Shown one piece after another: positions 1-64,000 of a stretch of 64,000 nucleotides of DNA. The notes beneath the pieces were generated by a model. That model was not told where the DNA came from, ran no database searches, and saw only the letters and a program-made list of their open reading frames with translations. How positions within the stretch are numbered: position 1 is the first letter of the stretch; the number at the start of each line of letters is the position of its first letter. The stretch lies in IMG/VR virus record IMGVR_UViG_3300024239_000011, positions 1-64,000 of that record. One strand, 5' to 3'. The translations under genes were made by a program, and so were the position numbers.

Positions 1-408
1 CATGGTGTCGGTGTGCGGGCGGTTCAGACGCTCGACCAGTACCCCTATGCGCTTAGCACGGTCATCGGTCATGAACGGAAGATGCCCTTCACGCATCATG
101 ACGCTCATGCGGGCATCTTCGTTCCATTCGAACCAACTCAGGTCGTAGGGCGGGAGCGAGGACGGGAGGGAGCGTAGAAGAAAACGGGGATCGGCTGCTG
201 CCAAATAGCTGGCGCGCTCGACCAAGGAATCATCAATCAGGAACCTGCGGGCACGCCGAAGGTTGTTCGCCACCGGATGGAACATCGTGTCTTGCTCTTT
301 CGAAGACACGTCGAGCGCGTTCGCCAACTTCTCATACGGCTCCATTTTATCGTGCTTGATGCACGCATATGAGAGCATGTCATGCAAAAGAGGGGTGTCG
401 CGTTCCAT
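1..408 (-). CDS. hypothetical protein, runs off the window edge
   Basis: Open frame from ATG at 408 (MERDTPLLHDML...), AGGA upstream and a TTGACT-N17-TACTAT promoter near 440-465. Confidence 0.7.
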   Translation of the reverse strand, partial: MERDTPLLHDMLSYACIKHDKMEPYEKLANALDVSSKEQDTMFHPVANNLRRARRFLIDDSLVERASYLAAADPRFLLRSLPSSLPPYDLSWFEWNEDARMSVMMREGHLPFMTDDRAKRIGVLVERLNRPHTDTM

Positions 409-472
409 CACAGCTATCCTGTTTCCTAACCCAGGATAGTAAACATTTTGCTATAGAAAGTCAAGTATCTGA

Positions 473-784
473 TTAAATCTTCGCGAAGCCCATAAGCTGA
501 ATTTGCTGGACCAGCTTGGTGATCTGAACGCGGTTTTCTGGTTTCACCGTCTCGCCATATTTCCGTAGTTCGGTGACCACCGCGATCAATTTTTCGATCA
601 CATCTATGACATGCTGTTGGGGACCGAGGGTATGACCACGGGCAGGTACCCGCATGTAATCCTCAGTCCCGGCATCACGCACGCTCTTTGGTTGGATCAC
701 TTCAGCATCGGGCACTTCCCCCCGGTAAAAGGGAATGCCTAAGTTGTTTTCATTGACACTTTCAAAGAGTTCGCGCAGCAGCAT
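473..784 (-). CDS. hypothetical protein with capsid-targeting-like leader (MLLRELFES)
   Basis: ORF; GGAG RBS; N-terminus matches the leader shared by about 20 other ORFs here. Confidence 0.7.
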   Translation of the reverse strand: MLLRELFESVNENNLGIPFYRGEVPDAEVIQPKSVRDAGTEDYMRVPARGHTLGPQQHVIDVIEKLIAVVTELRKYGETVKPENRVQITKLVQQIQLMGFAKI

Positions 785-799
785 TAATCAACTCCTAAT

Positions 800-1915
800 T
801 TAGGCATCATTCTCATTGATGAACTTGGCGAACTCATCTTCCATATCACCGTTGATGAAGTCGTACATACACTCACCAAGGCGTTGCATTTTGGAAAGAC
901 TGGACTGTCGCATCATGTTGATGAATGCTGCGGCCAAATGGGAAACTTCGTTGTCAGTCAATCGGTTGGCACGGTTTTCCTTGATCTTGTCCAGCGCAGT
1001 CATGAATTCGTCGCTGGTGTTCTCGACAAGAATACCAATGCTTTCCTTGAGACGTTCAGTGCCTTCGATGACCGAACGACCACCCATTTCTTCCGGGGTC
1101 TGGTCAAAAAGCACGAGGAATTGATCGCGAATGTCTTGTTCAATCTGGCGAGCATCACGCCCTTCACCGTCAACCGCATTCACATAATCACGAACTGTAG
1201 TAAAGTCATTGGCGTCGATGTCGCTTTTGACTAATTCACACACTGCATTGATGTTTGTGTCGTATTCACTTTCAATAGGAGCTTCTTCATCCATGACCAT
1301 CGGGTTGTCAGCCATGTTGTTGGTGATTCGCAGAGCATTACGCCCCGACTCCGGACGACCTTTATAGTCATAGGCTTTGATATCAGACACCCGACTTTTA
1401 TAGTGGTTATGCCCATAATCGGCTTGAGCAGTTTCATTGACTTTTGTACCACCAGTGCTGGTGTCAAATTGAATATCAATCATATCGTCTGGTCCACATA
1501 CCTCAAATTCTACTGCACCCGTCCCAATCTGATGTTCCAACCAACCTTCGTTGGTCTGGGTATCGGCGTCACAACCGCAACCACAACCTGCCGAGCAACC
1601 ATTTGCACACGCACAAGAGTTGCCACCGGAGCAAGAAGACCCCGCGTCTACAATTTCCACTTCACCGTCTTGGATTTCTACCTCACCATCATTATTCACG
1701 GCAATTGCTGCCTGACGCATGGTCGGTTGATCGTCCATCTTCACGCCAGCCAATTCAAGCATACGGGACAGTTCATCCCAGTTCGTGGCGCTGACGGTTG
1801 TTGTGGTAGTGTAGTTCACAGTCGGAGTAAGTCCGGTGACTTCGGATTTTTGTGCAGTCTGATCAGTACCCGTGCGAGTAATCGTCAGATTAAGGGTGGT
1901 GCTGTCGGTCATCAC
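800..1915 (-). CDS. hypothetical late protein, possibly head/core associated; internal Cys-rich segment
   Basis: 371-aa ORF overlapping the upstream gene by 4 nt; in an operon downstream of a TAAATA box. Confidence 0.65.
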   Translation of the reverse strand: MMTDSTTLNLTITRTGTDQTAQKSEVTGLTPTVNYTTTTTVSATNWDELSRMLELAGVKMDDQPTMRQAAIAVNNDGEVEIQDGEVEIVDAGSSCSGGNSCACANGCSAGCGCGCDADTQTNEGWLEHQIGTGAVEFEVCGPDDMIDIQFDTSTGGTKVNETAQADYGHNHYKSRVSDIKAYDYKGRPESGRNALRITNNMADNPMVMDEEAPIESEYDTNINAVCELVKSDIDANDFTTVRDYVNAVDGEGRDARQIEQDIRDQFLVLFDQTPEEMGGRSVIEGTERLKESIGILVENTSDEFMTALDKIKENRANRLTDNEVSHLAAAFINMMRQSSLSKMQRLGECMYDFINGDMEDEFAKFINENDA

Positions 1916-2736
1916 TTCTTTCCTTTCTTCGCACGAATGCTACCGGTTGTTGCGGATACCTCTTTACGGTTTCCTTTATCGTCTTTAAAGATACCGGTGT
2001 AAGTTTTTTGGTCGTCATCAAAATTACCAGGATCGGCAATTCCGGCGTATGCATCAAAAGCATCACCCTCAAGACGTTCCCACCAAGGCACACTCTTCGG
2101 GGCACCTTCGATGTGCGTGTTGAAATCGTTTTCATCCGCGTTTTCGGGTTTTTTGTGATCGATGAAATTGAACAATTCCGGCGTATCCGGTTTGATTTGT
2201 TCGGGTTTGCGCGTTGCAGCTACTCGTGCTAGATAGTCAAGTAGCTGGCTATTGTGTTCATTACCAACGAAGGATGCTGCATCATCATTATTTTCTGATT
2301 TGTAGTAGCCGCTGGTGTTCAGTAAGCTTGAGCGGGACAATCCAGCTTTCTTAGCTTCCGCGTCAATGTCATGTAAGGCGTTTTGACGTTCAGCCTCTAC
2401 TTCCATTGGATCATTGTCAGTGCGTACCACTATTTGGTCTTCCGGTAGTTCAAGAACAGTACGTATTTCCTGCTGAAGGATATATGCGGATACTGGCAGA
2501 CCTGTGATAACATCCAAAATCCAAACTTCAGCGGCATCAAGCTTTTGAAAATCAAGTGGGTGACGTTGCATCATGGTTTTCTTTGGACGACCGATCTCAC
2601 GAAGGTCGTGCTTCATTAATAGGCGCTCAATCCGATCCAATCTCTCGTCATTGAGTTCGACTACCGTCTTAATGCGGTAATGGTATTCTCGGTCGGCGTT
2701 CGACACGTAATGCTTAAAAGATTTAATCTCTGGCAT
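1912..2736 (-). CDS. hypothetical late (probably virion-associated) protein
   Basis: 274-aa ORF; GAGGA RBS; ATAAATA at about 2765-2771 on the minus strand. Confidence 0.7.
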   Translation of the reverse strand: MPEIKSFKHYVSNADREYHYRIKTVVELNDERLDRIERLLMKHDLREIGRPKKTMMQRHPLDFQKLDAAEVWILDVITGLPVSAYILQQEIRTVLELPEDQIVVRTDNDPMEVEAERQNALHDIDAEAKKAGLSRSSLLNTSGYYKSENNDDAASFVGNEHNSQLLDYLARVAATRKPEQIKPDTPELFNFIDHKKPENADENDFNTHIEGAPKSVPWWERLEGDAFDAYAGIADPGNFDDDQKTYTGIFKDDKGNRKEVSATTGSIRAKKGKK

Positions 2737-2771
2737 GGTTATCCTCGATGCAGCATCTATCTGTGTATTTA

Positions 2772-3281
2772 TTACTTGTCCCTATTCATGAACTTTTCGA
2801 GTAATTCATTTCGGTCAGCAACCATTCCTCCTTCTCCGACAACAACTCCCTCTTGGGTATTACCCTTAAGCATATCAATGCGTTCTTGATCCTGTTTCAA
2901 TTTGATCAGGCGCATTCGTTTATCGATTTTGTCTTTACGAGCATTCATAGCAAGAGTAAGCATCTGAACGGCGCCCGCTACAAAAGCTTCAGCATTCTTG
3001 GGGTCTACATCGGTACTCAAGTCCATGAATGTCTTGTGGTGGGTGAATGCTTCGGTGGCAATTTCATCCATTTTTTGGTCATGCTCAGCAAGCATAAAGT
3101 CCTTAATTTCCAAACTAGTTAAATCTTTGGTACCTTTTATTGCTTTGGCGCATTCTTGTTTGGTTGCCGCTTCAATTTCAGCATCTACATCTTCAAAATC
3201 ATCTTCACCCTCAAGGTCAGCAAGAGCGTCACTTAGTTTGGGTAAGTTAAGCGTGTCTTCAATCCGGCTCATATATATCAC
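2772..3281 (-). CDS. putative terminase small subunit-like protein
   Basis: Helical 169-aa ORF ending GEGGMVADRNELLEKF, reminiscent of jumbo-phage TerS-like proteins; CTAAATA upstream; family call from memory. Confidence 0.4.
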   Translation of the reverse strand: MIYMSRIEDTLNLPKLSDALADLEGEDDFEDVDAEIEAATKQECAKAIKGTKDLTSLEIKDFMLAEHDQKMDEIATEAFTHHKTFMDLSTDVDPKNAEAFVAGAVQMLTLAMNARKDKIDKRMRLIKLKQDQERIDMLKGNTQEGVVVGEGGMVADRNELLEKFMNRDK

Positions 3282-3313
3282 CTCATACGTAGTGATATAT
3301 TTAGCGATCCTAC

Positions 3314-3342
3314 TTGACGGTTTCTGATTGCAACGCTAAGAT
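3314..3342 (+). promoter_or_regulatory. sigma70-like early promoter
   Basis: TTGACG-N17-TAAGAT heading the 3374-6938 run of small genes. Confidence 0.65.
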
Positions 3343-3373
3343 GCGTATAGAAATGATACACAGGATGCACATC

Positions 3374-4105
3374 ATGGATAAACAAACTCGTCCTGCGATC
3401 AGCAGCAGTGGAAATCCCATGCTCTGTCCGTGCTGCAAAAGCCCGTTGGTGATCACCGGGATGTCACTTCAGATTGATCGTCTGGAAGCCCTGGATGAAA
3501 ATGCCGAAGGTGCTATTCGTGACAAGGCGGAATGTATCAATCCCACGTGCTACGCTTATCGTCGGCTGTTTTGGTCGCTATCCGGGGAACTGTACGTCGT
3601 ATCCGGGAGCATGTCCGAGGACGATCAACGCACTTTCTATCAGATTTACCGGCAATGCACCGGGTCTGAAAAAGTCACGACGCCCTTCATAAACAACAAC
3701 ATGGCGCCGTTTGGTACCATCGAACGTGCTGTTCGTATCAATGATAAGAAGGATGAAAACCGCGATTTCTATTTGTTGGGCGGACGTTTCCGATTGGAAA
3801 TCAAATACCAATATACGGCGGATTATGACGGCGAGATCACGTCGCGGATTAGAAAGATTCGTTGGTGGAAACGCCAGGAAGATGGTATGTACGTCATGCA
3901 TACGTTTGGCATTCACATGATCTGGTTTGGAGTCAAACACACGTATTGGAACATGAAGCGTCTGCGCACCAATACCGAGTTGCCGCGCGACGAAATCAAG
4001 AAGCGTCTGTTGCGCGACCACGTGCAAATCCATCAGAATACCGATGGCTGGTGGCGCCGCCCGGTTGCCTTCATCAACCGCATGATCATTGAAAGGGGCG
4101 TGTAA
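3374..4105 (+). CDS. hypothetical protein with N-terminal CPCC/C motifs
   Basis: ORF; start moved to the ATG at 3374 (AGGA RBS, downstream of the promoter). Confidence 0.7.
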   Translation: MDKQTRPAISSSGNPMLCPCCKSPLVITGMSLQIDRLEALDENAEGAIRDKAECINPTCYAYRRLFWSLSGELYVVSGSMSEDDQRTFYQIYRQCTGSEKVTTPFINNNMAPFGTIERAVRINDKKDENRDFYLLGGRFRLEIKYQYTADYDGEITSRIRKIRWWKRQEDGMYVMHTFGIHMIWFGVKHTYWNMKRLRTNTELPRDEIKKRLLRDHVQIHQNTDGWWRRPVAFINRMIIERGV

Positions 4106-4536
4106 TGCCGCGCTTTCGTTACGTCATTATCGATGAGGACAATCGTCCGGTCAAAATCGAGACGGTCAAGACCGACAACGGTGCCTATGCCTGGAACGTT
4201 GCCGATCATCGGCGCCATGCGCTGTCCGACAGCACCGGTAAGACCTATCGGGTCGCCAGCGTCGAACTGGACACCAAGGTGGACATCACGATCAACGGGA
4301 TGATCGATGAAAAGGCGACCGCCTTAAATTACATTGCCTGGATCATCGCCGCCAAGGATGCCCTGGAAATGGTCGATCTGGTGATGCGGGACACGCCGAA
4401 CTTGGGTCTGGCGGATACCTTGCTGTCGAATTTGCGCCTGGGCGCCATCGAAGCCTGCGGCGGCAAGTTCTCGCCTTCGGTAATCGCGTTGGCGGAACGT
4501 CTGAGAGTGGAAGCAGGGGTAGAAAGCGATGCTTGA
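4105..4536 (+). CDS. hypothetical protein
   Basis: ORF translationally coupled (TAATG) to the upstream gene. Confidence 0.7.
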   Translation: MPRFRYVIIDEDNRPVKIETVKTDNGAYAWNVADHRRHALSDSTGKTYRVASVELDTKVDITINGMIDEKATALNYIAWIIAAKDALEMVDLVMRDTPNLGLADTLLSNLRLGAIEACGGKFSPSVIALAERLRVEAGVESDA

Positions 4537-4837
4537 GATCATCTACCGTGATCGGCTTGATACCCTTCGCCCCGATCCACGCAAAGCGACATACAAGAAA
4601 AACGATGATCTGGAATTTATTCCAATGTCAGTCGATACGGTACCGTTGCCCATGCTCCAAACCCAGTTGGGCAACGACAATCTGGAAATCGTTTCCGTCA
4701 AAGCAAATGATGTGGAATGGGTTACCCTTTCTCTTTTATTTCAAAACCTTCCGCTGCGTCATGATGGGTCGTTGGCAGTGCGCCAACATACGATTTGGCG
4801 CGGCGAAATGGCGCATTTTATCGTGGAGAACCTATGA
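4529..4837 (+). CDS. hypothetical protein
   Basis: ORF overlapping the previous stop; purine-rich RBS. Confidence 0.6.
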   Translation: MLEIIYRDRLDTLRPDPRKATYKKNDDLEFIPMSVDTVPLPMLQTQLGNDNLEIVSVKANDVEWVTLSLLFQNLPLRHDGSLAVRQHTIWRGEMAHFIVENL

Positions 4838-4840
4838 GCC

Positions 4841-5635
4841 ATGAATGATTCGTTAATCCAGTTCTATCGTGGTACCGGCACCGATAATGTCGGTCGCATG
4901 CTGGCGCAGATTATCGGGTTTACCGATGTCGAATTTGAGGGGTGCCATAATCACGTGCAGTGGCTTTTCCCGCTGCGTGAACGAAGCATGTTCAATCCGG
5001 TTGCCCCGCTGCTGGATGATGAGACGGTATTTCTATTTCGTACCGATGCCGAATTGCGCAAGGTGGTACGCGAAGTTTTCACCCGCGCTGTCAGATTCCT
5101 CGGTTTTGATTGGCAGGATGGTGATTTGGTCGGCAATCCGGTGCGTATTTCCGAATGGGCGCGACCGAATAATCACAATATTCTAAGAATTACTCGTATT
5201 CTTCGTTTTCTTAATACCATTGATATGCGGCGTCATGCGGAAGCCCTTTTTGAAGCGTTGCATGTTTATGTACCAAGTGATTTCAGTCGGAAGGGTGGGG
5301 TTTCCGCATGGTATTTCTGGCAGGATGCCATGTATTCGATGTTCATGGCAAATATCGAATATACCAACTCGTCCATGGAGCCGGGTACTGGTCGTGCAAC
5401 TCAAATTATTTTCCGAGCAGACAATCCCCAACACGCCGAAGATGAGGCTCAACGGTGGTGGGACGGCTGCCACCAGAGTTTACCGAACCACTTCGAGACG
5501 TTGAGTTGTATCAAAGTTTATCCATTTGGTGTCCATCGTCTGACCGTTAGCGGCGTGGCGGTGCCCAATACCAGTATGCCAACCTACGAATGGACGTGTG
5601 ATCGTGGCGTGTGCCATACCAGCAAGAGGGGTTAA
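4841..5635 (+). CDS. OGFr_N (opioid growth factor receptor-like) domain protein
   Basis: Motifs FY.G...D..GR.L, HNHVQWLFPL, FNPVAPLL, NHNILRITRIL. Confidence 0.75.
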   Translation: MNDSLIQFYRGTGTDNVGRMLAQIIGFTDVEFEGCHNHVQWLFPLRERSMFNPVAPLLDDETVFLFRTDAELRKVVREVFTRAVRFLGFDWQDGDLVGNPVRISEWARPNNHNILRITRILRFLNTIDMRRHAEALFEALHVYVPSDFSRKGGVSAWYFWQDAMYSMFMANIEYTNSSMEPGTGRATQIIFRADNPQHAEDEAQRWWDGCHQSLPNHFETLSCIKVYPFGVHRLTVSGVAVPNTSMPTYEWTCDRGVCHTSKRG

Positions 5636-5640
5636 GGGGA

Positions 5641-5931
5641 ATGGAAACACTTGTTGTTTTTGCGGCAATTTGGCCCACATTCATCGTGCCGAATCTGGAT
5701 GCCAACGCATGCGAAGCCATGACACAAAAAGTCAGTAATGCCTATACGGCATTGGCTGAAAACGTCGAGAAAACGGCATCCGAAGAAGAAGCGGCGGAAG
5801 CGTGGAGTTTCGTCATCCAATGCACCGACAGCAGCATGTCTCCTGCTGATGTTGATAGATTGTTGAGTGGTTTGAAGCGCGATCTAAAGAAATCACAGAT
5901 GGGCGCTACCAAGAAGAAGCTTGACGTATGA
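5641..5931 (+). CDS. hypothetical protein
   Basis: ORF with AAGGGGA RBS. Confidence 0.6.
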   Translation: METLVVFAAIWPTFIVPNLDANACEAMTQKVSNAYTALAENVEKTASEEEAAEAWSFVIQCTDSSMSPADVDRLLSGLKRDLKKSQMGATKKKLDV

Positions 5932-6116
5932 ACCCGGTCGTTCGTTTCTTCATCATCACCCTGGTGTTGATGTTAGTGGTATATGTCGGTGGGTTTTACC
6001 TGATGTACTGGCATCTACCCCCGACATGGGTGAAGCCGGTATTCGTCGGTTTGACCGTGCTGGTGATTATCACCATTTGCTGGTGTGTAAAGATGTTCAG
6101 TGAGGACAATCCCTGA
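5928..6116 (+). CDS. small two-TM membrane protein
   Basis: ATGA overlap; two hydrophobic segments. Confidence 0.65.
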   Translation: MNPVVRFFIITLVLMLVVYVGGFYLMYWHLPPTWVKPVFVGLTVLVIITICWCVKMFSEDNP

Positions 6117-6526
6117 TGAGCAAGAAGAATAGGAGCAATTTGCGTCGCGCTGAGATGATGGCTGACCATCTGCGGATGCTAGGGTTTGAACCAAGCACCG
6201 TCGATGAAGCACACGTTATCACATGGCGCGGCGGTACCTCCGAAGCTGCCAAGAAATTCTACGTCTGGGTGGATTACAGCAGTGATGTCGTCTGGTTAGG
6301 TATCATCGCCACGTTTGATCGGTGGGCGAATAGCCGCGACTATGAGTTTGAAGGCATTCCCGATGACGAAGATTTCTCGTTGCTCTTCGAGATTGCAGAA
6401 GAATGCCTAGCGAAAGGGTTGATGAAGAACGAAGATTGGACGCCGCGAAACCTCAACGAATTCTGGCGCAAGGCAAAGAAGAGTCGGTCACGTCGCGAGC
6501 ATGAAGCTGCGAGGATACATGATTGA
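6116..6526 (+). CDS. hypothetical protein
   Basis: TGATG coupling with the upstream gene. Confidence 0.7.
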   Translation: MSKKNRSNLRRAEMMADHLRMLGFEPSTVDEAHVITWRGGTSEAAKKFYVWVDYSSDVVWLGIIATFDRWANSRDYEFEGIPDDEDFSLLFEIAEECLAKGLMKNEDWTPRNLNEFWRKAKKSRSRREHEAARIHD

Positions 6527-6938
6527 AGAGATTCGGTACGGACTTCTGTGCAGAGTGAAGCATGCAGGGTGGAATCGGGTCATCAATACTGAGGACAATA
6601 TCGCACGTCTGACATCGGTGATTGCTGCCTACGCCAATTGCTCCGTTGGATTGGTTGAGTTTAATTATAACCAAGTAGAAAATCAGTGCTTCGGGGGTTT
6701 GTATGGTGATGCAGGGTTTGTATTTCTTGCAATGGCACGACTGCCATTGCAAGAAATACATGAACCGGTGGATTACCCCGGTGTCGGACCACTTACCACG
6801 TCATTGGTTTCCGCAGAGAATTTACTTACAGCGGTGATATGCCATGAGATTGCTCATGTGGTTCATCCCTTTGATGACCATGGGTCGCGGTGGCAAGAAA
6901 CATACAGGGATTTAAGACAGCATTTTGTGGGTACTTAG
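6519..6938 (+). CDS. SprT-like zincin metalloprotease
   Basis: TAVICHEIAH...HGSRWQETY (HExxH plus downstream H). Confidence 0.65.
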   Translation: MIEEIRYGLLCRVKHAGWNRVINTEDNIARLTSVIAAYANCSVGLVEFNYNQVENQCFGGLYGDAGFVFLAMARLPLQEIHEPVDYPGVGPLTTSLVSAENLLTAVICHEIAHVVHPFDDHGSRWQETYRDLRQHFVGT

Positions 6939-7294
6939 TTTTTATTCCAATACCGCCACCCCTGGAACCCCTTATGAGGTATTGGCGTCGTAAGTCTATT
7001 GAATGCACCTGACCGCTCGATAAAATCACCTGACCATCGTTGACCGGTGGTCGAACATATGAAATCCCCGGAGTGCGTCCCAACAATCTCCATCCAGCCA
7101 ATGATGTGCCCGTGATAGCACAGATAGCACCGTCCACCAATTACATTACGAGTGGGCAACCGTGCCACTTTGAACCGCATTACCTGTGACCGGTCAGCGA
7201 CCGTTGCAATTTCTTTTTCGTAGTCGTCCCAGGAAATGGTAGCCGGGATCGTAATGACAATATTGGATGGTGTTTCAATTTCTGTGATTTTCAT
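6935..7294 (-). CDS. leader-bearing protein (MKITEIE), possible ASCH/PUA-like fold
   Basis: ORF ending KGFQGWRY; ATAAATA 5 nt before the ATG. Confidence 0.6.
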   Translation of the reverse strand: MKITEIETPSNIVITIPATISWDDYEKEIATVADRSQVMRFKVARLPTRNVIGGRCYLCYHGHIIGWMEIVGTHSGDFICSTTGQRWSGDFIERSGAFNRLTTPIPHKGFQGWRYWNKN

Positions 7295-7338
7295 GACAGT
7301 ATTTATTTGTGTTACACTCTAATGTTAGGAGAGTAGAT

Positions 7339-7470
7339 ATGGATTATTTCATGTCCGCAGTGATTATTGTTGCCTTTGGGCTGATCGTCTGGGCTTTCCG
7401 TAAGTCCAACAAGAAAGGCTGTGGCTGTGACTGTGGTACCAATTGTACCAAGGGTTCGAACAAGGCGTAA
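7339..7470 (+). CDS. small Cys-rich membrane peptide (FeoB-associated-like)
   Basis: Hand translation MDYFMSAVIIVAFGLIVWAFRKSNKKGCGCDCGTNCTKGSNKA; AGGAGA RBS; followed by a terminator; absent from the ORF track. Confidence 0.6.
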   Translation: MDYFMSAVIIVAFGLIVWAFRKSNKKGCGCDCGTNCTKGSNKA

Positions 7471-7473
7471 GGA

Positions 7474-7500
7474 AAAAGCCGGGCATTGCCCGGCTTTTTC
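7474..7500. terminator. intrinsic terminator
   Basis: aaaaagccggg-catt-gcccggcttttt. Confidence 0.7.
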
Positions 7501-7570
7501 ATGCTATTGCCCCCAAACGATAGTCCCATCCTTCTGATGGTCGATGTATTTATGTCTATCAAGAAGATGT

Positions 7571-7578
7571 TATAAATA
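7571..7578 (+). promoter_or_regulatory. T4-late-like promoter TATAAATA
   Basis: Exact T4 late consensus, 5 nt before ATG 7584. Confidence 0.7.
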
Positions 7579-7583
7579 ATTCT

Positions 7584-8408
7584 ATGCGCTACCAAGACCT
7601 TCTACTTGAAACGGTTCAAGACCAAAAAAGAACAGAAATCAAACGTCTGTTGAACATGCTTCCTGTCAAATGGAAGGATGAAGATGGTAAAGAAGTATGG
7701 CGTGTTGAACCAAGTCAAATTGATCGCGTACTTGTGGGCAAGAGTGACGATGAACTTGATGATTGGATTGTTGGTATTACAACAACACTTGAATACCTCA
7801 AGCAAAACCCCAAAGCGGTGCTACCTGATCCGTTCGGCGGTTTGACCATAAAAGCCAAAACGACATTGAAGACCATCCTACCGCGCGTGGGTAATAGCTT
7901 CATGAAGTGGCTCAAGGAAATGTATGATCCTGCCGATCTGAAAGCCGCCCAGACAGATGAAAGCACCCTGCTGGACGGACTATCCGAATACCTTCGTGAT
8001 GAACAAAACATCACAGTGCGCGAGGATGGATTGATTGAGTTTTGGGGATTGGACGGAACCAAGCGAAAGATCATCGGTGATCTACCGGTTGTCTTGTTCC
8101 ACTACACTGCCAGTAAGGCGCTTAAATCGATCAAGCACCATGGTCTGTTGCCTGACCGCCCCAGTGTGAATTATCGCAAGGCGCCGGGCGTCTATTTAAC
8201 GACTGAGGGAAGCGGGAATGCAATTGATGGCTATGCCCGTAATGCCGAACAACGGATCGGTGGGTACGCGATCAAGCTTGAGGTGAAGTGCTACCTCCAC
8301 GAGCTTCAGTCTGATCCAGATGATGCCGACATTTCCAGCGGGCGCCATCAGTTCATGGTAAATCAGGTTCCCCCAGACCGAATTATCGGGTCTGATCGTT
8401 ATTTCTAA
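7584..8408 (+). CDS. leader-bearing protein with C-terminal ADP-ribosyltransferase-like domain
   Basis: MRYQDLLLET leader; LFHYT...SIKHHGLLP...GVYLTT ART-fold strands. Confidence 0.6.
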   Translation: MRYQDLLLETVQDQKRTEIKRLLNMLPVKWKDEDGKEVWRVEPSQIDRVLVGKSDDELDDWIVGITTTLEYLKQNPKAVLPDPFGGLTIKAKTTLKTILPRVGNSFMKWLKEMYDPADLKAAQTDESTLLDGLSEYLRDEQNITVREDGLIEFWGLDGTKRKIIGDLPVVLFHYTASKALKSIKHHGLLPDRPSVNYRKAPGVYLTTEGSGNAIDGYARNAEQRIGGYAIKLEVKCYLHELQSDPDDADISSGRHQFMVNQVPPDRIIGSDRYF

Positions 8409-9130
8409 ACCAGCGCCTCGAAGAGTGGTTTGTGCAGTGGGTGGACACTGAAATAATGGCAAAGTAGATGCCGTTGATGTTCTGAAGTCATATCTGGACA
8501 TTTGGCGAGAAGCCGCATTACTTCAACCAAAATTTCCGGCTTAATGGCACCGTCAGGAGTCAACAGAGCCACCGACCGGAAATACCAGCCATAGTAGGCA
8601 CTGAAATCCAACCCGCCCATATGATCAATGTGAGACTGTCGCAGCCATAGGTACTGCTCACGGGTGCAGGGGTTTTTCTTGAATTCGTCGGTGGTCTGAA
8701 AACGCTTCCAGAGGGCTTCATTGCTTTCGTCCTCGGTTTTCGCGAAGAGGATGGTATCAAAGGTTTCCCAGCGAACCAGCAGTTCCCCGACGTTGATTTC
8801 AACTGTGTCCACCGCGTTTAAATCAAGTCCGGTGGTGTCCTTGGTTTCGTGGTCAATCAGGACTTCGTACATGGGCAGCGAATATTCCAGATCAACAGTC
8901 GAGCAGATGTCGGTGAAATCGTCAGCCGTAAACGGCGCTGTTTGTTTGGCTTCGGTGAGGACCACATCACCAACCGTCAGCTTGAGAATTTTGCGATTGT
9001 AATGGTCGCACAGTTTGTCGCTAATCGCATGGCGCTTGGTTTTGGTAAACACACGGGTCACTGTGATTTGCATGGTGAGGTCGGCGGCAATCAAGCCGGT
9101 CTTCTCGATCCATTCCACCAGCGTTTTCAT
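8405..9130 (-). CDS. hypothetical protein
   Basis: ORF; start moved to MKTLVEW at 9130 (AGGAA RBS). Confidence 0.7.
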   Translation of the reverse strand: MKTLVEWIEKTGLIAADLTMQITVTRVFTKTKRHAISDKLCDHYNRKILKLTVGDVVLTEAKQTAPFTADDFTDICSTVDLEYSLPMYEVLIDHETKDTTGLDLNAVDTVEINVGELLVRWETFDTILFAKTEDESNEALWKRFQTTDEFKKNPCTREQYLWLRQSHIDHMGGLDFSAYYGWYFRSVALLTPDGAIKPEILVEVMRLLAKCPDMTSEHQRHLLCHYFSVHPLHKPLFEALV

Positions 9131-9255
9131 AGCGTTTCCTTCATGTGATTGGGTTATATTATCATTCCAACCTAAAATTGTCAAGATTGGACAAAGGATT
9201 TCCTTGTCCGATTGCGAGTTGTAAGGCATATTTGCGGTAACGTTTCGATATCTGA

Positions 9256-10350
9256 TTGAGGTGTGTGGTGGCTTTATTCAATGTGATCCCCGCAGGAGAA
9301 AAGGCGTTGGTGACGAGTTCCGGGGGTGTTCGGACGGTCGTCACTGGACCGAAGCGTGTGTGGCGCGGGTCCAATGTACAAATGTTCCGGCGTGAAGTGA
9401 TTCCTCAGAATTCTCGCGGTACCCTTGTGGATGAGAATGGAAAATTCTCATCAGTACAGGGTCCGTCTGTCGTTCATATTCACCCGGATGGACATTTCAT
9501 CCCGGATTTGATGCGCAATCTGGCGTCCCACGAAGCCATGGTGGTTATTGACCGGAACGGTAAGTATCGTATTGAAACCGGCGATAAAACCCCGACCGTG
9601 TGGGTTACTATGGAAGAGCAGATTCACGAGTTTAAGTGGACTGGATCGCGCGGTGATACTGAGGTGAAAACCCCCGGTGCATTGCGTATCAATTGTCTGC
9701 GAATGCAAGACACTCAGACCTACGTCGAATATCAGGTTCGCACCAAAGACAACATCGTGGCAGCGATCAATCTGATGATTTCGTTCAAATTTGTGGACAT
9801 CGAAAAGTTGCTTGCAAATGACGATCCCATGGGCGCGATGTACAACCGCATCCTGGCGGACATCACCAAGCACGTGGCGACTCTTTCCTTCGATGATTTC
9901 AAGGAAGACACCGAGGCGAAAGTTACCGGGATCGATCTGTTCACAGATACCGGTCGCAAATGGTTCGACAATCTCGGTATTTCGCTTGAGACGGTGGTTC
10001 TACGGGCATGGCGTCCGCTCGACGTGAACGTGCAGCGCATTCTTGAGCAGGCGGCGACTGCTAATGCCCAGAAGGCAGTGGACGCGGCGAATCACGAACG
10101 CAAGATGACTCAGCTTCAGAACGAGGATGCCATCCTTGATCGTGAAGCGTCGCTGGATGCTAAACGCCGTGAAGCTGCCGTTGCACGCGGGCAGGCGTCT
10201 GGTGCGGAGTTGGTCGCCATGTTCGATGCGCTGACGTTAGCGCCATCCAAAATCTCAATGGAAACGGGTGAACGCTTGCTCGCACTTACGCTGGCATCCA
10301 AAGCGGAAACTCTGTGTTTGCCGCCGGAAATGCTGGGGAAGACCCGATGA
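9256..10350 (+). CDS. major vault protein-like / SPFH shoulder domain protein
   Basis: Three ~40-aa repeats (VIP..D.NG....GP), SPFH-like VRTKDN...L segment, C-terminal coiled coil. Confidence 0.6.
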   Translation: MRCVVALFNVIPAGEKALVTSSGGVRTVVTGPKRVWRGSNVQMFRREVIPQNSRGTLVDENGKFSSVQGPSVVHIHPDGHFIPDLMRNLASHEAMVVIDRNGKYRIETGDKTPTVWVTMEEQIHEFKWTGSRGDTEVKTPGALRINCLRMQDTQTYVEYQVRTKDNIVAAINLMISFKFVDIEKLLANDDPMGAMYNRILADITKHVATLSFDDFKEDTEAKVTGIDLFTDTGRKWFDNLGISLETVVLRAWRPLDVNVQRILEQAATANAQKAVDAANHERKMTQLQNEDAILDREASLDAKRREAAVARGQASGAELVAMFDALTLAPSKISMETGERLLALTLASKAETLCLPPEMLGKTR

Positions 10351-10835
10351 GCGAATCTTCCCTTTTTCTCGTCTACAAAAATATGTCCCGTGGGTACGAA
10401 GAGTATCGTAACGGGCATGGCACGGGTCCGATGATCTGGGGGCATTTGGAGCAGCTTTATGGTCTCCCTCGGTGGGTGAGCGATAACAAGAAGCTCTGGG
10501 CGTTGGCGCGTGATCCAAAAGTTCCCGTGCATCTTCGGCTCTGCCATGCCTTCACCTTTGACCGGGCAGTTACGCCTGTTCACAATCTTCTTGAAATGGC
10601 GGAAGCTTTGGAGCTTGCGCATGAAGATATTGTCAAGGGTCGGGAGAATGGGTGGTCGCATTTCGCAGACATCGCCAACGATTTGCGGGCAATCCACAAG
10701 AAGCATAACCGCTATCTTGTTGGGTTGGCACTCAATTGCACATCGGTCGCTGACGTATGGACATACCGTATGAAAGCGAAAGATGGGTGGAACTGCTACA
10801 AATACGCCACCGACTTGACCACAGAAGAAGAATAA
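10347..10835 (+). CDS. hypothetical protein
   Basis: ATGA overlap with the previous stop. Confidence 0.7.
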   Translation: MSESSLFLVYKNMSRGYEEYRNGHGTGPMIWGHLEQLYGLPRWVSDNKKLWALARDPKVPVHLRLCHAFTFDRAVTPVHNLLEMAEALELAHEDIVKGRENGWSHFADIANDLRAIHKKHNRYLVGLALNCTSVADVWTYRMKAKDGWNCYKYATDLTTEEE

Positions 10836-10890
10836 AACGACGAAGGGGAGGCGTGATTGCCTCCCCTTCTGTCTCACGATGAACCGTTAT

Positions 10891-11271
10891 TTACGCGCAC
10901 AGCATTGCGGGCGTCAAGAACTTTTTGTCCGCCCACTTCCCGTAATAAAGCGTCAATTCTTCCCCGGCGGCAATGTCCCGCAATGCTGTGAACTTCATAT
11001 GCCGTTCACTGGTGTTGTTCGATGCCACCATATTCGGTGAAGACGCATGGTTCATAAAACTTCCCACCGCGACCGTGCAGTAGATTTTCTGTTTTGTTCG
11101 CGGGTCTATAGCCCATGGGAACGTGTACGGCTTCAGCGAATTCGGAACCGAATCCCATGAATAGAGGACAACCGGGAACGAATATTCCGACCCGGTTTTG
11201 ATACCTACCTCGGTGAAGACGCCACGTCCATGAATCGGGCTGGGACGAATATCGTAGATCAGGATACCCAT
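10891..11271 (-). CDS. SET-domain lysine methyltransferase-like protein
   Basis: SPIHGRGVF, FMNHASSPN, ALRDIAAGEELTLYYG. Confidence 0.85.
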   Translation of the reverse strand: MGILIYDIRPSPIHGRGVFTEVGIKTGSEYSFPVVLYSWDSVPNSLKPYTFPWAIDPRTKQKIYCTVAVGSFMNHASSPNMVASNNTSERHMKFTALRDIAAGEELTLYYGKWADKKFLTPAMLCA

Positions 11272-11819
11272 GGCATTGGCATCATCGGCAGTAATTGCGA
11301 CGCCGGTAACAAGTATGCCCCTGCAAACGGACCTTCAGTCTTCGGTTCCCGAGGAAGCATTTCATCGGTTGCCCAGCCGCAGATGTGCGCTTTGATGGTC
11401 GGCGTAAGAGTTTCCACCATGACCAATACATAAACACATCCAGTGTGCCGCTCGTGTGGACGCACGAGCAGTTTATAGTCCAGGGGATCGGGAGACGCCC
11501 GCATCAGGCTGGTTTTTACGTCGATGCGACACCGGGGGATGTCGAAACCACCATCCCCTTTGGTCGGATAAAGGTTTGCATAGAACCGACTGACTTTGTA
11601 CGGTTCTATAGTCCCAAACTGGTGCTTACAGAACACCAAAGGACCAATCTGTCCAATTAACTGATCTTCCGACAATCGTTCCGCACGATCATCCGCATCG
11701 CGATGTATCCGTGATACCCCACCAATTTCTGCCGCCTTCGCATTTTCCCGAACCAACGCCTCTTCGTCAGGCGTCAACATGTAGGTAAGTGCGGGCTGGT
11801 CTTTGACCATTCTGACCAT
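11259..11819 (-). CDS. PD-(D/E)XK nuclease-like protein
   Basis: LIGQIG...GDGGFDI...IDVKTS; start moved to 11819 (GGAGG RBS). Confidence 0.5.
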   Translation of the reverse strand: MVRMVKDQPALTYMLTPDEEALVRENAKAAEIGGVSRIHRDADDRAERLSEDQLIGQIGPLVFCKHQFGTIEPYKVSRFYANLYPTKGDGGFDIPRCRIDVKTSLMRASPDPLDYKLLVRPHERHTGCVYVLVMVETLTPTIKAHICGWATDEMLPREPKTEGPFAGAYLLPASQLLPMMPMPWVS

Positions 11820-11937
11820 TACTACCCTCCGAATTGGGCAGTTTATGTATGTTATTAGTTGATTGTCAATTTCCAAACTAATGTTATTCGGTTGACTTCC
11901 CGCTATAAATATAGGATCGTTTTTAGGAGGTATTGTT

Positions 11938-12598
11938 ATGGGTATTTCATTTTCAGGTGGAGTGATTCCTGTAGGGACTTTCAAAATCCATACCAATATT
12001 TCACCAGTATGGGTGACCGCAGCGGGTAGTTTGGGTAATGCTCATACTGGACAGAATTATGTCTTCAATTTTGAAGCTATCGATCCGGATAATGGACCAG
12101 TTACCAATCATTTTCGACATCCAAGGGCATGCCGGTGGTGAATGTGCAGCAATTAATGAAATTCAATTGTTTGATAGTACCGGGCAGGTTACTTTCACGA
12201 CTACATCAACCGATGTTTGGGATAGCGCAACTGGTAATATTCCATATTACTGGAATAATACCGGTTTGTGGGATCGTACCCGGTTAAATGATGGGTACAC
12301 GATTTATGATGGGTATACGGCGACAGCGTTCTTATATAATACCGCCGCAAATAATTCTTATTGGGCACGTGCATTATTGAATGTAACGGGTACTGGCGGA
12401 AAGGCTTTGTCAAAAGCCCGTGTTTGGGTGGGTGGTGGTGCCCGCATTCCATATTCCGTGAGGTTCTATGGTGTTGGAACTTACAATAAAACTGCACAAA
12501 TAAACAACCGCCAAAATACTGGATTGACTTTGTTGGGTTCAACCTCTTTTACGGTTTCCGACACATCGTTGCGTTACGCGGAAATCGTATTCCCATAA
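11938..12598 (+). pseudogene. MGISF-leader fibre/decoration gene, frameshifted near 12105
   Basis: Leader plus partial Ig repeat in one frame (stop at 12141); C-terminal beta domain (IIFDIQG...INEIQLFD) in another frame; TATAAATA at 11904-11911. Confidence 0.6.
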
Positions 12599-12634
12599 AA
12601 GTTTTGGGCGGGGAAAATCCCCGCCCAAAACCGA

Positions 12635-13114
12635 TTAAGCAGCCAACGGTTCCCAGACTGCCGAATACGAGTCGAGAATGTTGTCGCACTTGATGCCGTG
12701 GGTGTAACCCTTCTGATCATCCCAGATGCGACTCTTGGCATCGTCGGTGGGGAAACCCCACGGAAAAGCGGTCGCAAGGTCCGACATGGTGATCAGGCTG
12801 CCCTTGCGGTCGAACATGCGAGTCAGCGTGTACGCCCACATCACCGCATCGCCGGGCGAACTCATCAGGTTGCCGATAAACAGAACAACCGGCATCGATA
12901 CCTTGACACGTTCCGGCAAACGCTTGGTCATCACGGCGATAGTGAAGAATTGCATGAATTCCCGATGCTCACCATCCGGATCATAAGTAACCGGACGATT
13001 ATCCGCCATGGACGCTTGCAGGAAAACGTTCGCCTCTTCCGGCGACATCGGCGCACAATCCTTGTGCTCATCCACGTCCAGCAGAGATTTGGGGACATAA
13101 ATCATGATACGCAC
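12635..13114 (-). CDS. hypothetical protein
   Basis: 159-aa ORF followed by a terminator at about 12598-12633. Confidence 0.65.
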   Translation of the reverse strand: MRIMIYVPKSLLDVDEHKDCAPMSPEEANVFLQASMADNRPVTYDPDGEHREFMQFFTIAVMTKRLPERVKVSMPVVLFIGNLMSSPGDAVMWAYTLTRMFDRKGSLITMSDLATAFPWGFPTDDAKSRIWDDQKGYTHGIKCDNILDSYSAVWEPLAA

Positions 13115-13217
13115 CTGTTATTGTGATAGCCCAGATCATACACCAACTTTCAAATTAAGTCCATCCCTCTTATTCATCCCCAGATATAAATATCTTCAAA
13201 CCACATGAGGCGGCAAA

Positions 13218-14441
13218 ATGGGTATATCGTTCACAGGAAGTTTGATACCAGTTGGTACTTTCAAAATTAAAACCAATATTCCCCCGGTTTGGGTAACAGC
13301 AACCGGATCACTTGGGGAGGCTAATGGCGGACACCCATTTACATTTAATTTGTCGGCAACCGATCCAGAAAACGCACCATTAACGTATTCACTGATTTCT
13401 GGAATTATACCATCCGGGTTGACAATATCAGGTTCGCAAATTATCGGCACACCAGAAAATATCCCAGGTACATATACCTTTGTTGTTCGGGTTAGTGATG
13501 GCGAGGGTAATAATGATCGTCAATTCTCACTACAGGTCACCAATCAAACACCAATTTGGACGACGGCTGGTGGCTTGCTTGGCTCAGTAGTAAGCGGGGC
13601 TACGGTAAACTACACCCTGTCCGCAACTGATCCTAATAATGATCCAATAACCTATTCAATTGTAAGTGGATCATTACCAAGCGGAATAACATTAAACTCA
13701 TCAACTGGGGTTATTTCAGGTTTAACCACTGTTCTCGGCACTTATAATTTCACCGTTCAGGCGAATGATGGTCGTGGTGGATCAGTCAATCGTGCATTTG
13801 AATTTACGGTTAATCCCAACTATCCAAATACAGCATTTCTAGTTCACCCAACTTCATTAACATTTGCAGATAGCAAAAATAGTGTGCTTCCTTCAGCATC
13901 AACCGCAACGTACACAAATGGCGGTGGGTATGAAGTTATGGGGTTTAATCTAAACAATTATATTCGATACCCTAATGCGGCTGGGTTAAACATATCCACA
14001 GGTGATTTCACAGTCGAATTATGGTTCTATCCAAGATCAACCGGTACCTATCGTAATTTAGCAGTGTGGAAAGCAGGAAGTTTGTCCCCACTTTATTTTT
14101 CATATCATTCGGGCTATGCTCGCTTATGGGGTTCGTCGGCGGGCGGATCATGGGATTTGTTTAATGCATGGGGTTCATCTTCACCATTACCGGTAAACCA
14201 ATGGCACCATGTTGCTATATCACGAAGCAGTCAATACTATGTCATGCATGTTAATGGTGTTAAAACAAATGAACTAACAACTGCATTAAATCCAATGGCA
14301 TCTAATATGGGCGTTGTTCTTGGGTCGTATCAGGACACTGCCTCTGAATTCTTTGATGGCTATATGCGAGAATTCCGCGTAACTAAAGGACAAGCACTAT
14401 ACGGTAGTGGGAATTTCACCCCAGAAACCAATCTACTTTAA
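13218..14441 (+). CDS. MGISF-leader fibre/decoration protein: 2 Ig-like (He_PIG/cadherin-like) repeats + LamG/ConA domain
   Basis: ATDPENAPLTYS..SG.LPSG repeats; GDFTVELWFY, WHHVAISR, GYMREFRVTKG; TATAAATA at 13185-13192. Confidence 0.8.
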   Translation: MGISFTGSLIPVGTFKIKTNIPPVWVTATGSLGEANGGHPFTFNLSATDPENAPLTYSLISGIIPSGLTISGSQIIGTPENIPGTYTFVVRVSDGEGNNDRQFSLQVTNQTPIWTTAGGLLGSVVSGATVNYTLSATDPNNDPITYSIVSGSLPSGITLNSSTGVISGLTTVLGTYNFTVQANDGRGGSVNRAFEFTVNPNYPNTAFLVHPTSLTFADSKNSVLPSASTATYTNGGGYEVMGFNLNNYIRYPNAAGLNISTGDFTVELWFYPRSTGTYRNLAVWKAGSLSPLYFSYHSGYARLWGSSAGGSWDLFNAWGSSSPLPVNQWHHVAISRSSQYYVMHVNGVKTNELTTALNPMASNMGVVLGSYQDTASEFFDGYMREFRVTKGQALYGSGNFTPETNLL

Positions 14442-14446
14442 AAGAA

Positions 14447-14483
14447 GAAAGAAGGGGGAGCATTTTGCTCCCCCTTCTTTTTA
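14447..14483. terminator. bidirectional intrinsic terminator
   Basis: aagaagggggagca-tttt-gctcccccttctttt between convergent genes. Confidence 0.75.
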
Positions 14484-16880
14484 TAGCCCTTTGATAGTCA
14501 TTAACGGCCAAACTCTTGCTACTTTATTTGCAATACCCGCATTTACAAGCGTATCGATAGCAGGCAATGTGGGTTTATACATAGATGGTGCTTCTTCGAG
14601 TAGTGATTTCCGGTATTCGTCCGCTATGTCACGACGGCACATACGCGGATCAATTTTTGTTACCACTCGAAGTTCATTAAATTCCTCTACATCTGCACGA
14701 CGAGCAGATTGCCGTGGTGCCATTCTACCAGCCCCATGACATGCGCTACAAAGACAATCATCCAGCCCATTCCCACGAAGGATGAAACTACTACTTCCCA
14801 TACTACCGGGAATAATGACTGGATGACCGTAGGGGAATTCCGGATCAGTTGATGGCCCCCCGGCAGGGCATGCCCCTTTTCGATGAATATGATGGTCCCC
14901 ATTAGACCAAATAAGATTGTGGGGAGCATCATATACAAGACGAGCGTCGATTTCCCGTCCAAGACATTCCGACAGCGCCCGCACTACCATCAATCCAAGG
15001 AACATACGATTTGCAAACGCAAAGTTGGCGGCATTGTTCATTGCACTGATGTAAGCTTTAGCTGGTTCGCTATCTCCTGGAAGTAGATAGAAGTCGTGTT
15101 CGTGCTTGAGAGTTTTCGGAAACCATTTTTTTGCCACATCCATGAAGTGCTTACCAATCATATGTCCAATGGACACCGAACCGGTATGCGCCATGATTGT
15201 AATTGTGTTTTGCTTCAACCCCCAGGAATTGGCAGTATAACCGTCGAAGACTTCCTCAACCCGTTGCACTTCCACAAAGTGGTTTGATCCACCGATGCTG
15301 CCGATCTGGTCATCACGGGAGAATTCAGCACCAGACCCGCGCATGAAATCATCAAGATTGAAGATTCCCTCCGTGGGCAGAGAGCCAAGCAGATGCGACC
15401 GCATCACGTCGGCTACCTGTTGATCCTGGCGCCAGAATTTCCAGATGCCTTCGTCGGCATGGCGTTCGTCAAGGAGTCCCTGAAGACCGTTACGGAAGAT
15501 GGCATTGCGCTGGCGTGCCGACAGAGGAATGTTTCGTCCACCCTCGAAGAAGATGTACCGCAGTTTGCGATCCAGAGCTTCACCAAGGCGGGCAAACTCT
15601 TCCTGGGTCACATCGGTAGCCAGGAGGCGCATTCCACAGTTGCCCGTGATGGCAATATTGCCATTACGGCGTATAACAAAGAATGAAGACGGTACTTCAA
15701 AGCAGTATTCAAAACCATCAGGCGATTGGATGATTTGTGGTACAGACTTGGGGGTGCCGTTAATACCAATCTTTGTATTGGTATGCGCGAACACACGATA
15801 GTCTGTCTGTCCATCACGATAATGGATGTCTTCACGCAATACACTGCGATAACCAACTGCCATAAAAGCATAGTTGATAAAATCCGCAGATTGTTTGTCT
15901 CGCGTGTAAAAACATCGTTCTTTGTGGTTCCCATCCCAATGAAAAATTTCATCGGTGATGATTTTAAGTTGTTCGAATGATGCGTCCCATAGTTGTGTAA
16001 GCGAACGATGAATAATAGGACTATCGATGGTGATAGCCGTTCTATCCCCGTATTGCGCTTCGTGTGTTATTGGGATTCCCGCTTTCTGTAGAAGTTCCCG
16101 AGCGCGATTAATTTTTCGTTCTTTTTTTAAATTCAGGGTGCAGCGATTCCCATACTCGTACAGTCTTCCATCTGCACAAAGCATTATAATCACACGCAAT
16201 TCGTCGTCACTCATATCCAACTTCGTATGTCGCACGAACGACGACGGAGCCGTGAGGATACGATGACGATAGCCATTTTTCAAGTTGTTGTGTTGCGTAT
16301 AGACGCTTCCTGCGGTTTCCACCCCAAACATGGAGAAATCGTAGGTCTTGGTGAAGTGATATACCAACATACGATGGTCAAAGCTTAAAGCCTGATCCAC
16401 CCCGTATTTGGTCTTAAAATGGATCAGTTTTTCGCTTTGACGTTTGATGAAACGTGTAGGAGTCACAAATTCAGCAATACCCGTGTGCGGATCGAATTGA
16501 CAGACATCCTGCCCCTGCCAGTCGGCAATGCGTACCCATCCCGTTGGGGACAAGAATTCGGTATCAGGATCAACACAGCCAATATCTGAGCCAACCGCCT
16601 TAGGAATCACGAAGCCATAGGCATCGAGAACCGTTCCGATGGGGATACCGGCACCCTTGTGGAAATCTGGCGTGAGGACGATACGATCCAAGCGCGCTTC
16701 CGACCCCAAGAAACCATGCTCGCGCAGGCTCTTGATGGTGTCCACGACGGCACTGAAACGCACGATCTCATCGACGGATTGCCCGTCAATGAAGACATCC
16801 TCGTTCGCGTATAGGGTTATATCCACACCCGCAGGGGTAGGGATATGGACCCGGTTAGGGTCCAAACGTTGAAGAGACAT
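14481..16880 (-). CDS. rtcB: RtcB family RNA ligase, intein-containing
   Basis: PDFHKG, AVGSDIG|CGMRLL, GSIGGSNHFVE, HTGS, YDAPHN, HRKGA, PGSMG, SACHGAGR, EEAP..YK; CTAAATA upstream at 16939-16945. Confidence 0.92.
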   Translation of the reverse strand: MSLQRLDPNRVHIPTPAGVDITLYANEDVFIDGQSVDEIVRFSAVVDTIKSLREHGFLGSEARLDRIVLTPDFHKGAGIPIGTVLDAYGFVIPKAVGSDIGCVDPDTEFLSPTGWVRIADWQGQDVCQFDPHTGIAEFVTPTRFIKRQSEKLIHFKTKYGVDQALSFDHRMLVYHFTKTYDFSMFGVETAGSVYTQHNNLKNGYRHRILTAPSSFVRHTKLDMSDDELRVIIMLCADGRLYEYGNRCTLNLKKERKINRARELLQKAGIPITHEAQYGDRTAITIDSPIIHRSLTQLWDASFEQLKIITDEIFHWDGNHKERCFYTRDKQSADFINYAFMAVGYRSVLREDIHYRDGQTDYRVFAHTNTKIGINGTPKSVPQIIQSPDGFEYCFEVPSSFFVIRRNGNIAITGNCGMRLLATDVTQEEFARLGEALDRKLRYIFFEGGRNIPLSARQRNAIFRNGLQGLLDERHADEGIWKFWRQDQQVADVMRSHLLGSLPTEGIFNLDDFMRGSGAEFSRDDQIGSIGGSNHFVEVQRVEEVFDGYTANSWGLKQNTITIMAHTGSVSIGHMIGKHFMDVAKKWFPKTLKHEHDFYLLPGDSEPAKAYISAMNNAANFAFANRMFLGLMVVRALSECLGREIDARLVYDAPHNLIWSNGDHHIHRKGACPAGGPSTDPEFPYGHPVIIPGSMGSSSFILRGNGLDDCLCSACHGAGRMAPRQSARRADVEEFNELRVVTKIDPRMCRRDIADEYRKSLLEEAPSMYKPTLPAIDTLVNAGIANKVARVWPLMTIKGL
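15639..16577 (-). mobile_element. intein (313 aa) with LAGLIDADG endonuclease domain
   Basis: Begins CVDPDTEFLSPTGW, ends RRNGNIAITGN before extein Cys; internal IIMLCADG and EIFHWDG blocks. Confidence 0.9.
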
Positions 16881-16967
16881 TTTCCAACCTCGTTAGTGCG
16901 TGTTCAGCAGCCGCAGTAATACGAAGTTGGATGGTCATTATTTAGCACTCGTGGTTTCGATGGTCAA

Positions 16968-17112
16968 CAAAAAAGAAAGCCACCGGCAAAACCGGTGGCT
17001 TTCTCTTGATCTAGCCAATATGGGTATCAATCCATATCGCGTCAGGAATCCGTGGGCGTCCGATCCGACCTATGGTTTGTTGTGCCCTTTGAGGTAATTA
17101 CCTCAAACCATC
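16968..17112 (-). ncRNA. candidate small RNA
   Basis: TTGACA-N17-TACGGT promoter (17119-17147), no ORF, several hairpins, ends at terminator gaaagccaccgg/ccggtggctttc + T run. Confidence 0.4.
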
Positions 17113-17157
17113 AAAATTACCGTAAGGTATTAATGCGCAAATGTCAAGCTCGGGTGG

Positions 17158-17682
17158 TCAAACCGCATCCGCCAGTTGGTTTTCGACCTCTTGCCGCAGG
17201 CTGACCTTGCGCGTCTTCCCCTTGAAGACCTTCTTCTTCTTTTTGGTCTTGGGGTAGGCGGTGATCAAGGCGCGGCGGGACATGTTGTAGATGCAATAGA
17301 ACTGCTTGCCCATGAAAGCGACATCGCATTCCACGATGGTGTCTTGGCGGCGCTTGACCACATGCACCGCCTTGTCACTGTTTTGGATCATCTGGGCAAG
17401 GACGCCCAGTTCGTTTGGACCGACAACTACATCCAGGCGTTCTTCAAGCCGTTCCGCCACATGGGGCACGGTCAGGCGCGGTGGCGGGGTCAGATCATTC
17501 AGATGAGCATTTACCACCGCCGCCAGATGCGGTTTCTCGGTGATTCGTTGATCCGGGGAAACCGCAGGGGCATTGATCACCGCCTTGCGTTCGTTCGCAA
17601 CCGCATCGGCATAGATTTCTTCGAACTGTTCGGGCGAAAGCTTGTTCCGCGCGATGTCCATGAAGCGTTGGGCGATACTCAT
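17158..17682 (-). CDS. hypothetical protein
   Basis: ORF; start moved to MSIAQRF (GGAG RBS); TTGACT-N17-TATAAC upstream. Confidence 0.7.
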   Translation of the reverse strand: MSIAQRFMDIARNKLSPEQFEEIYADAVANERKAVINAPAVSPDQRITEKPHLAAVVNAHLNDLTPPPRLTVPHVAERLEERLDVVVGPNELGVLAQMIQNSDKAVHVVKRRQDTIVECDVAFMGKQFYCIYNMSRRALITAYPKTKKKKKVFKGKTRKVSLRQEVENQLADAV

Positions 17683-17833
17683 GTGCCTCTCCTGGGTATT
17701 ACCCAATGTTATAGGCACAATACCCCGGTAGTCAACTTCAGGTCAGACGTACACTTAGTAGGCGCATGTACAGTGGTTCGCTTGGCAAAACGTAAAACCT
17801 GACACCATCAAGGCGCTCCACACCGTCGCCCGA

Positions 17834-18070
17834 GTGATATCAGGTTTGTATAAGCAAATTCTCAATAAGGGTGATCAGGACGAGATCATCCAGAAGGCGA
17901 AAGCGTTGTCCGACCGCCTGGATTACATCGACCATCCAGTTGCCAAGAAGATTCGTGACAACATCATGTTCGACCTCACCCATCCAAACATGTGGAAGTT
18001 CACTGATCCATACCACGTTGAATGGATCAAGGAATGGGTTGCCGAACAGATCGAGAAGACGAAAGCCTAG
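17834..18070 (+). CDS. hypothetical protein
   Basis: 78-aa ORF whose stop overlaps the convergent gene. Confidence 0.5.
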   Translation: MISGLYKQILNKGDQDEIIQKAKALSDRLDYIDHPVAKKIRDNIMFDLTHPNMWKFTDPYHVEWIKEWVAEQIEKTKA

Positions 18071-18504
18071 GCGAGGAAACGGCGCAGTTCGTAGGCGACG
18101 CGCTTGGTTGCCTCACACACAGTCATTTCGTCGTATTCCGGGTTTTTATTTGCCATGGTATCCCAGACGGGATTACCACACCCACGGAAGGCATCCACCA
18201 TGGTGTTGTGTAGATTGGCTTCATCGGGCTTGCGAGCTTCATAGAAAGCCCGATGAAAAGACTGGCACTGCTCGACCATTTGCGGGGTGATCGCTTCGCG
18301 CTGCGCGTACAGCGCGGGGTCGATCTTTGCCACTTCGGCAGCCATGATGCGGGCACAATCATACCGCAAGCTGTCGGTACTACCCCACAACGGAACGTGA
18401 CTGTACCGTGCATGCGCCATTGCAGTCCCCACCTGGGGTATGAAGCCATGTTCGATGTCGCGAAAGAACGCCTCCCGTCCAGCCGGGGTCGTGAAAGTAC
18501 GCAT
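18067..18504 (-). CDS. hypothetical protein
   Basis: TAATG coupling with the upstream gene. Confidence 0.7.
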   Translation of the reverse strand: MRTFTTPAGREAFFRDIEHGFIPQVGTAMAHARYSHVPLWGSTDSLRYDCARIMAAEVAKIDPALYAQREAITPQMVEQCQSFHRAFYEARKPDEANLHNTMVDAFRGCGNPVWDTMANKNPEYDEMTVCEATKRVAYELRRFLA

Positions 18505-18788
18505 TATTCAGCCTCCGTAATTACCATAAACGGGACAGCACCGCCACCAGTCACAAATTCACCGTTGATGACCGCCTGATACACTTCATCGGGGGTATTA
18601 CTATCAAAGGCTTCCGAGAACCCGCAGGCGCAGTCATTTTCGATGAACAAATCTTCCAGGGTTCCAGACCATTCCGGCGCGGCAGAGCGGTCACCATTGT
18701 CCCAGGCTTCCATCTGCTCGCTGTCCAACATGAACAGGTTCACAATAGGATTGGTGGGCAGATGGAAGCCTTTCGGGAATTCTTGCAT
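18504..18788 (-). CDS. hypothetical protein
   Basis: GGAGG RBS. Confidence 0.65.
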   Translation of the reverse strand: MQEFPKGFHLPTNPIVNLFMLDSEQMEAWDNGDRSAAPEWSGTLEDLFIENDCACGFSEAFDSNTPDEVYQAVINGEFVTGGGAVPFMVITEAE

Positions 18789-18876
18789 ATTTCCTCCACT
18801 CCCTCTCTTAGTAGAGGGTCATGCAGTATTCCAGTTTAACTATGTCGGTTGCCAATTCCGACGACGTGTGCGAATA

Positions 18877-19263
18877 TTAGCGGGATGGAAAATACTGTTC
18901 AGCGCGTTGCCGAACATTATGTTTCGCAGCAAAGTCAAGGAATTGGGCGCGAAAAGCGTCACTCATATTTGCATAACTTTGAGGGTCATACAGACGAATC
19001 TTCCACGTGATTGTACTCCAATCACGGTACCCCTGATTAACGTCGCCTGCATCATCATGGGGATCGCTTTCAGCGATCATCAGGTACGGGGTCAATTCAT
19101 CAGCCGTATCTTTCCGAGCCAGAAAGATGTAGTCGCCCTTATTGATATTCGGGGGGGTCGGCGCACAAAACATTCCACGTTCTTGATGGAAGGTCATTTG
19201 CCCACGATAGGCAGCGACATAAAAGCGCAGACCGGCGTTGGTGCAATCAAAAATCATGGACAT
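18877..19263 (-). CDS. hypothetical protein
   Basis: ORF behind a TTGACT-N17-TATCAT promoter. Confidence 0.65.
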   Translation of the reverse strand: MSMIFDCTNAGLRFYVAAYRGQMTFHQERGMFCAPTPPNINKGDYIFLARKDTADELTPYLMIAESDPHDDAGDVNQGYRDWSTITWKIRLYDPQSYANMSDAFRAQFLDFAAKHNVRQRAEQYFPSR

Positions 19264-19361
19264 GATGACACCTTAGTTGTTCTATACCTATGATAGCAAA
19301 TTGCTTATGTTTAGTCAAGCCATAAATATTACAATCATTCCATGGAAAACCGTCAAGAAAC

Positions 19362-19714
19362 ATGAAGATCAATGAACTACTCGAAGATACTGCCGCCCAA
19401 ACGTCGCTAATAATTGACCAGATTATTGAGTGAGTTAAACAAGGTGTAACCAATGTTCATGTGCGCGTTATGCTATCGTTGACAGCCCCGGTTTTGTCGA
19501 TTGGGCGAAACAGAAAGGCTTTGACGGCGCCATCCATATGGACGTGTTTGATGTGGGGCAGCGATTAGCACCGGAATTGTTAGGGAAGGGTGAGGTGCGC
19601 GGTTTGAGTGACAACAATCATGTCACTTGCCGCCCGTTCTACTGGTGGCAGATCAAGTCGGTGTTCAACAAGGGGACGTGGAGCAAGGAAGGCGACATAA
19701 CAGAGTCGCGCTAA
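19362..19714 (+). pseudogene. relic of a leader-bearing ART-PolyVal-like gene
   Basis: MKINELLED... stops at 19433; another frame encodes YAIVDSPGFVDWAKQKGFDG...QIKSVFNKGTWSKEGDITESR, matching the C-terminus of 40805-41791; ATAAATA at 19322. Confidence 0.6.
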
Positions 19715-19716
19715 AA

Positions 19717-19763
19717 TGCAAAAGCCGCACGGGAAGTGGCTGGGAAACCATCCGTGCGGCTTT
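19717..19763. terminator. bidirectional terminator
   Basis: 12-bp perfect stem aaagccgcacgg/ccgtgcggcttt. Confidence 0.65.
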
Positions 19764-19831
19764 ACTGCAACCCCGCCCGTGGGCGGTGAAGGAGAACGGC
19801 GGTAAGGCGAACCGTCATGAAACCCCTTCCG

Positions 19832-19904
19832 GGGCAGAGACAGGATTTGAACCTGTGACCCTTCGCGTGATAGGCGAATGCTCAACCAACTGAGCTACTA
19901 CTGA
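19832..19904 (-). tRNA. degenerate tRNA-Asp-like gene, anticodon ATC
   Basis: D arm gctc/gagc, anticodon arm ttcgc-CTATCAC-gcgaa, T arm acagg-TTCAAAT-cctgt; mismatched acceptor stem, no encoded CCA; own TTGACA-N17-TATAAG promoter (19938-19966). Confidence 0.65.
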
Positions 19905-19997
19905 AATGACAATCAGTTCCGCCGTTCTCTGAGGACACTTATAGCCCAGGTCGAGAGATGTGTCAATAAGAAAAATCAACAACGACTAAATATGGCT

Positions 19998-20537
19998 ATG
20001 CGCCTTAATGACCTATACGAATCCGCTTATAGCTATCAAACGACCTATTGGTTTAATCCCCGAACCAATGAGGTCATTTCTGCTGATAATCACGGCACCG
20101 TGGTTATGACTGATCCATCAAATTTTGAAATTGATTCCGCCATCGTTGATCAGATGTGGAATTGTTTTGATCAAGACGATGGTTCATCGAACGATGACGC
20201 AAAATTACCATCCGAACTTGTCGTCGGTTGGCCGCCTTATGGTCGGTGGAATGAGGATGATGCGTGGGAACAATTGGCGATGAATCGGGGCTGGGTTCGT
20301 GTTGGTGAAGGGGGATCGTCGTATGCATCATATTTTAGCGCCAGTACATGCGACGCAATTTGGACAGCAGTGCGCTATGTAACCAACAATGGCAATCCCG
20401 GTATTGGCGTGGAAATCGAAATCAGTCGATCATCCGGGGCAATGTATGGGAAATTAAGTCTCGATTCCCTTGATAAATTTATCAAGGGTGGCGCCCGGCG
20501 AGCAGAAGAGTTTCTGCGACGGAATCTAAGCAACTAA
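19998..20537 (+). CDS. leader-bearing hypothetical protein (MRLNDLYES)
   Basis: CTAAATA 5 nt before ATG 19998. Confidence 0.7.
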   Translation: MRLNDLYESAYSYQTTYWFNPRTNEVISADNHGTVVMTDPSNFEIDSAIVDQMWNCFDQDDGSSNDDAKLPSELVVGWPPYGRWNEDDAWEQLAMNRGWVRVGEGGSSYASYFSASTCDAIWTAVRYVTNNGNPGIGVEIEISRSSGAMYGKLSLDSLDKFIKGGARRAEEFLRRNLSN

Positions 20538-20538
20538 C

Positions 20539-20994
20539 ATGGACAAGCTCGCCCAACTTGAACATCTGATCGGAAATAAAGCATCCCTTGATCCTGTATT
20601 CTGGGAAGGCATGCTCCGGTTGTTGGAGATTAAGGAAAATTGCGTATTTCCCATGCAGACCGTCTCCAAGGGAGAAATTATTTTTGACGAAGGGGATACT
20701 GGTGACGTTGCTTATGCTATTCAGCAGGGCGAAGTTCATATCATGAAACGTCATGGAGATCATGAAACAACACTAAGTGTGTTACGTGACAATGATTTCT
20801 TCGGGGAAATGGCATTGATTGATGGCAAACCCAGAAGTGCATCTGCGGTGGCTACGACAGATTCCGTATTAATTGTGGTTTCACGAGAACAATTTATTCA
20901 TCGCCTTGAGCAATATGATCCCATGCTCAAATGCATAATGAAGCGGTTAGTCGAGGTTATTCGGCGTCTTGATGACGCATTGTGTGCCAATTAG
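20539..20994 (+). CDS. stand-alone cyclic-nucleotide-binding (cNMP/CAP-ED) domain protein
   Basis: GEIIFDEGD...AYAIQQGEV...FFGEMALIDGKPRSASA phosphate-binding cassette; no HTH. Confidence 0.88.
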   Translation: MDKLAQLEHLIGNKASLDPVFWEGMLRLLEIKENCVFPMQTVSKGEIIFDEGDTGDVAYAIQQGEVHIMKRHGDHETTLSVLRDNDFFGEMALIDGKPRSASAVATTDSVLIVVSREQFIHRLEQYDPMLKCIMKRLVEVIRRLDDALCAN

Positions 20995-21212
20995 TTCAGA
21001 TAATGTGGCACCACGGTAAAGGAATCTCTTGCCGTATAGAAATCCTCGAAACGGTCGATTTCGATTTCTCGATCACCATGGGTTAAAATCGTTACAAATC
21101 CGGTATCACCCAGACGAATTTTTCCCAAAACAATCCCAGAATAAACTTCCTTAACCACCCACGAGGTGATTGGATTTGCGCGAAAATCCTCGGCAATCGC
21201 ATGGATATCCAT
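20991..21212 (-). CDS. hypothetical protein
   Basis: GGAGA RBS; convergent overlap. Confidence 0.6.
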   Translation of the reverse strand: MDIHAIAEDFRANPITSWVVKEVYSGIVLGKIRLGDTGFVTILTHGDREIEIDRFEDFYTARDSFTVVPHYLN

Positions 21213-21273
21213 GATAATCTCCGTATCAAATCTATACTGAATGTAAAGGTTATTACATCTGAAGTCAAGGGAT

Positions 21274-21510
21274 TCAGGCTGGTTTTCGTGTTTTCTTTAA
21301 TGTTAAATATTCATCTTCCCAAATATAAACAAGATTGTACATTTTCAATATTTTGTAATTTTACCATTGTAGATGCAAATATCCCCAAAAGTTTGCTTTG
21401 AACGTGTGTTTGTCTTGCCCGGTGGGAAAATACGTGGATTGCCATGCCAGTAATACCAAGGAATTCATATTAGTTTTTGGATCATAACCATCAACTTTAT
21501 AATAATTACC
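21274..21510 (-). pseudogene. decayed Vsr-like/PD-(D/E)XK homing endonuclease fragment
   Basis: Fragments YKVDGYDPKTN / YEFLG / YWHGNP / YNLVYIWEDEY in shifting frames. Confidence 0.6.
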
Positions 21511-21528
21511 ATTAGCCTGCCTTGTGGT

Positions 21529-22026
21529 TTATTTCTTGCGACGCTGGCGCGGTTTCGTTGGAATAGTTCCTTGATGGCATATTTGGGTTTCATCCATTAC
21601 CCTGAACGTCATGTTATTTTTTGCGGCAAATGCCATCGCAGCTTGCCATTTGGCATGATTTACAAGGATTGCTGCTTTATCACGCTTGCTGCGAGTTTCG
21701 TAAATAGATTTAGCGAAACCAGTTTCTTTAAGTGGTTTGATTTCAATAATTTCAGCATGTTGTTTACCATCTTTATCAACATATACAATCACATAATCAG
21801 GTATGTAAATTGTATGACGCCCGGTGAGTGGATTTTGATAAGGAATTTGAAGGGATTCGCTTGACCAATATAATATCGAGGGATGTTTGTCGAACAACAT
21901 ACAGGCGTGTAATTCAAGACCTGACCGATAATATATCGGATATGTCCCGATATATTTCTCCGGGTTTCGTGGGGTAAATTCGCCCTGGCGGTATTTGTCA
22001 GGATTATTTGGTATGTGTTTCGCCAT
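21529..22026 (-). CDS. head completion nuclease, T4 gp4-like (TnsA-like)
   Basis: G.FTPRNPEKY.G...YRSGLE...WSSE...IPY..P......YIPD...IEIKP. Confidence 0.85.
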   Translation of the reverse strand: MAKHIPNNPDKYRQGEFTPRNPEKYIGTYPIYYRSGLELHACMLFDKHPSILYWSSESLQIPYQNPLTGRHTIYIPDYVIVYVDKDGKQHAEIIEIKPLKETGFAKSIYETRSKRDKAAILVNHAKWQAAMAFAAKNNMTFRVMDETQICHQGTIPTKPRQRRKK

Positions 22027-22038
22027 ATAGCCCTCGCC

Positions 22039-22058
22039 TAAATAGTTTCAACTATTTA
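22039..22058. promoter_or_regulatory. face-to-face pair of TAAATA late promoters
   Basis: taaatag-tttcaa-ctattta inverted repeat between divergent genes 22026(-) and 22072(+). Confidence 0.6.
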
Positions 22059-22071
22059 TGGGTAAAGGCTC

Positions 22072-22815
22072 ATGCGGTTACATCAGATTATCAATGAAGC
22101 TCGACAGGCACCACTTGTTCACCGTAAGGCGCTTGAACAAGATATTTCGGACAAAGAAATTCTACTCAATCATCCGGCAGTGGTGATTGTCGATAAGGTT
22201 CAGAAGCAACCTGAAAACGGTCTTGGAACGGTTTACCGAGAGAGCATTAATGAAGTCACTGGGCAGCTTCGAATCAGCAACTCGATGATTCGGAATGCCA
22301 TTGGGTTAAAGGCACAGTGCATCGTGGCAATGGACCCGAAGGACTTCCTCGGATTGACCACCTCGGATCGCGAGGAATACGACCGGATCATTCAGAACGC
22401 CAAGCCGCTTCACCAATATAATCAATGGGCCAAGATTGATGACAACCCCGAATACGGCGAGTTCCTATCCAACCTACGGGGTGAAAAGCAGAGCGCCATG
22501 CGAGTGTGTCCGTTCCTACGTATTATCCTCAGTTTTGAAGGCGGGCGGTATACCGGGTATGTGAAGAGCCATGAGGGGCGCCATCGCGCCGCCGCCGTGA
22601 TGAAGAAGGGCGGGAAGATGATCGCTGCCATTGAGTTAGTCCCGGACGAAACCGTAGATAACCAATTTCCCGGTGTGTACGATCCTACGTACCACCTGAC
22701 ATCCCAACACATCCCGGCGATTTTGTATGGTCAGTACAATGGATCGAAATTGGCGGTGACCAAAGAATGGACCGTCCTCAAGGATGACATGTTGGCAAAG
22801 TATCGCCAGGAATAG
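22072..22815 (+). CDS. leader-bearing protein (MRLHQIINEA) with ParB/Srx-like motif
   Basis: VKSHEGRHRAAA. Confidence 0.55.
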   Translation: MRLHQIINEARQAPLVHRKALEQDISDKEILLNHPAVVIVDKVQKQPENGLGTVYRESINEVTGQLRISNSMIRNAIGLKAQCIVAMDPKDFLGLTTSDREEYDRIIQNAKPLHQYNQWAKIDDNPEYGEFLSNLRGEKQSAMRVCPFLRIILSFEGGRYTGYVKSHEGRHRAAAVMKKGGKMIAAIELVPDETVDNQFPGVYDPTYHLTSQHIPAILYGQYNGSKLAVTKEWTVLKDDMLAKYRQE

Positions 22816-23314
22816 CACGTTGTTCCGCGTAATACGCCGCCTGTTTTCGCGCGAATTCTCGCATCTTCGCGATGAAGTTTGGGCTGTGGTATTCCATGAT
22901 GGGTGGCTGGAACTTTCGTAGCTCGTACCCGTACCGTCTCATAGTCGGGCTGAAAGTTTTTTTGAACCCACCCATGTAGTTTTCGTCATATGCGGTAAGG
23001 ACTAGCACATCTGGTTTATGCTCTCGGATGAACATGACCATTGCTCGGCGCACCCGCGCATAAACTTCCTTGTGCAATCCCTCGTGCGTTCGCTTGGTCC
23101 AGTTAAGCTTACCGCGCCGAAGGGGAGCAAAAAATAACTCGTAGATTACCCATTCATCACAGATGAACTCGCAAATGAATTTCACATGATAGGTGTATTT
23201 GGGGGTAGTGAATTCATAGGTGGGCGGATCGTTAGCCACCTTTGTTGGACGGCTTACGCAATTATTGCCCCGTAGAACGCCCATTTTATTGCCCATGAAA
23301 TCTGAAAATGGCAT
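22778..23314 (-). CDS. hypothetical protein, possibly GNAT-like fold
   Basis: Resembles 39141-39557 (F+...HKPDVLVLTA); start uncertain. Confidence 0.55.
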   Translation of the reverse strand: MPFSDFMGNKMGVLRGNNCVSRPTKVANDPPTYEFTTPKYTYHVKFICEFICDEWVIYELFFAPLRRGKLNWTKRTHEGLHKEVYARVRRAMVMFIREHKPDVLVLTAYDENYMGGFKKTFSPTMRRYGYELRKFQPPIMEYHSPNFIAKMREFARKQAAYYAEQRAIPGDTLPTCHP

Positions 23315-23340
23315 GATAACAAATCATGTGGGAGGATACA

Positions 23341-23736
23341 ATGACAGATATCAATGTTGCTGAACTTTGGGACATTTCAAACGCTGCGAATAAGGCTAAG
23401 GATGATGAAATCGCGGCAGCACGGGCGCGAGATCAAGAAGAACTGGGGGCTGAAGCACGCAAACGTGCGGACAACGTGTTGGCAAAACTTCAGGAAACGC
23501 TCAAGAGTGTCGCCACAAGTGGCAGTTATTCCCATGAAGTGTATAGTTATTCGCGCGGTAAGAATTATCCCAACCCAGCGCCTCGGTATGCCCCAATGGC
23601 ATTAGCGTTGTTGGAGAGTGATCTTCGTGCGCAAGGTTTCAAGACTGATGTTGCCGTATACGAAGATACCCGTGACGGGGATTTGTATGACGAACACATA
23701 TCACTTGTGATCTGTTGGCACCCGAACGCCAAATAA
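23341..23736 (+). CDS. hypothetical protein
   Basis: GGAGG RBS; followed by terminator 23738-23770. Confidence 0.7.
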   Translation: MTDINVAELWDISNAANKAKDDEIAAARARDQEELGAEARKRADNVLAKLQETLKSVATSGSYSHEVYSYSRGKNYPNPAPRYAPMALALLESDLRAQGFKTDVAVYEDTRDGDLYDEHISLVICWHPNAK

Positions 23737-23771
23737 AGAAGGGGCGGTCCTACGGGAGCCGCCCCTTCCGT

Positions 23772-23931
23772 AAACGTGGACCGGACTCGATACCGGCTTC
23801 AAGATCGCGCACCGTCAAACAGACCATCCAAACACAGCACCGCATTCGGGTAGTCCTAAGGTCGTGTCTTCCTCTTGCTATCTCACGATGCTGTTATGGT
23901 GAGCCACGCCCTTCCGTGGAGCCACGTTCAC
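23772..23931 (-). ncRNA. candidate structured RNA (long irregular hairpin with central bubble)
   Basis: Non-coding 160 nt; hand folding gives closing stem aacgtgg/ccacgtt, a bubble and nested stems; followed by a terminator. Confidence 0.35.
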
Positions 23932-23933
23932 CT

Positions 23934-24407
23934 TTACTCTGCGGGAGTTTCCGCAGAAACCTCGGCTCCCGGCGTCGGCGCGGAAGCTTTCTTCTTGACG
24001 TTCACCACCGTCGCAGTGGCACCAACAACGCTGTAGCGGTGTTGGAGGTCCAGAGCCATATTCTTGGCTTCTTCGACCGTGGTGAAGTGGACTGCCAGCC
24101 CAGCATGATCCACGAAGCGGGTCTGAGTTCCGCCCCAATACGCAACCGCCATATTGGGAAGACCCTTGATCTCTACCACAATGCCAGAACCCTTCCGCAT
24201 CGTGTATTCGATCTGATTGCGACGACGCTCTTCGGCGCGACGCTTATTGTCCTGACGACCATTGCGGTTGCGATGGTCGTTATTCTGGGAGGGTTTACCT
24301 TTCCCATCGCGCTTGTCGCCTCTACCGGCGACCTTGGGCGCGGCGTTGACAGCAGTGCTGCTCACTCGCGATGTTCCCTTTCTTTGTTGTGAAGGACGAT
24401 CTATCAC
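23934..24407 (-). CDS. hypothetical protein with basic disordered N-terminus
   Basis: ORF with host-like GC3 codon pattern. Confidence 0.65.
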   Translation of the reverse strand: MIDRPSQQRKGTSRVSSTAVNAAPKVAGRGDKRDGKGKPSQNNDHRNRNGRQDNKRRAEERRRNQIEYTMRKGSGIVVEIKGLPNMAVAYWGGTQTRFVDHAGLAVHFTTVEEAKNMALDLQHRYSVVGATATVVNVKKKASAPTPGAEVSAETPAE

Positions 24408-24545
24408 CAGTAGTTATGCTGGTCAAATTGATTTCGGTTAAAAATGCTTCGAAAACTGAGATTGTTGCATCACCGCCACACCAGTTCTGTTGACATTACC
24501 GCGTTAACTCGCTAAAGTAGTGTTGGTAATTGCTGGAAGATCGCC

Positions 24546-24722
24546 ATGACAAACGCTATCGCTCGCACGCCACCATTGTCGGACAAACGTCCGTATGCAC
24601 AGGGTTGGAATGACTGGTTGGCGTTTGGCGACGCCGCGAACGGCATTCAGCCCGGAGAAGACGGATACGAGGAATATGAGCGCGGAAAGCGCGAAGCGCG
24701 TGACGCTTTCTCCACGAAATAA
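24546..24722 (+). CDS. small protein, weakly ribosome-modulation-factor-like
   Basis: Hand translation MTNAIARTPPLSDKRPYAQGWNDWLAFGDAANGIQPGEDGYEEYERGKREARDAFSTK; TTGACA-N17-TAAAGT upstream; absent from the ORF track. Confidence 0.55.
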   Translation: MTNAIARTPPLSDKRPYAQGWNDWLAFGDAANGIQPGEDGYEEYERGKREARDAFSTK

Positions 24723-24732
24723 GGTTCCCACC

Positions 24733-24978
24733 ATGCAACAACGTTTTCGTATTGGACACCTCGTCCGCATCAACAAGCCGGGCTACGCCGAACATGGACT
24801 GAAAGCCATCATCACTGGTGTGAAAGTCACTGACCAGGGTGTGACTTATATTGCCCCCGTGTGGATGGGGGAACATGGGTCATGGACGCTCGAACCCGTT
24901 TTGGAACGCTTTTTGGTTTCCGAGGACGAGTATCAGGAAATCCGCCGTATGCGGAATAAACCGTGGGATCGAGAATAA
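24733..24978 (+). CDS. small KOW/SH3-like protein
   Basis: FRIGHLVRINKPG...GLKAIITGV. Confidence 0.6.
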   Translation: MQQRFRIGHLVRINKPGYAEHGLKAIITGVKVTDQGVTYIAPVWMGEHGSWTLEPVLERFLVSEDEYQEIRRMRNKPWDRE

Positions 24979-25022
24979 ACGTTTGTGCGATAAGGGCGGG
25001 AACAATCCCGCCCTTAACGTCG

Positions 25023-25364
25023 TCAGATGGGTAAGTTCAGACGATTGAGTGCGTTTAGAGAATCCCAAATTTTGGGACCAAAGGCATTGCTAATCACACC
25101 TTCAAAGATGTAGTGACCCGTGTCGTCGGCTTTTTCGATCCATTCCTCGGGCGATTGAATCACTTCAAACGCACCTTTCACAATGGCATCGAATGCGGCG
25201 AGCTTTTCTTCGATGGTCAGGTTGTGTAGAGCGTTTGAAGTTATCTTACGCCAATCAAGGATGAATTGTTCCTTGATCGTCGCGATCTGGCTCGGATGCG
25301 CGTTGTGCAGTTGTGCCTCGGTGTTTTTCACCAGTTCAAGCAATTGGATATCGATTCGTGACAT
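25023..25364 (-). CDS. hypothetical protein
   Basis: GAGG RBS. Confidence 0.65.
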   Translation of the reverse strand: MSRIDIQLLELVKNTEAQLHNAHPSQIATIKEQFILDWRKITSNALHNLTIEEKLAAFDAIVKGAFEVIQSPEEWIEKADDTGHYIFEGVISNAFGPKIWDSLNALNRLNLPI

Positions 25365-25428
25365 AGTAGCCTCACCTTAAAGGGGTATATGCTCATATCC
25401 CAGGTGAACAGATATGGTCAATGCTAAT

Positions 25429-26064
25429 TTATTTGTCCCGCTCAAACTTCCTCTTGAAGTTGTGTCGCAATCCCTCGTGAGCCAATAGCACACACTCTTC
25501 AAGATAGATGGTCCGATAATACGGGTGATCGTCATAGAACAAAATTTCTTCCTCTCGGGCGAAGAAATTCAGTTCACGGCGTTGCTCGTCGTATTCCCCA
25601 GGCTTAGTATCACCGCACCACGTCATATCATCAAGCGTGCTGGGCACATACAGCATGATCTCCGTGCGGTAAATCGGTTTCTCCACAATCACGCACGGCT
25701 CGATAATAGCGAAATTGCTCGCGGCACCGTAATTCAATGAATAACTGACTATACCATCTGCGCGTAGTGTGAGTTGCCCCTTATTAAGCAAACGATCAAC
25801 TTGATCGGTGGTTAGTTTTATCCCGCGATAGCATGTTTGAGCATTCGGCGGCAGGCGTTTATAGCGTGCCGGGATCGTTACGCTTGGAAGCATTTTTAGC
25901 TGTCGTTTCTTCTCATAGCGCCGATTGACACCGAGCCAGTCTTGAAGCCAGTGCAGCAATGATGCATTTCGTACATATCCCGCACGCGATGGAATGTTGG
26001 GAGTTTGCTTCCCATACATCAAGTCATCGTAGTATTCCCAGTCATCTATTTCATCAAGCCGCAT
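25429..26064 (-). CDS. leader-bearing R-S-E-type ADP-ribosyltransferase-like protein
   Basis: MRLDEIDDWE leader; CYRGI, IVSYSLNYGAASNFA, REEEIL; GTAAATA 5 nt before the ATG. Confidence 0.6.
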   Translation of the reverse strand: MRLDEIDDWEYYDDLMYGKQTPNIPSRAGYVRNASLLHWLQDWLGVNRRYEKKRQLKMLPSVTIPARYKRLPPNAQTCYRGIKLTTDQVDRLLNKGQLTLRADGIVSYSLNYGAASNFAIIEPCVIVEKPIYRTEIMLYVPSTLDDMTWCGDTKPGEYDEQRRELNFFAREEEILFYDDHPYYRTIYLEECVLLAHEGLRHNFKRKFERDK

Positions 26065-26151
26065 GCAGGTATTTACTCATTGTACGTTAAGATTTGACAC
26101 AGGGTTTCGCACTATGTTAAAAATGAGCAAACTTTTTGAGGGGAATAACCC

Positions 26152-26874
26152 ATGCAGAGTAATACAAAGGTGGATGGTAAATCTACCATCCAGGCGTTTG
26201 ACGAAGGTTTGCGTCGTTTTTTGATCAACGTATACAATCTGATGGCGGTGGCGGTTGGGCTGACCGGTATTACCGCCTACGGTCTGGCGCAGAACCCAGA
26301 ACTGGTCAAGGCGATGTTCGATTCGATCATCCCCATGATTTTCTTCTTCGTTCTACCATTTGTCCTGCTTTTTGCCCTCAATGGCGAGCGGGCGCGTAAA
26401 CGATCCCGTGCCACTAATCTGGTACTGTTTGCCCTGTTTGCAGTTTCCATGGGAATCCTGTCGAGTGCCACTGCACTGGTGTATCCAGGGGTGATGGTTG
26501 CCAAGGCATTTCTCGTGTCAGTCGCAGTATTCGCGGGGGCGAGCCTGTACGGCTATACGACCAAAGCCGATCTGACTTCCGTGGGCAGTTTCTTGGTCAT
26601 TGGTTTATGGGGTCTGATCTTTGCAAGCGTTGTCAACCTGTTCCTCGGTTCCACCCTGATGGAATTTGTCATTTCGGTCGCTACTGTGATCGTTTTCACC
26701 GGACTGACTGCGTATGATACCCAGAAGATCAAGGAAACCTATTGCGAAGCCAATGGTTATGACCTATCGCATTATGTGATTATCGCGGCGATGGAACTGT
26801 ATCTCGACTTCCTGAACTTGTTCCTTGCTATCCTGCGCATTTTCGGCATCACGTCGAGCAGTAGCGACGATTAA
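26152..26874 (+). CDS. Bax inhibitor-1/YccA family membrane protein
   Basis: 7 TM; FLINVYNLM, YGYTTKADL, GLTAYDTQKIK, LYLDFLNLF. Confidence 0.9.
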   Translation: MQSNTKVDGKSTIQAFDEGLRRFLINVYNLMAVAVGLTGITAYGLAQNPELVKAMFDSIIPMIFFFVLPFVLLFALNGERARKRSRATNLVLFALFAVSMGILSSATALVYPGVMVAKAFLVSVAVFAGASLYGYTTKADLTSVGSFLVIGLWGLIFASVVNLFLGSTLMEFVISVATVIVFTGLTAYDTQKIKETYCEANGYDLSHYVIIAAMELYLDFLNLFLAILRIFGITSSSSDD

Positions 26875-26988
26875 TTGTCGTCGCAGTGAAAGAAAGAAAA
26901 GGCGGGAGTAATATCCCGCCTTTCGTTTTAGTGGTATTGACAATGTTTGCTCGGGAAGATAGTATTCCATGAGGTATGGAGACAAACC

Positions 26989-27219
26989 ATGGATATCCAA
27001 TACCCCGTCATTGACGTGGAAATCCCCGACAATCTGACCACGCTGCTGGAAAATCTGCAATTGCTTGCGGAATCCACAACATTTCCAATGATCATGTCGG
27101 TTGGGGGCAACCTTCATGGCGTGATCAAGGATAAAGAAGCTCTGGTTTGGTTTGAAATGGGGATGCGCCAGATGTGGAAAATCCTCTGCGAGAGGGACGA
27201 TATCAATGAAACTGTCTGA
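26989..27219 (+). CDS. hypothetical protein
   Basis: GGAGA RBS. Confidence 0.6.
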   Translation: MDIQYPVIDVEIPDNLTTLLENLQLLAESTTFPMIMSVGGNLHGVIKDKEALVWFEMGMRQMWKILCERDDINETV

Positions 27220-27685
27220 CAAACAAATTCAGCGTCTTCTTCAATTTGGCGCTGCCCAATCGGTGGAAAATCCGCTGGGGTATATGTCCAGCGTCACCGA
27301 CCGGTCGTTGCTGAAACTCGGCTTGATCGAGGTCGAAGAAACTCGGATGCGCTTTGGTGGACCCGGTGCCATCGGACGTGCGATGATGACGGTCAAAGTG
27401 GGCAAGCTGACCCCAGCCGGGCATCGCTATCTGGGGGATTGCGGGTTTGCTCCATTCCCCAATGAAGAACGGTTCCTGGGGAAACGGCGGGTCGGTTACT
27501 GCGCAGAACATTATCTGCCGTTTATTGCCTGTCTCGCTAAGGGCTGGGTGGAAATCACCGAGCGCACAATTCAACCACAAGATTGGGTTAAATGGAAAAA
27601 AACCAAAGCTGGTCGGGATGCCATGAAGATCGAACGCAGTCCGGAGGAAATTAACTTGATCAATTCTGTGATGCCGAATGAGTAG
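27206..27685 (+). CDS. hypothetical protein
   Basis: GAGGGA RBS; overlaps the previous stop. Confidence 0.65.
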   Translation: MKLSDKQIQRLLQFGAAQSVENPLGYMSSVTDRSLLKLGLIEVEETRMRFGGPGAIGRAMMTVKVGKLTPAGHRYLGDCGFAPFPNEERFLGKRRVGYCAEHYLPFIACLAKGWVEITERTIQPQDWVKWKKTKAGRDAMKIERSPEEINLINSVMPNE

Positions 27686-27905
27686 TCTCGGTACAGAAGC
27701 TTTCGGAACCGCGATTTTAACCCCGTAGGCGCCACTTGCGGGGTTTTTTGTGTGGTAACACCATCCTCAAGTTAGATAGGTTCCACGGCTCGGATATGCG
27801 CTTTCGAAGTCTTCCGGTGTGCAAACTGGTATAGGGATATATTTACTCTCCCATGATCTATGAATGAGGGTTCGAGGATTTCTCGACTTCGTGTATGCGG
27901 GTATT

Positions 27906-28409
27906 TTAGGTAAACCGGCGGCGATCTTCCAGCGGGAAGCGATGGTTGGTCATCCCCCATTGGTGGTAAACCGCTTCTATCAAAAGATTGTCTGGACAGT
28001 TGCGTTGGATTGGAGGTGCCAGAAGGGTACGCAACCATGTTAAATCTTCCAGAAAATCGTCCACGGCACCTTCACAAATTTCCATTGCTTGTTCAAAGGT
28101 GGTGTAGTGTCCGAAAATGAAGCCGCTATTCAACCGGGCAAGTTGTTCAACCCTCTGAGCAGAAATTGGTTCGAGGGTTTGACCTTTCCAAATGGATGCG
28201 GCGCAGAGATCGTTTTGTGTAAATTGCCCACGGACATCGTAATACAGGTCATCAACGTTAAGGACGACATGAGATTTGTCGAGATACATAATTTCCCCGC
28301 ACCCCCACCGATGTTGAAGTGTTAGGGCAAATTGCCAGCATCTCCCTCTCATATAGATGACTGGGTAGACGGGACGTACCAAGGTTCTACAAACCCTAAA
28401 AGTTGTCAT
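27906..28409 (-). CDS. hypothetical protein
   Basis: GAGG RBS; TTGACT-N17-TATAGT upstream. Confidence 0.6.
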   Translation of the reverse strand: MTTFRVCRTLVRPVYPVIYMRGRCWQFALTLQHRWGCGEIMYLDKSHVVLNVDDLYYDVRGQFTQNDLCAASIWKGQTLEPISAQRVEQLARLNSGFIFGHYTTFEQAMEICEGAVDDFLEDLTWLRTLLAPPIQRNCPDNLLIEAVYHQWGMTNHRFPLEDRRRFT

Positions 28410-28476
28410 GGCGTACCTCTGTCGAAATACCCACTATAATGCTTATAGTTGTAAAGTCAAGTACGGTATCAACAAA

Positions 28477-28662
28477 TTACCAAGTAATGATGAGCTTTCC
28501 GTTACCACCGGGCTGGGTCATTTGACCACCAACGCCAATCCCAGGTATTTGGATTTCCTGGGTTAATACCGGAACCGCTTTGTAGGTTAACGTTGCCGGA
28601 TGGAATTTTTGATTTTATTTTAAACGTTCCAGCAGGAATAACGCCACCAGTGAAACACCCAT
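28477..28662 (-). pseudogene. frameshifted mini member of the MGISF-leader family
   Basis: FTGGVIPAGTFKIKSKIP is out of frame with the ATG; C-terminal PGGNGKLIITW matches 43348-43503; TATAAATA upstream. Confidence 0.6.
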
Positions 28663-28754
28663 TAGACCACCGCCTTACCCAAAACTATATTTATATGGTT
28701 GACTTTCAGCTAGTCATTGGATAGGTTTGACCGTCCATACCGTAGGGTAGTGTT

Positions 28755-29675
28755 ATGCGATCCGATGTCCTTCCAACTCCTGATGCGATCATGGCTGATT
28801 ATGCATTGGTACGCGAATACACCCGTGACGCATTGACCTGTGTGAGTCCAGATTTGGTTGGCAAAGGCTATGCCGATCACGTCAACGTCAGTGCCAGAAA
28901 CAAGCTCGGCTGGTACACCTACCAGTGGGATAGTTTCGACAAATTACCGAAACGCATGCGTGACTTCCTGAATTTTGATTCAGTGGATGTCGGAACAGAT
29001 TTTTCCCGGCTTCAAAACGAATGGTCTACTGTTGAGCGCAAAGCCAAAGAAGCTATTGGGCGGATTGCCCAATATGAGGACGCTCTTGGACGGGTGGATG
29101 CCTTGCCTGATTGGCTCAAGGATGCCACTACCGAAGAAGTGGAATTGATACGCACCCTCAAGGCAAAACGCATCGAAGAAATCAAACGCGCTGAAGAATG
29201 GAAACGGCAGCAGGAACGGCGTCGCGAACGCATCGTTGATGAAATCATGGATATGGTTGATCACTTGGCTGATCGATATGATTGTGAATTCGCTGATTAC
29301 CACGATTATTCGTCACGAAGCATTCGCGAACGGTTCGCGGCGTCTCGGCGCATGGAAGAGATGGAACGCGCAATGCGTCGAAGCGGTCGCCGCTCGCCAC
29401 ATTATGATCGAAATCAATTACGCCTCGGTTTTGTGCGTATACTCCAAAGCGCACCATTGGATGATCCCTATATGTTAGGTGCGGTGATGCGAGCGGTTGA
29501 GCGTATGTCTCCTGTTGACCTCGAACGTATTGCCATGGGTGATTATAATAACTTTATGTATCGTGTGCAGATGGTTGAGTATAGCGAGCATCGGCGGCAC
29601 TACGATACCCCGACGATCACGGTTCCTGCTGCTGCAATTATTCCCCTACCGGAATTGCGCGGTAGGAATTTCTAG
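28755..29675 (+). CDS. hypothetical coiled-coil protein
   Basis: 306-aa ORF behind a TTGACT promoter. Confidence 0.7.
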   Translation: MRSDVLPTPDAIMADYALVREYTRDALTCVSPDLVGKGYADHVNVSARNKLGWYTYQWDSFDKLPKRMRDFLNFDSVDVGTDFSRLQNEWSTVERKAKEAIGRIAQYEDALGRVDALPDWLKDATTEEVELIRTLKAKRIEEIKRAEEWKRQQERRRERIVDEIMDMVDHLADRYDCEFADYHDYSSRSIRERFAASRRMEEMERAMRRSGRRSPHYDRNQLRLGFVRILQSAPLDDPYMLGAVMRAVERMSPVDLERIAMGDYNNFMYRVQMVEYSEHRRHYDTPTITVPAAAIIPLPELRGRNF

Positions 29676-29758
29676 ACAATACTGCACTCCGAAATAAATT
29701 GAAGGTTTACTAGCACTCACACTAATTTGGCCGCTCTGGTCAGATTAGTGAGAATGTC

Positions 29759-30796
29759 ATGCGTAAACTCGTTACTATCCGTGAAGTATCGGAACTTCGT
29801 CCAATTCCGGATTCTGATTTTATTGAACTTGCTATCGTTGACGGATGGCAGGTAGTGGTCAAAAAGGGCGAATTCCAAGTTGGCGACCGTGGTCTATACC
29901 ACGAGATCGACAGCTTTGTTCCAGCATCAGATGAACGCTATGCGTTCCTGTCCAAGGATTTCCGCGAGTACGAAGGAAATCAGGGTGCCCGTCTGCGCAG
30001 CATGCGGTTCCGTGGACAGCTTTCTCAGGGTCTTATGCTGCCGATTTCGTCGTTCCCTGAAGTCGCTGATAAAGCGAACGGTGAGGATGTTACCGAAATC
30101 GTCGGTGTGATCAAATGGGAACCGGCAATGCCTGCCGAAATGAAGGGTGAAGCACGTGGTTTATTCCCGTCGTACATTCCGAAAACAGACGCCGAGCGAG
30201 TTCAGAACATCCCGGATGTATTGGAAATGAACAAGGGTCATCGGTTCGAGGCGTCCATTAAGCTTGATGGCACGTCTTGCACCATGTTCTATGGTGGTCC
30301 GGATCACGACAAGCACTTCGGTATTTGCTCGCGCAATTATGAACTGCGTGAGTCGGACACCCATACTATGTGGGTGCTGGCGCGCAAGTACCGGTTGCAC
30401 GAAATCCTTTCGGAGTTTGGCGAGTTCGCTATCCAGGGCGAAGTAATTGGCGAAGGGATTCAGGGCAACGTGGAGAAATTGAAGGGGCAGGATTTCTTCG
30501 TTTTCAATATCTACGACATCAAAGCAGGGCGTTATATGTCCCCGGTGGATCGTATGGCGGTGATCGACAAGATCAACGAACTATATGGGGTTGGTCTGAA
30601 AAGTGTCCCGGTGCTTGAACAGTCGATTGCTCTAGACGAGAAGTTCACGACTATTCAGGACATCCTTGACTATGCAGATGGTCCGTCCCTCAACCCCCAA
30701 GCTAAGCGTGAGGGTGTGGTGTTCAAGAGACTGGATGGTGGTGCTAGTTTTAAGAGCATATCAAACGCATTTCTACTAAAACACGGTGATCGGTAA
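29759..30796 (+). CDS. ATP-dependent RNA ligase, DRB0094/Rnl2-like family
   Basis: N-terminal OB-like RKLVTI..ELAIVDGWQVVVKKGEF; motif I SIKLDGTS; QGEVIG, FFVFNIYD, REGVVFK, SFKSIS. Confidence 0.88.
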   Translation: MRKLVTIREVSELRPIPDSDFIELAIVDGWQVVVKKGEFQVGDRGLYHEIDSFVPASDERYAFLSKDFREYEGNQGARLRSMRFRGQLSQGLMLPISSFPEVADKANGEDVTEIVGVIKWEPAMPAEMKGEARGLFPSYIPKTDAERVQNIPDVLEMNKGHRFEASIKLDGTSCTMFYGGPDHDKHFGICSRNYELRESDTHTMWVLARKYRLHEILSEFGEFAIQGEVIGEGIQGNVEKLKGQDFFVFNIYDIKAGRYMSPVDRMAVIDKINELYGVGLKSVPVLEQSIALDEKFTTIQDILDYADGPSLNPQAKREGVVFKRLDGGASFKSISNAFLLKHGDR

Positions 30797-30826
30797 AAGA
30801 AAGGGCGGGAGAAATCTCGCCCTTTC

Positions 30827-32371
30827 TTATTGGAGAAAGTCTGCGAATTTTGCCTTCATATCGTCAGTAAGATCATGACGGCGTTGGAGTGCCCATTCCA
30901 TATTGACACCTTCTGCCGCTGCAATCCTCTTTATGAAATTACGAATATTCTCAGAAATCGGCATTTGGTCTTCTAGGATCACGAAGAACGCGACCACCAT
31001 GAACATTTCCTCGCGGCGTCGTTCCGGTGGTAGACTCGCATCATAGAGTTTCTTCAAATTGTCACCGATACCACTGGTATATTTGGACAGCGCATCCCAC
31101 AACAACGCCGCATGAACTTCTGGGTATGTACGCAGTGTTGACCGGCGATGATGGTCCCGAAGCATGGGTGGCACAATTGTCGCGGCTGCCTGGATTGGAA
31201 TGATCTTGAACATCTTGCGGATTTGCGGCAGTGGGATGTTATCCCATACTTCCGGTGACATGTTGTTCGCGATCAGATTGATTACGCTGACCACGCCGCA
31301 ATTGTTAACAAACACCCGCAGGTTCGTCATGACTTCCAGTGGGAAATCAGTGACGAGTTGGGATACTTGTTCAGGTGACAATCTCGACACAAGATTTTCC
31401 CATCCACAATCACTGGCAACGCCAATAAGGTCATGCACTGGCATGAGACGGATCAATTCGGCAAACTGCTTCATTTGTCCACCGAACAACCCGCTTCCGC
31501 TTTTTGCCATCTTGAGGACTGTATCGCGAATGACCGGCCAAATTTTTTCTTTCTCTTCCTTCGACATGTTTCGAATTTTAAATGCGTCAATCAATTTGCC
31601 ACTATTGGTCTTGATCAAGGCATTCGAACCGTCATTGTACAGATGCGGGTTAAGGCAATAAAGCGACGAAAGCTCACGCGGATTGACCTGATCCAGCCAT
31701 GCTTCGACGGTCTTCTTGAAGCCATCGACATTGGTGCCGTACACCGTGCTTTCCGGGTACAAGATGATGTCGTCGCGCACATCTGGATTGACGAAGGGTT
31801 TGATGAGCAATCGCCCGAGTGGATGGTTGATGTTCTTGTCATTGTTCTTGATCAAGTATGCGACCAACGTCCCTTCCTTGATGTCGAAGAACACGTAGTG
31901 GCTATTATCCGTTGTTTCGTCATCATTATTACGCATAGGCGTCAACTGCATACAGCTTTGCCAACCGCGTCCGGTGGACATGCTGGCGATATCATAGGGA
32001 TGTCGCGAAATGCACACGAGATATTCTTCGTTCTTCGACCCGGCACGGTTTGGATCATTCACGAATGTCTGAAGTAGTTCCGGGTCATCCTGAAGTATTC
32101 GCCCGATACGAATTTTCCGGCGTCCATCGGTGGCGATCCCAGCAGCATAATCTTCAATCCGATAGCCTTTTGATTCCACCTTGGAAGCAATGCGCTCCGG
32201 TGCCTGGATGGGTTCTGCCGACCCGTTTAGTGGAAGGTAAATGCGGTATGCGTTCTGGTCATCGGTGAAGCGTTTGAAGATATCCACGTAATTGGTTTTG
32301 TCCCACCCACGGCGGTACATCTTGGCTACGTTCAATGGAATAGTTTCGTTGATGATCTCGCGTATTTTCAT
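30827..32371 (-). CDS. leader-bearing protein (MKIREIINET) with ISRHPYDIASMST...WQSCM domain
   Basis: 514-aa ORF; GTAAATA upstream. Confidence 0.7.
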   Translation of the reverse strand: MKIREIINETIPLNVAKMYRRGWDKTNYVDIFKRFTDDQNAYRIYLPLNGSAEPIQAPERIASKVESKGYRIEDYAAGIATDGRRKIRIGRILQDDPELLQTFVNDPNRAGSKNEEYLVCISRHPYDIASMSTGRGWQSCMQLTPMRNNDDETTDNSHYVFFDIKEGTLVAYLIKNNDKNINHPLGRLLIKPFVNPDVRDDIILYPESTVYGTNVDGFKKTVEAWLDQVNPRELSSLYCLNPHLYNDGSNALIKTNSGKLIDAFKIRNMSKEEKEKIWPVIRDTVLKMAKSGSGLFGGQMKQFAELIRLMPVHDLIGVASDCGWENLVSRLSPEQVSQLVTDFPLEVMTNLRVFVNNCGVVSVINLIANNMSPEVWDNIPLPQIRKMFKIIPIQAAATIVPPMLRDHHRRSTLRTYPEVHAALLWDALSKYTSGIGDNLKKLYDASLPPERRREEMFMVVAFFVILEDQMPISENIRNFIKRIAAAEGVNMEWALQRRHDLTDDMKAKFADFLQ

Positions 32372-32464
32372 CAGGCACCTTAGACTTTTCTCTATTTACT
32401 CCTAACCCGGTTTGACAGTACGGACAAGTTGTGTTAGGATAAAACTACGTAGTGGAGTCCTATT

Positions 32465-32686
32465 ATGTCTGGCAAAATTCGCGAATACCAAGTGTCTCTT
32501 CGTGGGTGCAGCCAGGGTATCTATTGGGGTGCCACCAAGGCGGAAGCCCTGATTGGGTTCTTCCGGGAGAACCGGTATACCACCGAACAAGTGTGGATTG
32601 GTGCTGACGGTAAGATCAATTACGCCAGCGATGATATCAAGAACGCGCTTGGCGACATCAAAGACTATCAGATCGAGCGCGCGTAA
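32465..32686 (+). CDS. hypothetical protein
   Basis: GGAG RBS; TTGACA-N17-TAGGAT upstream. Confidence 0.65.
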   Translation: MSGKIREYQVSLRGCSQGIYWGATKAEALIGFFRENRYTTEQVWIGADGKINYASDDIKNALGDIKDYQIERA

Positions 32687-32707
32687 TAAAAATCTTCTTG
32701 GGTGGTC

Positions 32708-32736
32708 TTGACTAATCTTTGGCTAGACCATATACT
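32708..32736 (+). promoter_or_regulatory. sigma70-like early promoter
   Basis: TTGACT-N17-TATACT. Confidence 0.7.
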
Positions 32737-32759
32737 ACTTCCAGTTTGGAGTTAGAACC

Positions 32760-33224
32760 ATGAAGACGCAGCCCGACATCATCATTGGTCAGGTACACAG
32801 CTACGACGGACCTGAATGCTATCTGGATGTACTGGAACGGCAGCCGCAAGGTTTCTACACGTTCCGCGTCGAAGCCATCGGACCCAACCGTGGTAAGGGC
32901 GTCCGTGCCAAGCTGCGTGCCGAGTTTATCAAGAATGCCGAGGTTGCGGGCAAGACCGTCAAGGGCGTGCGCTTCATCGGTCACGACATGATCAAGACCC
33001 ACTATCACGACTACTTTGAGCGTGGTGACGTGATGAAGTGGGATGATCTGAAGGACGCCGATTTCACCGCCTATCACCACTATTTTATTGATTACCCAGC
33101 GCCGGTCAACATGACCAAGGTGCATGACGGGGAGTACCTGGGGTCGAAAATGGGTTGGCGCGATCTGCGCGATCTGTGCAACGGCGGTAACATCCGTCGT
33201 GCCATCCTCAAGGTGACGGAGTAA
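32760..33224 (+). CDS. hypothetical protein
   Basis: GGAG RBS; GC3-rich codons. Confidence 0.7.
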   Translation: MKTQPDIIIGQVHSYDGPECYLDVLERQPQGFYTFRVEAIGPNRGKGVRAKLRAEFIKNAEVAGKTVKGVRFIGHDMIKTHYHDYFERGDVMKWDDLKDADFTAYHHYFIDYPAPVNMTKVHDGEYLGSKMGWRDLRDLCNGGNIRRAILKVTE

Positions 33225-33269
33225 TCCCATGTCGATGGTACTTACCAATCCCGATCAGTCTCCGGTTGA

Positions 33270-33482
33270 GTGCGCCTATGCACCGACCTGGGCATCACCT
33301 GTAATCCGGATGCCCGGCTGCTGCGGATCGAGCGCGATTCCATGGTCAACGTGATCAACGCCGACGAGCAGGGGAGCTACGATCAGGTGATGCAGTTCCT
33401 TCAGGAGTTTTTCCCGGAACATCGTGTCTATTGGACGCGGCGTTCTGACGATCACATGTGGGTGGAATTCCGCCCCAAGTAA
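33270..33482 (+). CDS. hypothetical protein (start uncertain)
   Basis: ORF; an upstream ATG at 33229 is out of frame. Confidence 0.5.
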   Translation: MRLCTDLGITCNPDARLLRIERDSMVNVINADEQGSYDQVMQFLQEFFPEHRVYWTRRSDDHMWVEFRPK

Positions 33483-33496
33483 AACTTGGAGGGATC

Positions 33497-33679
33497 ATGA
33501 AGTTCGACGTATTTAAGATCGTGGTAGTGTTTGGAATCATTGCGGTCGGCATCGTCATGTTACAGGGATGGCGCGGTAATGTCTATGATCGTTGCATGGC
33601 GGACAACCGCAACGCAGTGCAGTGCGAAATTTACGCCAAAGCCCGCACCGGAATGAGTCGTCCGATGTGGGATGACTAA
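33497..33679 (+). CDS. small membrane-anchored protein
   Basis: GGAGGG RBS, N-terminal TM; followed by terminator 33682-33712. Confidence 0.6.
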   Translation: MKFDVFKIVVVFGIIAVGIVMLQGWRGNVYDRCMADNRNAVQCEIYAKARTGMSRPMWDD

Positions 33680-33709
33680 GGAAAAGCCCGGTCATTGACC
33701 GGGCTTTTT

Positions 33710-34636
33710 TTACTTCGTTTTGTCGATGAATTCACCGTTGTGATCGCGGGCAAAATTATCAGCACCAATGTATAAAGCATGTTGTGCCGCCCACGCAGCA
33801 TCGCGCTCTGGGTGATCCTGCCACGTGATCTTCACGGGATAGAAACCGTTTTTTCCGGCGACGGCATCGCGCCAAACTTCCGCGAATGTGCCTGCGGTCG
33901 TATTGGGATTGCTCATCAGGATGCAATGCCCACCCGTAGACAGGGTTGGGATAATTGACATCCAGAAATCACGCATGGTTTTGTGGCTGACATAAGCAGC
34001 AGAATCAATCACCAAAAGATTGATCGTCATTCCACGCCCAGCATGCTCTTGGACTGCTCTGGTTATAATGCGCGACCCATTGGCAAATTCAATACGCTCT
34101 GAGGTGTAATATTTCACTCCGTCACGAAGATAATCGGGACATGTCTCATAAAAGTATTTGAGAATTTGAACCAGTGCTTTGGCGTGCGTCAGATTGGCGC
34201 TACAAAGCATGATGGTTTGGTTGGCATTGAACATTGCTTTCCATAGTACATACAACATTGTTGTTGTCGATATACCCATTTGACGTGAATGGTTGACTAC
34301 CACCATGCGATGTTCAGCGTATGCCTGTAAAAGATTTTTCTGAAAATCATACAGACTGAAAGGTATTGACCCCTTCACTGGATGTTGAACGAAATTTTTC
34401 TCTGCAAAAATGATCGGTGTGGTCATACACGCTGACAGTTCTTTCAACTGTTCTTCGGTGTATTTGGTCGGGGTAAACGCGGGTTTGATCAATGGTGGTG
34501 TTAACGGTTCGGGGACTGCTTGGACATAACCGGCGATCCGGTCGGCCAACGTGAACAGTTCTTCCATCTTGGCATCATTGCCCAAGCGACGCTCTGCCAT
34601 CAACAGAGCGTTGAAGCGAATATCAGTAATATGCAT
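33710..34636 (-). CDS. terminase large subunit ATPase-domain paralog (gp17-like), catalytically degenerate, no nuclease domain
   Basis: HPVKGSIPFSLYDFQ, SRQMGISTT (Walker A K to I), IEFANGSRI, GRGMTINLLVIDSA (Walker B E to S), PTLSTGG. Confidence 0.8.
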   Translation of the reverse strand: MHITDIRFNALLMAERRLGNDAKMEELFTLADRIAGYVQAVPEPLTPPLIKPAFTPTKYTEEQLKELSACMTTPIIFAEKNFVQHPVKGSIPFSLYDFQKNLLQAYAEHRMVVVNHSRQMGISTTTMLYVLWKAMFNANQTIMLCSANLTHAKALVQILKYFYETCPDYLRDGVKYYTSERIEFANGSRIITRAVQEHAGRGMTINLLVIDSAAYVSHKTMRDFWMSIIPTLSTGGHCILMSNPNTTAGTFAEVWRDAVAGKNGFYPVKITWQDHPERDAAWAAQHALYIGADNFARDHNGEFIDKTK

Positions 34637-34722
34637 GTTCTTTCCTCATCGTGTTACGCCGTATTTCAGGCGCCCGAAGCGTATTTCGGCTTTCGGGGAT
34701 GAGGATATTTAGCAGGACAAAA

Positions 34723-35571
34723 TTACCACCCTGTGATGATCTTGCGATACTGGCGCCAGTTGGATTGTACCCATTTGACCACTTCGGTGATTTCTTCTGA
34801 ACAGAACACACCGGCATGGCTGTCATGGGAATTCTCACGCCGTTTCAAGGGATGCGGCTTCACGCACCATGCTTCATCGGTGTACAATTCATCAGTTTGC
34901 ACTCGCCCGCGCTCGACCACAATGATGGATCGCGGATCAACGTCTTCACCCCAGAACACGACCTGATCTTCTTCGTCGCCGTAGTGGGTGCATTCGACAC
35001 CACTGTTCTGGAAGATCACAAGCTCATTGCCATACTTCCCTTTACTAGCAACCCAATCGACATACTTGGAGTTGGCAGTAAATGCGAAGTTATAACCGCC
35101 ATAGTTCTTCTCTGTTTCATGCACCCATTTGGTTAGACCCAAGCGATCCATGTCATCCATACCTTTGGTAAAACCACTCTTGCCGATGTTGTGAGCATCA
35201 TAGGTAAAATGAACAAGCCATGTATGTCGTGGAAGAAGCGTCTTGTGATTGAGGTCCATATGTGCCCAGGTCGGCGCAGACGCAGGGTCATTTTGCATTA
35301 CTTCGGCGGCAATCGTTTCGCGGAAATCTTCGTAAAACTCTTCTTGCATTTCCTTAGGGAGTTTGAAGAAAACCTCAGGTTCAAGATCATTCACGTCACC
35401 GGATGAGTCAATTTGAGTATCTTCAATTTGAGATAATGCTTGGAGAACTTCGGGATGGTGTTCTGCCCACAGCGAAAATTCCCACCAACGCTGGTAAATG
35501 TCGATCTCTTGATTACGAATATGACGGAGTAACGCCAAATTATTTCTGGAATAAATTTCCCTGATTTTCAT
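34723..35571 (-). CDS. leader-bearing hypothetical protein (MKIREIY)
   Basis: Start moved to 35571; ATAAATA at 35594-35600; LVHFT...GFTKG resembles an ART first strand. Confidence 0.65.
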   Translation of the reverse strand: MKIREIYSRNNLALLRHIRNQEIDIYQRWWEFSLWAEHHPEVLQALSQIEDTQIDSSGDVNDLEPEVFFKLPKEMQEEFYEDFRETIAAEVMQNDPASAPTWAHMDLNHKTLLPRHTWLVHFTYDAHNIGKSGFTKGMDDMDRLGLTKWVHETEKNYGGYNFAFTANSKYVDWVASKGKYGNELVIFQNSGVECTHYGDEEDQVVFWGEDVDPRSIIVVERGRVQTDELYTDEAWCVKPHPLKRRENSHDSHAGVFCSEEITEVVKWVQSNWRQYRKIITGW

Positions 35572-35609
35572 TATCTGTCTCCCTGCGTGGCAATATTTAT
35601 CCAACCGGG

Positions 35610-35638
35610 TTGACAACCATCGCGATTATGGGTATCCT
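35610..35638 (+). promoter_or_regulatory. sigma70-like early promoter, back-to-back with a late promoter
   Basis: TTGACA-N17-TATCCT. Confidence 0.6.
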
Positions 35639-36190
35639 ATGTTGGTTCGAGAATGGAGACATGCCATGGGCGCCGGTAAGTATTCCCCCACTATCAGTGC
35701 TGCGTATCATGCCGATCAAGATTGGTGGCATAAGAATGGCGGCGGTACGGTCGATGTCTGCTACGACAGCGACGGCTATGACTCCTACGGCTACAACAAG
35801 GATAATGTTGATCGCGCCGGTCACGAAGAAGACGATTACGACCGTGACGCCGATCTCGTCTTTGATATTGAAACCGAGTGGTCGTTCAACAAGGAAACCG
35901 GCAAGCCGTGTCTGCGCTTCGAGCGCATTCGCGTGACCAACGAAGACATGGTTGCGCTGTTTGGGCTGAAGGCGATGGACCGGCATATGGTTGTCACTAT
36001 CGACCCCAAGATCGAGCGTCTTGCGCGGGGTGGTTTGATCATCACCGAGTCCATGAAGGGGCAGGGCACCTGTGTCCAGTGGACTGACGCGCATGTGTCG
36101 GTCAAGATCACCCCTGAAGGGGAAACCAAGGTTGCGGAATGGCTCAAGGGCACGTTCCATGTCAAGACCATCACGCATGGAAAGGTGTGA
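35639..36190 (+). CDS. hypothetical protein with YDxxGY repeats
   Basis: YDSDGYDSYGYN; true start probably the ATG after GGAGA. Confidence 0.65.
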   Translation: MLVREWRHAMGAGKYSPTISAAYHADQDWWHKNGGGTVDVCYDSDGYDSYGYNKDNVDRAGHEEDDYDRDADLVFDIETEWSFNKETGKPCLRFERIRVTNEDMVALFGLKAMDRHMVVTIDPKIERLARGGLIITESMKGQGTCVQWTDAHVSVKITPEGETKVAEWLKGTFHVKTITHGKV

Positions 36191-36286
36191 ACATGAGCGA
36201 TTCGCCGTGGTATGGCGAACCCGAAGTGACGCCGGAAGAATACGAGCGCCAGTCCATGTAATAATCCTTTGGGAATGGAGACTGAA

Positions 36287-36472
36287 ATGATCACCACTAC
36301 GATTAATGATTTTGCCGATCATCGGGAAATCGTTGAAACCATCAATGATGGGGTTATTAAGAAATTTTCGGTATCTTTCGATGGTGGTAGGTTCGTGCTG
36401 ACAATCAATGACAAGCCAGTTCACGTGGGCACGGTTAGCATTGATTTTTGTGTCGAAGCAGAAATCAAGTAA
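36287..36472 (+). CDS. hypothetical protein
   Basis: GGAGA RBS. Confidence 0.55.
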   Translation: MITTTINDFADHREIVETINDGVIKKFSVSFDGGRFVLTINDKPVHVGTVSIDFCVEAEIK

Positions 36473-36483
36473 GGGAACCGGGG

Positions 36484-36777
36484 ATGAGTCGCGAGCAATG
36501 GCATTGGGAAGACGGCGAATGCACGAAAGATTGCATTTTTCGTTTGAGTCCGGGGTTTGCCTGGATTGTGTATCCAGAATGCGACGTGGCTGTTGCGACC
36601 GTATCTCAGGATTATGCATTTTACCAAGACACCCTTTTTCACTGGACCATCACTGATCAAAATGGTGTGACGGTTAAAGGGGTTGCATTTTCTATGGATG
36701 AAGCGAAGAAAGTCGTTGAAGCGCATCTTGGTGTTAACACGTTGCCGACATTTGCACGTTCCGACTGGAAGAAATAA
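36484..36777 (+). CDS. hypothetical protein
   Basis: Purine-rich RBS; operon packing. Confidence 0.6.
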   Translation: MSREQWHWEDGECTKDCIFRLSPGFAWIVYPECDVAVATVSQDYAFYQDTLFHWTITDQNGVTVKGVAFSMDEAKKVVEAHLGVNTLPTFARSDWKK

Positions 36778-36779
36778 TC

Positions 36780-36971
36780 ATGGCTGTTACACTCGCCTAC
36801 GCGGTTGCGGATATTCACGACATGGTTAAGATGAAACAACCATCCAGCCATATTCAGGACACCCTCTCGTATTATGCGTCGGAAGTGGCACCGGGTTTGG
36901 GGTTGAAACCCGACGACGCTTATTGGGTGATCAAGGCGGCTTACGAGAAACAATACGGCAAGTTGGAATAG
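36780..36971 (+). CDS. hypothetical protein
   Basis: Operon packing. Confidence 0.55.
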   Translation: MAVTLAYAVADIHDMVKMKQPSSHIQDTLSYYASEVAPGLGLKPDDAYWVIKAAYEKQYGKLE

Positions 36972-37018
36972 TAATACTTGTCCTGGGACTTGACAGTAGT
37001 ACCCAGGACAAGTATTAT
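36972..37018 (+). promoter_or_regulatory. 16-bp perfect inverted repeat enclosing an early promoter
   Basis: taatacttgtcctggg / cccaggacaagtatta; TTGACA (36990-36995) in the loop, TATTAT 17 nt later in the right arm. Confidence 0.7.
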
Positions 37019-37044
37019 GTTATGGTCTAACAAATGGTGCGACC

Positions 37045-37578
37045 ATGACTGCTCAGCCGAAATCCAAGATCAAGGTTCTTGCCTATGTGTTCGGTTGCAA
37101 GGTAACCGAGCAGACGGGTCCGAACCAATTCGCGGTTCGTTTCATCGATGGGGTGAGTGACACCTTCCCCAAGAAATACAAGAATTATAAGGATTTTTGG
37201 TGTAACGAAATCCATGAGGGTGATTTCTCACCGTTGTTCGCGGACGCGGTGGAAGTTGAGACGTATTTCCAGAAAGAGAAAGCCAACGTAATTTCCTCGG
37301 AATTCTACGGCGAGGAATGGACGAAGCGCCAAGAGTGGTTCCGAGGTGTTTGTACTCGCGAGGAATGGAACGTGCTGACCGCGCTTTCCTACGTTTTGTA
37401 CAATTTCTCGATGGCTCACATGGTGATCGAAACTCCGATTATCGCGGACATCCTGCACCGTGAAGCGGGGGTGGTTGACGCCGATTTGGCGGTGCTGCTG
37501 CTGGACCAATTTCAAGAAATCAACGTTGCGATCTACAATGCCGAAATGGCGGAATTCGCCAAGCGTTTGGGGCAGTAA
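37045..37578 (+). CDS. hypothetical protein
   Basis: 177-aa ORF. Confidence 0.7.
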   Translation: MTAQPKSKIKVLAYVFGCKVTEQTGPNQFAVRFIDGVSDTFPKKYKNYKDFWCNEIHEGDFSPLFADAVEVETYFQKEKANVISSEFYGEEWTKRQEWFRGVCTREEWNVLTALSYVLYNFSMAHMVIETPIIADILHREAGVVDADLAVLLLDQFQEINVAIYNAEMAEFAKRLGQ

Positions 37579-37609
37579 TCGACATTCGAGGGATTGGGTA
37601 AATACGCTT

Positions 37610-38401
37610 ATGCGTATTTCAGACCTGATCCCTCTTGCCGAAATGGCATTGCCATCCGAAGTCGTCAAAACGACCCGGTACTATCACGGCACAGCTTCCG
37701 AAATCTTTGCCAAGAAGATCATGAAGCAAGGCATTCAACCGCCTTCGTTCGTGATGGATAATGGGAAAAAACAAAACTCCCATTTGACCCCGGTCGAGGG
37801 GAAAGTCTACATCACGCCTTCCATCGCATACGCCCAGATATACGCTATCGGCGGAAATGTGGCGGGCAACCCCTCACTCCGGGTTCGCTACAAAGGCAAT
37901 GAATCCAAATTCGATTACTACATCAAGACCGACCCGGCGGATCGCCACTACGGGCGCTACGGTTACGTGTTTGTGATCAATGGGTCGCAGCTTGCCGATA
38001 TTCAACCAGATGAAGACAGCATCGGTGAATTTCTTGGTCAGATACTCTGTCGGGAAAGCACCATCGAGTTCATGGACCCGTTTGAGGCGAATAGAATGCG
38101 CACCGCATTGGCGGACAGCACTCTTGTCGGGATGATCAAATATCTCGCAGGAACGCATCTTGCCGATAGCACCTTGCGACGGATCAAGGACGGTGAGTAT
38201 TCCTATATGGCGAAGGCGGGCAAAGTCCTCGTCAAGCGCATGCCGGATTGGGCAAAGGTGTGCATGGTTGAATATGGCTTCCATTGTGCGCACACCGGAC
38301 CATTGATCCCCGATGAAGTATGGAAGATCGACAAAACAAAAATCGGGTGGCTTGTGCGTGACGGTAGCAATTTCTTCGAGATAGCTAAACGGGTTCGTTG
38401 A
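37610..38401 (+). CDS. leader-bearing ADP-ribosyltransferase-like protein
   Basis: MRISDLIPLAEM; YYHGTA...KIMKQGIQP...GKVYITPSIAYAQIYA; GTAAATA 5 nt before the ATG. Confidence 0.65.
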   Translation: MRISDLIPLAEMALPSEVVKTTRYYHGTASEIFAKKIMKQGIQPPSFVMDNGKKQNSHLTPVEGKVYITPSIAYAQIYAIGGNVAGNPSLRVRYKGNESKFDYYIKTDPADRHYGRYGYVFVINGSQLADIQPDEDSIGEFLGQILCRESTIEFMDPFEANRMRTALADSTLVGMIKYLAGTHLADSTLRRIKDGEYSYMAKAGKVLVKRMPDWAKVCMVEYGFHCAHTGPLIPDEVWKIDKTKIGWLVRDGSNFFEIAKRVR

Positions 38402-38994
38402 CAACTGTCAGTGTGTCCGTATATCATCGGACCATGAAACACTTTGCCGTTGATCTCGAAGACAATCCCACGTACTGGTTTCTGAATGAAGAAGCCAAGG
38501 CGTTCTTCGACCAACCGTTCGAGCAAGGCGAAATCATCACCTATTCGCAGCGGTATGAAGGGATCGAACTCATCGAGTTGGCGTCCCGGTCCAACCTGCA
38601 TCTGATGCTGGGGCAGCGCCCGTGCGAACTCATCGTCGTGCGTCGATACGATGTCCTGGCGCAAGGTAGCTGGGTGTTTAACCTATACCATCTGAACAAG
38701 TATTCCCCGACCTTCGGGACAGTCACCGAAGTGATCGGTCCCATGGCGATGGTTCGGTGTTACGACCGCAACGGCAACTCCATCGGGCGTGAACCGTTGG
38801 AACGACGGTATCTCGCCAAGATCGCCAAGCCGATATTCCCGATTAGCAACCCGTGCATCCTGAAGTCAGGACGGGTCAATGCGGCGGCAGTTCTGCACCT
38901 GAAGCGTGACCGCAAAACCGAACTGCTCGATTTCGTGAATGCTAATCCTCTGCTGTGCCGGGCGCTCGACCTCGACATGAGCTATTTCGAGTAA
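38398..38994 (+). CDS. hypothetical protein
   Basis: 4-nt overlap with the upstream gene. Confidence 0.6.
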   Translation: MTTVSVSVYHRTMKHFAVDLEDNPTYWFLNEEAKAFFDQPFEQGEIITYSQRYEGIELIELASRSNLHLMLGQRPCELIVVRRYDVLAQGSWVFNLYHLNKYSPTFGTVTEVIGPMAMVRCYDRNGNSIGREPLERRYLAKIAKPIFPISNPCILKSGRVNAAAVLHLKRDRKTELLDFVNANPLLCRALDLDMSYFE

Positions 38995-39140
38995 TTAGAC
39001 CTCGTAGGTCTTCCTCGTTGCGGCACATAAAGACTGATGGTCGATTTGGTGGGCGGTGAGCCTCGAAGCTCTATGACCCCCATCGCTCCATATAGTCGCT
39101 CTGTGGCGCTAGAATTGCTCCTTCAGGCAATTCTTTCCGA

Positions 39141-39557
39141 CTACCGTGGATATATCTGTTTCGCGTTGAACAGATACATGACTTCCCTGGTATCCTCGGT
39201 ATCAATTTCAAGTTCGTAGTCCGTGAACTCCTGGGCAAGACGCATCGCCATCCGATGGTAGAGCTTGACCCGTGAAGGCTGGTTCCTCTTTGCCGAGAAC
39301 GCAAACATCTTCGGATGACGTTCGTTGATCGCTTCCCGCATGATGTTGATGACCGTGGAGAACACTGCGAAGGCATTCCCGGTGCCGGTGATGCCCTGAC
39401 CATGCTTGGTCGTGAAGCTCACGCTGAGCGAATATGCCCCGGCAATGTCCACCTGATATTCAAGTCCGTCGATCTCGAACACCGCCGACCACAAACCGGG
39501 TTGCTTGGAGGTCCATTCCCAATTCACGATGTCGGAAAACAGTTCTAGCAAGATCAT
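39141..39557 (-). CDS. leader-bearing protein (MILLELFSD), possible GNAT-like fold
   Basis: FAFSAKRNQPSRVKLYHRM. Confidence 0.6.
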   Translation of the reverse strand: MILLELFSDIVNWEWTSKQPGLWSAVFEIDGLEYQVDIAGAYSLSVSFTTKHGQGITGTGNAFAVFSTVINIMREAINERHPKMFAFSAKRNQPSRVKLYHRMAMRLAQEFTDYELEIDTEDTREVMYLFNAKQIYPR

Positions 39558-39563
39558 GAGAGA

Positions 39564-40184
39564 TCACCGTTCGATAAGGTCATCCGCTTTGCCCGCCAGG
39601 GTGACAAAGGGTCGAAGCCGATAGCTTTTGTAGACGTTGCTCCACACCGCCCCGCTTTTGGCCGGATAATAGTCATATTTGTCGGGATTGAAAATGAACA
39701 CGTCAAACCGTGGGTCTTTGACCAATTGCTTCCAAATATACACACCACCGCGTGTTTGAAGATCATCGGGCAATAGGTAATCACAGGCATTATCGAGCAA
39801 CCACTTATAGAGTTGTACCGAGAGGTTCTTCCCGCGAGCTTGTTCGCTGATGTAGACTGCTATGACCCGTTTACCGACACCCTTGAGGTCCGGGTTTGTC
39901 ACCGGGTAGCCATCCCCGAAAGGGGCGGTCGGAGCAATCAGCGCGATGTAAGCGATGGGGGTTCCATCGTTGAAGATATAGTAGATGGATTCCTTTTTGT
40001 CAGCGTTCAGCAATACGTAATATTCGCCAATGCGCCCAACGATTTCCATGTCTGGGGGTAGTGTTGGTTCGGTGGGTACCGGGAACAAGGTCAATTGTTT
40101 TGGCGTGAAGTCTTGATCTTGCGTCAAGTCCTTCAGGTGAGAACCATCAACTCCACCGCCAATGTCGATTTCATCTATCCGCAT
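39564..40184 (-). CDS. leader-bearing GNAT acetyltransferase
   Basis: MRIDEI; VIAVYISEQARGKNLSVQLYKWL...QTRGGVYIWKQL. Confidence 0.7.
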   Translation of the reverse strand: MRIDEIDIGGGVDGSHLKDLTQDQDFTPKQLTLFPVPTEPTLPPDMEIVGRIGEYYVLLNADKKESIYYIFNDGTPIAYIALIAPTAPFGDGYPVTNPDLKGVGKRVIAVYISEQARGKNLSVQLYKWLLDNACDYLLPDDLQTRGGVYIWKQLVKDPRFDVFIFNPDKYDYYPAKSGAVWSNVYKSYRLRPFVTLAGKADDLIER

Positions 40185-40808
40185 TTACAGTTTCCACCCT
40201 TCAAGTCCGCCCCCAAGCGGTTTGTCCAGATTGCCGCCGATAGCTGCCCGGTGGAACACCAGATCATCGTAGTCTTCCTGATCCGTCGAGGTGTTGGGCT
40301 TGAGCGGTTTGTTCGAACGCGGATGATCCACCTCGAATTCATGCGCCGGGTGTGGTGGGGCGTCGTGATCGATGTCGCCAATTGCGTATTCTTCCGCTTC
40401 GTTGCTGTCGGTATGGGTCGGTCCATAATTCATCCGTGATATGAAAGCGTTGTAGACCTGTTCCGCTTTGTGGATGTTGAAATAGCGAATGTCACGCACC
40501 GGGACGATCCGATAATTCTGACGCAATTTGGTATAGTTCAGTCCGATGCGGAATGGTTTCTGACCGGCGACTGCATAGGTCTTCAGAAGATCAAGGGACC
40601 GATCACGAGTGAGGCTGACGCCGGAAACTTCCTTGCCATCGACCAACTGATAACGCCCTTCTTCGTCCCGCTTCAACGTCCCATGAACGACATGGGTGGA
40701 TGCGCCACATTTGATACGGTTGGTCTTGAGCATGCGGCGCAAATGATCCCCTGAGGTGAAGTGGTAGATCAGTTGATCCGGGGCATTGATGATCTCGTCT
40801 ATTCTCAT
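40185..40808 (-). CDS. leader-bearing ART-like protein
   Basis: MRIDEIINA; LIYHFTS...MLKTNRI...GVSLTRD...NEAEEY. Confidence 0.55.
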   Translation of the reverse strand: MRIDEIINAPDQLIYHFTSGDHLRRMLKTNRIKCGASTHVVHGTLKRDEEGRYQLVDGKEVSGVSLTRDRSLDLLKTYAVAGQKPFRIGLNYTKLRQNYRIVPVRDIRYFNIHKAEQVYNAFISRMNYGPTHTDSNEAEEYAIGDIDHDAPPHPAHEFEVDHPRSNKPLKPNTSTDQEDYDDLVFHRAAIGGNLDKPLGGGLEGWKL

Positions 40809-41791
40809 TTCGTCCCCTCGCTGATCCGTGGGTCTTCGCGGTTGTACGTACCGGTGTTGCTCAATGCTGATTTGACTTGGTGGGGATCGAAAACCGCCAA
40901 CGTCAACGGCGCCCCTGGATGTTCACGGGTCCAGAACCCATCGAATTTGTTCCGGCGCATCCATGCCCGCACCGCAGGTTTTTCAAGGATACCGAAGTCA
41001 CCGCCCTTGAGATATCCCACTGCGGTTTTTGGTCCGTACAAGGCGCCAGGAAAAATCGCCTGGAAGTTCTTCTCAAGGAATGCTGCAAGCCTGTCTAGAT
41101 GCTCTTGGTTCTGGTAGTCGAACGGGTTCTCCATCCGCACGTAGCACGGCAGGACATGCCCGCCGCGTGCGAAGTAGGATGCCGTATCCGGGGAGGTCGC
41201 AAAGAAAATCGCGTTACCGCCGGTTCCCCGATTGCCTGGGAGCTTGAACTGATCAAAGGCGGGCTTGGAAGTCCCGTGGTACATCACCGCCGGGTTGCCG
41301 TCTTCATCCACGACTTTGCTGTTTCCGAACCATGCCCAGAACGCCGAATCTGGTTCAGGGAGGCGGGCTTCGAGGATGCTCTCAAACTTGCGTTTGTGGC
41401 GGTAGCTCCAAAATGCGGCGCCATCCGCTTCGAGGTTGCTGGACGAATCAATGGTGTAGCCGATGCGCTCAAGGTGGTCGTACAGCGCCGTTGCGATCCC
41501 ACGACGACGGAAGCTCGGCTTGGTTTCAATGCGGTGGAATTCGCCACTGTCATTTTCATCCGGATAGAACTTACCTTTGGCAACCTCTACCGCGTCGATG
41601 AAGGCACGGACGACCACCATAGTGGCGTCTTCATCTTCATCCGAGGGCTGACGTTGTGCAGTAACGTTCAGCACCGTTCCATCTGCCAATTTGTATTCAG
41701 CAGAGTTACGCGCAAAGCCCCCAACTACATCACCAAGTCTGGTATAGTGGCGATCTTGAAAACGCGCTCCGGTAATCTCAATAATTCTCAT
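40805..41791 (-). CDS. leader-bearing GNAT + ART-PolyVal-like fusion
   Basis: FRRRGIATALYD...GAAFW (GNAT); FWAWFGNSKVVDEDGNPAVMYHGT...AIFFATSPDTASYFA...CYVRMENPF...FDG...AVFDPHQVKS (ART). Confidence 0.75.
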   Translation of the reverse strand: MRIIEITGARFQDRHYTRLGDVVGGFARNSAEYKLADGTVLNVTAQRQPSDEDEDATMVVVRAFIDAVEVAKGKFYPDENDSGEFHRIETKPSFRRRGIATALYDHLERIGYTIDSSSNLEADGAAFWSYRHKRKFESILEARLPEPDSAFWAWFGNSKVVDEDGNPAVMYHGTSKPAFDQFKLPGNRGTGGNAIFFATSPDTASYFARGGHVLPCYVRMENPFDYQNQEHLDRLAAFLEKNFQAIFPGALYGPKTAVGYLKGGDFGILEKPAVRAWMRRNKFDGFWTREHPGAPLTLAVFDPHQVKSALSNTGTYNREDPRISEGTK

Positions 41792-41839
41792 ACCGCATCC
41801 TTCAAATACTCGGATATTTAGTGCGTTATGAGTATTTAA

Positions 41840-42247
41840 TTAACCACTTACCGCTCTTGCAGCACCAAGGTAGTCCACCATAAGTTCTGCTATATTAAAC
41901 TGAATGGTAATGATCATTTCTTGATGGGTGGTCAGCGTGGGATAGTTCGTATGTTCGATCCAGCACTCTTTCAACACCCACTTCGGCGTCTCGACACGGA
42001 ACCGATAACTCACACCAGGGTCGTCGTATCCGTATTTGTCGAAGTATGTCACCTGACGTTCGAGTTGGCGGGTAACCATCGGTGTCAACGCGGTCGGCAA
42101 CACCAGCGATACCGGATAGTACGAGGGATGATGGAAACCCGGTCGTCCAACGGGGTCGGGTGCAGTGCGGCGGTTGATGATCAAGGGATATTCAACCTTG
42201 ACTGTTTCCCGACCACTGCCGAAATTCCGAAGCGTCACGTGCATCAT
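41840..42247 (-). CDS. hypothetical protein
   Basis: GAGG RBS; operon packing. Confidence 0.55.
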   Translation of the reverse strand: MMHVTLRNFGSGRETVKVEYPLIINRRTAPDPVGRPGFHHPSYYPVSLVLPTALTPMVTRQLERQVTYFDKYGYDDPGVSYRFRVETPKWVLKECWIEHTNYPTLTTHQEMIITIQFNIAELMVDYLGAARAVSG

Positions 42248-42271
42248 TTACCTCTCTGTTGAGCGAGGTAT

Positions 42272-42490
42272 TTAGCAGCCATATTTCAGGCGAAAGAGGG
42301 TGGCGATACGCGGATTGGTAATGTCGATCCAATATTCGCAAACGCCATTTACGTTATCCACACCCGCGTCATAAACAGTGCGGTCCCGCTCTTCTAACCA
42401 TTCAAGAGCAGCAATCACTTCGTCGCCAAGTATTTCTTCAAGGGTGCCAGCTTCATATTTCCACGGGCACTTATGGAACACGATCTTCAT
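42272..42490 (-). CDS. hypothetical protein
   Basis: ATGA overlap. Confidence 0.6.
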   Translation of the reverse strand: MKIVFHKCPWKYEAGTLEEILGDEVIAALEWLEERDRTVYDAGVDNVNGVCEYWIDITNPRIATLFRLKYGC

Positions 42491-42735
42491 TCTTGGGGGA
42501 AGAGACGGATTTCCGGTTCATAGGAGTACGTTGGTTTATCCACGTTGCGGATGTAAGAAAAACTTACCCGGCGGATGTCGTCCGCGCATTCATCTGGCAA
42601 GCCATCGCCTGCAACTTCGATACAGAACGTACCATCCTCTTGCTGACAAATGTCAGTGATCCGCAGTCCCATGTTGCTGAACTGTAGCATGTCTTCAAGA
42701 AATTCTTTGGAACAGACTGCGTATGCTTTTTTCAT
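42487..42735 (-). CDS. hypothetical protein
   Basis: GAGG RBS; TATAAATA upstream. Confidence 0.6.
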   Translation of the reverse strand: MKKAYAVCSKEFLEDMLQFSNMGLRITDICQQEDGTFCIEVAGDGLPDECADDIRRVSFSYIRNVDKPTYSYEPEIRLFPQE

Positions 42736-42837
42736 AGTCCACCTCGTTGTTAGACCGGATATTTATAGCGGTCAAAAACAGGTGACGGCATTGACTTATG
42801 GTACAATCTTCAGTAGGATACCCACTCGTTCATCTGG

Positions 42838-43344
42838 GTGCCTACCATGCGATTGATGCGGACCAAAGCCGAACACAAAGACACCCCCGAATGGCTGGAA
42901 ATGTTTTTTACCAAGCTAAGAGTGGTGCGCCGTGTGAAACTGCGTCGCTTGTATGCGGAACAGGACGGGAAGTGCTGCTATTGTGGATGCAACACTAAGC
43001 TGGAAGGTGATGGTAGACGCCGGGCGACCCTGGAACACATCGTCCCGCAATTCCATGGCGGTACCGACGCCATGTGGAACCTAATGATGGCGTGTCAAGA
43101 GTGCAATTCGAAGCGCGGTTCCCGTCTGGATGCGATGACGTTTTTCATGTTGCGGTGTGATCCGGAGGCATGGGAACTTCGCAAGGCTGCTGCCCGCGAG
43201 AAACAGGAACGGGACGTGGCTCGCAAGGCTGCCCGAGCCGAACGTCACCCCGAAGTGGTGTACAAGTTGGCGGTCGTCTTGCATTTGTTCCCGGACTTCA
43301 ACACCCAGGTCAATGAGGCACTGGGGGAGTTGGAAGCGGCGTAA
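42838..43344 (+). CDS. HNH endonuclease
   Basis: QDGKCCYCG...TLEHIVPQFHGG...NLMMACQECNSKRG. Confidence 0.85.
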   Translation: MPTMRLMRTKAEHKDTPEWLEMFFTKLRVVRRVKLRRLYAEQDGKCCYCGCNTKLEGDGRRRATLEHIVPQFHGGTDAMWNLMMACQECNSKRGSRLDAMTFFMLRCDPEAWELRKAAAREKQERDVARKAARAERHPEVVYKLAVVLHLFPDFNTQVNEALGELEAA

Positions 43345-43347
43345 ACC

Positions 43348-43503
43348 TTACCCCCAGTTTATTATTACTTTGCCGTTCCCGCCGGTTGTGCGAGCATTGC
43401 CCATCCCCACCCCAGTTGTCCATCCTATTGCGGTGGCACGGTTCGCTGCGTTAATTTTGAAAGTCCCGACTGGTACTACACCACCTTTAAATGAAATGCC
43501 CAT
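43348..43503 (-). CDS. mini (51 aa) MGISF-leader protein with Gly-rich tail
   Basis: Hand translation MGISFKGGVVPVGTFKINAANRATAIGWTTGVGMGNARTTGGNGKVIINWG; CTAAATA and GGAGG upstream; absent from the ORF track. Confidence 0.65.
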   Translation of the reverse strand: MGISFKGGVVPVGTFKINAANRATAIGWTTGVGMGNARTTGGNGKVIINWG

Positions 43504-43626
43504 AAAAGCCTCCGATATTCCGGAGGTATTTAGTAGTAGAAAGAGAAGTACAGAACCGTTCTTAACCTAAACACGATCAACCGCACCCGGTATTTACCCA
43601 GGTGCGGTTGATCGCGGGTGGGACGC

Positions 43627-44301
43627 TTAGGCGCTGATCAGCAGACCGTCGTCGTCGCCACTCAAGAACACGTAGTTACCGCCGACCAGCTTGATCACGA
43701 TGACCTTGGCGGTGGAGATTTCGTCGCCCCGCACCTTCCAGTCGCCGCGTTCGGTGAACCACACGTTCAGGCATGCTTCACCGAAGGTCTTCTTGATGGC
43801 GGACGCCAGTTCTTCATCCGGCTCCATATAATCGATTTCGTTGGAGCGTTCGTCGGTGCTGCCGTCGCTGTAGAGCGTCTTGACCACCGACTTGACGACG
43901 AACAGGGTGTCGAACGAGCGGTCGAACTCGTAGTATTCTTCCCACTGTTCGACCGCCATGATGCGGACGAACTTCGCGAAAGCGTCGTTCATCAGCTTCA
44001 TCATCTTGTCGAAATCGTTGATGTCCTTCATGCAGTCGCGCACCAGAACGTCACGTTCGTTCGAACGACCTTCACCCTGATCATACTTGGTGTCGATCTT
44101 GGTATCCAGGGTGACAGTTTCGCCCTCGATCATCAGATACGCGATCTCGCGGATGCTGACGTATTTCGGGTTCTTGAAGAAATCCCGAATGCCGATCCCA
44201 TCGTTGACCGAGTGTCCAACGGTTTCGTTGGCAAACTTGACCTTGTTCTGGCGCTGGATTTCGTCGTCGTTGATCCCGATGATCGAATACTTGCGGCGCA
44301 T
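43627..44301 (-). CDS. hypothetical protein
   Basis: GGAGA RBS; TTGACA-N17-TATGAT at 44328-44356. Confidence 0.75.
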   Translation of the reverse strand: MRRKYSIIGINDDEIQRQNKVKFANETVGHSVNDGIGIRDFFKNPKYVSIREIAYLMIEGETVTLDTKIDTKYDQGEGRSNERDVLVRDCMKDINDFDKMMKLMNDAFAKFVRIMAVEQWEEYYEFDRSFDTLFVVKSVVKTLYSDGSTDERSNEIDYMEPDEELASAIKKTFGEACLNVWFTERGDWKVRGDEISTAKVIVIKLVGGNYVFLSGDDDGLLISA

Positions 44302-44396
44302 GGCGTCTCTCCCTGAACAATACGAGGATCATAACAGCCCTGGGTGGTGATGTCAATCATCGGCCAAAATAAATACGAATAGAATAGGAAACGCCG

Positions 44397-44945
44397 ATGC
44401 GAATTTTAGAAATAACCGAACATGTTGCGCGTGTGGTCGATACGGAGCCTCATAAAGGCATATGGTTCCGCCACGAAAGTCCTCATTGGATTACTCGGCT
44501 TCGACCGCTAACCTATGAAGAACTTAAAGTAGCGCGTCCTGAATATGATGTACCCGAACGTGTGAAAACTGAAAAACAATATCACGCAATGCTCCCTACA
44601 CATCCGGAAAATACCAGCTTCTTATATGCGACGGTGACGGGTTGTCACAAGATGCCAGACCCGCTCGATTACCTTGGTTTTACCTATTACTTCAAACTCA
44701 CCCCTGATCAAGTCGAACAGTCAATCTTTGACGTGGTTGATCGGAAGACATGGATGCAGCCAACTGTTGGGGCAGCCGGTTTCCGACAAGCCAAGGAAAT
44801 TTGGGACGCTCATTCGAACGAATTCAAATCCTATGACGACCCTGAAATTGGGCAAATTGATCCACGTATTGAAGTAATCATGCCATTTTCGGTCAGCCCA
44901 CTACTTTACATCCCACAAATTGAAGATAGACAATCTCCTAAATAG
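44397..44945 (+). CDS. leader-bearing hypothetical protein (MRILEITE)
   Basis: ATAAATA upstream; WFRHES motif. Confidence 0.7.
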   Translation: MRILEITEHVARVVDTEPHKGIWFRHESPHWITRLRPLTYEELKVARPEYDVPERVKTEKQYHAMLPTHPENTSFLYATVTGCHKMPDPLDYLGFTYYFKLTPDQVEQSIFDVVDRKTWMQPTVGAAGFRQAKEIWDAHSNEFKSYDDPEIGQIDPRIEVIMPFSVSPLLYIPQIEDRQSPK

Positions 44946-44970
44946 CAGTATGTGACAGGAGGAATTTAAA

Positions 44971-46914
44971 ATGGGTATTTCTTTTAGTGGTGGCGTAATT
45001 CCGATTGGTACTTTCAAAATAAAATCAAATATTCCTCCGGTATGGGTAACGGCAGCCGGGTCGCTTGGATCAGCTAATGGCGGGCAGCCATATACGTTCA
45101 ATTTATCGGCAACTGATCCAGAGAACGCCCCTCTTACGTACACGGTTGTTGGTGGTTCGCTACCAGCCGGTTTAGGCATCAGTGGACCACAAATCATCGG
45201 TACCCCGATCAATAACCCTGGCACGTATCAATTCACGGTGCGGGTATTTGACGGTGAAACGGCGGCTGATCGCGTTTTTACAATCGATGTAACCAATCAA
45301 ACACCGATCTGGACTACTGCGGGCGGATCGCTGATTGACGCCACTGAGAATGCCGCCTATTCATTCTCGTTTGAAGCTGCCGATCCCAATAATGATACCG
45401 TAACCTATTCAATTTCATCTGGCTCGTTACCAGCGGGTCTTACACTTGGTTCAACCGGTGAATTGTCTGGTACACCTACGCAATTAGGTATTAGCAATTT
45501 TACAGTACGGGCTACTGATACATTAGGCGCTTTTGTTGATCGCGCGTTTTCAATAAACGTTGCATCGGCTGGTGATCCATATTGGACTGGTGTTACTTTG
45601 TTGATGCACATGAACGGTAATTTCACCGATCAAAAAGGGCATACATTTACAGCAACCAATGCAACCGCTACCGGCGCCGGTAAATTTGGGTCAAATTCTG
45701 CAAGTATTGGTACGGGATATATTACAACTCCATCTAGCAGTGATTGGCAATTTAAGTCCAGTGATTTTACAGTCGAAAGCTGGGTCTATGTTCCAGATGC
45801 AACGTATCTTGCTAATTCTGCCGTGATTGTTGGAACTCACGGTACCGGATCAACTGACGGGTGGACGGTATATTTAAATACCAATGGTACTGCGACCGGA
45901 TGGACAACAAGTTCGGGTGGGTTTGGAACCGGAAATCATGCAGTCACGTCCGCGTCTCCTATAAATTATGCGTCGTGGAACCATGTTGCGTTTGTACGTA
46001 ATGGTAACGTTTTGACGATTTACCTGAACGGCGTAGGAAATTCAGTTACTATATCTAATGGGTATAGTGTTTATAACACTCCCAATAGTTTACGAATTGG
46101 CGCAAACGTTAATAACGGTAACAATTTTACAAAATCAGGCGCATTGATTGATGAAGTGCGAATCACCAAAGGCGTGGCTCGTTACACTACCAATTTTGCA
46201 CCACCACAGTCTGCCTTCCCGGATACTGTCAAGCCCGATCCGTATTGGGCAAATACCAGTATGCTGTTGCGGTTTGATAATTCACTGTCTGATGTGACTG
46301 GGAAACATACTATTACTGGATCAAGCACCACATACGCTGGTTCTTTAATCGGAAATACGTGTCTACAAATCAATGCTAATGGGTATATCTCCACGCCTGC
46401 CCATGCCGATTTCAATTTCGGTGCGGGAGATTTTACGGTTGAGATGTGGATTTGGACACCATCAACTTCCGCTCTGTCCCAAATACCAATGCTTTTCTGT
46501 CAGTACCAAAGTTATAACCAACCAATAAATGCCACACAGGTATATTTCAACCCTGATGGTACTATTGTTGGATACATAACTGCTAATGGAAAGCACGAAG
46601 TAAATGCGGATCACATTGGCGTAATGTCTTCAGCAATAACATTCAGTGAGTGGAACCATGTTGCGTTTGTACGTAATGGCACGAAACTACAACTGTATGT
46701 TAATGGCAACGGTCAAGCCGATGGTGGGTCTAATGTTCCAGTAGGGTACACTGCCTTTAGTTCGAATCTTCCAGTCACTATCGGTGCATACAATTCAACG
46801 GGTTATCACCGTTTCCAAGCCACCACTTATATTGATGAAGTCCGGGTGACCAAAGGGGTCGCGCGCTATACAAGCAACTTCACTCCGCTAAAAATACCAC
46901 ACGCAGCAGTGTAA
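44971..46914 (+). CDS. MGISF-leader fibre/decoration protein: 2 Ig-like repeats + 2 LamG domains
   Basis: DPENAPLTY..GSLPAG repeats; DPYWTGVTLLMHMNG, DFTVESWV, WNHVAFVR, IDEVRITKGVARYT twice. Confidence 0.85.
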   Translation: MGISFSGGVIPIGTFKIKSNIPPVWVTAAGSLGSANGGQPYTFNLSATDPENAPLTYTVVGGSLPAGLGISGPQIIGTPINNPGTYQFTVRVFDGETAADRVFTIDVTNQTPIWTTAGGSLIDATENAAYSFSFEAADPNNDTVTYSISSGSLPAGLTLGSTGELSGTPTQLGISNFTVRATDTLGAFVDRAFSINVASAGDPYWTGVTLLMHMNGNFTDQKGHTFTATNATATGAGKFGSNSASIGTGYITTPSSSDWQFKSSDFTVESWVYVPDATYLANSAVIVGTHGTGSTDGWTVYLNTNGTATGWTTSSGGFGTGNHAVTSASPINYASWNHVAFVRNGNVLTIYLNGVGNSVTISNGYSVYNTPNSLRIGANVNNGNNFTKSGALIDEVRITKGVARYTTNFAPPQSAFPDTVKPDPYWANTSMLLRFDNSLSDVTGKHTITGSSTTYAGSLIGNTCLQINANGYISTPAHADFNFGAGDFTVEMWIWTPSTSALSQIPMLFCQYQSYNQPINATQVYFNPDGTIVGYITANGKHEVNADHIGVMSSAITFSEWNHVAFVRNGTKLQLYVNGNGQADGGSNVPVGYTAFSSNLPVTIGAYNSTGYHRFQATTYIDEVRVTKGVARYTSNFTPLKIPHAAV

Positions 46915-46980
46915 TCGGATAGACGAAGATGGGAGATATAATTTCCCATCTTATTTGATTTTCGTGCCAGGAGGCTCAGA

Positions 46981-47739
46981 ATGGGTATTGCATTTAAGGG
47001 ATCGTTGATCCCGATTGGATCATTTAAGGTTAAAACAAATATCCCACCGGACCAACATTGGTCCAACGTTAGCCTGCTCATGCATATGAATGGTGCGAAT
47101 AATTCGGGAATATTTGTAGATGAAATCGGTCATGCAATTACTCGCGCATCACCGAATGTCCAGATAATTACGGCTGACAGCAAATTTGGTGATGCGTCGG
47201 CAGTATTTGATGGTTCTTCTCTTGGGTATTTGTCCACACCATATTCTACCGACCTAAATTTCGGCGCAAATAACTACACCATTGAAGCTTGGGTGAAAAC
47301 AACATCATCCAAAGGTGAAATCGTGTCAAGTTTTGTCCCAAGTGGAACATATGGCGGATGGTCATTTGGGATCGGGTCTGCGTCCAATGATGGCACCCTT
47401 AATCATTATCAAGGCGACGGGGTGACAGTTGGTGGGTGGACTTCTGGAACAACCCCGGTCAATGATGGTCTCTGGCACCATGTAGCGGTGACGCGCGTTG
47501 GAACTACAATCAAATACTTTGTTGATGGTGTTTTGGATGCTGTGAAAACAAATACAAATAATGGTGCAAACAACACTAATTGTCCCATTCGTATCGGGGC
47601 AAGTTCGAACGACACCCTTTCAATACTCCGTCCATTCACCGGTAATATAGATGAATTGCGGATTACCAAAGGCGTAGCTCGTTACACTGGTACGTTTACG
47701 GTCCCTACATCTGAGTTCCCAACTCACACCGTGGTTTGA
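46981..47739 (+). CDS. MGISF-leader protein: single LamG domain
   Basis: MGIAFKGSLIPIGSFKVKTNIPP joined directly to WSNVSLLMHMNG...WHHVAVTR...IDELRITKGVARYT. Confidence 0.85.
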   Translation: MGIAFKGSLIPIGSFKVKTNIPPDQHWSNVSLLMHMNGANNSGIFVDEIGHAITRASPNVQIITADSKFGDASAVFDGSSLGYLSTPYSTDLNFGANNYTIEAWVKTTSSKGEIVSSFVPSGTYGGWSFGIGSASNDGTLNHYQGDGVTVGGWTSGTTPVNDGLWHHVAVTRVGTTIKYFVDGVLDAVKTNTNNGANNTNCPIRIGASSNDTLSILRPFTGNIDELRITKGVARYTGTFTVPTSEFPTHTVV

Positions 47740-47740
47740 T

Positions 47741-47814
47741 CCATTTTGTAACTGCGTAGTATGAGGAAAGGGAGCCATTTTGTAACTGCGTAGTATGAGG
47801 AAAGGGAGCCATTT
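47741..47814 (+). repeat. 34-bp tandem duplication (2.2 copies) running into a terminator
   Basis: ccattttgtaactgcgtagtatgaggaaagggag x2. Confidence 0.85.
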
Positions 47815-47906
47815 CGGCTCCCTTTTTGTATCAAAATTGCAAATGGTTGACACAGTTGTTGAGATACCGTAAATTACGCAAATTCTAGGCATATGGGAAA
47901 ATTGCG

Positions 47907-48290
47907 ATGCGAATCGTGTCTCAAGTGGTGGTTTATGAATTGGTGCATCATCCCGATACGACCCACCCATCGGAATCGTGGGATGAGTGGCGGCGGGATT
48001 TTTCGTTTATTCTCAATGACGACGATTTATTTTCGGTATTGAAGCAACAACTGATCTCGCAAAATCCGGGTGGGGTTCTTGCTCCGCATGATATCAAGTC
48101 AAAATTTGAACATGTGTTTACCTTCACCTATGACCGTCCTGAAATTCCTGAAAACATCGCAAAAGATGCGTGGGGACGCATGATGATAAAAATTGCAAAT
48201 GCCACAAAACACCGAACAAAAATTTTTGGCTGTGAAGTGCGTAGGTGTTTGGAAAATAACGGTGAATTATTTGTACTGACACCAGCATAA
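47907..48290 (+). CDS. hypothetical protein
   Basis: ORF behind a TTGACA promoter. Confidence 0.6.
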   Translation: MRIVSQVVVYELVHHPDTTHPSESWDEWRRDFSFILNDDDLFSVLKQQLISQNPGGVLAPHDIKSKFEHVFTFTYDRPEIPENIAKDAWGRMMIKIANATKHRTKIFGCEVRRCLENNGELFVLTPA

Positions 48291-48307
48291 GGAGCCTTTT
48301 GGCTCCG

Positions 48308-49690
48308 TCAGTAGTAATCTGGATCGGGTTGTGGTAGTTTAATTTTCAAACCGAAATACGCGCAAACATTGAAACCTTTACTGCGTTCAATTACGTTATT
48401 CCGAACCGCATCCCGGATGTTCGCAGCAAGTATTTTCCCGGTAATACCCTTCTGCTTCATCATCACCAATAGTCGGCGTTTGATCGCCGGGATGATGGCT
48501 TGGTCAAGGTTCCCGGCAACAAAGTTTACAATGCGCCACGCCACGTTTTCCGGGCTGTTAATGTCGATGTCCTCTCCGTCCAGATCGGTGTACTCTGGGT
48601 TACCGCCTGCAATGTGATAGAACGCTCGACGGGCATTTGGGAACTTGCGAAGTGCCGCATCTACCTCGTTATCCGGTTCACCGGTTTCCCGGCGGGCGGC
48701 AATGATCATACGAGCGATTTTCTCGTGGTATTCACGGGTATAGGCGTTCTCGTCACTTGCAATCAGCATAACTCGGACGAAGCGGAGAATCGCGTTACGG
48801 AGGTCGCCAGGGCGTTGATGGTAGTTGTTTCCACCGAGGATACGGAACTCAACGTACCCACTTTTCTCCATGCGGAAAAACGCCACGGTGAACGATTTCT
48901 CGCTGCCACCACCACCGCCATAATTGTCCTTGAACTGAATACGACCCATATTGTTCATTTCGCGCCCAAGCATAGTGCTCAGATAGTCCATGACTTTCTT
49001 GAGGTCTTTCGAACGGGAAATATCCTGTTTGGGGGTGCGTTCCCATGGGTGAAGGTAATCGTCACGTAGACGCTTGATTAGCGGGTCGATACGGCTGGCG
49101 ATGTTGTTTTTTCCGACCGACAGTACCCGTTCGAAATTAGATTTCAGGTGATCCTCACCGAGAAAAACCATGACTTTGAGCGGGTCGAGTTTGCTCATAC
49201 GAGCTTTGTCGTTGAAAGATATACCAACATGGAACCCCGTGGTTCCGTTGGTCTGGTAATCGTGTTCGGTGTAGTAGGAGAACAGTTCATTCATTGCCTC
49301 GAAGAACTGCGTTGGCTCCATTGGCGGTGAAACGATTTCAAGCGGCATGATACCGTTCTGCTCTTTCGTCTCTTTACCGTCTACGGTGACGATTTCGCCA
49401 ATAGAAACATCTCGGTCAATATACCAATGGCTACCGGAGAAATCCTTCGGTTTTTGGTCAAACACGAGTTTCATGGGACTATCACCCCACCCTTTCTCGC
49501 GTGCAAATTTGAATACCGACGACCGTTGTTCAAGATCGGCTGCCATCTGCTCGATAGTGCGGCGTTCTTGTATGGGATTACCACGGATGAAGAACTCGGA
49601 TTCAAAACCAAGCATCACTTCACCGAGATTCGACCCTGCCAAATCCCGTTGTCCCATGCGCACTGCTTCATTTAGTTCTTTGATTTTCAT
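48308..49690 (-). CDS. leader-bearing putative amidoligase (COOH-NH2 ligase fold)
   Basis: MKIKELNEA; GFESEF, DRDVSI, LEIVSPP, TNGTTGFHVGIS, VEFRILGG; CTAAATA 5 nt before the ATG. Confidence 0.75.
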   Translation of the reverse strand: MKIKELNEAVRMGQRDLAGSNLGEVMLGFESEFFIRGNPIQERRTIEQMAADLEQRSSVFKFAREKGWGDSPMKLVFDQKPKDFSGSHWYIDRDVSIGEIVTVDGKETKEQNGIMPLEIVSPPMEPTQFFEAMNELFSYYTEHDYQTNGTTGFHVGISFNDKARMSKLDPLKVMVFLGEDHLKSNFERVLSVGKNNIASRIDPLIKRLRDDYLHPWERTPKQDISRSKDLKKVMDYLSTMLGREMNNMGRIQFKDNYGGGGGSEKSFTVAFFRMEKSGYVEFRILGGNNYHQRPGDLRNAILRFVRVMLIASDENAYTREYHEKIARMIIAARRETGEPDNEVDAALRKFPNARRAFYHIAGGNPEYTDLDGEDIDINSPENVAWRIVNFVAGNLDQAIIPAIKRRLLVMMKQKGITGKILAANIRDAVRNNVIERSKGFNVCAYFGLKIKLPQPDPDYY

Positions 49691-49694
49691 AGAG

Positions 49695-49952
49695 CTATTT
49701 AGGGCGGTGTACTAAGCCCCGTGCCACCTGAAGAATGGTCCGACTATCAACTATAGTGGCGCCATGTTGAATTGCGTCTTCGCGTTGTTCCCGTGTGACA
49801 TCATAATGCGGATGGACTTTAGGCTTATGATACCAGCACCGCTTTACACCAATCTGTGCAGCGAAATCATGGAGTTCCGAAAGGCTGTCGGCGGTCATAT
49901 GATAGCGCAATTTACCTTTATACAGCATAGCCGCATCATCCACGTAGATCAT
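49695..49952 (-). CDS. DUF4031-like protein
   Basis: IYVDD...HMTADSLSELHDFAAQIG.KR.W...HYDV. Confidence 0.7.
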   Translation of the reverse strand: MIYVDDAAMLYKGKLRYHMTADSLSELHDFAAQIGVKRCWYHKPKVHPHYDVTREQREDAIQHGATIVDSRTILQVARGLVHRPK

Positions 49953-50304
49953 TGATCACACGTTGTCGAAATTCGGTTACTATTTCTGCAAATTTATCAG
50001 CAGAACATTGTCCACGTCCTAGATTTGCCATTCTACTACAAATGACAATATTTTCTTTGGAATATCCAAACTGAGCATCAAGACGATCAACGCTAATTGC
50101 CAGCGGATTGTAAGATGTGAAAATATCAAACGGGTCCAATGGGATATCAAACCAGTAACATCTTGAATTTTGTGCAAGAAATATTTCTTGAAGATCATCG
50201 GGGGTTACTTGGATTTCCTTGGTCATATCCCGACCCTTCCGTTCACGCCACGCCCGCCCATTGATACGCATGTTTGAAATTAATTTTTTCCAGGGGTTCC
50301 GCAT
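49936..50304 (-). CDS. HNH-like endonuclease
   Basis: QNSRCYW...SVDRLD...GYSKENIVICS..AN. Confidence 0.6.
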   Translation of the reverse strand: MRNPWKKLISNMRINGRAWRERKGRDMTKEIQVTPDDLQEIFLAQNSRCYWFDIPLDPFDIFTSYNPLAISVDRLDAQFGYSKENIVICSRMANLGRGQCSADKFAEIVTEFRQRVINDLRG

Positions 50305-50366
50305 TTGTTCCTCTTGATAATGCGGAAATCTTAAAACGCGAAATAGTGATTTTCAATAAATATCAG

Positions 50367-50760
50367 ATGCGTATAAAAGAATTACTCAACGAATACAAGG
50401 TCGAACATACTCCAAACGGGTATATCGTATTTCGCAACCCAAGTGCAACCGAGTTGGCGAATCTTGTCAACCGTATGGGGTCACTACGCGGAATTTACCA
50501 TAGTGGTACCAACTATGTATGGGGAGCAATGGAAGGTGTTCATTGCCACTTATTTTGGGAACTCGGGTTGGACGAACACGACCCGGAATGCCTTATATAT
50601 TTTGTTACGAACGATAAAAACGATAGCGTAGATTGGACGACGCGACTTAGTGTCGCCCCGGCAGGTTTTTAACTACTGTGTGTCACCCTCCCGTCTTGCT
50701 AAAAAATTTCCAAAGTTTCAGCGTATGCTTGGTATAACTGATGCCAAGGTAACAGCCTGA
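50367..50760 (+). pseudogene. leader-bearing gene (MRIKELLNEY) with a 1-nt frameshift in a T run at about 50670
   Basis: Frame stops at 50672; removing one T gives ...GF-NYCVSPSRLAKKFPKFQRMLGITDAKVTA ending at 50760. Confidence 0.5.
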
Positions 50761-50839
50761 AGAAATAGTCGGCCAAGTCCGCTTGACATCTTCCCGGTGG
50801 TCTGATAGTATTCACCCATCAACTGACGGGATGAACGCC

Positions 50840-51010
50840 ATGTCGATGACCAAGGGTAAGAACCGGGCGATCAGCCGTCGTGCTATTCGCCGTGGTCAGT
50901 CGGTCGCCATCAAGCGCGCCCTGGTTCGCGGTGAAGAGCCGACCGTTCTGAACAAGCACGCCGGTCGCCTCGCCCGCTACAATTGGGGCGGTGGCTGCTC
51001 GGGTGCATGA
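50840..51010 (+). CDS. small basic protein
   Basis: TTGACA promoter upstream; GC3-rich codons; terminator at about 51068-51102. Confidence 0.55.
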   Translation: MSMTKGKNRAISRRAIRRGQSVAIKRALVRGEEPTVLNKHAGRLARYNWGGGCSGA

Positions 51011-51167
51011 ACCAATACATCACCAAGTCCGCATGGGCGTGTGCTAGTTTGCCAGAGGTGATAAAATCAAAAGGGCGGTTCCTTCGGGGACCGCTTTTTT
51101 ATTGCGCCCGACGAACACAAAAGCACATAGTCGGCACAACACAAACGAAACGTATGGGAAAGATTCG

Positions 51168-51560
51168 ATGAGCGATCTGGAAACCTATATAACAAAAAAT
51201 GCCGATAAGCTGCGAATGCTGCGGGACACCTTGGATGATCTATTATCCTTACTTGATGAAAACTCAAAGCGTCAAAAAAGTACAATGACATTGGGAACGC
51301 CCAAGCGAATTGGGGACTATCTTGTGTTCCCGCCATTTGGGAACAACGAACCCAAAATGTTTAAACTTCCTTCTGATAATACTGGCGCAAAGCAATTTTC
51401 ACGGGAAGTCCAAGATTGGGTACTGGCAAGTGGTGGAACGCAAGGGCAAGCGGCAGCAGCACGCAAAGCACTTAATGCACTTGGGTTTTACGCAACAAGC
51501 AAACGGCACACCTCTGGCAAGAGCCTTGACGACCTTCTAAACCGCATAAACAGAGACTAA
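51168..51560 (+). CDS. hypothetical protein
   Basis: GGGA RBS. Confidence 0.6.
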   Translation: MSDLETYITKNADKLRMLRDTLDDLLSLLDENSKRQKSTMTLGTPKRIGDYLVFPPFGNNEPKMFKLPSDNTGAKQFSREVQDWVLASGGTQGQAAAARKALNALGFYATSKRHTSGKSLDDLLNRINRD

Positions 51561-51563
51561 GAT

Positions 51564-52445
51564 ATGAACAACTCACTATTCGCAACCTCGTTGACTGGAA
51601 TTCAAAAAACCAAACTCCGCATGACTGTCGCAGATTGGATCGCGATACCCGATCATCCGCGACAACGTGACACCGCGCGCCGCATGAAGAAGGCAAAGCA
51701 TCTGTTGTCTTATTCCCCCACTCATGCACAAGTGTCAATGTGTATTTTACCGGATGGTCGGGCATGTAAGCTTGATGGTCATACTAGAGCTTATGCATGG
51801 GAGCAAAAACTGACCGAAGGTATCCCCACACAGCTTGATGTTGATGTCTACCATTGCTTGAACGAGGCACAACGTTTAGAACTGTATTCGCATTTTGATT
51901 CGCCGCATGCTGTCGAAGACAGTGCTGATATGATTAGTGGTGCATTTCGCGAACACAATATCAATCCGACCTCTACTTTATTCAAGACTGGAAAATGTTC
52001 CACGGCGTACAAACTGGCGTATGCGTACCTCAACGGGTTTAAGTCTCCGAATAATCTCGATATCTATGAGGTCGTCGGGTTCATGAAGTCTGATATTGAA
52101 CTTCTCGATGCCGTGGCAATGAACACCACTTGGTTTAATACCGGGGTAATTGCCGCTGCACTGATAAGCATTCACAAGTACGGTAATGCGGCATTGGATT
52201 TCTGGCACAAATACAGCAAGAATGAAGGGCTTAAAACCAATGCCGGGCGGGACGGAGTTGATCAACTCCGTGAAATCATCAATGGGATGCGCAGCCGCAA
52301 GGTTGGTATGGGTTCTGGCGCAGTGTATGAAGAATTGTGTGGAAAAGCCATTGCATGTTTCGAGGGATATCGCAATGGTAAGACGTTCGGGCGAGCGCCG
52401 AGTGCGTTCGCTTCCCTCGAAAAATATCTTGGTATGAAGCTGTAA
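51564..52445 (+). CDS. ParB/Srx-like N-terminal domain protein
   Basis: HPRQRD...KLDGHTRAYAW. Confidence 0.6.
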   Translation: MNNSLFATSLTGIQKTKLRMTVADWIAIPDHPRQRDTARRMKKAKHLLSYSPTHAQVSMCILPDGRACKLDGHTRAYAWEQKLTEGIPTQLDVDVYHCLNEAQRLELYSHFDSPHAVEDSADMISGAFREHNINPTSTLFKTGKCSTAYKLAYAYLNGFKSPNNLDIYEVVGFMKSDIELLDAVAMNTTWFNTGVIAAALISIHKYGNAALDFWHKYSKNEGLKTNAGRDGVDQLREIINGMRSRKVGMGSGAVYEELCGKAIACFEGYRNGKTFGRAPSAFASLEKYLGMKL

Positions 52446-52489
52446 CCACGTGAAAGAGGCGGTTCAATTGAACCGCCTCTTTCAGACGT

Positions 52490-52843
52490 TTAGTTGATGC
52501 GAGACATAGGCTCGATCCCCGCATCGTCCTTGTCGGAGTCATCCACCCACGCAGCGAACGCCTCAACGAAGGATTTGGTTTGGGCGTAGGACGCAGCGGG
52601 CGCCGCTTCCCGTCTGATGAAGATGATGCAGCCAAGGAAGCTGAAGGGCTGCTCAGCCATATCAGGATTGGCAATCCTGTCGCTGATGGCTTGTTCTTCT
52701 TCCGCGCTGGTCATACCCCGCCCCATACCACACATGCGGACATAGCGAAGGTACCGCGCCTTGAGGTACGCGAAGTCTTCGGTGTTGATAATAGCGAGGT
52801 CGGGGAATTCCTGACGAAGCCGATTATAGTAGGCGATGTCCAT
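52490..52843 (-). CDS. hypothetical protein
   Basis: GGAGA RBS; TTGACA-N17-TATTGT upstream. Confidence 0.65.
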   Translation of the reverse strand: MDIAYYNRLRQEFPDLAIINTEDFAYLKARYLRYVRMCGMGRGMTSAEEEQAISDRIANPDMAEQPFSFLGCIIFIRREAAPAASYAQTKSFVEAFAAWVDDSDKDDAGIEPMSRIN

Positions 52844-53014
52844 GTCATGTCTCCATCTGCATCGTGGTAACACAATACAAGTTCCCATGAGTATGTCAAC
52901 GGGAACAGATGGAGAACAGACAAGTATTCACGCTTACAATATGCAGTCCCGGAAGTGTTTTGTCAAATGTCCGGAAAATGTTTCCTCAGGAAACATCCAT
53001 GTTCTTGTTTTGTT

Positions 53015-53827
53015 CTATGGCTTGAACTCTTCCTTCCATGTGCGTTCAGCAATGATGTCGGCTATTATTGTATATGATAGATTTGGGTAATGATTTCGTT
53101 GAATTTCTTTGCGCGTTTTACCGATGCGAAACAACATTCGAATATCATCCACGGCATCCCACGTCACTTTTTTGTTGGGGGATGGTGCGTTTACATTAGA
53201 AGCACGAATTTTTGCTATGCGGTCTTCTGGCGGACGACCATGTTTTTTACCCAATGCAGCTATACGACATTTCTCTTTATGTTCCGATGATTTAGGTTTT
53301 CCTTTCGCCGCCTCGGACATTTTTTTCTTGGTTTCTTCCGTGTGTGGCTGATCACGCACGGGGGGCTTAATACCGTTTATCAAAGCCCATTGACGCCGTT
53401 TTTCGCGTTCTTCTTTGGACCATGATAAACCGTACCGATGGTTGAGTTCGCCGCGCTGTTTGTCTCCAATTTTCTGCCGAGTCTCGTCCGAGCGAGGTTT
53501 GCCGGAAGGATTCGGCGGACGACTGTCAATACAAATATTGGTTAATATCCCATGGTCCTCATACCCTTTTCGTCCGTATTTCAGGATAAGCGCGCTTTCG
53601 ATTTCGAATGCTTCATCCTCATCCAAATTAGTTACTGCAAATTCAACAAACGGCATCATACCAGTACGTCGAATCGCTTCTATCTTACACCATTTCCGGC
53701 GGTTCTCTGTATTCTGATAGGTTTCAGATAGATGTTTCTTCCAACGATCCCCTTTTCCTTTTCCGACATAAAATGGTTCGTTGTTTCTTCGCGGATCGAG
53801 CAAGATGTAGACATAATATTCAGACAT
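53015..53827 (-). CDS. free-standing GIY-YIG-like homing endonuclease with NUMOD3 repeats
   Basis: YYVYILLDPR...PFYVGKGKGDR; EAFEIESALILKYGR; RSDETRQKIG and HTEETKKKMSEAAKGK repeats; TATAAATA at 53859-53866. Confidence 0.85.
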   Translation of the reverse strand: MSEYYVYILLDPRRNNEPFYVGKGKGDRWKKHLSETYQNTENRRKWCKIEAIRRTGMMPFVEFAVTNLDEDEAFEIESALILKYGRKGYEDHGILTNICIDSRPPNPSGKPRSDETRQKIGDKQRGELNHRYGLSWSKEEREKRRQWALINGIKPPVRDQPHTEETKKKMSEAAKGKPKSSEHKEKCRIAALGKKHGRPPEDRIAKIRASNVNAPSPNKKVTWDAVDDIRMLFRIGKTRKEIQRNHYPNLSYTIIADIIAERTWKEEFKP

Positions 53828-53958
53828 TTGTACTCCAATGTTCGATATAGTAACAATGTATTTATATAAGGCGAAACGCCAACATCTAAATAATGGTAGA
53901 AGAATTTAGCTGTGATAAGCAGCACATGATATAGTACCCGTAAGGGAAGGAGGTACAA

Positions 53959-54801
53959 GTGGATACACTTTCAAAATTCGGTTACTAAGGGAATTGGCTG
54001 AATTAAAATCCCTTTAATTGCTGGGACACCTCTCGGAGGCAATCAGCAGCCAAGCCCAGAAATGGGAAGGTTCATCGACTAGGCGAAAGCCGTACACTCA
54101 AGCGAGTGGAAATGGGGGATAGTAAACAGACAAGGATGGATTTATTCCTTACTGTTTACCGAAGATATAGTCAGGTCTTACAGGCGACTGTAAGCAGTTC
54201 GAAAGAACGGTGTGGGATTAGCGACTCCACATGAACATAAACGGTCCCAATGGGAGGTCAGACCGGTCGCGGCGGTCTTCTTATGCCGAAGCTCAAATAT
54301 CGCTTCCGCGTGCGCTTTGTTAACTTTGGTCCGATTGCGGGTGGTTTGGAATTGACCCAACAGGTTATGTCCTGCACTAAGCCGTCGATTACATATGCAG
54401 AAATACCACTTGATGCATACAACTCGAAAGCATACGTGCATGGTAAGCATGAGTGGTCAACTGTGGACATTACGCTGCGTGACGACATCACCAACGTGAT
54501 TTCGAAGCTGGTCGGACACCAAGTACAAAAGCAGGTAAACCACTTCCAACAGACCGCTTATGCGGCTGGTCAGAACTACAAGTTCAACACCATCATCGAA
54601 CAGATGGACGGCGGCAACGATGTGGTTCTCGAACAGTGGAACCTTGAAGGTTGTTGGATAACATCTGTTAATTGGGGCGATCTGGACTACTCGGCATCTG
54701 ATGCTCAGACAATTCAGATGACGGTTCGGTTTGATAACGCGACCCAGGCTGATGGTCTATTCACGGAAATTCCGAACCTTATCCCCGGTTTCCGCGCTTA
54801 A
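53959..54801 (+). CDS. tail tube protein (T4 gp19-like), split: exon1 53959-53982, exon2 54244-54801
   Basis: Spliced N-terminus MDTLSKFG|VPMGGQTGRGGLLMPKLKYRFRV; GGAGG RBS before GTG 53959; ITLRDD, EQWNLEGCWITSVNWGDLDYS..DAQTIQMTVRFDNA. Confidence 0.85.
53983..54243 (+). mobile_element. group I intron, 261 nt, no ORF
   Basis: 5' exon ends in U paired to G in P1 (aauucggu/gcugaauu); P aattgctggga, Q aatcagcag, R gttcatcgacta, S aagatatagtc; P7 gacta/tagtc; terminal G at 54243. Confidence 0.88.
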
Positions 54802-54816
54802 ACATAAGGGTTTGGT

Positions 54817-56517
54817 ATGCCAGAGTATGATTTACTCCGTCAGGTTGCGAGTGCAAAAGGTAACGATATCAGCGAAGCTGGTGGTACGGTTGCCGGTAAT
54901 GTACCCATTATTGGAAAAACTGCCGGGAATGCTATTGAGTCACTTTTGAGTCTGGGTGGAGAACGTCCCACTCGACTTAAAGACTCGACTCATGCATCCC
55001 GGCGGTTTTCTCTTGATCGACAGTCGTACACTGAAGTACCACGTCCTAAATTTCTATTCTGGGTTCAGTTTTTCGGTAATGGGTTTGCTGATCGTCAGAA
55101 TAGTTCGGCTTTGCGCAATACCGATCAAACACGTCGGTGGGCGGAAGGTATATCATTTCTTGTCAAATACATAGATAAACCAAAGATCACACCTCAGGTT
55201 GAAGAACTTTCACAATACGGAAAGAAACGTCTTATTCATACCGGGGTGCAATACGAACCTGTTACTCTACGCTTTCATGATTCGGTATCTGATGGTGCCC
55301 TGCATTTCTGGCAGGATTATTTTTGGTGGTATTTTGGTGATGCACGGGGCAAAACCCCTCTTTCATGGAATTACGACGCGACCAATATTGAAATGAACCG
55401 GGATGCCGGTGGATGGGGTTTTAACCCGACGAAAGATGCTGCGGTCGGCTCAACGGCGACCAATTTCTTTCTTACTGAAATGAAATTGTGGCAATTCTGG
55501 GGTGGATATTTCACCGCTATGAGTTTTATCAATCCGAAAATCACTTCATTTGATCATGATTCGAACGATTATGCCGAAGGCGCTGTTGGTTCGGAAATCA
55601 CAATGCAAATGAAGTACGAAGGTGTCATTTATCATCAAGAGAAGTCTTCAATTCGTCTACCGCCCGGTCGTGGTGGTATGACTGATGAAGAAAAACGTGC
55701 GTTCCTTCTTGATCTTGGTGATTATTACAATGTTCCGAATATTCGCCAGAATTCCGATCTATTCTCACGTATGAGTGGACAAGTTCTACAGGGTGTTCTT
55801 GACAACGTGTTGCGTGGTAATGGTGCGAATGCTGGTAGTGTATTAAAAAATGTTGTTATGGGTCAGATACCCTTCACTAAGTCCTCAATTAATGCATTGA
55901 AAAACCAAGTATTCAATAATACTATTTCGCGTATCGGATCATCGGCGTTGAATGTGTTTGGTAATTATAGTTTTGGCACGGCAACGGATAACCGGTTACC
56001 CAAATACAATGAAGTTTATGATCCTCGGCTTGTTTCATACAAGGCAACGAATGCGGATGCCCAGGCAGCTTCAGCAGTTTCGACTCGTGGAAAAGCTGGC
56101 GGGACAGATAAAATCATACCCGGCGTCGATTCATTCGGGATGGGTGGTAATACATTGGCGGCAGCTACGTCCGCGATGCAATCTGAAAACAAATCGTTTC
56201 TCGATTCGTTTGGAGGATCAATTGCATCGGCTGCCCGTGATGTGCGTGATGCGGTTGGTAGCGGTGTAGATTGGGTAGGCGATCAAATTAGTTCTGGTGC
56301 ATCCGTGGTTGGATCATTCTTTGATTCGGCAAGCGAAGAAGGTACTCGGCTCGCAGATTCCGGATACGCGGCATTAAATGATATGGCACGATCTTCCACG
56401 CAATACGGCACTGCCATTGCGTCCGATATGGGTGGTATGATTGCAGGACAACAGCAGCGCGATCCTCGAATGGCAGACAATCCGGTGATTTCCGATCCAT
56501 CAAAAGCTTTTGGTTAA
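54817..56517 (+). CDS. baseplate/tail-tube initiator-like protein (tube-fold N-terminal domain)
   Basis: PRPKFLFWVQF, VKYIDKPKIT..EELSQYGKKR, YEPVTLRFHD, ITSFDHD..DYA; directly after the tube gene. Confidence 0.6.
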   Translation: MPEYDLLRQVASAKGNDISEAGGTVAGNVPIIGKTAGNAIESLLSLGGERPTRLKDSTHASRRFSLDRQSYTEVPRPKFLFWVQFFGNGFADRQNSSALRNTDQTRRWAEGISFLVKYIDKPKITPQVEELSQYGKKRLIHTGVQYEPVTLRFHDSVSDGALHFWQDYFWWYFGDARGKTPLSWNYDATNIEMNRDAGGWGFNPTKDAAVGSTATNFFLTEMKLWQFWGGYFTAMSFINPKITSFDHDSNDYAEGAVGSEITMQMKYEGVIYHQEKSSIRLPPGRGGMTDEEKRAFLLDLGDYYNVPNIRQNSDLFSRMSGQVLQGVLDNVLRGNGANAGSVLKNVVMGQIPFTKSSINALKNQVFNNTISRIGSSALNVFGNYSFGTATDNRLPKYNEVYDPRLVSYKATNADAQAASAVSTRGKAGGTDKIIPGVDSFGMGGNTLAAATSAMQSENKSFLDSFGGSIASAARDVRDAVGSGVDWVGDQISSGASVVGSFFDSASEEGTRLADSGYAALNDMARSSTQYGTAIASDMGGMIAGQQQRDPRMADNPVISDPSKAFG

Positions 56518-56551
56518 CACCCCTTGGCTAAATATAGCCACGGAGGTGTTA
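56515..56551 (+). promoter_or_regulatory. late promoter in the loop of an RBS-occluding hairpin
   Basis: taacacc-cc-t-tggcta[aata]tagcca-c-gg-a-ggtgtta; GGAGG lies in the 3' arm. Confidence 0.65.
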
Positions 56552-56552
56552 A

Positions 56553-57101
56553 GTGAAAATACGTGAAATTCTCAGAGAAAGTACGTTTTCCCCCAATGAA
56601 GTTTACCTTCACGGGGGTCCGAAGGCACTCACTACGGGGCATTTCAAACGCTATGGGCGTGATGGGATGGATAGCGGAGCCTTGTTTTTCATCAAGGAAA
56701 GCCCGACCGGATGGCGATATGCGGTCGGTTATGCGATGACCAAACCAGATGGTGGTGTATATCGGTGTCGCATCAAGCTCACACCCGATCAAGTTTTTGA
56801 TTTCGCCAATCCGCAGCACCGTTGTCTTGCCCGTACCAATTTGTCTCCCGAGGAATTTAAATCGTGGAACGACGCTTCGCGGAACGGGCATCTCGATTGG
56901 ACTTCCATAGATGATGAATTGATGGGAGAATGGGGGTTTAAAGGGGCGGTACTGTTTGAACGCCCGGCTGGAATAAACGGCTATGATGAAGACGCCGTGT
57001 CGGTCGGGGTGTTTGACCCGGCGGATGTTGAAATCTTGGGGTTTACCCCGAAGGAAGAAGTTCTACAGAAATACCCATTTCCGGTACCGGGACAAAACTG
57101 A
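56553..57101 (+). CDS. leader-bearing ART-PolyVal-like protein
   Basis: MKIREILRES; YLHGG...GALFF...AVGYA...WGFKGAV...VGVFDP. Confidence 0.6.
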   Translation: MKIREILRESTFSPNEVYLHGGPKALTTGHFKRYGRDGMDSGALFFIKESPTGWRYAVGYAMTKPDGGVYRCRIKLTPDQVFDFANPQHRCLARTNLSPEEFKSWNDASRNGHLDWTSIDDELMGEWGFKGAVLFERPAGINGYDEDAVSVGVFDPADVEILGFTPKEEVLQKYPFPVPGQN

Positions 57102-58090
57102 TGCGTATTCAAGAAATTCTCACTGAAGCATCCAGCCAAGGTGTTCCTGTAATTTCCAAGCAGGAAGCGGCAGATCGTAAACTGTTTGGACCTGTCTATC
57201 ACGGGTCGTCTAGTATCGACACGATTCTGAAGACCGGTTTCGACCCCAACCGATCCCGCCCCACCGGGGTTTCCCGCCAAGGTTTCCGCCTTCAGGCAGT
57301 CGGAAACGGCATCGCCAACGGGTATCCGTTTGACCAATACGCGCCGGGGATGGGCATTCCCGCACCAATCCATCACCTGGGTTTCGCGGTTTACTTCACC
57401 ACGAGCAAGACCATCGCCAAGATGTATAACGGAGACTCGTTGAAGGGTATCCGTGAATTCTACTTGGATGTTCCTAACCGAACCGACATCAATTTCGCTG
57501 CCCCCAACACCATGATGCGATGGTGGCGTCAGCATGGCTACAACCCGGACCCTGATATCCTCAAGAACCATGACGTGGCTAGTTGGATACAGGCGACCGA
57601 CGAACTCACCAAGACCCTTTCGAGCCAATACGATGCGGTATGGTTCAAGGGTAAGAGCATCCGGGGACGCGCCCTCGACGGCGACCAGATCGCGGTGTAT
57701 GACGCCTCACGAATCTATGTCATCGACCCGAAGCTTTCGAGCGGTTTGGACATTGGCGCCAAGGTGCGCCACAACCAGAAAATCCTTCATTACGCGGACT
57801 ACCCCACAGTTGAACTCGATGATGTGATTGCGGATGCGCGTTTCACGGGCTGGCGTGCGATGTACCGCCGGGATGCGGCGGGTTCGGACAGCCCATTCGC
57901 CGGGCGCTCCATTCCGTTGCTGTACATTCCACCACCGACCATGGTCGGGGTCATTGTCAAAAAGAGTGAACTTGCACCACATACCCGCGATCATCATGGT
58001 GGGCGGTCCTGCCTCGTATCAGTTAAATGGCAGAAAGGCGGGACATAGGACAACTATTACGAAGATGAACTCGAACCGGTGGTCAAATGA
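57101..58090 (+). CDS. leader-bearing ART-like protein with C-terminal KOW/SH3-like domain; in-frame TAG at 58046-58048
   Basis: MRIQEILTEA; PVYHGS...LKTGFD...FAVYFTT...YDAVWF...QIAVYD; frame continues past TAG as DNYYEDELEPVVK to a TGA overlapping the next ATG. Confidence 0.65.
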
Positions 58091-58563
58091 AGATACAGGA
58101 AATACTTCAGGAAGGTGTACTCAAGGACGAACCCCATATTGTTCGCACCTTTGATATTCATGACATCGGTAATCGTCGCTTCATGTTTCATCCCAATAAA
58201 CATCAGATGATCCTTGGGGATGCTCGTGGTGCTGGGAAAGGGCGCGTTGTACGAGGCAGCCATGCCGAGGAATATTACGAACTGTTCGGTACCAACAACG
58301 GGTTCGATGACTGCGCTCGTGGCTGGGTTGGTTGTGGAGGATCATATAATAATGGAATCATCCATTTTGCCCCAATGATCCCCGACCCCACCCCGGAGGC
58401 ATGGCAATATTACGAGGCAGGATGGAAATGTCTGGAATATTTTGTCAAGAACGGCGGCGCCACCCCGAAGACAGTCGTGCGTGGATTTGGTCGAACCAAC
58501 TTCGAGCAGACCATCGCTGATATTTTCAAGCCGGTCAGAGATACGTCTTCAGCCAAGCAATAA
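58087..58563 (+). CDS. leader-bearing hypothetical protein (MKIQEILQEG)
   Basis: ORF; HAEE and ARGWVG motifs. Confidence 0.65.
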   Translation: MKIQEILQEGVLKDEPHIVRTFDIHDIGNRRFMFHPNKHQMILGDARGAGKGRVVRGSHAEEYYELFGTNNGFDDCARGWVGCGGSYNNGIIHFAPMIPDPTPEAWQYYEAGWKCLEYFVKNGGATPKTVVRGFGRTNFEQTIADIFKPVRDTSSAKQ

Positions 58564-59161
58564 ACTCTTCCGGGGTTTTTTCTTCGTCATCACCATCCTC
58601 AATGATGGTGGTAAATTTACCCTTAATGACAAAATCGATCAAGGTCTTGGCAGATTCTCGATTTGCCGCTGACGACTGGATAACGTAAAGTGTTTGACCT
58701 TTTGGCTCTAGATTGAAAATTGCATGTATTTGGCGTGCTGCTCGACTTGGGACTAGCTCACCAGTTTCAGTAATACGCATATCTTCTGCCGTGAGTGGAC
58801 GAAAATCACCCGGAACATCATCAGGGTCGTAGTTTTCGGGCACGAATACGAATTCTACCCCAGACTGCCGCACATAGAAACATGGACAATCCCGGAACGT
58901 ACTCTTGTAGTACGTTACATAGGGATCATTACGCAGACGCAAATCACCGGGTTTCTTACCCCAGTTATAGTCAGGGAACGTTTGAGCGAGATTTACCACA
59001 CCAACCGCTTTGACGAGCTTGGTGTATGAAATTTCAACGGCATTGTCCATCATGGCTTCGAGAAACGGTGCCATATGTTCATTTGTGCAATTGCCTATGT
59101 ATTGGAAGCCCTGTCCTTGGTCGGTACTCTCAATGAGATCAAGAATTTCTCGAATATCCAT
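58535..59161 (-). CDS. leader-bearing hypothetical protein (MDIREILDLIES)
   Basis: TATAAATA at 59183-59190; internal MRITE repeat of the leader. Confidence 0.65.
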   Translation of the reverse strand: MDIREILDLIESTDQGQGFQYIGNCTNEHMAPFLEAMMDNAVEISYTKLVKAVGVVNLAQTFPDYNWGKKPGDLRLRNDPYVTYYKSTFRDCPCFYVRQSGVEFVFVPENYDPDDVPGDFRPLTAEDMRITETGELVPSRAARQIHAIFNLEPKGQTLYVIQSSAANRESAKTLIDFVIKGKFTTIIEDGDDEEKTPEEFIAWLKTYL

Positions 59162-59219
59162 GTTTTACTCCGCGCAACGGAGTATTTATAAGAAAGCCCC
59201 CGCTTACGCGGGGCTTTCT

Positions 59220-59453
59220 TTAGGAACGGACACGCGCAGATTGCGTTTCCATAACCATGATCTCGATGTCTGCCGAGCGAAGCGTTTTCACCAAAGACTC
59301 CAGGCTCTCTTCCATCTTTTCCCCAGCTTGCGGATCGGGCGGAACGGTTACTTTGACACCGTTTTCCGACAGAAATTTAGCAAATGTCACGGCCAAAGTT
59401 GTCTTTTTGGAATGCTCGGGTCCGCTGATCTGAACAATTACACGACTGGTCAT
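59220..59453 (-). CDS. hypothetical protein
   Basis: GGAGG RBS; terminator at about 59191-59220. Confidence 0.6.
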   Translation of the reverse strand: MTSRVIVQISGPEHSKKTTLAVTFAKFLSENGVKVTVPPDPQAGEKMEESLESLVKTLRSADIEIMVMETQSARVRS

Positions 59454-59574
59454 TAATCTACCTCCACAGAGTTTGTTGATTCCTTATATCGCAAACGGAA
59501 GAATGCTCAAGTTAATATATCATGTGGTTGGAAAATGTCATAAAACTCGCTGTTAAATAGAAACGGAGGACAAC

Positions 59575-59997
59575 ATGGACATATTCATTCACCCACGTAT
59601 TGAGATCAGTAAGATCGCCCCATCAAAGCCCTACGCGGTCATTTCAATCACCGACGAGGGCAACGACTTTGCGCCGATATTCGTCAGCCCAAACCTCAAA
59701 GATGTTTTGCGCTGCCACTTTGACGACATCGCCCAGCACTACCCTGGTTACACGGTATTTGACGCCGCTATGGCGGCGCGTATTTGGGCGTTTGTGGATC
59801 AGCTTGAGAGTATTGAAGAACTCCATATTAACTGCGAAGCCGGGCGCTCGCGTAGTGCCGCCGTAGCGGCAGCGATCTGCCTATATAAGAATGGCGTAGG
59901 ATCAGATTCCTGGGTGTGGAACGAACAATGGCGGTTCGGTATTTTCAAACGGAACTATCGCATCAGATCAGGTAGACCCCATGGGTTGATCGGCTGA
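59575..59997 (+). CDS. Cys-based protein tyrosine/dual-specificity phosphatase-like protein
   Basis: AVISITD...HFDDI...INCEAGRSRSAAVA (Cx5R); C-terminus may be altered by the adjacent IS. Confidence 0.75.
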   Translation: MDIFIHPRIEISKIAPSKPYAVISITDEGNDFAPIFVSPNLKDVLRCHFDDIAQHYPGYTVFDAAMAARIWAFVDQLESIEELHINCEAGRSRSAAVAAAICLYKNGVGSDSWVWNEQWRFGIFKRNYRIRSGRPHGLIG

Positions 59998-60053
59998 TTC
60001 GACAAATAGCGTGAAACCTGCTACAATAGCGGCGAATCAAACGGATTGCCGCC

Positions 60054-60971
60054 ATGGAACTCGTTCAGTTCTTCCAGAAATTTAGCAGTGAAGAAATCTG
60101 CTACGCCTATCTTGAGCGGGTGGTGTGGTCTGATGGTCGCATCTGCCCCAAGTGCGGCGTCATCGGGGAATCTTGGCGGCTCAAATCCAAGCCCCACTAC
60201 TACGAGTGTAAGTGCGGACATCAGTTCTCGGTGACTGCAAACACTTTGTTCCACAAAACCCGCATCCCGCTGGTCAAGTGGTTCGCCGCTATCTTCCTAC
60301 TGGCGGATTCCTCCAAGGGCATCAGCACGAACAAAGCCGCCAAGTGGCTCGGACTGCACTATCAGACGGCTTGGCACATGACCCAGCGTATCCGTGCCAT
60401 GATGGCTGACGCCGATCCTGCCGTGCTGACCGGGATCGTGGAATTGGACGAAACCTATGTCGGTGGCAAACCGCGTTTCACTCGGGACGAGAACGGCGTG
60501 GTGGTCAAACACAAGACCGGACGTGGTACCGACAAGCAAGCGGTGTTTGTCGCCGTCGAGCGGAACGGCAACGTGCGGGCTGACCTCATAGACAGCCATG
60601 GTGTCACGGACATCAAGCCGCTGGTCAACCAGTGGGTAGATCGGGATGCCCAATTGATGACCGATGAATTGCCCGCCTACAAAGGGATCGGACGGGATTA
60701 CCGCTATCACCATGTTGTGTTCCACAAAGACCGCGAATATGCCCGTGACGGCGGAATCCACAACAACACCGCCGAATCCTTCAACAGCACGATCAAACGT
60801 GCTGTGATCGGCGTCTATCACTACGTCAGCAAGAAACACATGATTCGATATGTTGAAGAGGCGGTGTTCCGTTGGAACACCCGTCGCTCCACCAACATGG
60901 AGCGGTTCGATCTGATCTTGACCCAATCGGTGGGACGGCTCTTGCCGTTCAAGTACCTGACGGGAAATTAA
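60054..60971 (+). mobile_element. IS1595-family DDE transposase (element ends not defined)
   Basis: Zn ribbon CPKCG..ECKCGHQFSVTANTLFH; VELDETYVGGK; LMTDE; HNNTAESFNSTIKR; own TCGACA-N17-TACAAT promoter. Confidence 0.88.
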
Positions 60972-60974
60972 CGT

Positions 60975-61068
60975 CCTGAATAGATTGATGAATAGACTGG
61001 TCGTTCGCCATGCCGTGTCCCTTGGCTACGCACACAACACATCGATGCCTGAATAGATTGATGAATAG
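60975..61068 (+). repeat. 21-bp direct repeat pair
   Basis: cctgaatagattgatgaatag at 60975 and 61048. Confidence 0.8.
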
Positions 61069-61120
61069 CAAATGTGACCCCGCCTCCATTCGAGGGGACG
61101 GACGCCAGAAGTATCAAGTT

Positions 61121-61212
61121 TGCTAAATAGAAGTAGCGGTAATTGTTGGTGTCGTTACCACCAGCAAAACCCCAGCAGATGTATGGGGCTGTCCCGCTTG
61201 ATCTATTTAGCA
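61121..61212. other. three-way-junction inverted-repeat element directly upstream of tnpB
   Basis: Outer arms tgctaaataga/tctatttagca; inner hairpins ttgttggtg/caccagcaa and cccca/tgggg. Confidence 0.55.
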
Positions 61213-61213
61213 G

Positions 61214-62389
61214 ATGAAAACACAGAAAGCATTCAAACTACGACTATACCCGAAGCAATTGCAATCCGAACAACTGAAGCAGTTCGGCGGCAATTGCCGT
61301 TGGTTGTGGAATCATTTGCTTTGGCTGAACCAAGAGCAATACCGCACTGACAAGAAGTTCATCTTCTACGCAGATATGGCAAAGATGTTGCCGTCGATGA
61401 AGAAAGAGACTGATTGGCTCGGGGCAGCACCGGCTTGTTCCCTGCAACGAGTAGCCAGAAACCTTGATGGTGCCTTGAAGGCATCTTTCCGTGGTGGTAA
61501 GGGATTCCCTCGCTTCAAAAAGAAATCGAACTACCGCGACTCATTCTATTTGACCAACCAATCTTTTTCCATAGGGGATGGCGTTGTCCATTTGCCCAAG
61601 ATGGAGCCGATGCGGTTCCGTGCGGGACGAACACCCGAAGGACGGGTTCTATCCGCCACGGTGAGCCAAGACGGCGATCACTGGTTCATGAGTGTGGTGT
61701 GTGAGATCGACGCCCCCAATCAGCCCGTGACACCTGACTTCGATACCTGTGTTGGTATCGACCTCGGATTGAAGGAATTGGTCGTCACCTCCGATGGTGA
61801 GGTAATCGGGAATCCCCGCCATTTGCGGAAGGCAGCCAAGCGGCTACGCCGCCTGCAACGCCGTCTGAGCAAAGCCCGCAAGGGCAGTCAGAACCGAAAG
61901 AAACGCCAATTACGGCTCTACCGGCAACACCGCCGCGTGCGGAACCAACGAGCCGATTTGATCCACAAATTCACCAGTTCGATAACCAAGAACTACAGCG
62001 TGATTTGTGCTGAGAATCTGAACATCAAGGGATTGATACGGAACCACAAATTGGCAAAAGCCATCGCGGATGCCAGTTGGGGCGAAATCCTCCGTCAGTT
62101 GTCCTATAAGGCAATCTGGCAGGGAAAGCATTTCGTCCAAATCGACCGCTTTGATCCCTCAAGTCAGGTATGTTCGTGTTGTGGTCATCGACAGAAAATG
62201 CCGCTGAATCAACGAACCTATCATTGCCCCAACTGCGGTTTGGTCATCAACAGAGACGCTAATGCGTCCCTGAATATCCGCAATTGGGGCTTTACCAATT
62301 TGGTAGGGCAAGGAATGCCCGAACCGACCGCTCATGCGGTCAACGCCTGTGGAGATACCTCTGTCGGGATCAAGTCGCTCGCGGCTTGA
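61214..62389 (+). mobile_element. tnpB: TnpB RNA-guided endonuclease (IS200/IS605/IS607 type), no cognate tnpA seen
   Basis: AFKLRLYP HTH; GIDLG, ICAENL, NRDANA RuvC triad intact; CSCCG/CPNCG Zn finger; tcgctgaaacaggaa right-end-like motif downstream. Confidence 0.9.
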
Positions 62390-62531
62390 TTAGGTATGTG
62401 TCGCTGAAACAGGAATGTCGCTCATCTGGTGTTTACCTGATATGATGCGATAGTTCCGTTGGTCTATGGGATCATGACCAACATGAAAGGGCTTACCCCA
62501 ACCGTTGATCTTGGGGAATTTGAAAAAATGA

Positions 62532-62858
62532 TTAGCTTTGGTGGGATTTGATGTCAGGTAGGGTTTCATCTGACCAATTAAGAAAGGTGTACGACCCGTC
62601 CGCATATGTATGCTGAACAGAAAGCCCGGTAGCCGTATTTTCACCAAGAATATTTCCACATGGAATAACTGGCAATGGCAGTGTCGGACTATCACTGTCA
62701 ATTGCCCACTTCGCTTTGAGGCGGGAACGTTGTTCCCGCATCTCATGATGGGCGGTGGTATCTTTACAATAGTTGAAGTCGGGACGATAGATTTTGTCAC
62801 CGGATTGAATAAACAATCCGGTATCATCTTCCTGTATGGTCAGCTTTTTCCGCGCCAT
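62532..62858 (-). CDS. hypothetical protein
   Basis: GAGG RBS. Confidence 0.55.
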   Translation of the reverse strand: MARKKLTIQEDDTGLFIQSGDKIYRPDFNYCKDTTAHHEMREQRSRLKAKWAIDSDSPTLPLPVIPCGNILGENTATGLSVQHTYADGSYTFLNWSDETLPDIKSHQS

Positions 62859-62907
62859 AAATCACCTCATGTGGTACAGAAGTATTTATGGCGCGGAAAA
62901 TGAAAGC

Positions 62908-63387
62908 CTAATCGGCGCTGGTACCCGCCAGAGCCTTTGCCAGCGCCATGACTTGCTGACGCACCTTAGGGTCATTGATTTTGTAATAGGCACGCACCAG
63001 TTCCAGCGTTTCGCGCTTGGTCATGGGGTCGTTGGTCAACGCGGAAATATCCGGATCGGTGGTTGCCCCGACCATCATGGCAGGACTGTGATCTTTCACA
63101 GTTTCGTTCATGTCATCGAAGAAAAAGCTGACGGGGACATCCATGACCCGGCTCAGATCGAACAGACGCGAAGCACCGACACGATTGGCGCCGCGCTCGT
63201 ACTTCTGGACCTGCTGGAAAGTCAGACCGAGAGCTTCGCCCAACTTTTCCTGGCTCATGCCAAGCAAGGTACGGCGCAGACGCACCCGAGCACCCACATG
63301 CACATCAATGGGGTTGGGATTGCCCGAGGGCGTCCGTCCCCGGCTAGAGGTGCGACGCTGGGTTTTCGGCTGGGCGGTGGTAGTCAT
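62908..63387 (-). CDS. XRE-family HTH regulator, alphaproteobacterial type
   Basis: PNPIDVHVGARVRLRRTLLGMSQEKLGEALGLTFQQVQKYERGANRVGASRLF. Confidence 0.9.
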   Translation of the reverse strand: MTTTAQPKTQRRTSSRGRTPSGNPNPIDVHVGARVRLRRTLLGMSQEKLGEALGLTFQQVQKYERGANRVGASRLFDLSRVMDVPVSFFFDDMNETVKDHSPAMMVGATTDPDISALTNDPMTKRETLELVRAYYKINDPKVRQQVMALAKALAGTSAD

Positions 63388-63494
63388 ATCAACGTTCTCC
63401 ATCGAAATTGATAATGTGAACATATACTCTCATATTCAACAACGCAAGCCAGAAGTTGCAAACCTTGGATTTTACCACTTGGAGCAGCGATGGG

Positions 63495-63522
63495 TTGACA
63501 AATATGAATAAAACTGTATAGT
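63495..63522 (+). promoter_or_regulatory. sigma70-like early promoter
   Basis: TTGACA-N16-TATAGT. Confidence 0.65.
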
Positions 63523-63546
63523 ACATTAGTTTTCGAGGATACGATT

Positions 63547-64000
63547 ATGAGCGCCCGTTTCAAATATCAAACTACACATCATTTTGAGTGGTCGCCCGGT
63601 GTGTCGAACGACGACGAGGTGCTGAAATCCTCTGCTCATTTTGTTGGGAAGCGTGTCATCGCTACCAAAAAGATGGATGGTGAGAACACCAGCATCTATT
63701 GGGACAGTTATATGCACGCCCGCAGCATTGATGGGCATGGTCACGAAAGCCAGGACTGGGTGAAGGGTCAAGTGGTGCCTTATGTGGCGCCGCACCTCCC
63801 CGAAGGCTGGCGCATCTGCGGCGAGAATCTGTATGCGAAGCATTCACTCGCCTACGACAATCTCCCGACCTATTTCATGGTTTTCTCGATCTGGGATGCC
63901 GAGAACCGCGCCCTGTCCTGGGATGACACCAAGGAATGGTGCGAACTGCTGGGGCTTCAGACCGTACCGGTTCTCTATGACGGTATTTGGGACGAAAAAA
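63547..64000 (+). CDS. ATP-dependent RNA ligase family protein (partial, runs off the window)
   Basis: Hand translation MSARFKYQTTHHFEWSPGVSNDD...TKKMDGENTS...ICGENLYAKHS...FMVFSIWD...LGLQTVPVLY. Confidence 0.8.
   Translation, partial: MSARFKYQTTHHFEWSPGVSNDDEVLKSSAHFVGKRVIATKKMDGENTSIYWDSYMHARSIDGHGHESQDWVKGQVVPYVAPHLPEGWRICGENLYAKHSLAYDNLPTYFMVFSIWDAENRALSWDDTKEWCELLGLQTVPVLYDGIWDEK

What the first reader, a model, noticed from the sequence alone, without database searches (positions are those of the whole stretch)
473..59161. About 21 unrelated proteins share a capsid-targeting-like N-terminal leader: candidate packaged effector arsenal
Seen: starts at 784 MLLRELFE, 7294 MKITEIE, 7584 MRYQDLLLE, 19362 MKINELLE, 19998 MRLNDLYE, 22072 MRLHQIINE, 26064 MRLDEI, 32371 MKIREIINE, 35571 MKIREI, 37610 MRISDLIPLAE, 39557 MILLELF, 40184 and 40808 MRIDEI, 41791 MRIIEI, 44397 MRILEITE, 49690 MKIKELNE, 50367 MRIKELLNE, 56553 MKIREILRE, 57101 MRIQEILTE, 58087 MKIQEILQE and 59161 MDIREIL. 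Nearly all sit behind a TAAATA box or in an operon headed by one; genes behind TTGACA promoters lack the leader. Known: T4 internal proteins and Alt carry a ~10-aa capsid-targeting sequence that the gp21 protease removes after (I/L)-x-E. Inference: this is a portable packaging tag grafted onto diverse enzymes (ARTs, GNATs, amidoligase, ParB-like), which are loaded into the head and injected to modify host or defence targets at infection onset.
Basis: partly seen in the sequence, partly recalled or inferred. Interest (0 to 1): 0.9.

Follow-up and report, generated by a model that had tools for sequence, protein, structure and literature searches.

The report
Shared virion-packaging leader on phage proteins
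About twenty otherwise unrelated late proteins of this 543-kb uncultivated giant phage start with the same 8-9-residue tag ending in glutamate, which looks like phage T4's capsid-targeting propeptide, and proteins carrying it in two related cultured phages are found in purified virions.

Summary
Twenty genes of 101-514 aa, plus one doubtful 23-aa ORF, start with M-[KR]-[IL]-x-[ED]-[IL]-(h)-(x)-E. Conservation stops sharply at residue 9-10, synonymous codons vary freely, and the proteins show no significant BLASTP similarity to one another.

- **Promoters:** 14 of 20 leader genes sit within 35 nt of a TAAATA box, against 11 of 74 other genes. None sits behind a sigma70-like promoter.
- **Source:** the window is the first 64 kb of a 543-kb IMG/VR contig. 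Its nearest cultured relatives are T4-core jumbo phages (RsoM2USA, Atu_ph07), which have Portal_T4, a Peptidase_S77 prohead protease and a Gp23 capsid protein.
- **Relatives carry their own versions:** RsoM2USA has MKTFKQFLxE, Atu_ph07 has M[KR]WxQL[TN]E, and Lu11 and Dickeya JA29 have a Glu-less MKIQLAVA / MxIxVSLSA.
- **Junction:** in 99 orthologs of one cargo protein the leader ends in hydrophobic-x-Glu|Ala in 70%.
- **Virion data:** published proteomes detect leader proteins, including orthologs of window genes 30827-32371 and 48308-49690. In Atu_ph07, 9 of 9 leader genes were detected against 52 of 197 others, but those nine are one paralog family.

Best reading: a T4-CTS-like packaging propeptide. 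Cleavage, head location and injection are untested.

The parts
473..784 (-). Leader gene, 103 aa, MLLRELFE (degenerate). Third gene of an operon headed by the TAAATA box at 2766-2771.
   Evidence: PSSM rank 17. The near-identical leader MFLRELFE occurs on an ortholog of another cargo family.
6935..7294 (-). Leader gene, 119 aa, MKITEIE. TAAATA at 7300-7305, 5 nt before the ATG (leaderless type).
   Evidence: Coding score is weak.
7584..8408 (+). Leader gene, 274 aa, MRYQDLLLE. TAAATA at 7573-7578, 5 nt before the ATG.
   Evidence: Sub-threshold Tox-ART-HYD1 hit, E = 0.005.
19362..19433 (+). Doubtful: a 23-aa ORF, MKINELLED..., 33 nt after the TAAATA box at 19323-19328. Probably a remnant of a leader gene.
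   Evidence: No continuation in any frame.
19998..20537 (+). Leader gene, 179 aa, MRLNDLYE. TAAATA at 19987-19992, 5 nt before the ATG.
22072..22815 (+). Leader gene, 247 aa, MRLHQIINE. TAAATA at 22039-22044, one half of a divergent box pair.
   Evidence: Phage_clamp_A hit is below threshold.
25429..26064 (-). Leader gene, 211 aa, MRLDEI. TAAATA at 26070-26075, 5 nt before the ATG.
30827..32371 (-). Leader gene, 514 aa, MKIREIINE|T. It carries a conserved N-terminal domain of about 260 aa with no known fold relative. TAAATA at 32393-32398.
   Evidence: Orthologs are virion proteins: RsoM2USA ORF132 and Atu_ph07 gp394. The junction was analysed in 99 orthologs. AF2 pLDDT is 89. Foldseek found no match.
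34723..35571 (-). Leader gene, 282 aa, MKIREI. TAAATA at 35594-35599.
37610..38401 (+). Leader gene, 263 aa, MRISDLIPLAE, followed by a YYHGT motif. TAAATA at 37599-37604, 5 nt before the ATG.
   Evidence: It has a better coding score than the overlapping minus-strand ORF (59 against 31).
39141..39557 (-). Leader gene, 138 aa, MILLELF (weakest leader). Last gene of the 41791 operon.
   Evidence: rank 23. Homologous to the C-terminal part of the Atu_ph07 virion protein gp53, E = 4e-7.
39564..40184 (-). Leader gene, 206 aa, MRIDEI. Internal to its operon, with its own Shine-Dalgarno sequence.
40185..40808 (-). Leader gene, 207 aa, MRIDEIIN, followed by an IYHFT motif. Internal to its operon.
40805..41791 (-). 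Leader gene, 328 aa, MRIIEI. GNAT + ART-PolyVal. Heads the four-gene operon behind the TAAATA box at 41815-41820.
   Evidence: Pfam ART-PolyVal E = 2.5e-19 (70.9 bits, cut-off 31.2) and Acetyltransf_1 28.6 bits (cut-off 20.7).
44397..44945 (+). Leader gene, 182 aa, MRILEITE. TAAATA at 44370-44375.
48308..49690 (-). Leader gene, 460 aa, MKIKELNE|AVRMGQ. Amidoligase_2. TAAATA at 49696-49701, 5 nt before the ATG.
   Evidence: Pfam 31.7 bits, cut-off 22. The Atu_ph07 homolog gp196 is virion-detected and lies near the portal gene. A close relative, P0122, keeps the junction with a different leader.
50367..50672 (+). Leader gene, 101 aa, MRIKELLNE. TAAATA at 50357-50362, 4 nt before the ATG.
56553..57101 (+). 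Leader gene, 182 aa, (GTG)KIREILRE. Heads a three-gene operon behind the TAAATA box at 56529-56534.
57101..58048 (+). Leader gene, 315 aa, MRIQEILTE. Internal to its operon.
   Evidence: Sub-threshold ART-PolyVal hit, E = 6e-4.
58087..58563 (+). Leader gene, 158 aa, MKIQEILQE. Internal to its operon.
58535..59161 (-). Leader gene, 208 aa, MDIREILDLIE. TAAATA at 59183-59188.
   Evidence: PSSM rank 7.
2766..2771 (-). TAAATA late-type promoter box heading the operon 2736...473. Only the last gene of this operon carries the leader.

Best explanation
The 8-9-residue N-terminal leader (M-[KR]-[IL]-x-[ED]-[IL]-h-(x)-E) is a capsid/virion-targeting propeptide of the kind known from phage T4, where it is called the capsid targeting sequence (CTS).

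**Proposed mechanism.**
1. The leader genes are transcribed late from T4-late-type TAAATA promoters. Seven of them are apparently made as leaderless mRNAs.
2. The leader docks the new protein onto the scaffolding core of the assembling prohead.
3. A gp21-type (Peptidase_S77) prohead protease then removes the leader after the Glu of the hydrophobic-x-Glu motif.
4. The mature cargo stays in the head. Cargo includes a GNAT-ART enzyme, an amidoligase-like protein, a widely conserved domain of unknown fold, and many proteins of unknown function.
5. By analogy with T4 Alt and the T4 internal proteins, the cargo is probably delivered into the next host with the DNA.

**What is shown and what is inferred.**
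- Shown: the tag is real, acts at the peptide level, is modular and is specific to each lineage. It goes with late-type promoters. Tag-bearing proteins are in purified virions of two related phages.
- Inferred: head location rather than another virion part, the docking partner, cleavage after Glu, and ejection with an effector role.
For: **1. The signal is a peptide signal.** Arg is encoded by CGG, CGT, CGC, AGA and CGA. Lys is encoded by AAA and AAG. Ile is encoded by ATA, ATT and ATC. Conservation ends sharply at residue 9-10.

**2. It is modular.** With the leader removed, the 20 proteins show no BLASTP similarity below E = 0.006.

**3. Each genome has its own version, carried on several proteins.**
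- Lu11: MKIQLAVA on 9-11 adjacent genes and nowhere else in 280 kb.
- RsoM2USA: MKTFKQFLxE and related forms.
- Atu_ph07: M[KR]WxQL[TN]E.
- Dickeya JA29: MxIxVS[LI]SA.
- Orthologs of window 30827-32371 carry whichever leader is typical of their own genome.

**4. The junction looks like a cleavage site.** In 99 alignable orthologs the leader length has its mode at 8-9 residues and ranges up to 24. P1 is Glu in 69, P1' is Ala in 82, and P3 is L, I, F or V in 70. This matches the T4 gp21 L/I-x-E rule and its Glu-Ala bond. The amidoligase family keeps E|AVRMGQ or E|LKM while the leader itself changes.

**5. The protease context fits.**
- RsoM2USA has Portal_T4, Peptidase_S77 and Gp23.
- Atu_ph07 has gp20, gp21, gp22 and gp23 homologs and a gp55-like factor.
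- Head-module proteins of Atu_ph07 also begin with early [LI]-x-E motifs and sit behind TAAATA boxes.
- The window's tail-tube protein groups with these T4-core jumbo phages.

**6. Published virion proteomes detect leader proteins.**
- RsoM2USA ORF132 (the ortholog) and ORF89 (same leader) are among the 10 most abundant virion bands.
- Atu_ph07 gp394 (the ortholog; 18 peptides, 41% coverage), gp196 (amidoligase homolog; 14 peptides), gp407, gp408 and gp53-63 are all detected.
- In the first 175 kb of Atu_ph07, 9 of 9 genes matching the leader pattern are detected, against 52 of 197 others (p = 1e-5).

**7. The promoters are late-type.** TAAATA matches the T4 late box TATAAATA at -13 to -6 and Lu11's annotated middle/late promoter. 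It is enriched at leader genes.

**8. The model structure is compatible.** In the AF2 model the leader is a short, lower-confidence helix joined to the domain by a coil.
Against: - No experimental data exist for this phage itself. Its prohead protease, scaffold and capsid genes lie outside the window and could not be retrieved.
- The mass-spectrometry data show virion association only. They do not show head location, N-terminal processing or ejection.
- The 9-of-9 result in Atu_ph07 comes from one paralogous family, gp53-63. The number of independent families with virion evidence is about four in Atu_ph07 and two in RsoM2USA.
- The Lu11 and JA29 leader class has no Glu, so a Glu-specific cut cannot be general.
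- Several window leaders lack a second Glu at position 8-9 (35571, 40184, 40808, 41791). If these are cut, it would have to be after Glu5 or further downstream.
- Within a single orthologous family, the leader plus junction could simply be a conserved N-terminal helix.
- Most of the cargo has no recognisable effector function.
Confidence: 0.68

Rival explanations
1. The leader is an assembly or docking peptide for another part of the virion (tail, baseplate, whiskers, neck), or a recognition tag for an assembly chaperone or translocase such as a BCS1/Clp-type AAA+ protein. It would not be a head-core targeting and cleavage signal.
For: Mass spectrometry shows only 'virion-associated'. The Atu_ph07 authors suggest that the gp31-76 cluster may hold unique structural proteins. 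Jumbo phages of this group encode Clp/BCS1-type ATPases, which have been proposed to move proteins into heads.
Against: Canonical tail and baseplate-like proteins in the window lack the leader: tail tube 54250 and 54817, and the MGISF family. Head-module proteins of Atu_ph07 have similar N-termini. The conserved hydrophobic-x-Glu|Ala junction fits a prohead-protease site. The enzymes carried (ART, GNAT, amidoligase) are unlikely structural parts.
Confidence: 0.13
2. The shared N-terminus reflects common descent. The proteins would be very diverged paralogs, for example of one ART-like superfamily, that kept an N-terminal helix. There would be no functional targeting signal.
For: Several leader proteins carry a YHGT / YHxT motif just after the leader (window 37610 and 40808; Lu11_0200, 0202, 0205, 0206; Atu_ph07 gp407). 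Three window proteins have ART-type hits, only one of them significant. Atu_ph07 gp53-63 are true paralogs.
Against: There is no detectable similarity beyond residue 10 among the window proteins. The leader is found on clearly different folds: Amidoligase_2, GNAT-ART, and the 260-aa domain of unknown fold. Orthologs in different genomes swap leader type to match their own genome. That points to selection on the tag, not to inheritance with the domain.
Confidence: 0.07
3. The conserved start is an mRNA or translation-initiation signal. It could be a downstream element needed for leaderless late transcripts. Its peptide product would have no role.
For: All seven genes with TAAATA 4-5 nt before the ATG, and no Shine-Dalgarno sequence, carry the leader. 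ATA codons are over-used at position 3, at 6 of 15 against 12% genome-wide.
Against: Synonymous sites vary freely. Thirteen leader genes have ordinary Shine-Dalgarno-containing 5' regions or lie inside operons. Relatives use quite different leader sequences with the same physicochemical pattern.
Confidence: 0.04
4. The leader is a regulatory tag, for example an N-degron or a recognition site for timed proteolysis or activation of toxic enzymes. It would keep the cargo inactive in the producing cell and would have nothing to do with targeting.
For: Potentially toxic enzymes (ART, GNAT) carry it. A Glu-directed cut would release a new N-terminus.
Against: This does not explain why leader proteins are found in virions, nor why the tag changes from genome to genome. 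It is not exclusive of the main explanation, since T4 propeptides do both.
Confidence: 0.05

Closest known systems
Phage T4 capsid targeting sequence (CTS) of internal proteins IPI, IPII, IPIII and of Alt, removed by the gp21 prohead protease
   Same: Both are short N-terminal propeptides on otherwise unrelated, fast-evolving proteins. The T4 ones are 10-19 residues long. Both end in hydrophobic-x-Glu, are expressed late, and sit in phages with a T4-type portal, S77 protease, scaffold and Gp23 head (shown here for the relatives). Both sets of cargo include an ADP-ribosyltransferase, Alt in T4.
   Different: The leader sequence and length differ (8-9 residues). There are far more cargo genes here, at least 20 in 64 kb of a 543-kb genome, against a handful in T4. 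The cargo genes are scattered in many small late operons on both strands. Seven appear to be leaderless transcripts. Cleavage, targeting and ejection are untested here. I did not compare the leader letter by letter with the T4 CTS.
Propeptides of head and ejection proteins in phiKZ-like giant phages (phiKZ, 201phi2-1, SPN3US), cut by their prohead protease at S/A/G-x-E
   Same: Both involve many head-internal proteins in giant phages, processed after Glu by a gp21-related protease (papers listed; the motif itself is from my own knowledge).
   Different: Those propeptides are long and differ from one protein to the next. They are not one shared short leader, and those phages belong to a different clade.
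Polyvalent proteins (Iyer et al. 2017): giant multidomain proteins injected with phage or plasmid DNA, which contain the ART-PolyVal domain
   Same: Window gene 40805-41791 has the ART-PolyVal domain fused to a GNAT domain. It matches very long PHROG profiles of 1664-3427 aa. The proposed role is the same: enzymes delivered together with the DNA.
   Different: Here the enzymes are separate small genes, each with its own leader, rather than domains of one polyprotein.
Encapsulin cargo-loading peptides
   Same: Both are short terminal peptides that load diverse enzymes into an HK97-fold shell. This is a functional analogy only, drawn from my own knowledge.
   Different: Encapsulin peptides are usually C-terminal, are not cleaved, and belong to cellular compartments rather than virions.

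Membership tests
T4-type capsid targeting sequence (CTS) system | One short N-terminal peptide shared by otherwise unrelated proteins | tested here: met
   Twenty genes share it. Information content is confined to residues 2-9. No BLASTP similarity remains beyond the leader.
T4-type capsid targeting sequence (CTS) system | The peptide ends in the prohead-protease motif (L/I)-x-E | tested here: met
   [LIFMV]-x-E occurs in residues 3-13 of 20 of 20 leader genes and 9 of 74 others. In 99 orthologs, P1 is Glu in 69 and P1' is Ala in 82. Actual cleavage was not tested.
T4-type capsid targeting sequence (CTS) system | The phage encodes a gp21-type (Peptidase_S77) prohead protease and a scaffolding core | tested here: inconclusive
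   Present in the relatives RsoM2USA (Pfam S77 E = 5e-24) and Atu_ph07 (gp204). The window has no head module. Two scans failed to fetch that part of the 543-kb contig.
T4-type capsid targeting sequence (CTS) system | Tagged proteins are present in mature particles | tested here: met
   Met only through relatives' published proteomes: RsoM2USA ORF132 and ORF89, and Atu_ph07 gp394, gp196, gp407, gp408 and gp53-63. Not testable for this uncultivated phage.
T4-type capsid targeting sequence (CTS) system | The tag is necessary and sufficient to encapsidate a foreign protein, and is removed during maturation | not testable with these tools
   This needs fusion-protein and N-terminomics experiments.
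T4-type capsid targeting sequence (CTS) system | Late expression from gp55-type TATAAATA promoters | tested here: met
   Met at sequence level only. The TAAATA box is enriched at leader genes (p = 4e-6). It is spaced as the T4 box is at -13 to -6. The same box precedes the portal and protease genes of Atu_ph07.
T4-type capsid targeting sequence (CTS) system | Sequence homology of the leader to the T4 CTS | not tested
   The peptide is too short for a homology test, and I did not write out the T4 letters. Only its architecture was compared.
ART-PolyVal ADP-ribosyltransferase (PF18760) | Profile match above the Pfam gathering score | tested here: met
   40805-41791: 70.9 bits against a cut-off of 31.2. 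57101-58048 (20.9 bits) and Lu11_0205 (22.9 bits) are below the cut-off.
Amidoligase_2 (PF12224) | Profile match above the Pfam gathering score | tested here: met
   48308-49690: 31.7 bits against a cut-off of 22.
   No such hit in Pfam, PHROGs or NCBIfam.

The most novel reading that the evidence does not exclude
The tag may be a general 'postcode' for virion cargo in huge phages. On this reading:
- It exists in at least two classes that track the head-maturation machinery. A Glu-ended class occurs in T4-core jumbo phages. A Ser/Ala-ended class (MKIQLAVA|A, MxIxVSLS|A) occurs in the Lu11, PaBG and Dickeya 'Lupandier' group, whose capsid protein is not of the Gp23 type.
- In this phage it is fused to a minimal late promoter, giving a roughly 40-bp plug-in cassette of TAAATA, 5 nt, a leaderless ATG and the leader. 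Such a cassette could turn any captured gene into a late-expressed, packaged protein.

If so, a leader profile would allow the packaged, and possibly injected, proteome of uncultivated giant phages to be read directly from sequence.
Probability: 0.3. Interest if true: 0.78.

Novelty: new variant of a known kind. Interest (0 to 1): 0.62.

Why it matters
Giant phages carry hundreds of genes of unknown function, and it is rarely clear which products travel in the particle. If this short tag marks virion cargo, it has several uses.

- **Prediction:** it gives a sequence-only way to pick out packaged, and possibly injected, proteins in uncultivated 300-600-kb phages. These are candidate host-takeover or anti-defence enzymes such as the GNAT-ART fusion.
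- **Scope of the T4 principle:** it would show that the T4 capsid-targeting principle has expanded to dozens of cargo proteins. A second, Glu-less class in a different head lineage hints at co-evolution between the tag and the maturation machinery.
- **Engineering:** it offers ready-made tags for loading foreign proteins into large phage capsids.

The literature searches I ran found the CTS concept only for T4, for P1 and for phiKZ/SPN3US-type phages. They did not find it for the Atu_ph07, RsoM2USA or Lu11 groups.

Tried and rejected
- **Nucleotide-level signal:** rejected, because synonymous sites vary freely and the leader also occurs inside operons.
- **Chance, or a general N-terminal bias:** rejected by the six-frame scan, the leave-one-out PSSM and the information profile.
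- **Close paralogy of the window proteins:** rejected by all-against-all BLASTP. Remote ART-type relatedness among some of them remains possible.
- **An upstream promoter element besides TAAATA:** none is visible in the aligned upstream regions.
- **Function of the unknown leader proteins:** Pfam, PHROGs and NCBIfam gave nothing for most of them.
- **Fold of the conserved 260-aa domain:** the AF2 model is confident (pLDDT 89), but Foldseek against the PDB gave only insignificant GNAT-like hits, with best E = 0.1 and TM of 0.25 or less.
- **Head module of the source contig:** two IMG/VR scans did not return this contig among the best 80. One used the RsoM2USA capsid protein and one used an eight-sequence capsid alignment.
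- **T4-type head genes in Lu11:** Pfam on ten structural-region proteins found none, and Lu11 was not among the top Gp23 hits. This agrees with the PaBG paper's non-Gp23 capsid protein for that group.
- **Wide homolog search for the amidoligase:** it returned only one relative.
- **tRNA near 19850:** ARAGORN found none, while Rfam finds a partial tRNA.

Full report
**1. What the window is**

The 64-kb window is about 49% G+C and has no close DNA match among 50,697 phage records. It is the first 64 kb of IMGVR_UViG_3300024239_000011, a 543,035-bp viral contig. The same protein also occurs on an 869,618-bp contig.

A simple codon-usage gene call gives about 96 genes, arranged in many short operons on both strands. 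Recognisable genes include:
- an RtcB-PhoH fusion and an RNA ligase;
- tail-tube-like proteins and giant-virion or baseplate-like proteins;
- a TnpB-type transposase.

The tail-tube protein is closest to those of Sinorhizobium phage Phosso, PA5oct, Rak2-like phages and Atu_ph07. These phages carry a T4-type Gp23 capsid protein.

**2.

- A strict pattern (start codon, [RK], [ILV], x, [ED], [ILV]) occurs 17 times in all six frames. Fifteen hits head ORFs of 101-514 aa, and none lies inside a long ORF.
- Information by residue class is 2.2, 1.6, 2.6 and 1.6 bits at positions 2, 3, 5 and 6. It falls below 0.15 bits from position 10 on, and is about zero in the other 74 genes.
- A hydrophobic-x-Glu triplet lies within residues 3-13 in 20 of 20 leader genes, against 9 of 74 others.

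The ORF at 19362 is only 23 aa and has no continuation, so it is probably a remnant. The plus-strand gene 37610-38401 scores better than an overlapping minus-strand ORF.

**3. Peptide signal, not nucleotide signal; module, not paralogy**

- Codon 2 uses five Arg and two Lys codons, and codon 3 uses all three Ile codons.
- Six leader genes lie inside operons behind ordinary ribosome-binding sites.
- With the first 12 residues removed, the best BLASTP E-value between any two leader proteins is 0.006.

Known domains among the leader proteins:

| Gene | Domain | Status |
|---|---|---|
| 40805-41791 | GNAT + ART-PolyVal | above Pfam cut-off |
| 48308-49690 | Amidoligase_2 | above Pfam cut-off |
| 57101-58048 | ART-PolyVal | below cut-off |
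| 7584-8408 | Tox-ART-HYD1 | below cut-off |

No ParB-like hit was found, and most leader proteins are unannotatable.

**4. Promoters**

TAAATA occurs 44 times in the window, and 27 copies lie 4-31 nt upstream of a gene start on the same strand.

- Fourteen of 20 leader genes have a box within 35 nt, against 11 of 74 others (p = 4e-6). The remaining six leader genes are inside operons headed by a box.
- Sigma70-like promoters precede 0 of 20 leader genes and 16 of 74 others.
- No second upstream element is visible.

The box matches the T4 late promoter TATAAATA, which lies at -13 to -6. It also matches Lu11's annotated middle/late promoter, aACTGTAAATAg, and it precedes the portal and protease genes of Atu_ph07.

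In seven genes the box ends 4-5 nt before the ATG and there is no Shine-Dalgarno sequence. On T4 spacing the transcript would start at the A of the ATG, giving a leaderless mRNA. All seven of these genes carry the leader. This is an inference from spacing only.

**5. Relatives have the same device with their own sequence**

| Phage | Leader | Where found |
|---|---|---|
| Lu11 | M[KR]IQLA[VT]A | starts of Lu11_0198 to 0213; the strict DNA pattern hits nine times in 280 kb, only there |
| Dickeya JA29 | MxIxVS[LI]SA | JA29_178 to 183 |
| RsoM2USA | MKTFKQFL(S/N)E; also MKLHEISE, MRLLQELLE, MKLIQKLSE | ORF81, ORF89, ORF132 and others |
| Atu_ph07 | M[KR]WxQL[TN]E; also MQYTDLIE, MKLINLLE, MRWQDISSKKLTE | gp53-63, gp408 and others |

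Orthologs of window 30827-32371 align from the residue after the leader onward. Each carries the leader type of its own genome.

**6. The junction looks like a cleavage site**

I aligned 99 of 120 database orthologs of that protein at the conserved mature start, A-L-x-P-S-x-Y-R.

- Leader length has its mode at 8-9 residues and ranges up to 24.
- P1 is Glu in 69, Ser in 16 and Ala in 11.
- P1' is Ala in 82.
- P3 is L, I, F or V in 70.

This matches the T4 gp21 rule, which is cleavage after L/I-x-E, classically at a Glu-Ala bond.

A 51%-identical relative of the amidoligase keeps E|AVRMGQ(K/R)DLAG, while four of the eight leader residues differ. The RsoM2USA and Atu_ph07 homologs keep E|LKM.

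The Ser/Ala-ended leaders include those of Lu11 and JA29, which the PaBG paper places in the 'Lupandier' group. According to that paper, the group has an HK97-like capsid protein outside the Gp23 family, and its virion proteins are processed. This hints that the junction co-varies with the maturation machinery. It rests on only a few lineages.

**7. Protease context**

- RsoM2USA encodes Portal_T4, Peptidase_S77 and Gp23 in T4 order. Its scaffold-like ORF382 has 26 hydrophobic-x-Glu sites.
- Atu_ph07 has gp20, gp21, gp22 and gp23 homologs and a gp55-like factor.

The head module of the window's own contig could not be fetched, so this step rests on relatedness.

**8. Experimental evidence from the literature**

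In RsoM2USA, ORF132 (the ortholog) and ORF89 (same leader) are two of the ten most abundant virion bands identified by LC-MS/MS (PMC8504454).

In Atu_ph07 I mapped Table S5 of PMC6102473 onto the genome.
- For gp196 to gp215, computed masses match the table to 0.01 kDa.
- For gp394, gp407 and gp408, the mapping rests on matching lengths and gene spacing.

| Atu_ph07 protein | Relation to the window | MS evidence |
|---|---|---|
| gp394 | ortholog of 30827-32371 | 18 peptides, 41% coverage |
| gp196 | amidoligase homolog, near the portal gene | 14 peptides, 30% coverage |
| gp407, gp408, gp53-63 | carry the Atu_ph07 leader | detected |

References.

Over the first 175 kb, 61 of 68 detected proteins could be placed. 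All 9 genes matching a generic leader pattern were detected, against 52 of 197 others (p = 1e-5).

Caveat: gp53-63 are paralogs. The independent families with virion evidence therefore number about four in Atu_ph07 and two in RsoM2USA.

Window 39141-39557 is homologous to part of gp53.

**9. Structure**

An AF2 model of the first 270 residues of 30827-32371, built with a 90-sequence alignment, is confident (pLDDT 89, pTM 0.83). The leader forms a short helix at residues 3-7 with lower confidence, followed by a coil. Foldseek finds no significant PDB relative.

**10. Interpretation**

The best-supported reading is a T4-CTS-like propeptide:
1. late expression;
2. docking to the prohead core;
3. 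removal by an S77-type protease after the Glu;
4. retention of the cargo in the head.

The T4 literature already describes internal proteins as diverse defence proteins that share only a conserved CTS (PMC3012670). It also records that ten residues suffice for targeting (PMC9026906). So the principle is known.

What appears new:
- the clade, which is T4-core jumbo and huge phages;
- the scale, with at least 20 cargo genes in 12% of one genome;
- the genome-specific leader variants;
- a second, Glu-less class in a different head lineage;
- the compact promoter, leaderless-start and leader arrangement.

My literature searches found no description of any of this for these phages.

Head location, cleavage and injection remain inferences. 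Calling the set an 'effector arsenal' goes beyond the data, since most of the cargo has no assignable function.

Noticed in passing
window 13218-14441 (+), 43348-43503 (-), 44971-46914 (+), 46981-47739 (+): A second shared N-terminus of about 22 residues, MGISFxGxxIPxGTFKIKxNIP, heads four genes that sit behind TAAATA boxes. Two of them match PHROGs of giant virion, baseplate-wedge or structural proteins. The 51-aa copy at 43348-43503 looks truncated.
   Followed up: partly
window 53904-54194 (+), with 53015-53827 (-) and 54250-56517 (+): Rfam finds a complete group I intron (82 bits, E = 2e-19). It lies between an ORF whose start resembles a GIY-YIG homing endonuclease (my reading, not tested against any profile) and the gene 54250-54801 (not tested), which is followed by the tail-tube-like gene 54817-56517. 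I did not work out which gene it interrupts.
   Followed up: no
window 19838-19899 (-): Rfam finds a partial tRNA covering model positions 6-65 of 71 (49 bits). ARAGORN does not call it, so it may be a tRNA fragment. It lies next to the 23-aa leader remnant at 19362.
   Followed up: partly
window 7300-7305, 7573-7578, 19987-19992, 26070-26075, 37599-37604, 49696-49701, 50357-50362: Seven TAAATA boxes end 4-5 nt before an ATG, with no Shine-Dalgarno sequence. On T4 late-promoter spacing these would give leaderless mRNAs. All seven genes carry the leader peptide.
   Followed up: partly
window 22039-22058: Two TAAATA boxes on opposite strands lie within a near-palindrome (TAAATAGTTTCAACTATTTA). 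They appear to drive the divergent genes 22072 (+) and 22026 (-).
   Followed up: no
window 61214-62389 (+): A transposase matching PHROG 506 (E = 6e-128) lies inside the phage genome. In RsoM2USA a 'putative transposase' (ORF38) was reported among the abundant virion bands.
   Followed up: no
window 14481-16880 (-) and 29759-30796 (+): An 799-aa protein matches both PhoH-like and RtcB RNA-ligase PHROGs, and a separate RNA ligase gene is present. Together they suggest an RNA-repair toolkit.
   Followed up: no
L001/L007 (Lu11 156.3-169.4 kb) and L097 (Dickeya JA29_178 to 183): A Glu-less leader class (MKIQLAVA|A, MxIxVS[LI]S|A) sits on runs of adjacent genes in Lupandier-group phages. It may point to a prohead protease with a different specificity.
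   Followed up: partly
L096 (Atu_ph07 162443-163612, gp200): The gene annotated 'topoisomerase IV subunit A' lies between the portal and prohead-protease genes. It starts MTKKIEKIINHIINE and was detected in virions. The annotation may be wrong, and it may be a head-core protein.
   Followed up: no

What the first reader, a model, noticed from the sequence alone, without database searches (positions are those of the whole stretch)
7294..50367. Late box placed exactly 5 nt before the ATG: probable leaderless late mRNAs
Seen: TAAATA-N5-ATG with no Shine-Dalgarno at 7294(-), 7584(+), 19998(+), 26064(-), 37610(+) and 49690(-), and N4 at 50367(+). All seven are leader-bearing genes. Known: T4 late transcription starts a few nt downstream of TATAAATA. 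Inference: the transcript begins at or next to the A of AUG. The result is a compact promoter+ATG+targeting-peptide cassette that could turn any captured ORF into a late, packaged protein, and leaderless translation may escape host-shutoff of normal initiation.
Basis: partly seen in the sequence, partly recalled or inferred. Interest (0 to 1): 0.75.

Follow-up and report, generated by a model that had tools for sequence, protein, structure and literature searches.

The report
Late promoter fused directly to start codon
In this 543-kb uncultured giant phage, about a fifth of its T4-style late promoters sit exactly five bases before an ATG with no ribosome-binding site, so these late mRNAs probably begin at their own start codon; other uncultured giant phages show the same layout, but the cultured T4-like phages I tested do not.

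Summary
All seven sites are as described. TAAATA-N5-ATG occurs 7 times in the window against 0.58 expected. Genome-wide (543 kb) the spacing from TAAATA to an ORF-opening ATG spikes at N=5 (25 cases; 0-4 at other N from 0 to 20), beside a broad N21-35 hump of ordinary genes with a Shine-Dalgarno (SD) leader.

TAAATA is the commonest intergenic hexamer. The genome encodes a gp55-family late sigma, and virion genes carry the box. In T4 the box spans -13 to -6, so N5 puts +1 on the A of ATG.

Supporting signs: the base before the ATG is a pyrimidine in 25/25 cases; the start is ATG in 25 of 26; there is no SD although normal genes have one; many sites are first genes after a divergent neighbour or a terminator. 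Orthologues at 42-51% identity keep N4/N5.

Other uncultured giant phages repeat the spike. T4, PA5oct, 121Q, XbC2, Phosso and three cyanophages do not.

The N-terminal leader resembles the T4 capsid-targeting sequence and sits on unrelated proteins, but it is separable from leaderlessness. No start sites were measured, and the host-shutoff idea is untested. I rate this a new variant of known kinds.

The parts
7292..7305 (-). Late box TAAATA (7305-7300), 5-nt spacer CTGTC, ATG (7294-7292) of ORF 6935-7294 (119 aa, MKITEIE...).
   Evidence: No SD and no alternative start. The upstream neighbour is divergent, 289-nt gap. Other assemblies call the same 119-aa product. Coding score is weak, so confidence in this gene is lower.
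7571..8408 (+). Perfect T4-type box TATAAATA (7571-7578), spacer ATTCT, ATG 7584; gene 7584-8408 (274 aa, MRYQDLLLE...).
   Evidence: A terminator hairpin lies 80 nt upstream. Two orthologues at 42-45% identity carry TAAATA-N4-ATG with unrelated flanks. Weak sub-threshold ART-like Pfam hit.
7472..7504 (+). Intrinsic terminator (GC-rich hairpin followed by a T run) ending the small SD-led gene 7340-7470, just upstream of the 7571 box.
   Evidence: It matches many unrelated contigs in public runs because it is a generic hairpin. It implies that gene 7584 needs its own promoter within the 80 nt before the ATG.
19987..20537 (+). Box 19987-19992, spacer TGGCT, ATG 19998; gene 19998-20537 (179 aa, MRLNDLYE...).
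   Evidence: An in-frame ATG at 19992 overlaps the box and would lie upstream of the predicted +1.
25429..26075 (-). Box 26075-26070, spacer CCTGC, ATG 26064; gene 25429-26064 (211 aa, MRLDEID...).
   Evidence: Divergent upstream neighbour only 87 nt away. ORFan in PHROGs and Pfam.
37599..38401 (+). Box 37599-37604, spacer CGCTT, ATG 37610; gene 37610-38401 (263 aa, MRISDLIPLAE|MALP...). It belongs to a large conserved family carrying a YYHGT motif.
   Evidence: 243 homologues found. Many begin with a T4-CTS-like decapeptide followed by MAxP. Orthologue promoter spacing varies: N7, N18+SD, N27, or translational coupling.
48308..49701 (-). Box 49701-49696, spacer GCTCT, ATG 49690; gene 48308-49690 (460 aa, MKIKELNE..., Amidoligase_2 domain).
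   Evidence: An orthologue at 51% identity on an ENA contig keeps TAAATA-GCTTC-ATG and begins MRITELLE.
50357..50672 (+). Box 50357-50362, 4-nt spacer TCAG, ATG 50367; gene 50367-50672 (101 aa, MRIKELLNE...).
   Evidence: Divergent upstream neighbour 62 nt away. A paralogue lies at genome position 427339(-).
44939..46914 (+). For comparison, an ordinary leadered late unit: box 44939-44944, 26 nt containing AGGAGG, then ATG 44971 of a baseplate-wedge-like gene.
   Evidence: Shows the same box driving a virion gene through a normal SD leader.
13185..14441 (+). For comparison: TATAAATA 13185-13192, 25-nt leader, then ATG 13218 of a virion-structural-like gene.
40805..41791 (-). Leader-bearing gene (MRIIEITG...) with TAAATA at N23 plus an SD; GNAT + ART-PolyVal domains. 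An example of the leader peptide without leaderlessness.

Best explanation
TAAATA (extended consensus g-[A/C]-TAAATA-c) is this phage's late promoter. It is read by host RNA polymerase carrying the phage's gp55-family sigma, which needs no -35 element. As in T4, transcription should start at the sixth base after the box.

Most late units place that +1 about 16-30 nt before the ATG and carry an SD. In about 20% of late units (about 25-28 genes, seven of them in this window) the box sits exactly 5 nt (rarely 4) before the ATG. The mRNA would then begin with, or within a base or two of, AUG and would have to be translated as a leaderless message, by direct binding of ribosomes to a 5'-terminal AUG.

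The arrangement is a selected layout, not a relic of copying. It occurs on unrelated genes with unrelated flanks, is kept in orthologues at 42-51% identity, and flips to SD-led versions in more distant ones.

The MRIxEI(L)xE leader is a separate, protein-level signal. It is probably a T4-type capsid-targeting and protease-cleaved propeptide. It is carried by many late accessory enzymes and is over-represented among the leaderless genes, but it is not required for leaderlessness.

Shown directly: the motif, the spacing, the absence of SD, the sigma gene, and conservation. Inferred: the position of +1, leaderless translation, late timing, and packaging.
For: Spacing: spike at N5, 25 against 0-4 (Poisson p about 7e-21). 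Window count 7 against 0.58 expected.

Promoter identity:
- TAAATA is the top intergenic hexamer, 212 of 314 sites in 15% of the genome.
- 145 of 219 non-coding sites have a same-strand gene start within 100 nt downstream.
- A gp55-family sigma lies at genome 258632-259477(-): E=3.9e-83 to phrog_12791 and 1.1e-20 to the T4 gp55 family phrog_234.
- The head-closure gp4 homologue, a baseplate-wedge-like gene and the portal gene carry the box plus a leader, while the sigma gene itself does not.

Position of +1:
- The T4 box occupies -13..-6 (PMC2988020).
- In 108 leadered promoters the base at N5+1 is A in 47% and G in 27%.
- In N5 genes position -1 is C or T in 25/25, against 53% at ordinary starts.

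Translation:
- No SD, and no SD-led alternative start.
- Start codons: ATG 25, GTG 1, TTG 0, against 18% non-ATG in SD-led genes.

First-gene status:
- 12 of 28 sites have a divergent upstream neighbour; for most of these the gap is 60-170 nt.
- 182586(-) and 182650(+) are a back-to-back N5 pair within 63 nt.
- Terminators lie 80 nt and 14 nt upstream at 7584 and 233103, and directly before the box of an N5 tail-tube-like gene in G001.

Conservation and replication:
- Orthologues keep N5/N4.
- G001 (452 kb): N5=24, N4=9.
- G002: 27 against 4 for the control.
- 119 IMG/VR loci: 77 non-seed N5 cases against 1-22 at the other spacings from N0 to N20.
- A G001 N5 start aligns with residue 1-4 of its SD-led G000 orthologue.

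Class specificity: sigma70-like promoters (TTGAC-N16-18-TAnnnT) are nearly all leadered, with only 7 at N6-8.
Against: - No transcript 5' end has been measured for this phage or any relative that has the spike. The public 'RNA' runs that hold it behave like DNA, at a depth of about one read.
- The box lacks the first TA of T4's TATAAATA at most sites, so the T4 spacing rule is an extrapolation.
- No gp45 sliding-clamp homologue was found and gp33 was not tested, so the activation mechanism may differ from T4.
- In leadered promoters position -1 is not pyrimidine-rich, so start-site choice may be looser than assumed.
- Some N5 genes have a co-directional gene ending 4-31 nt upstream and could also be reached by read-through transcripts.
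- The host is unknown, so its capacity for leaderless translation is unknown.
Confidence: 0.75

Rival explanations
1. Near-leaderless rather than strictly leaderless. The box is the late promoter, but the polymerase starts 1-3 nt before the A (or at variable positions), giving a 5' UTR of a few bases that is still SD-free.
For: N4 sites exist (3 in G000, 9 in G001), and one orthologue has N7. Position -1 is not strongly biased in the leadered promoters.
Against: The spike is one base wide: N5=25 against N4=3 and N6=1. Position -1 is a pyrimidine in 25/25 with a purine at +1. The T4 numbering fits exactly. This rival is functionally almost the same as the main reading.
Confidence: 0.12
2. The hexamer acts on translation rather than transcription. 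These genes would be read from upstream promoters or by read-through, and the A/U-rich TAAATA at -11..-6 would serve as an SD-independent ribosome-loading or enhancer element (for example through ribosomal protein S1).
For: Several N5 genes have a co-directional gene ending 4-31 nt upstream. A/U-rich enhancers of initiation are established in E. coli (general knowledge).
Against: About 100 SD-led genes carry the same hexamer 21-35 nt upstream, where it cannot act as a ribosome site. Twelve of 28 sites follow a divergent neighbour, and others follow terminators, so they need a promoter exactly there. A gp55-type sigma is encoded. The Y(-1)/A(+1) signature belongs to transcription initiation.
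Confidence: 0.07
3. Start-codon mis-assignment or chance. The true starts would lie elsewhere, and the N5 ATGs would be coincidental in-frame codons next to promoters.
For: Gene starts here rest on my own ORF heuristics. Two or three N5 ORFs have weak coding scores: 7294(-), 155322(+), 308882(+).
Against: The statistics. No SD-led alternative start within 150 nt. The same N-terminal leader peptide begins at SD-led starts elsewhere. Orthologue N-termini align to the N5 Met. Independent gene callers choose the same starts.
Confidence: 0.03
4. The box is read by a different factor (host sigma70 using an extended -10, or the phage's other sigma70-family protein at genome 223195-223398) and is not specifically 'late'.
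For: A second sigma (Sigma70_r2, E=1.8e-13) is encoded. The box lacks the leading TA of the T4 consensus. No gp45 was found.
Against: The box sits before virion genes and is absent before the gp55-like gene. No -35 signal accompanies it. TTGAC-type promoters form a separate, leadered class. Even if this rival were true, the leaderless geometry would stand.
Confidence: 0.1

Closest known systems
Bacteriophage T4 late promoters (gp55/gp33/gp45 system)
   Same: An AT-rich box containing TAAATA with no -35 element, a gp55-family sigma, and boxes placed before virion genes. The T4 geometry (box at -13..-6) predicts +1 at the sixth base after the box.
   Different: T4 late genes, including its CTS-bearing ipII and ipIII, have SD leaders. 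T4 shows no N5 excess: 10 against 5 for the control. Here the first two bases of the octamer are not conserved, and no gp45 homologue was detected.
Leaderless genes of Deinococcus-Thermus, Actinobacteria and archaea (-10 box directly before the ORF), and Thermus phage phiYS40
   Same: A -10-type promoter element at a fixed short distance from the start codon, with no SD. In D. radiodurans the motif lies about 6-7 bp before the ORF (PMC12340547). A spacing spike is the accepted in-silico signature. From memory only (Sevostyanova et al. 2007, paper not held): phiYS40 middle and late transcripts were reported as leaderless.
   Different: Those cases use the housekeeping sigma and a TANNNT box at N6-7, in hosts where leaderless mRNAs are the norm. 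Here a phage-encoded gp55-type sigma and an N5 spacing are used, in a genome whose other genes rely on SD, and only for a subset of late units.
Lambda cI mRNA from PRM and other single leaderless phage genes
   Same: A phage mRNA that starts at the A of AUG and is translated without an SD (general knowledge; cited in PMC12340547).
   Different: Those are isolated regulatory genes. Here about 25-33 genes per genome share the design.
T4 capsid-targeting sequence (CTS) of internal proteins and Alt
   Same: A short conserved N-terminal peptide on otherwise unrelated proteins. In T4 the CTS decapeptide MKTYQEFIAE ends ...I-A-E (read from T4 DNA); that gp21 cleaves after this L/I-x-E motif is general knowledge. 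Here L/I-x-E ends at residues 8-12 in 19/30 leader-bearing proteins against 41/656 others. A gp21-type protease is encoded. Homologues of gene 37610 begin MITFKQFIAE against T4 MKTYQEFIAE. The cargo includes ART-PolyVal, amidoligase and GNAT enzymes, recalling the packaged ADP-ribosyltransferase Alt (PMC3012670).
   Different: The consensus is one residue shorter (MRIxEI[IL]xE). Packaging and cleavage are not demonstrated. About a third of these genes are leaderless, which T4's are not.
Jumbo phages PA5oct, Rak2/121Q group, XbC2, Phosso
   Same: Nearest cultured relatives by late sigma, at 40-47% identity, and by DNA polymerase of cassette-bearing IMG/VR contigs.
   Different: They show no N5 excess. 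PA5oct holds a single full cassette, at 180252(-), next to its head-protease gene; that gene's annotated start is 15 nt further upstream.

Membership tests
T4-type (gp55-dependent) late promoter | AT-rich TATAAATA-like box at the -10 position with no conserved -35 | tested here: met
   The TAAATA core is invariant by construction. Flanks are g-[A/C] upstream and c downstream, and no signal appears at -35. Seven perfect TATAAATA sites lie in the window against 1.29 expected. The first TA of the octamer is not conserved.
T4-type (gp55-dependent) late promoter | Phage encodes a gp55-family sigma | tested here: met
   Genome 258632-259477(-): phrog_12791 E=3.9e-83, phrog_234 (T4 gp55) E=1.1e-20. 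It is 47% identical to the PA5oct 'sigma factor for late transcription'. A direct search with the T4 gp55 protein found nothing.
T4-type (gp55-dependent) late promoter | Boxes precede late (virion) genes | tested here: met
   The gp4 homologue (N26+SD), a baseplate-wedge-like gene (N26+SD), the portal gene (N42) and a virion-like gene at 13218 (N25) all carry the box; the sigma gene itself lacks it.
T4-type (gp55-dependent) late promoter | Activation through the gp45 sliding clamp and the gp33 co-activator | tested here: inconclusive
   No match to T4 gp45 or to phrog_223. gp33 was not searched. A divergent clamp cannot be excluded.
T4-type (gp55-dependent) late promoter | Transcription starts about 6 nt after the box, late in infection | not testable with these tools
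   No usable RNA data. Indirect support: A/G enrichment at N5+1 in leadered promoters.
Leaderless mRNA genes | -10-type promoter element at a fixed short distance from the start codon (genome-wide spacing spike) | tested here: met
   N5=25 against 0-4. Replicated in G001, G002 and 119 IMG/VR loci.
Leaderless mRNA genes | No Shine-Dalgarno although the genome otherwise uses one | tested here: met
Leaderless mRNA genes | Strong preference for AUG as the start codon | tested here: met
   ATG 25, GTG 1, TTG 0 at N5, against 18% GTG/TTG among SD-led genes.
Leaderless mRNA genes | The 5' end of the mRNA maps at the start codon and is translated | not testable with these tools
   Requires start-site mapping, toeprinting or ribosome profiling; one search gave nothing usable.
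T4-type capsid-targeting sequence | Conserved N-terminal peptide of about 10 aa on otherwise unrelated proteins | tested here: met
   About 39 ORFs carry it. Only one 5-member paralogue family and two paralogue pairs exist among the 56 leader-bearing or N5/N4 ORFs compared. The consensus is given.
T4-type capsid-targeting sequence | The peptide ends in the prohead-protease site L/I-x-E, and a gp21-type protease is encoded | tested here: met
   19/30 against 41/656, p=1e-14. A gp21 homologue lies at 208.8-209.2 kb, E=1e-14.
T4-type capsid-targeting sequence | The proteins are found in proheads or virions and are N-terminally processed | not testable with these tools
   Needs virion proteomics of a cultured relative.

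The most novel reading that the evidence does not exclude
A lineage of uncultured giant phages runs a dedicated leaderless arm of its late programme. A fifth to a third of late transcription units would start at the AUG. Translation of this arm would be controlled separately from SD-led messages, for example through changes in ribosomes or initiation factors late in infection, or through immunity to SD-directed shutoff. Combined with a CTS-like leader, it would form a plug-in module of about 45 bp that makes any newly acquired ORF late-expressed and head-packaged. That would explain how these genomes accumulate diverse injected counter-defence enzymes.
Probability: 0.15. Interest if true: 0.85.

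Novelty: new variant of a known kind. Interest (0 to 1): 0.62.

Why it matters
T4-type late promoters and leaderless mRNAs are each textbook material. In the literature I could search, I found no report of them fused into a recurrent gene layout. Start-site maps of phiKZ (early infection) found no leaderless transcripts and those of AR9 reported none (5' UTRs of 26-491 nt).

If start-site mapping confirms the reading, several things follow:
- It gives a simple rule (box-N5-ATG) for correcting start codons in giant-phage genomes. PA5oct gp213 may be one case.
- It shows that a phage infecting an SD-using host relies on leaderless translation for dozens of late genes, which raises the question of how the infected cell translates them.
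- It defines a very compact late-expression element. Together with the CTS-like leader, this could be useful for engineering phages that package cargo proteins.

The contrast also offers a clean comparative system: eight cultured gp55-bearing phages show no spike, while several uncultured giants do.

Tried and rejected
- RNA evidence. Two run searches found only wastewater 'RNA-Seq' runs holding 6-17% of the sampled words. Laid on 4501-10500, they gave a few single 151-nt pieces flagged as probably DNA, plus many unrelated contigs that match only the generic terminator hairpin at 7472-7504. No 5'-end information came out of this.
- Megablast of 7000-12000 against cultured phages: no match.
- The search for related loci in IMG/VR with the 49690 and 7584 proteins: no relatives. 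Relatives were reached later through the large protein database.
- Direct searches with T4 gp55 and gp45 proteins in the genome: nothing. The gp55 homologue appeared only with profile searches. gp45 was still absent with phrog_223.
I used the fetched loci for a non-seed histogram instead.
- Recent duplication as the source of the cassettes: rejected. Upstream identity is 26%, and the proteins are mostly unrelated.
- The N5 layout as a general property of gp55-bearing phages: rejected. T4, PA5oct, 121Q, XbC2, Phosso, S-PM2, Syn9 and P-SSM2 show no excess.
- Strict linkage of the leader peptide to leaderlessness: rejected.
- The Sevostyanova 2007 paper on phiYS40 is not held in the library, so that comparison rests on memory.
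- Translation-factor or ribosomal-protein genes in the genome were not searched.

Full report
WHAT THE WINDOW IS

The window is the first 64 kb of a 543,035-bp virus record (49% GC) assembled from subsurface and soil metagenomes. It is a giant myovirus. It has T4-like large terminase, head-closure gp4, sheath, portal, gp21-type prohead protease and gp23-type capsid genes, and baseplate- and tube-like genes in the window. By late sigma factor, its nearest cultured relatives are PA5oct, Sinorhizobium phage Phosso and the Rak2/121Q group, at 40-47% identity.

CHECKING THE OBSERVATION

All seven sites read exactly as described. TAAATANNNNNATG occurs 7 times in the window against 0.58 expected, and none of 100 shuffles reached 7.

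For every TAAATA in the genome (314 on both strands) I recorded the distance to any ATG that opens at least 60 codons. The histogram is bimodal: a one-base-wide spike at N=5 (25 cases; 0-4 at every other spacing from 0 to 20) and a broad hump at N=21-35. Counting all ATGs, N5 gives 31 against 4 for the reversed-pattern control. TAAATA is the commonest hexamer at -11..-6 of all ORF-opening ATGs.

The lack of a Shine-Dalgarno sequence (SD) is informative because this genome normally uses one. G reaches 41-48% at -11..-8 of ordinary starts, and GGAG or GAGG is about 13 times commoner there than at internal ATGs. The N5 starts score zero on my SD measure and almost never have an SD-led alternative within 150 nt. 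Gene callers used in other public assemblies of the same phage picked the same N5 ATGs for the 7294 and 7584 genes.

IS TAAATA THE LATE PROMOTER?

- It is the most abundant intergenic hexamer: 212 of 314 copies lie in the 15% of the genome that is non-coding. It is co-oriented with a gene start within 100 nt in 145 of 219 non-coding cases.
- The flanks give g-[A/C]-TAAATA-c with nothing conserved at -35. Seven perfect TATAAATA sites lie in the window against 1.3 expected.
- The genome encodes a gp55-family sigma: phrog_12791 'sigma factor for late transcription' at E=3.9e-83, and the T4 gp55 family phrog_234 at E=1.1e-20.
- Virion genes (gp4 homologue, baseplate-wedge-like, portal, a virion-like gene at 13218) carry the box followed by a 25-42-nt leader, with an SD at the gp4, baseplate-wedge-like and portal genes. 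The sigma gene itself has none.
- No gp45 clamp homologue was found, and gp33 was not tested. The activation step may therefore differ from T4.

WHERE WOULD TRANSCRIPTION START?

Geiduschek and Kassavetis number the first T of TATAAATA as -13 (PMC2988020). The box therefore spans -13..-6, and five bases separate it from +1. That is exactly the N5 geometry, with +1 on the A of ATG. Three internal signals agree:
- In 108 leadered promoters the base at N5+1 is A in 47% and G in 27% of cases.
- In the N5 class the base before the ATG is C or T in 25 of 25 cases, against 53% at ordinary starts (p about 1e-7). This is the usual pyrimidine(-1)/purine(+1) initiation context. In the IMG/VR set it is roughly 90% by eye.
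- N5 starts are ATG 25, GTG 1, TTG 0, although 18% of SD-led genes use GTG or TTG. This fits the known dependence of leaderless initiation on a 5' AUG.

DO THESE GENES NEED THEIR OWN PROMOTER AT THAT SPOT?

- Twelve of 28 N5/N4 sites have a divergent upstream neighbour, and for most of these the gap is only 60-170 nt. 182586(-) and 182650(+) are a back-to-back N5 pair within 63 nt.
- Gene 7584 lies 80 nt after a strong terminator hairpin at 7472-7504. Gene 233103(-) lies 14 nt after one.
- In the related giant phage G001, a tail-tube-like gene has terminator, box, five bases and ATG within about 50 nt.
- Other sites follow a co-directional gene by 4-31 nt and could additionally receive read-through transcripts.

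COMPARATIVE EVIDENCE

- The amidoligase-domain gene 49690(-) has an orthologue at 51% identity on an ENA contig. It keeps TAAATA-GCTTC-ATG (here the spacer is GCTCT) and begins MRITELLE. The same 20-kb stretch has three more N5/N4 genes.
- Two orthologues of 7584 at 42-45% identity carry TAAATA-N4-ATG within unrelated, GC-rich flanks.
- Orthologues of 37610 vary: N7, N18 with AAGGAG, N27, or translational coupling.
- One G001 N5 gene is SD-led with a GTG start in this genome. Its N5 Met aligns to residue 1-4 of that orthologue.
- The layout is therefore kept over moderate evolutionary distances and exchanged with SD leaders over larger ones.

DISTRIBUTION

Of the 82 matches inspected in the first 80 loci, 79 open ORFs of at least 50 aa. 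Unconstrained positions repeat MKIxEI[IL]xE and an A before the box.
- After excluding those seed sites, the same 1.13 Mb shows an independent N5 spike (77 against 1-22 at the other spacings from N0 to N20), mostly on genes without the leader.
- Whole records: G001 (452,799 bp, 49% GC) has N5=24 and N4=9 (27 against 3 by raw pattern). G002 (261 kb) has 27 against 4; G004 has 8 against 2; G005 has 5 against 1; G003 has 9 against 9.
- Cultured gp55-bearing phages show nothing: T4 10 against 5, PA5oct 15 against 12, Phosso 3 against 2, 121Q 6 against 11, XbC2 5 against 5; S-PM2 5 against 3, Syn9 3 against 3, P-SSM2 6 against 6.
- PA5oct has a single complete cassette, TAAATA-TTGTT-ATG MKIKEIILE, at 180252(-). 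It lies next to the head-protease gene, and that gene's start is annotated 15 nt further upstream.
- Sigma70-like promoters in this genome (TTGAC-N16-18-TAnnnT, 128 sites) are almost all leadered, with only 7 at N6-8. Leaderlessness is therefore mainly a late-class feature.

THE LEADER PEPTIDE AND THE 'CASSETTE' IDEA

- About 39 ORFs begin M-[RK]-[ILV]-x-[DE]-[ILV]. The consensus is MRIxEI[LI]xE.
- The peptide is tightly linked to the late box: 9/21 leaderless genes, 14/100 leadered late genes and 7/564 others (Fisher p=0.005 and 5e-13).
- Beyond residue 12 the proteins are mostly unrelated, apart from one five-member paralogue family and two pairs.
- Upstream DNA of the six window N5 sites is 26% identical, which is random, and codons for the leader vary. 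These are therefore not recent copies.
- L/I-x-E ends at residues 8-12 in 19/30 leader-bearing proteins against 41/656 others. A gp21-type protease is encoded.
- The 37610 family (243 homologues) shows N-termini such as MITFKQFIAE-MAAP. The T4 capsid-targeting sequence MKTYQEFIAE was read directly from T4 ipII/ipIII DNA, where it is SD-led.
- Recognisable cargo domains are ART-PolyVal (41791-, 440067-, weakly 57101+), Amidoligase_2 (49690-) and GNAT. This is the kind of enzyme T4 packages and injects, such as Alt and the internal proteins, which 'share only a conserved CTS' (PMC3012670).
- A targeting-propeptide role is therefore plausible but unproven. The peptide is separable from leaderlessness: more than half of the N5 genes lack it, most leader-bearing genes have SD leaders, and most G001 N5 genes lack it.

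WHAT COULD NOT BE SHOWN

No start site or expression timing was measured. The public runs that hold this phage are low-depth and DNA-like. The host, and therefore its ability to translate leaderless mRNA, is unknown. The 'escape from shutoff' idea has no evidence for or against it.

LITERATURE

Full-text searches found no report of leaderless late mRNAs in gp55/T4-like or jumbo phages. dRNA-seq of early phiKZ infection found no leaderless transcript (PMC8244752). AR9 5' UTRs are 26-491 nt (PMC5312081). The PA5oct study lists TATAATA and TTGAC motifs only (PMC7318152). The nearest precedent is the -10 box placed 6-7 bp before ORFs in Deinococcus-Thermus (PMC12340547) and, from memory, Thermus phage phiYS40 (paper not held).

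VERDICT

The leaderless-late-mRNA reading is the best explanation (about 0.75, plus about 0.12 for a near-leaderless variant). The cassette idea is half right. The shutoff idea is untested. I rate it a new variant of known kinds, of moderate to high interest.

Noticed in passing
window 30827-58563 and genome-wide (e.g. 32371-, 35571-, 40184-, 40808-, 41791-, 44397+, 57101+, 58087+): About 39 late genes share an N-terminal peptide MRIxEI[IL]xE that ends in the T4 prohead-protease motif L/I-x-E. Homologues of gene 37610 elsewhere begin MITFKQFIAE, nearly the T4 capsid-targeting sequence. This is probably a family of packaged or injected proteins.
   Followed up: partly
window 40805-41791(-), 57101-58048(+), 48308-49690(-); genome 439447-440067(-), 183675-184880(-): The leader-bearing or N5 proteins include ART-PolyVal ADP-ribosyltransferase, GNAT and Amidoligase_2 domains. 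These are typical of phage 'polyvalent' or counter-defence proteins. ART-PolyVal forms a five-member paralogue family.
   Followed up: partly
window 37610-38401(+): This gene belongs to a large, unnamed, widely distributed family (243 hits; contigs up to 549 kb; ocean, freshwater and soil sources). It has an invariant YYHGT motif right after the leader, and Pfam gives no hit. The motif recalls the H-G-T/S of H-Y-E-class ADP-ribosyltransferases (from memory, untested).
   Followed up: no
window 14481-16880(-), 29759-30796(+): A PhoH-like/RtcB fusion (799 aa) and an RNA ligase (phrog_968) together suggest an RNA-repair module.
   Followed up: no
window 61214-62389(+): A transposase gene (phrog_506, E=6e-128) sits inside the phage genome.
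   Followed up: no
window 7340-7504(+): A tiny SD-led membrane-like ORF (43 aa, weak FeoB_associated hit) is followed by a textbook terminator. The 32-nt hairpin matches many unrelated contigs in wastewater runs, so it is generic and inflates run-search 'shares'.
   Followed up: yes
whole record: Reads or contigs about 99-100% identical to this phage occur in wastewater runs of 2025 and in several other public assemblies, although the record came from subsurface and soil samples. Identical proteins are also listed on a contig of 869,618 bp, larger than this 543-kb record. That contig could be a longer assembly, a concatemer or a chimera.
   Followed up: no
window 33710-34636(-) and 34723-35571(-): The T4 gp17 (large terminase) match covers only residues 91-321, within a 308-aa ORF. 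The ORF immediately upstream (282 aa) is a leader-bearing gene. The terminase may be split or truncated at its N-terminus.
   Followed up: no
PA5oct NC_071039 179881-180267(-) (locus L148): PA5oct gp213 is annotated as starting 15 nt upstream of a TAAATA-N5-ATG MKIKEIILE cassette. The annotated start lies inside or before the box and may be wrong. The gene is divergent from the head maturation protease gene.
   Followed up: partly
genome 223195-223398(+): A second sigma70-family (region 2) protein is encoded besides the gp55-like factor. Its promoter class is unknown.
   Followed up: no

Follow-up and report, generated by a model that had tools for sequence, protein, structure and literature searches.

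ART-fold genes of the window

The window, by which we mean the whole 64-kb stretch of DNA that was analysed, comprises the first 64 kb of an IMG/VR virus record of 543,035 bp. The source virus is a giant Atu_ph07-like myovirus of the T4 superfamily, with Agrobacterium phage Atu_ph07 as its nearest cultured relative. Seven intact genes and one decayed gene of the ADP-ribosyltransferase (ART) fold lie in the window (Table 1), and about 14 ART-fold genes are found genome-wide. The fold assignments for the seven are computational. The original prediction had picked out these positions by short motifs. Every position it named marks the low-coordinate end of a genuine ORF, and the motif residues sit where they were claimed to be in all seven intact ORFs. 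Since each of the seven has homology or fold evidence, the motif matches exceed chance.

Table 1. Genes and other features discussed; the last two lie outside the window
Feature	Coordinates	Strand	Description
Tagged gene	473-784	-	not ART-like
OGFr_N-domain protein	4841-5635	+	Pfam OGFr_N 3.9e-12; phrog_38436
Tagged gene	6935-7294	-	not ART-like
c7584	7584-8408	+	274 aa; helical N-terminal part, C-terminal ART-fold domain ~165-274
Decayed ART-PolyVal gene	19362-19714	+	tagged start and C-terminal third in another frame
Tagged gene	22072-22815	+	not ART-like
c25429	25429-26064	-	211 aa; R-S-ExE type ART candidate, ModA/ModB-sized
Tagged gene	30827-32371	-	not ART-like
Tagged gene	34723-35571	-	not ART-like
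c37610	37610-38401	+	263 aa; H-Y-[DE] ART candidate
Operon gene	39141-39557	-	non-ART; starts MILLELF
Operon gene	39564-40184	-	non-ART; weakly GNAT-like; starts MRIDEID
c40185	40185-40808	-	207 aa; ART-fold domain, residues 1-147
c40805	40805-41791	-	328-aa fusion: GNAT acetyltransferase ~51-110, ART-PolyVal 162-315
Tagged gene	44397-44945	+	not ART-like
Tagged gene	48308-49690	-	not ART-like; Amidoligase_2
Tagged gene	50367-50672	+	not ART-like
c56553	56553-57101	+	182 aa; divergent ART-PolyVal-like
c57101	57101-58048	+	315 aa; divergent ART-PolyVal-like
Tagged gene	58087-58563	+	not ART-like
Tagged gene	58535-59161	-	not ART-like
gp21-type prohead protease	208782-209234		Peptidase_S77, E 7e-24
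Canonical KptA-like gene	230250-230798

The H-first group and the R-S-ExE type that had been predicted both occur. Three of the proteins are of the ART-PolyVal type, one as a fusion with a GNAT acetyltransferase; two or three H-first families are nearest in structure to Tpt1/KptA and DarT; and one candidate enzyme is of the R-S-ExE type and resembles ModA/ModB. These span about five families. The set is not a recent burst of duplication: the seven proteins are mutually undetectable by phmmer. Expansion in the sense of paralogous duplication is supported for the ART-PolyVal group, the sole true paralogue family, with five further copies elsewhere in the genome, and is not supported for the rest.

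The clearest member is c40805, which matches Pfam ART-PolyVal at 2.5e-19 (70.9 bits, cut-off 31.2) and Acetyltransf_1 at 1.8e-6, with motifs H172 (YHGT), FFAT at 196 and TRE at 288 (E290). It starts MRIIEIT, has TAAATA upstream and is the first of four genes in an operon of tagged genes; the two non-ART operon genes reach at most 4% in hhalign against ART profiles. Two divergent relatives were compared by hhalign with a 72-sequence viral ART-PolyVal profile, a comparison in which some 25 further proteins that this genome encodes, taken as a control against an ART profile, score at most 3%. The first, c56553, scores 93.3% (E 2.8e-7, 132 columns); it has no Pfam match and only two known homologues, its motifs are H20 (LHGG), FFIKES at 45, E136 in FER and VFDP at 153, and its GTG start reads MKIREILRE, with TAAATA upstream. 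The second, c57101, scores 97.0% (E 1.1e-10), and its Pfam ART-PolyVal match (6.4e-4, 20.9 bits) is under the cut-off. It begins MRIQEILTE and carries H34 (YHGS) and YFTT at 98, the alignment shows no acidic residue at the site corresponding to E290 of c40805, and a homologue in L001 is 45% identical.

The relic is a true broken ART-PolyVal gene, as had been predicted. A 23-codon ORF, MKINELLED... (19362-19433), is followed in another frame by a segment, 19442-19714, that matches the ART-PolyVal paralogues of this genome over their C-terminal third. It was picked up when a profile of these paralogues was run by hmmsearch against a six-frame translation in which stops were read as X (E 1.5e-6 in this small search, HMM positions 159-201). 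The region of the catalytic H and the F/Y motif is absent.

In c7584, which starts MRYQDLLLE and has TAAATA upstream, residues H173 (FHYT), Y204 (GVYLT) and Q256 are invariant across an alignment of six homologues. Its Pfam Tox-ART-HYD1 score, 17.9 bits, is under the 25-bit cut-off. With an AF2 model of pLDDT 81, Foldseek against the PDB places Tpt1/KptA first (E 2.6e-5), followed by Rhs ART toxins, pertussis S1 and DarT. For c40185, which starts MRIDEIINAPD, Foldseek returned no significant match, but in a structure comparison among 48,161 chains about 40 of the top 50 are ART-fold, and the solved structures nearest to its AlphaFold model are Tpt1/KptA, DarT and toxin ARTs. Its motifs H16 (YHFT), S65 (GVSLTR) and E137-x-E139-E140 lie in segments invariant in 17 homologues (Y15-H16-x-T18, G63-x-S65-x-x-R68 and E137-x-E139-E140), and hhalign links it to the c7584 domain at 83%. 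Neither protein matches Pfam PTS_2-RNA at E <=1.

The weakest case of the seven is c37610, whose predicted fold is read mainly from ESM-Atlas structure neighbours, which by the tool's own description are leads only: DUF3990 clusters (TM 0.61-0.63 by target), with DarT/PARP and Arr as feature neighbours. The Pfam ART clan includes DUF3990 (PMC7955679). The coordinate 37610 is the ATG of MRISDL..., within a longer GTG ORF; the protein so defined starts MRISDLIPL and has TAAATA upstream. Profile searches against Pfam and PDB found nothing. Its H26 (YYHGT), Y67 (KVYIT) and PDEDSIGE from P133 do not vary among three homologues of 29-51% identity; homologues include L022 (51%) and a domain of Tunturi_5 gp205, annotated by its depositor as an ART toxin.

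The R-S-ExE candidate, c25429, starts MRLDEIDD, has TAAATA upstream and has a homologue in L001 ORF1. It has no Pfam, PHROG or PDB sequence match; like c37610, it lacks a sequence-profile match to any curated ART family. Its R80 (YRG), S107-Y-S109 and E171-E-E173 all fall in register with the R, S-x-S and E-x-E motifs of T4 ModA/ModB in an hhalign alignment of 109 columns (60.7%), and ESM-Atlas offers ModB (TM 0.55/0.57), DRAT and ADPrib_exo_Tox as feature and structure neighbours. The predicted likeness to T4 Alt/ModA/ModB and to ART-PolyVal was apt, with c40805 passing the Pfam cut-off. The OGFr_N gene is also real, but the suggested role in ADP-ribose handling is unsupported: a literature search on OGFr_N function in phages gave nothing relevant, and the gene shows no linkage to the ART genes and has neither the N-terminal tag nor TAAATA upstream.

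A shared N-terminal tag and an upstream hexamer

The ART genes of the window, relic included, are headed by a tag, M-[RK]-[IL]-x-E-[IL]-[IL]-x-E, that also stands on about 25 of the phage's other proteins, which are otherwise unrelated (GNAT-like, amidoligase and proteins of no known kind). The strict motif occurs at 15 of 712 N-termini and at 3 of 3709 internal Met positions, and the corresponding DNA pattern has 17 matches in the 543-kb genome, all at gene starts, with none in a reversed control. Codon usage for R, I and E is free, and because Arg is written with six codons, and Ile and Leu with many, the tag is conserved at the peptide level. Judged from these sequences, the tag is a real feature under protein-level selection. 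It recurs in homologues from other metagenomic phages and is kept internally in the fusion proteins P0009 and P0028. In both AlphaFold models (c7584 and c40185) pLDDT stays <50 over the first 6-8 residues, which therefore lie outside the fold. The second Glu, at position 8-9, is missing in about one third of the tagged proteins. No such tag was found at the gene starts of Atu_ph07, so that phage's published virion proteome cannot serve as a test of packaging.

TAAATA lies within 60 nt upstream of 24 of 32 tagged genes and of 121 of the 680 others (odds ratio 13.9, p 1.2e-11). It also precedes the genes for a virion structural protein, a head-closure protein, baseplate-like proteins and the portal. 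The T4 late promoter has the sequence TATAAATA; the likeness of the hexamer alone to it, together with the five structural genes, suggests that TAAATA is a late-type promoter. Neither the tag nor this promoter figured in the original interpretation, and with them the likely action of the proteins shifts from being made in the infected cell to being probably carried in the virion.

Proposed delivery in the virion and other readings

On balance, we lean towards the proposal that the ART-fold proteins, from about five families, are packaged in the head and injected as effectors that ADP-ribosylate host targets; the steps from packaging to transfer are drawn by analogy with T4, as follows. The tag would be a capsid-targeting and prohead-protease sequence comparable to the N-terminal 10 residues of Alt, MELITELFDE in the T4 record, and of the T4 internal proteins. 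Tagged genes would be transcribed late, and their products would enter the prohead, where the gp21-type protease that the phage encodes would cut them after an h-x-E site. Injected with the DNA, the proteins would draw on the host's NAD+ at the very start of infection and ADP-ribosylate several of its proteins or nucleic acids. In T4, ten N-terminal residues of IPIII are enough for targeting to the head, and residues 8 and 10 among them govern processing; gp21 processes Alt, and the internal proteins have only the capsid-targeting sequence in common (PMC9026906; PMC3012670). Head-packaged ARTs in myoviruses have already been proposed (PMC9503650).

It is a good deal less probable that these are ART-fold proteins acting as ordinary intracellular enzymes, like T4 ModA/ModB, with a tag that is no packaging signal. 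The tag could then be an expression-optimising start, with A/T-rich second to sixth codons (AAA, ATT/ATA and GAA are frequent in it), or a short helix recurring through common descent or recombination between gene starts. ModA and ModB, closest to c25429, are not T4 virion proteins, the T4 record calls only Alt 'carried in the phage particle', and Atu_ph07 is without the tag. Against this, the varied codons point to the peptide as the conserved entity, the tag is disordered in the models and heads proteins of unrelated folds, and it co-occurs with an element common to virion genes.

Several of the H-first proteins might instead be RNA-repair or counter-defence enzymes of ART fold rather than transferases modifying protein or DNA, which we regard as unlikely. 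Removal of 2'-phosphates in the manner of Tpt1/KptA, capping of 5'-phosphate ends, NAD+ glycohydrolysis or catalytically dead binding modules may be considered. Structurally, c7584 and c40185 match Tpt1/KptA best, genes for RtcB and an RNA ligase-like protein lie in the window as well, the genome has its KptA-like gene, and the third motif position is Q, not E, in c7584, with no obvious acid in c57101. However, that bona fide KptA already lies elsewhere in the genome, neither c7584 nor c40185 matches PTS_2-RNA or adjoins RNA-repair genes, and their families are fast-evolving and phage-restricted, as is typical of conflict effectors. That c37610, c25429 and c40185 are not ARTs at all, their likeness arising by chance from short H/Y/E or R/S/E patterns and middling structural scores, we hold to be very improbable. 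None of the three has a curated family or PDB sequence match, and the ESM-Atlas leads and the non-significant Foldseek search for c40185 would fit such a view, but independent lines agree for each: the ranking of chains, invariant motifs and link to c7584 for c40185, the three motifs in register for c25429, and the invariant motif residues for c37610.

Comparison with known systems

The closest parallel to the proposed head-packaged effectors is offered by Alt and IPI, IPII and IPIII of T4. Here too a T4-superfamily myovirus has a gp21-type prohead protease, a TAAATA element of late type that can be compared with the late promoter of T4, and varied putative cargo, an ART type included, sharing only an N-terminal peptide of about 10 residues with h-x-E. 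The Alt N-terminus resembles MRISELFEDD, MLLRELFES and MRIQEILTE of this phage, with no sequence homology beyond it. In contrast to the handful in T4, about 35 genes are tagged here, with at least 10 ART-fold proteins of several families among the putative cargo, whose packaging and cleavage are predicted. T4 ModA and ModB (200 and 207 aa) match c25429 in size, in the three motifs and in the ModB cluster among its structure neighbours. The similarity is at the profile level only, and c25429 has the tag and late-type promoter, whereas ModA/ModB are not described as virion proteins.

ART-PolyVal (PF18760) is a domain of phage polyvalent proteins (Iyer et al. 2017, PMC5512222). By the Pfam cut-off c40805 is a member, c56553 and c57101 are remote relatives, and by analogy the predicted role is the same, that of virion-delivered early effectors. 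Here, however, the proteins are small, stand-alone or two-domain (158-328 aa), each with its own short tag, rather than parts of giant multidomain polypeptides fused to MuF or portal-associated modules. The H-first proteins differ from Tpt1/KptA and DarT in lacking Pfam PTS_2-RNA or DarT matches and in the residues at the second motif position (Y in c7584, S in c40185) and at the third (Q and E-x-E-E, respectively), and the canonical KptA-like gene is separate.

Multi-ART jumbo phages were known before this genome. Bacillus phage G has at least 10 ARTs (PMC9503650), and the portions of that survey that were read describe no unifying N-terminal tag. The present phage belongs to another lineage, Atu_ph07-like and 543 kb, and most of its ART families are without a curated model; like phage G, it is a giant myovirus that has amassed many fast-evolving ARTs.

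ART-fold genes in the window and the genome

All eight coordinates named in the original prediction are real gene starts or ends, and the motif residues lie where it had placed them. The candidates are designated here by their window position. The claimed expansion stands as seven intact candidate ADP-ribosyltransferase (ART) genes plus a relic, but not as a recent burst of duplication. No two of the seven proteins detect each other with phmmer; neither phmmer against all ORFs of the genome nor an iterated profile from the genome's ART-PolyVal paralogues links them. They represent about five families. At the level of predicted fold, structure comparison recognizes the expected split β-sheet, NAD+-binding fold. 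A three-position signature, H-Y-[EDQ] or R-S-E, is conserved among homologues: it is invariant in the alignments of the c7584, c40185 and c37610 families (A1, A2 and A4, respectively) and is seen in small alignments for c25429 and c56553.

Coordinates of the features discussed (window positions unless a genome or locus is named; G000 is the whole 543-kb record)
Feature	Position	Strand	Character	N-terminus
c7584	7584-8408	+	H-first ART candidate	MRYQDLLLE
c25429	25429-26064	-	R-S-ExE ART candidate	MRLDEID
c37610	37610-38401	+	H-first ART candidate	MRISDLI
c40185	40185-40808	-	H-first ART candidate	MRIDEIIN
c40805	40805-41791	-	GNAT + ART-PolyVal	MRIIEIT
c56553	56553-57101	+	ART-PolyVal-like candidate	MKIREILRE
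c57101	57101-58048	+	ART-PolyVal-like candidate	MRIQEILTE
Relic	19362-19714	+	decayed ART-PolyVal gene	MKINELLED
Tagged operon 1	40805 -> 40185 -> 39564 -> 39141		GNAT-ART, ART, GNAT-like, unknown	
Tagged operon 2	56553 -> 57101 -> 58087			
Outside window	G000 230250-230798	+	ART fold; canonical-looking KptA/Tpt1 RNA 2'-phosphotransferase	
Outside window	G000 115976-116536	+	H-type ART candidate; bridges c37610, c7584 and c40185 families (hhalign 74%, 47%, 13%)	
Outside window	G000 183138-183683	+	c40185-like paralogue; R where catalytic H expected	
Dropped candidate	34723-35571		VHFT / NFAFT / EEDQVVF	
OGFr_N gene	4841-5635	+		
tRNA-like element	19838-19899	-	Rfam 49 bits, model positions 6-65	
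RtcB-like RNA ligase	14481-16880	-	799 aa	
Group I intron	53904-54194	+	Rfam 82 bits, E 2e-19	
Intron-associated feature	53015-53827	-		
Intron-associated feature	54250-54801	+		
IS-type genes	60054-62389	+	IS1595-like transposase (305 aa), TnpB/IS605 OrfB-like protein (391 aa)	
HTH ORF	62908-63423	-	Cro/C1-like	
LamG/baseplate-wedge-like paralogue	13218-14441	+		MGISF(T/S)G.LIP(V/I)G(T/S)FK
LamG/baseplate-wedge-like paralogue	44971-46914	+		same
LamG/baseplate-wedge-like paralogue	46981-47739	+		same
396-aa protein	L001 142-1332	+	adjoins c57101 homologue	
Tunturi_5 gp205	L021 2542-5103		853 aa	

In the ART-PolyVal group, c40805 is a clear fusion of GNAT and ART-PolyVal domains (Pfam 2.5e-19). 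It alone passes the PF18760 gathering cut-off, with 70.9 bits against 31.2, and five paralogues of it lie in other parts of the genome. Against Pfam ART-PolyVal, c57101 reaches a sub-threshold 20.9 bits, and the Pfam search of c56553 gave no match. A profile of 72 ART-PolyVal sequences, drawn from 80 viral contigs, aligns with c57101 at hhalign 97.0% (E 1.1e-10, 103 columns) and with c56553 at 93.3% (E 2.8e-7) over 132 columns, the entire domain; about 25 other proteins of the genome, run as single sequences, gave 3% or less. By these alignments, c56553 and c57101 are remote relatives of ART-PolyVal, the third catalytic position of c57101 not being clearly identifiable in its alignment. The decayed gene claimed at 19362 is confirmed as a tagged 23-codon ORF followed, in a different frame, by the C-terminal third of the ART-PolyVal domain; the catalytic part is absent. 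Adjoining this relic, within some 700 bp of apparently non-coding sequence, is a tRNA-like element that ARAGORN does not call. Two 151-nt contigs from a wastewater metatranscriptome library (2024) are identical to the GNAT part of c40805 (window 41345-41646), a hint of either expression or DNA carry-over.

The R-S-ExE type is represented by one candidate, c25429. Its ESM-Atlas neighbours, whether sought by features or by structure, are ModB, DRAT and ADPrib_exo_Tox, and a two-by-two hhalign with T4 ModA/ModB spans 109 columns at 60.7%; in it R80, S107-x-S109 and E171-x-E173 pair in register with the ModA/ModB motifs. No PHROG or ADPrib_exo_Tox match was obtained for c25429, and a genome-wide search with ADPrib_exo_Tox was likewise empty. 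Its one homologue is in L001, a related 55-kb viral contig, where it makes up the C-terminal half of a 396-aa protein whose N-terminal half resembles a second, degenerate R-S-E-like repeat.

Two or three further families begin their signature with histidine. Six homologues of c7584 supported an AF2 model (pLDDT 81), for which the best PDB match is Tpt1/KptA (E 2.6e-5, probability 1.0), followed by Rhs ART toxins, pertussis S1, DarT and PARP13; H173, Y204 and Q256 are invariant in the family. With Tox-ART-HYD1 (PF15633), c7584 scores 17.9 bits, below the cut-off of 25 bits, and weak matches occur in three of the six members of its family and in two of 17 in the c40185 family. The PTS_2-RNA (Tpt1/KptA) HMM found neither c7584 nor c40185 at E <=1 in hmmscan, and a profile search of PDB sequences reached no better than E 0.95, over the first strand. 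The resemblance of c7584 and c40185 to Tpt1/KptA is structural only, as seen in predicted models. For c40185 the ART pattern came solely from a wide structural search with VIA-align, Foldseek on its model returning nothing significant.

The weakest ART case of the seven is c37610. Pfam and PDB profile searches with it were empty; its structural neighbours in ESM-Atlas are DUF3990 clusters (TM 0.61-0.63 by target), and DUF3990 is a member of the Pfam ART clan (PMC7955679). H26, Y67 and PDEDSIGE are kept in three homologues of 29-51% identity. By eye, 34723-35571 had also been considered as an eighth ART; with hhalign at 2.5% or less, that identity was rejected.

PDB sequences searched with the A1, A2 and A4 profiles and with c25429 gave negative or sub-threshold results, a PADLOC search matched none of the ART candidates, and the PHROGs search was informative for c40805 only. 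Word-indexed searches with c56553, c40185 and c7584 each yielded just 1-5 relatives. Among 50,697 cultured phage genomes, tblastn found none for c25429, c40185 or c7584 and one match for c37610. In other phages some relatives are parts of fusions or lie within large proteins (P0009, P0021, P0026, P0035 and Tunturi_5 gp205). In P0009 an ART-PolyVal-like and a c7584-like domain are joined, with the tag described below kept between them; gp205 carries a c37610-like and a GNAT domain, and a c40185-like domain is embedded in the 4985 aa of P0035.

Taking the window set together with the five ART-PolyVal copies, the KptA-like gene and two H-type candidates, the genome total is about 14 ART-fold genes. 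The OGFr_N domain proposed to take part in ADP-ribose handling is real, but nothing ties it to ADP-ribose, and a literature search for OGFr_N function in phages found nothing.

A shared N-terminal tag and an upstream element

Reading of the translations shows that all seven ART genes and the relic begin with a version of the peptide M-[RK]-[IL]-x-E-[IL]-[IL]-x-E. The strict motif is found at 15 of the 712 N-termini among crude gene calls, against 3 of 3709 internal methionines. As a DNA pattern it has 17 matches in the genome, all at gene starts and 12 of them in the window, and none in a reversed control. The codons vary freely and, therefore, selection is on the peptide. Other proteins that start with the tag are an Amidoligase_2 protein, several GNAT-like ones and a large number of unknowns; homologues in other metagenomic phages retain it, and in fusion proteins it is internal. 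Thus a short N-terminal peptide is common to otherwise unrelated proteins, as in the capsid-targeted internal proteins of T4-type phages. Both structure models predict the tag to be disordered. It contains h-x-E sites: nearly every tag has I3-x-E5, and about two thirds have [IL]7-x-E9 (or E8). The genome of Agrobacterium phage Atu_ph07, the closest cultured relative, has six matches to the tag pattern; the three most tag-like were looked up and lie inside annotated genes, not at gene starts. A second shared N-terminus, differing from the tag, is found on three paralogous LamG/baseplate-wedge-like virion proteins.

The hexamer TAAATA lies within 60 nt upstream of 24 of 32 tagged genes, against 121 of 680 others (odds ratio 13.9, p 1.2e-11). 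It also precedes genes for a virion structural protein, the head-closure protein, two baseplate-like proteins and the portal. The element resembles the T4 late promoter, TATAAATA. In about 20 genes across the genome, TAAATA ends 4-8 nt before the ATG (in the window, for example, at 7584, 37610, 48308 and 50367); if it works as the -10 element of T4 late promoters does, the mRNAs of these genes would have little or no leader.

The phage and its mobile elements

The window is bases 1-64,000 of a 543,035-bp IMG/VR record, which CheckV rates as 100% complete. The window encodes a large terminase piece, tail tube proteins, a head-closure protein and baseplate-like LamG proteins, together with an RtcB carrying an intein-like insert and an RNA ligase-like protein. 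Outside the window are genes for a T4-type major capsid protein, a portal and a gp21-type prohead protease, the latter a Peptidase_S77 (PF03420) homologue at E 7e-24. The nearest cultured relatives of the tail tube protein are in Atu_ph07 (65% identity) and Sinorhizobium phage Phosso, then in PA5oct-like and SCTP-2-like phages. The phage is therefore a giant myovirus of the T4 superfamily, probably with an alphaproteobacterial host. Near-identical DNA is found in subsurface and soil metagenomes, and wastewater runs hold pieces. A contig of 869,618 bases also carries the window's own proteins; since it exceeds the record in length, the longer assembly may be concatemeric, or the record may fall short of the full genome.

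Several mobile elements were observed. A group I intron lies immediately 5' of the tail tube gene, which it may split, and adjoins a GIY-YIG-like homing endonuclease ORF. The large insert in RtcB, past the GSDIGC motif, resembles an intein that includes a homing-endonuclease part. Two IS-type genes are followed by an HTH ORF.

A proposed head-delivered set and its relation to known systems

With ARTs, phages redirect the transcription and translation of the host and act against its defences; giant phages are known to hoard such enzymes. A precedent for delivery is phage T4, whose internal proteins share a capsid-targeting sequence as their sole common feature. The first 10 residues of IPIII suffice for prohead targeting, residues 8 and 10 of its targeting sequence govern cleavage by gp21, and Alt is processed by gp21 (PMC9026906; PMC3012670). 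In the T4 record, the N-terminus of Alt is MELITELFDE.

With ART folds and motifs assigned computationally, we propose the following course. The tagged genes would be transcribed late, the tag would direct their products to the head and be trimmed after an h-x-E site, and the proteins would enter the host with the DNA; at the onset of infection they would spend NAD+ on modifying proteins or nucleic acids of the host. A tagged operon would bring in several activities at once. A broader reading, which we hold somewhat less probable than even, is that the decapeptide is a portable capsid-targeting and cleavage signal marking the whole "ejectome" of this megaphage lineage. The set would be some 35 effectors from separate genes, about one in three of them an ART-fold enzyme of a family lacking a curated model, co-loaded in the head and co-injected. 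On that reading, sequence alone would reveal which effectors uncultured giant phages inject. If the tag is indeed a packaging signal, it would make the proteins injected by this uncultured phage of 543 kb predictable from a simple sequence tag. Three or four ART-fold families at the locus lack a curated model, and in each the invariant residues are clear.

Jumbo phages with multiple ARTs, ARTs packaged in the head, and the capsid-targeting sequence of T4 are already in the literature. New here are several ART-fold families that lack curated models, their presence in small, individually tagged genes instead of polyvalent giants, the size of the tagged set, at about 35 genes, and the association of the tag with a putative late-type promoter in a phage of 543 kb. 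The count of about 14 ART-fold genes is comparable to the "at least 10" ARTs reported for Bacillus phage G (PMC9503650). In contrast to polyvalent proteins, which carry 2-15 effector domains in one large polypeptide (Iyer et al. 2017), the ARTs of the window are 182-328 aa long, with one or two domains. In effect, the ejectome, if real, would amount to a polyvalent protein split up into separate genes, each with its own tag.
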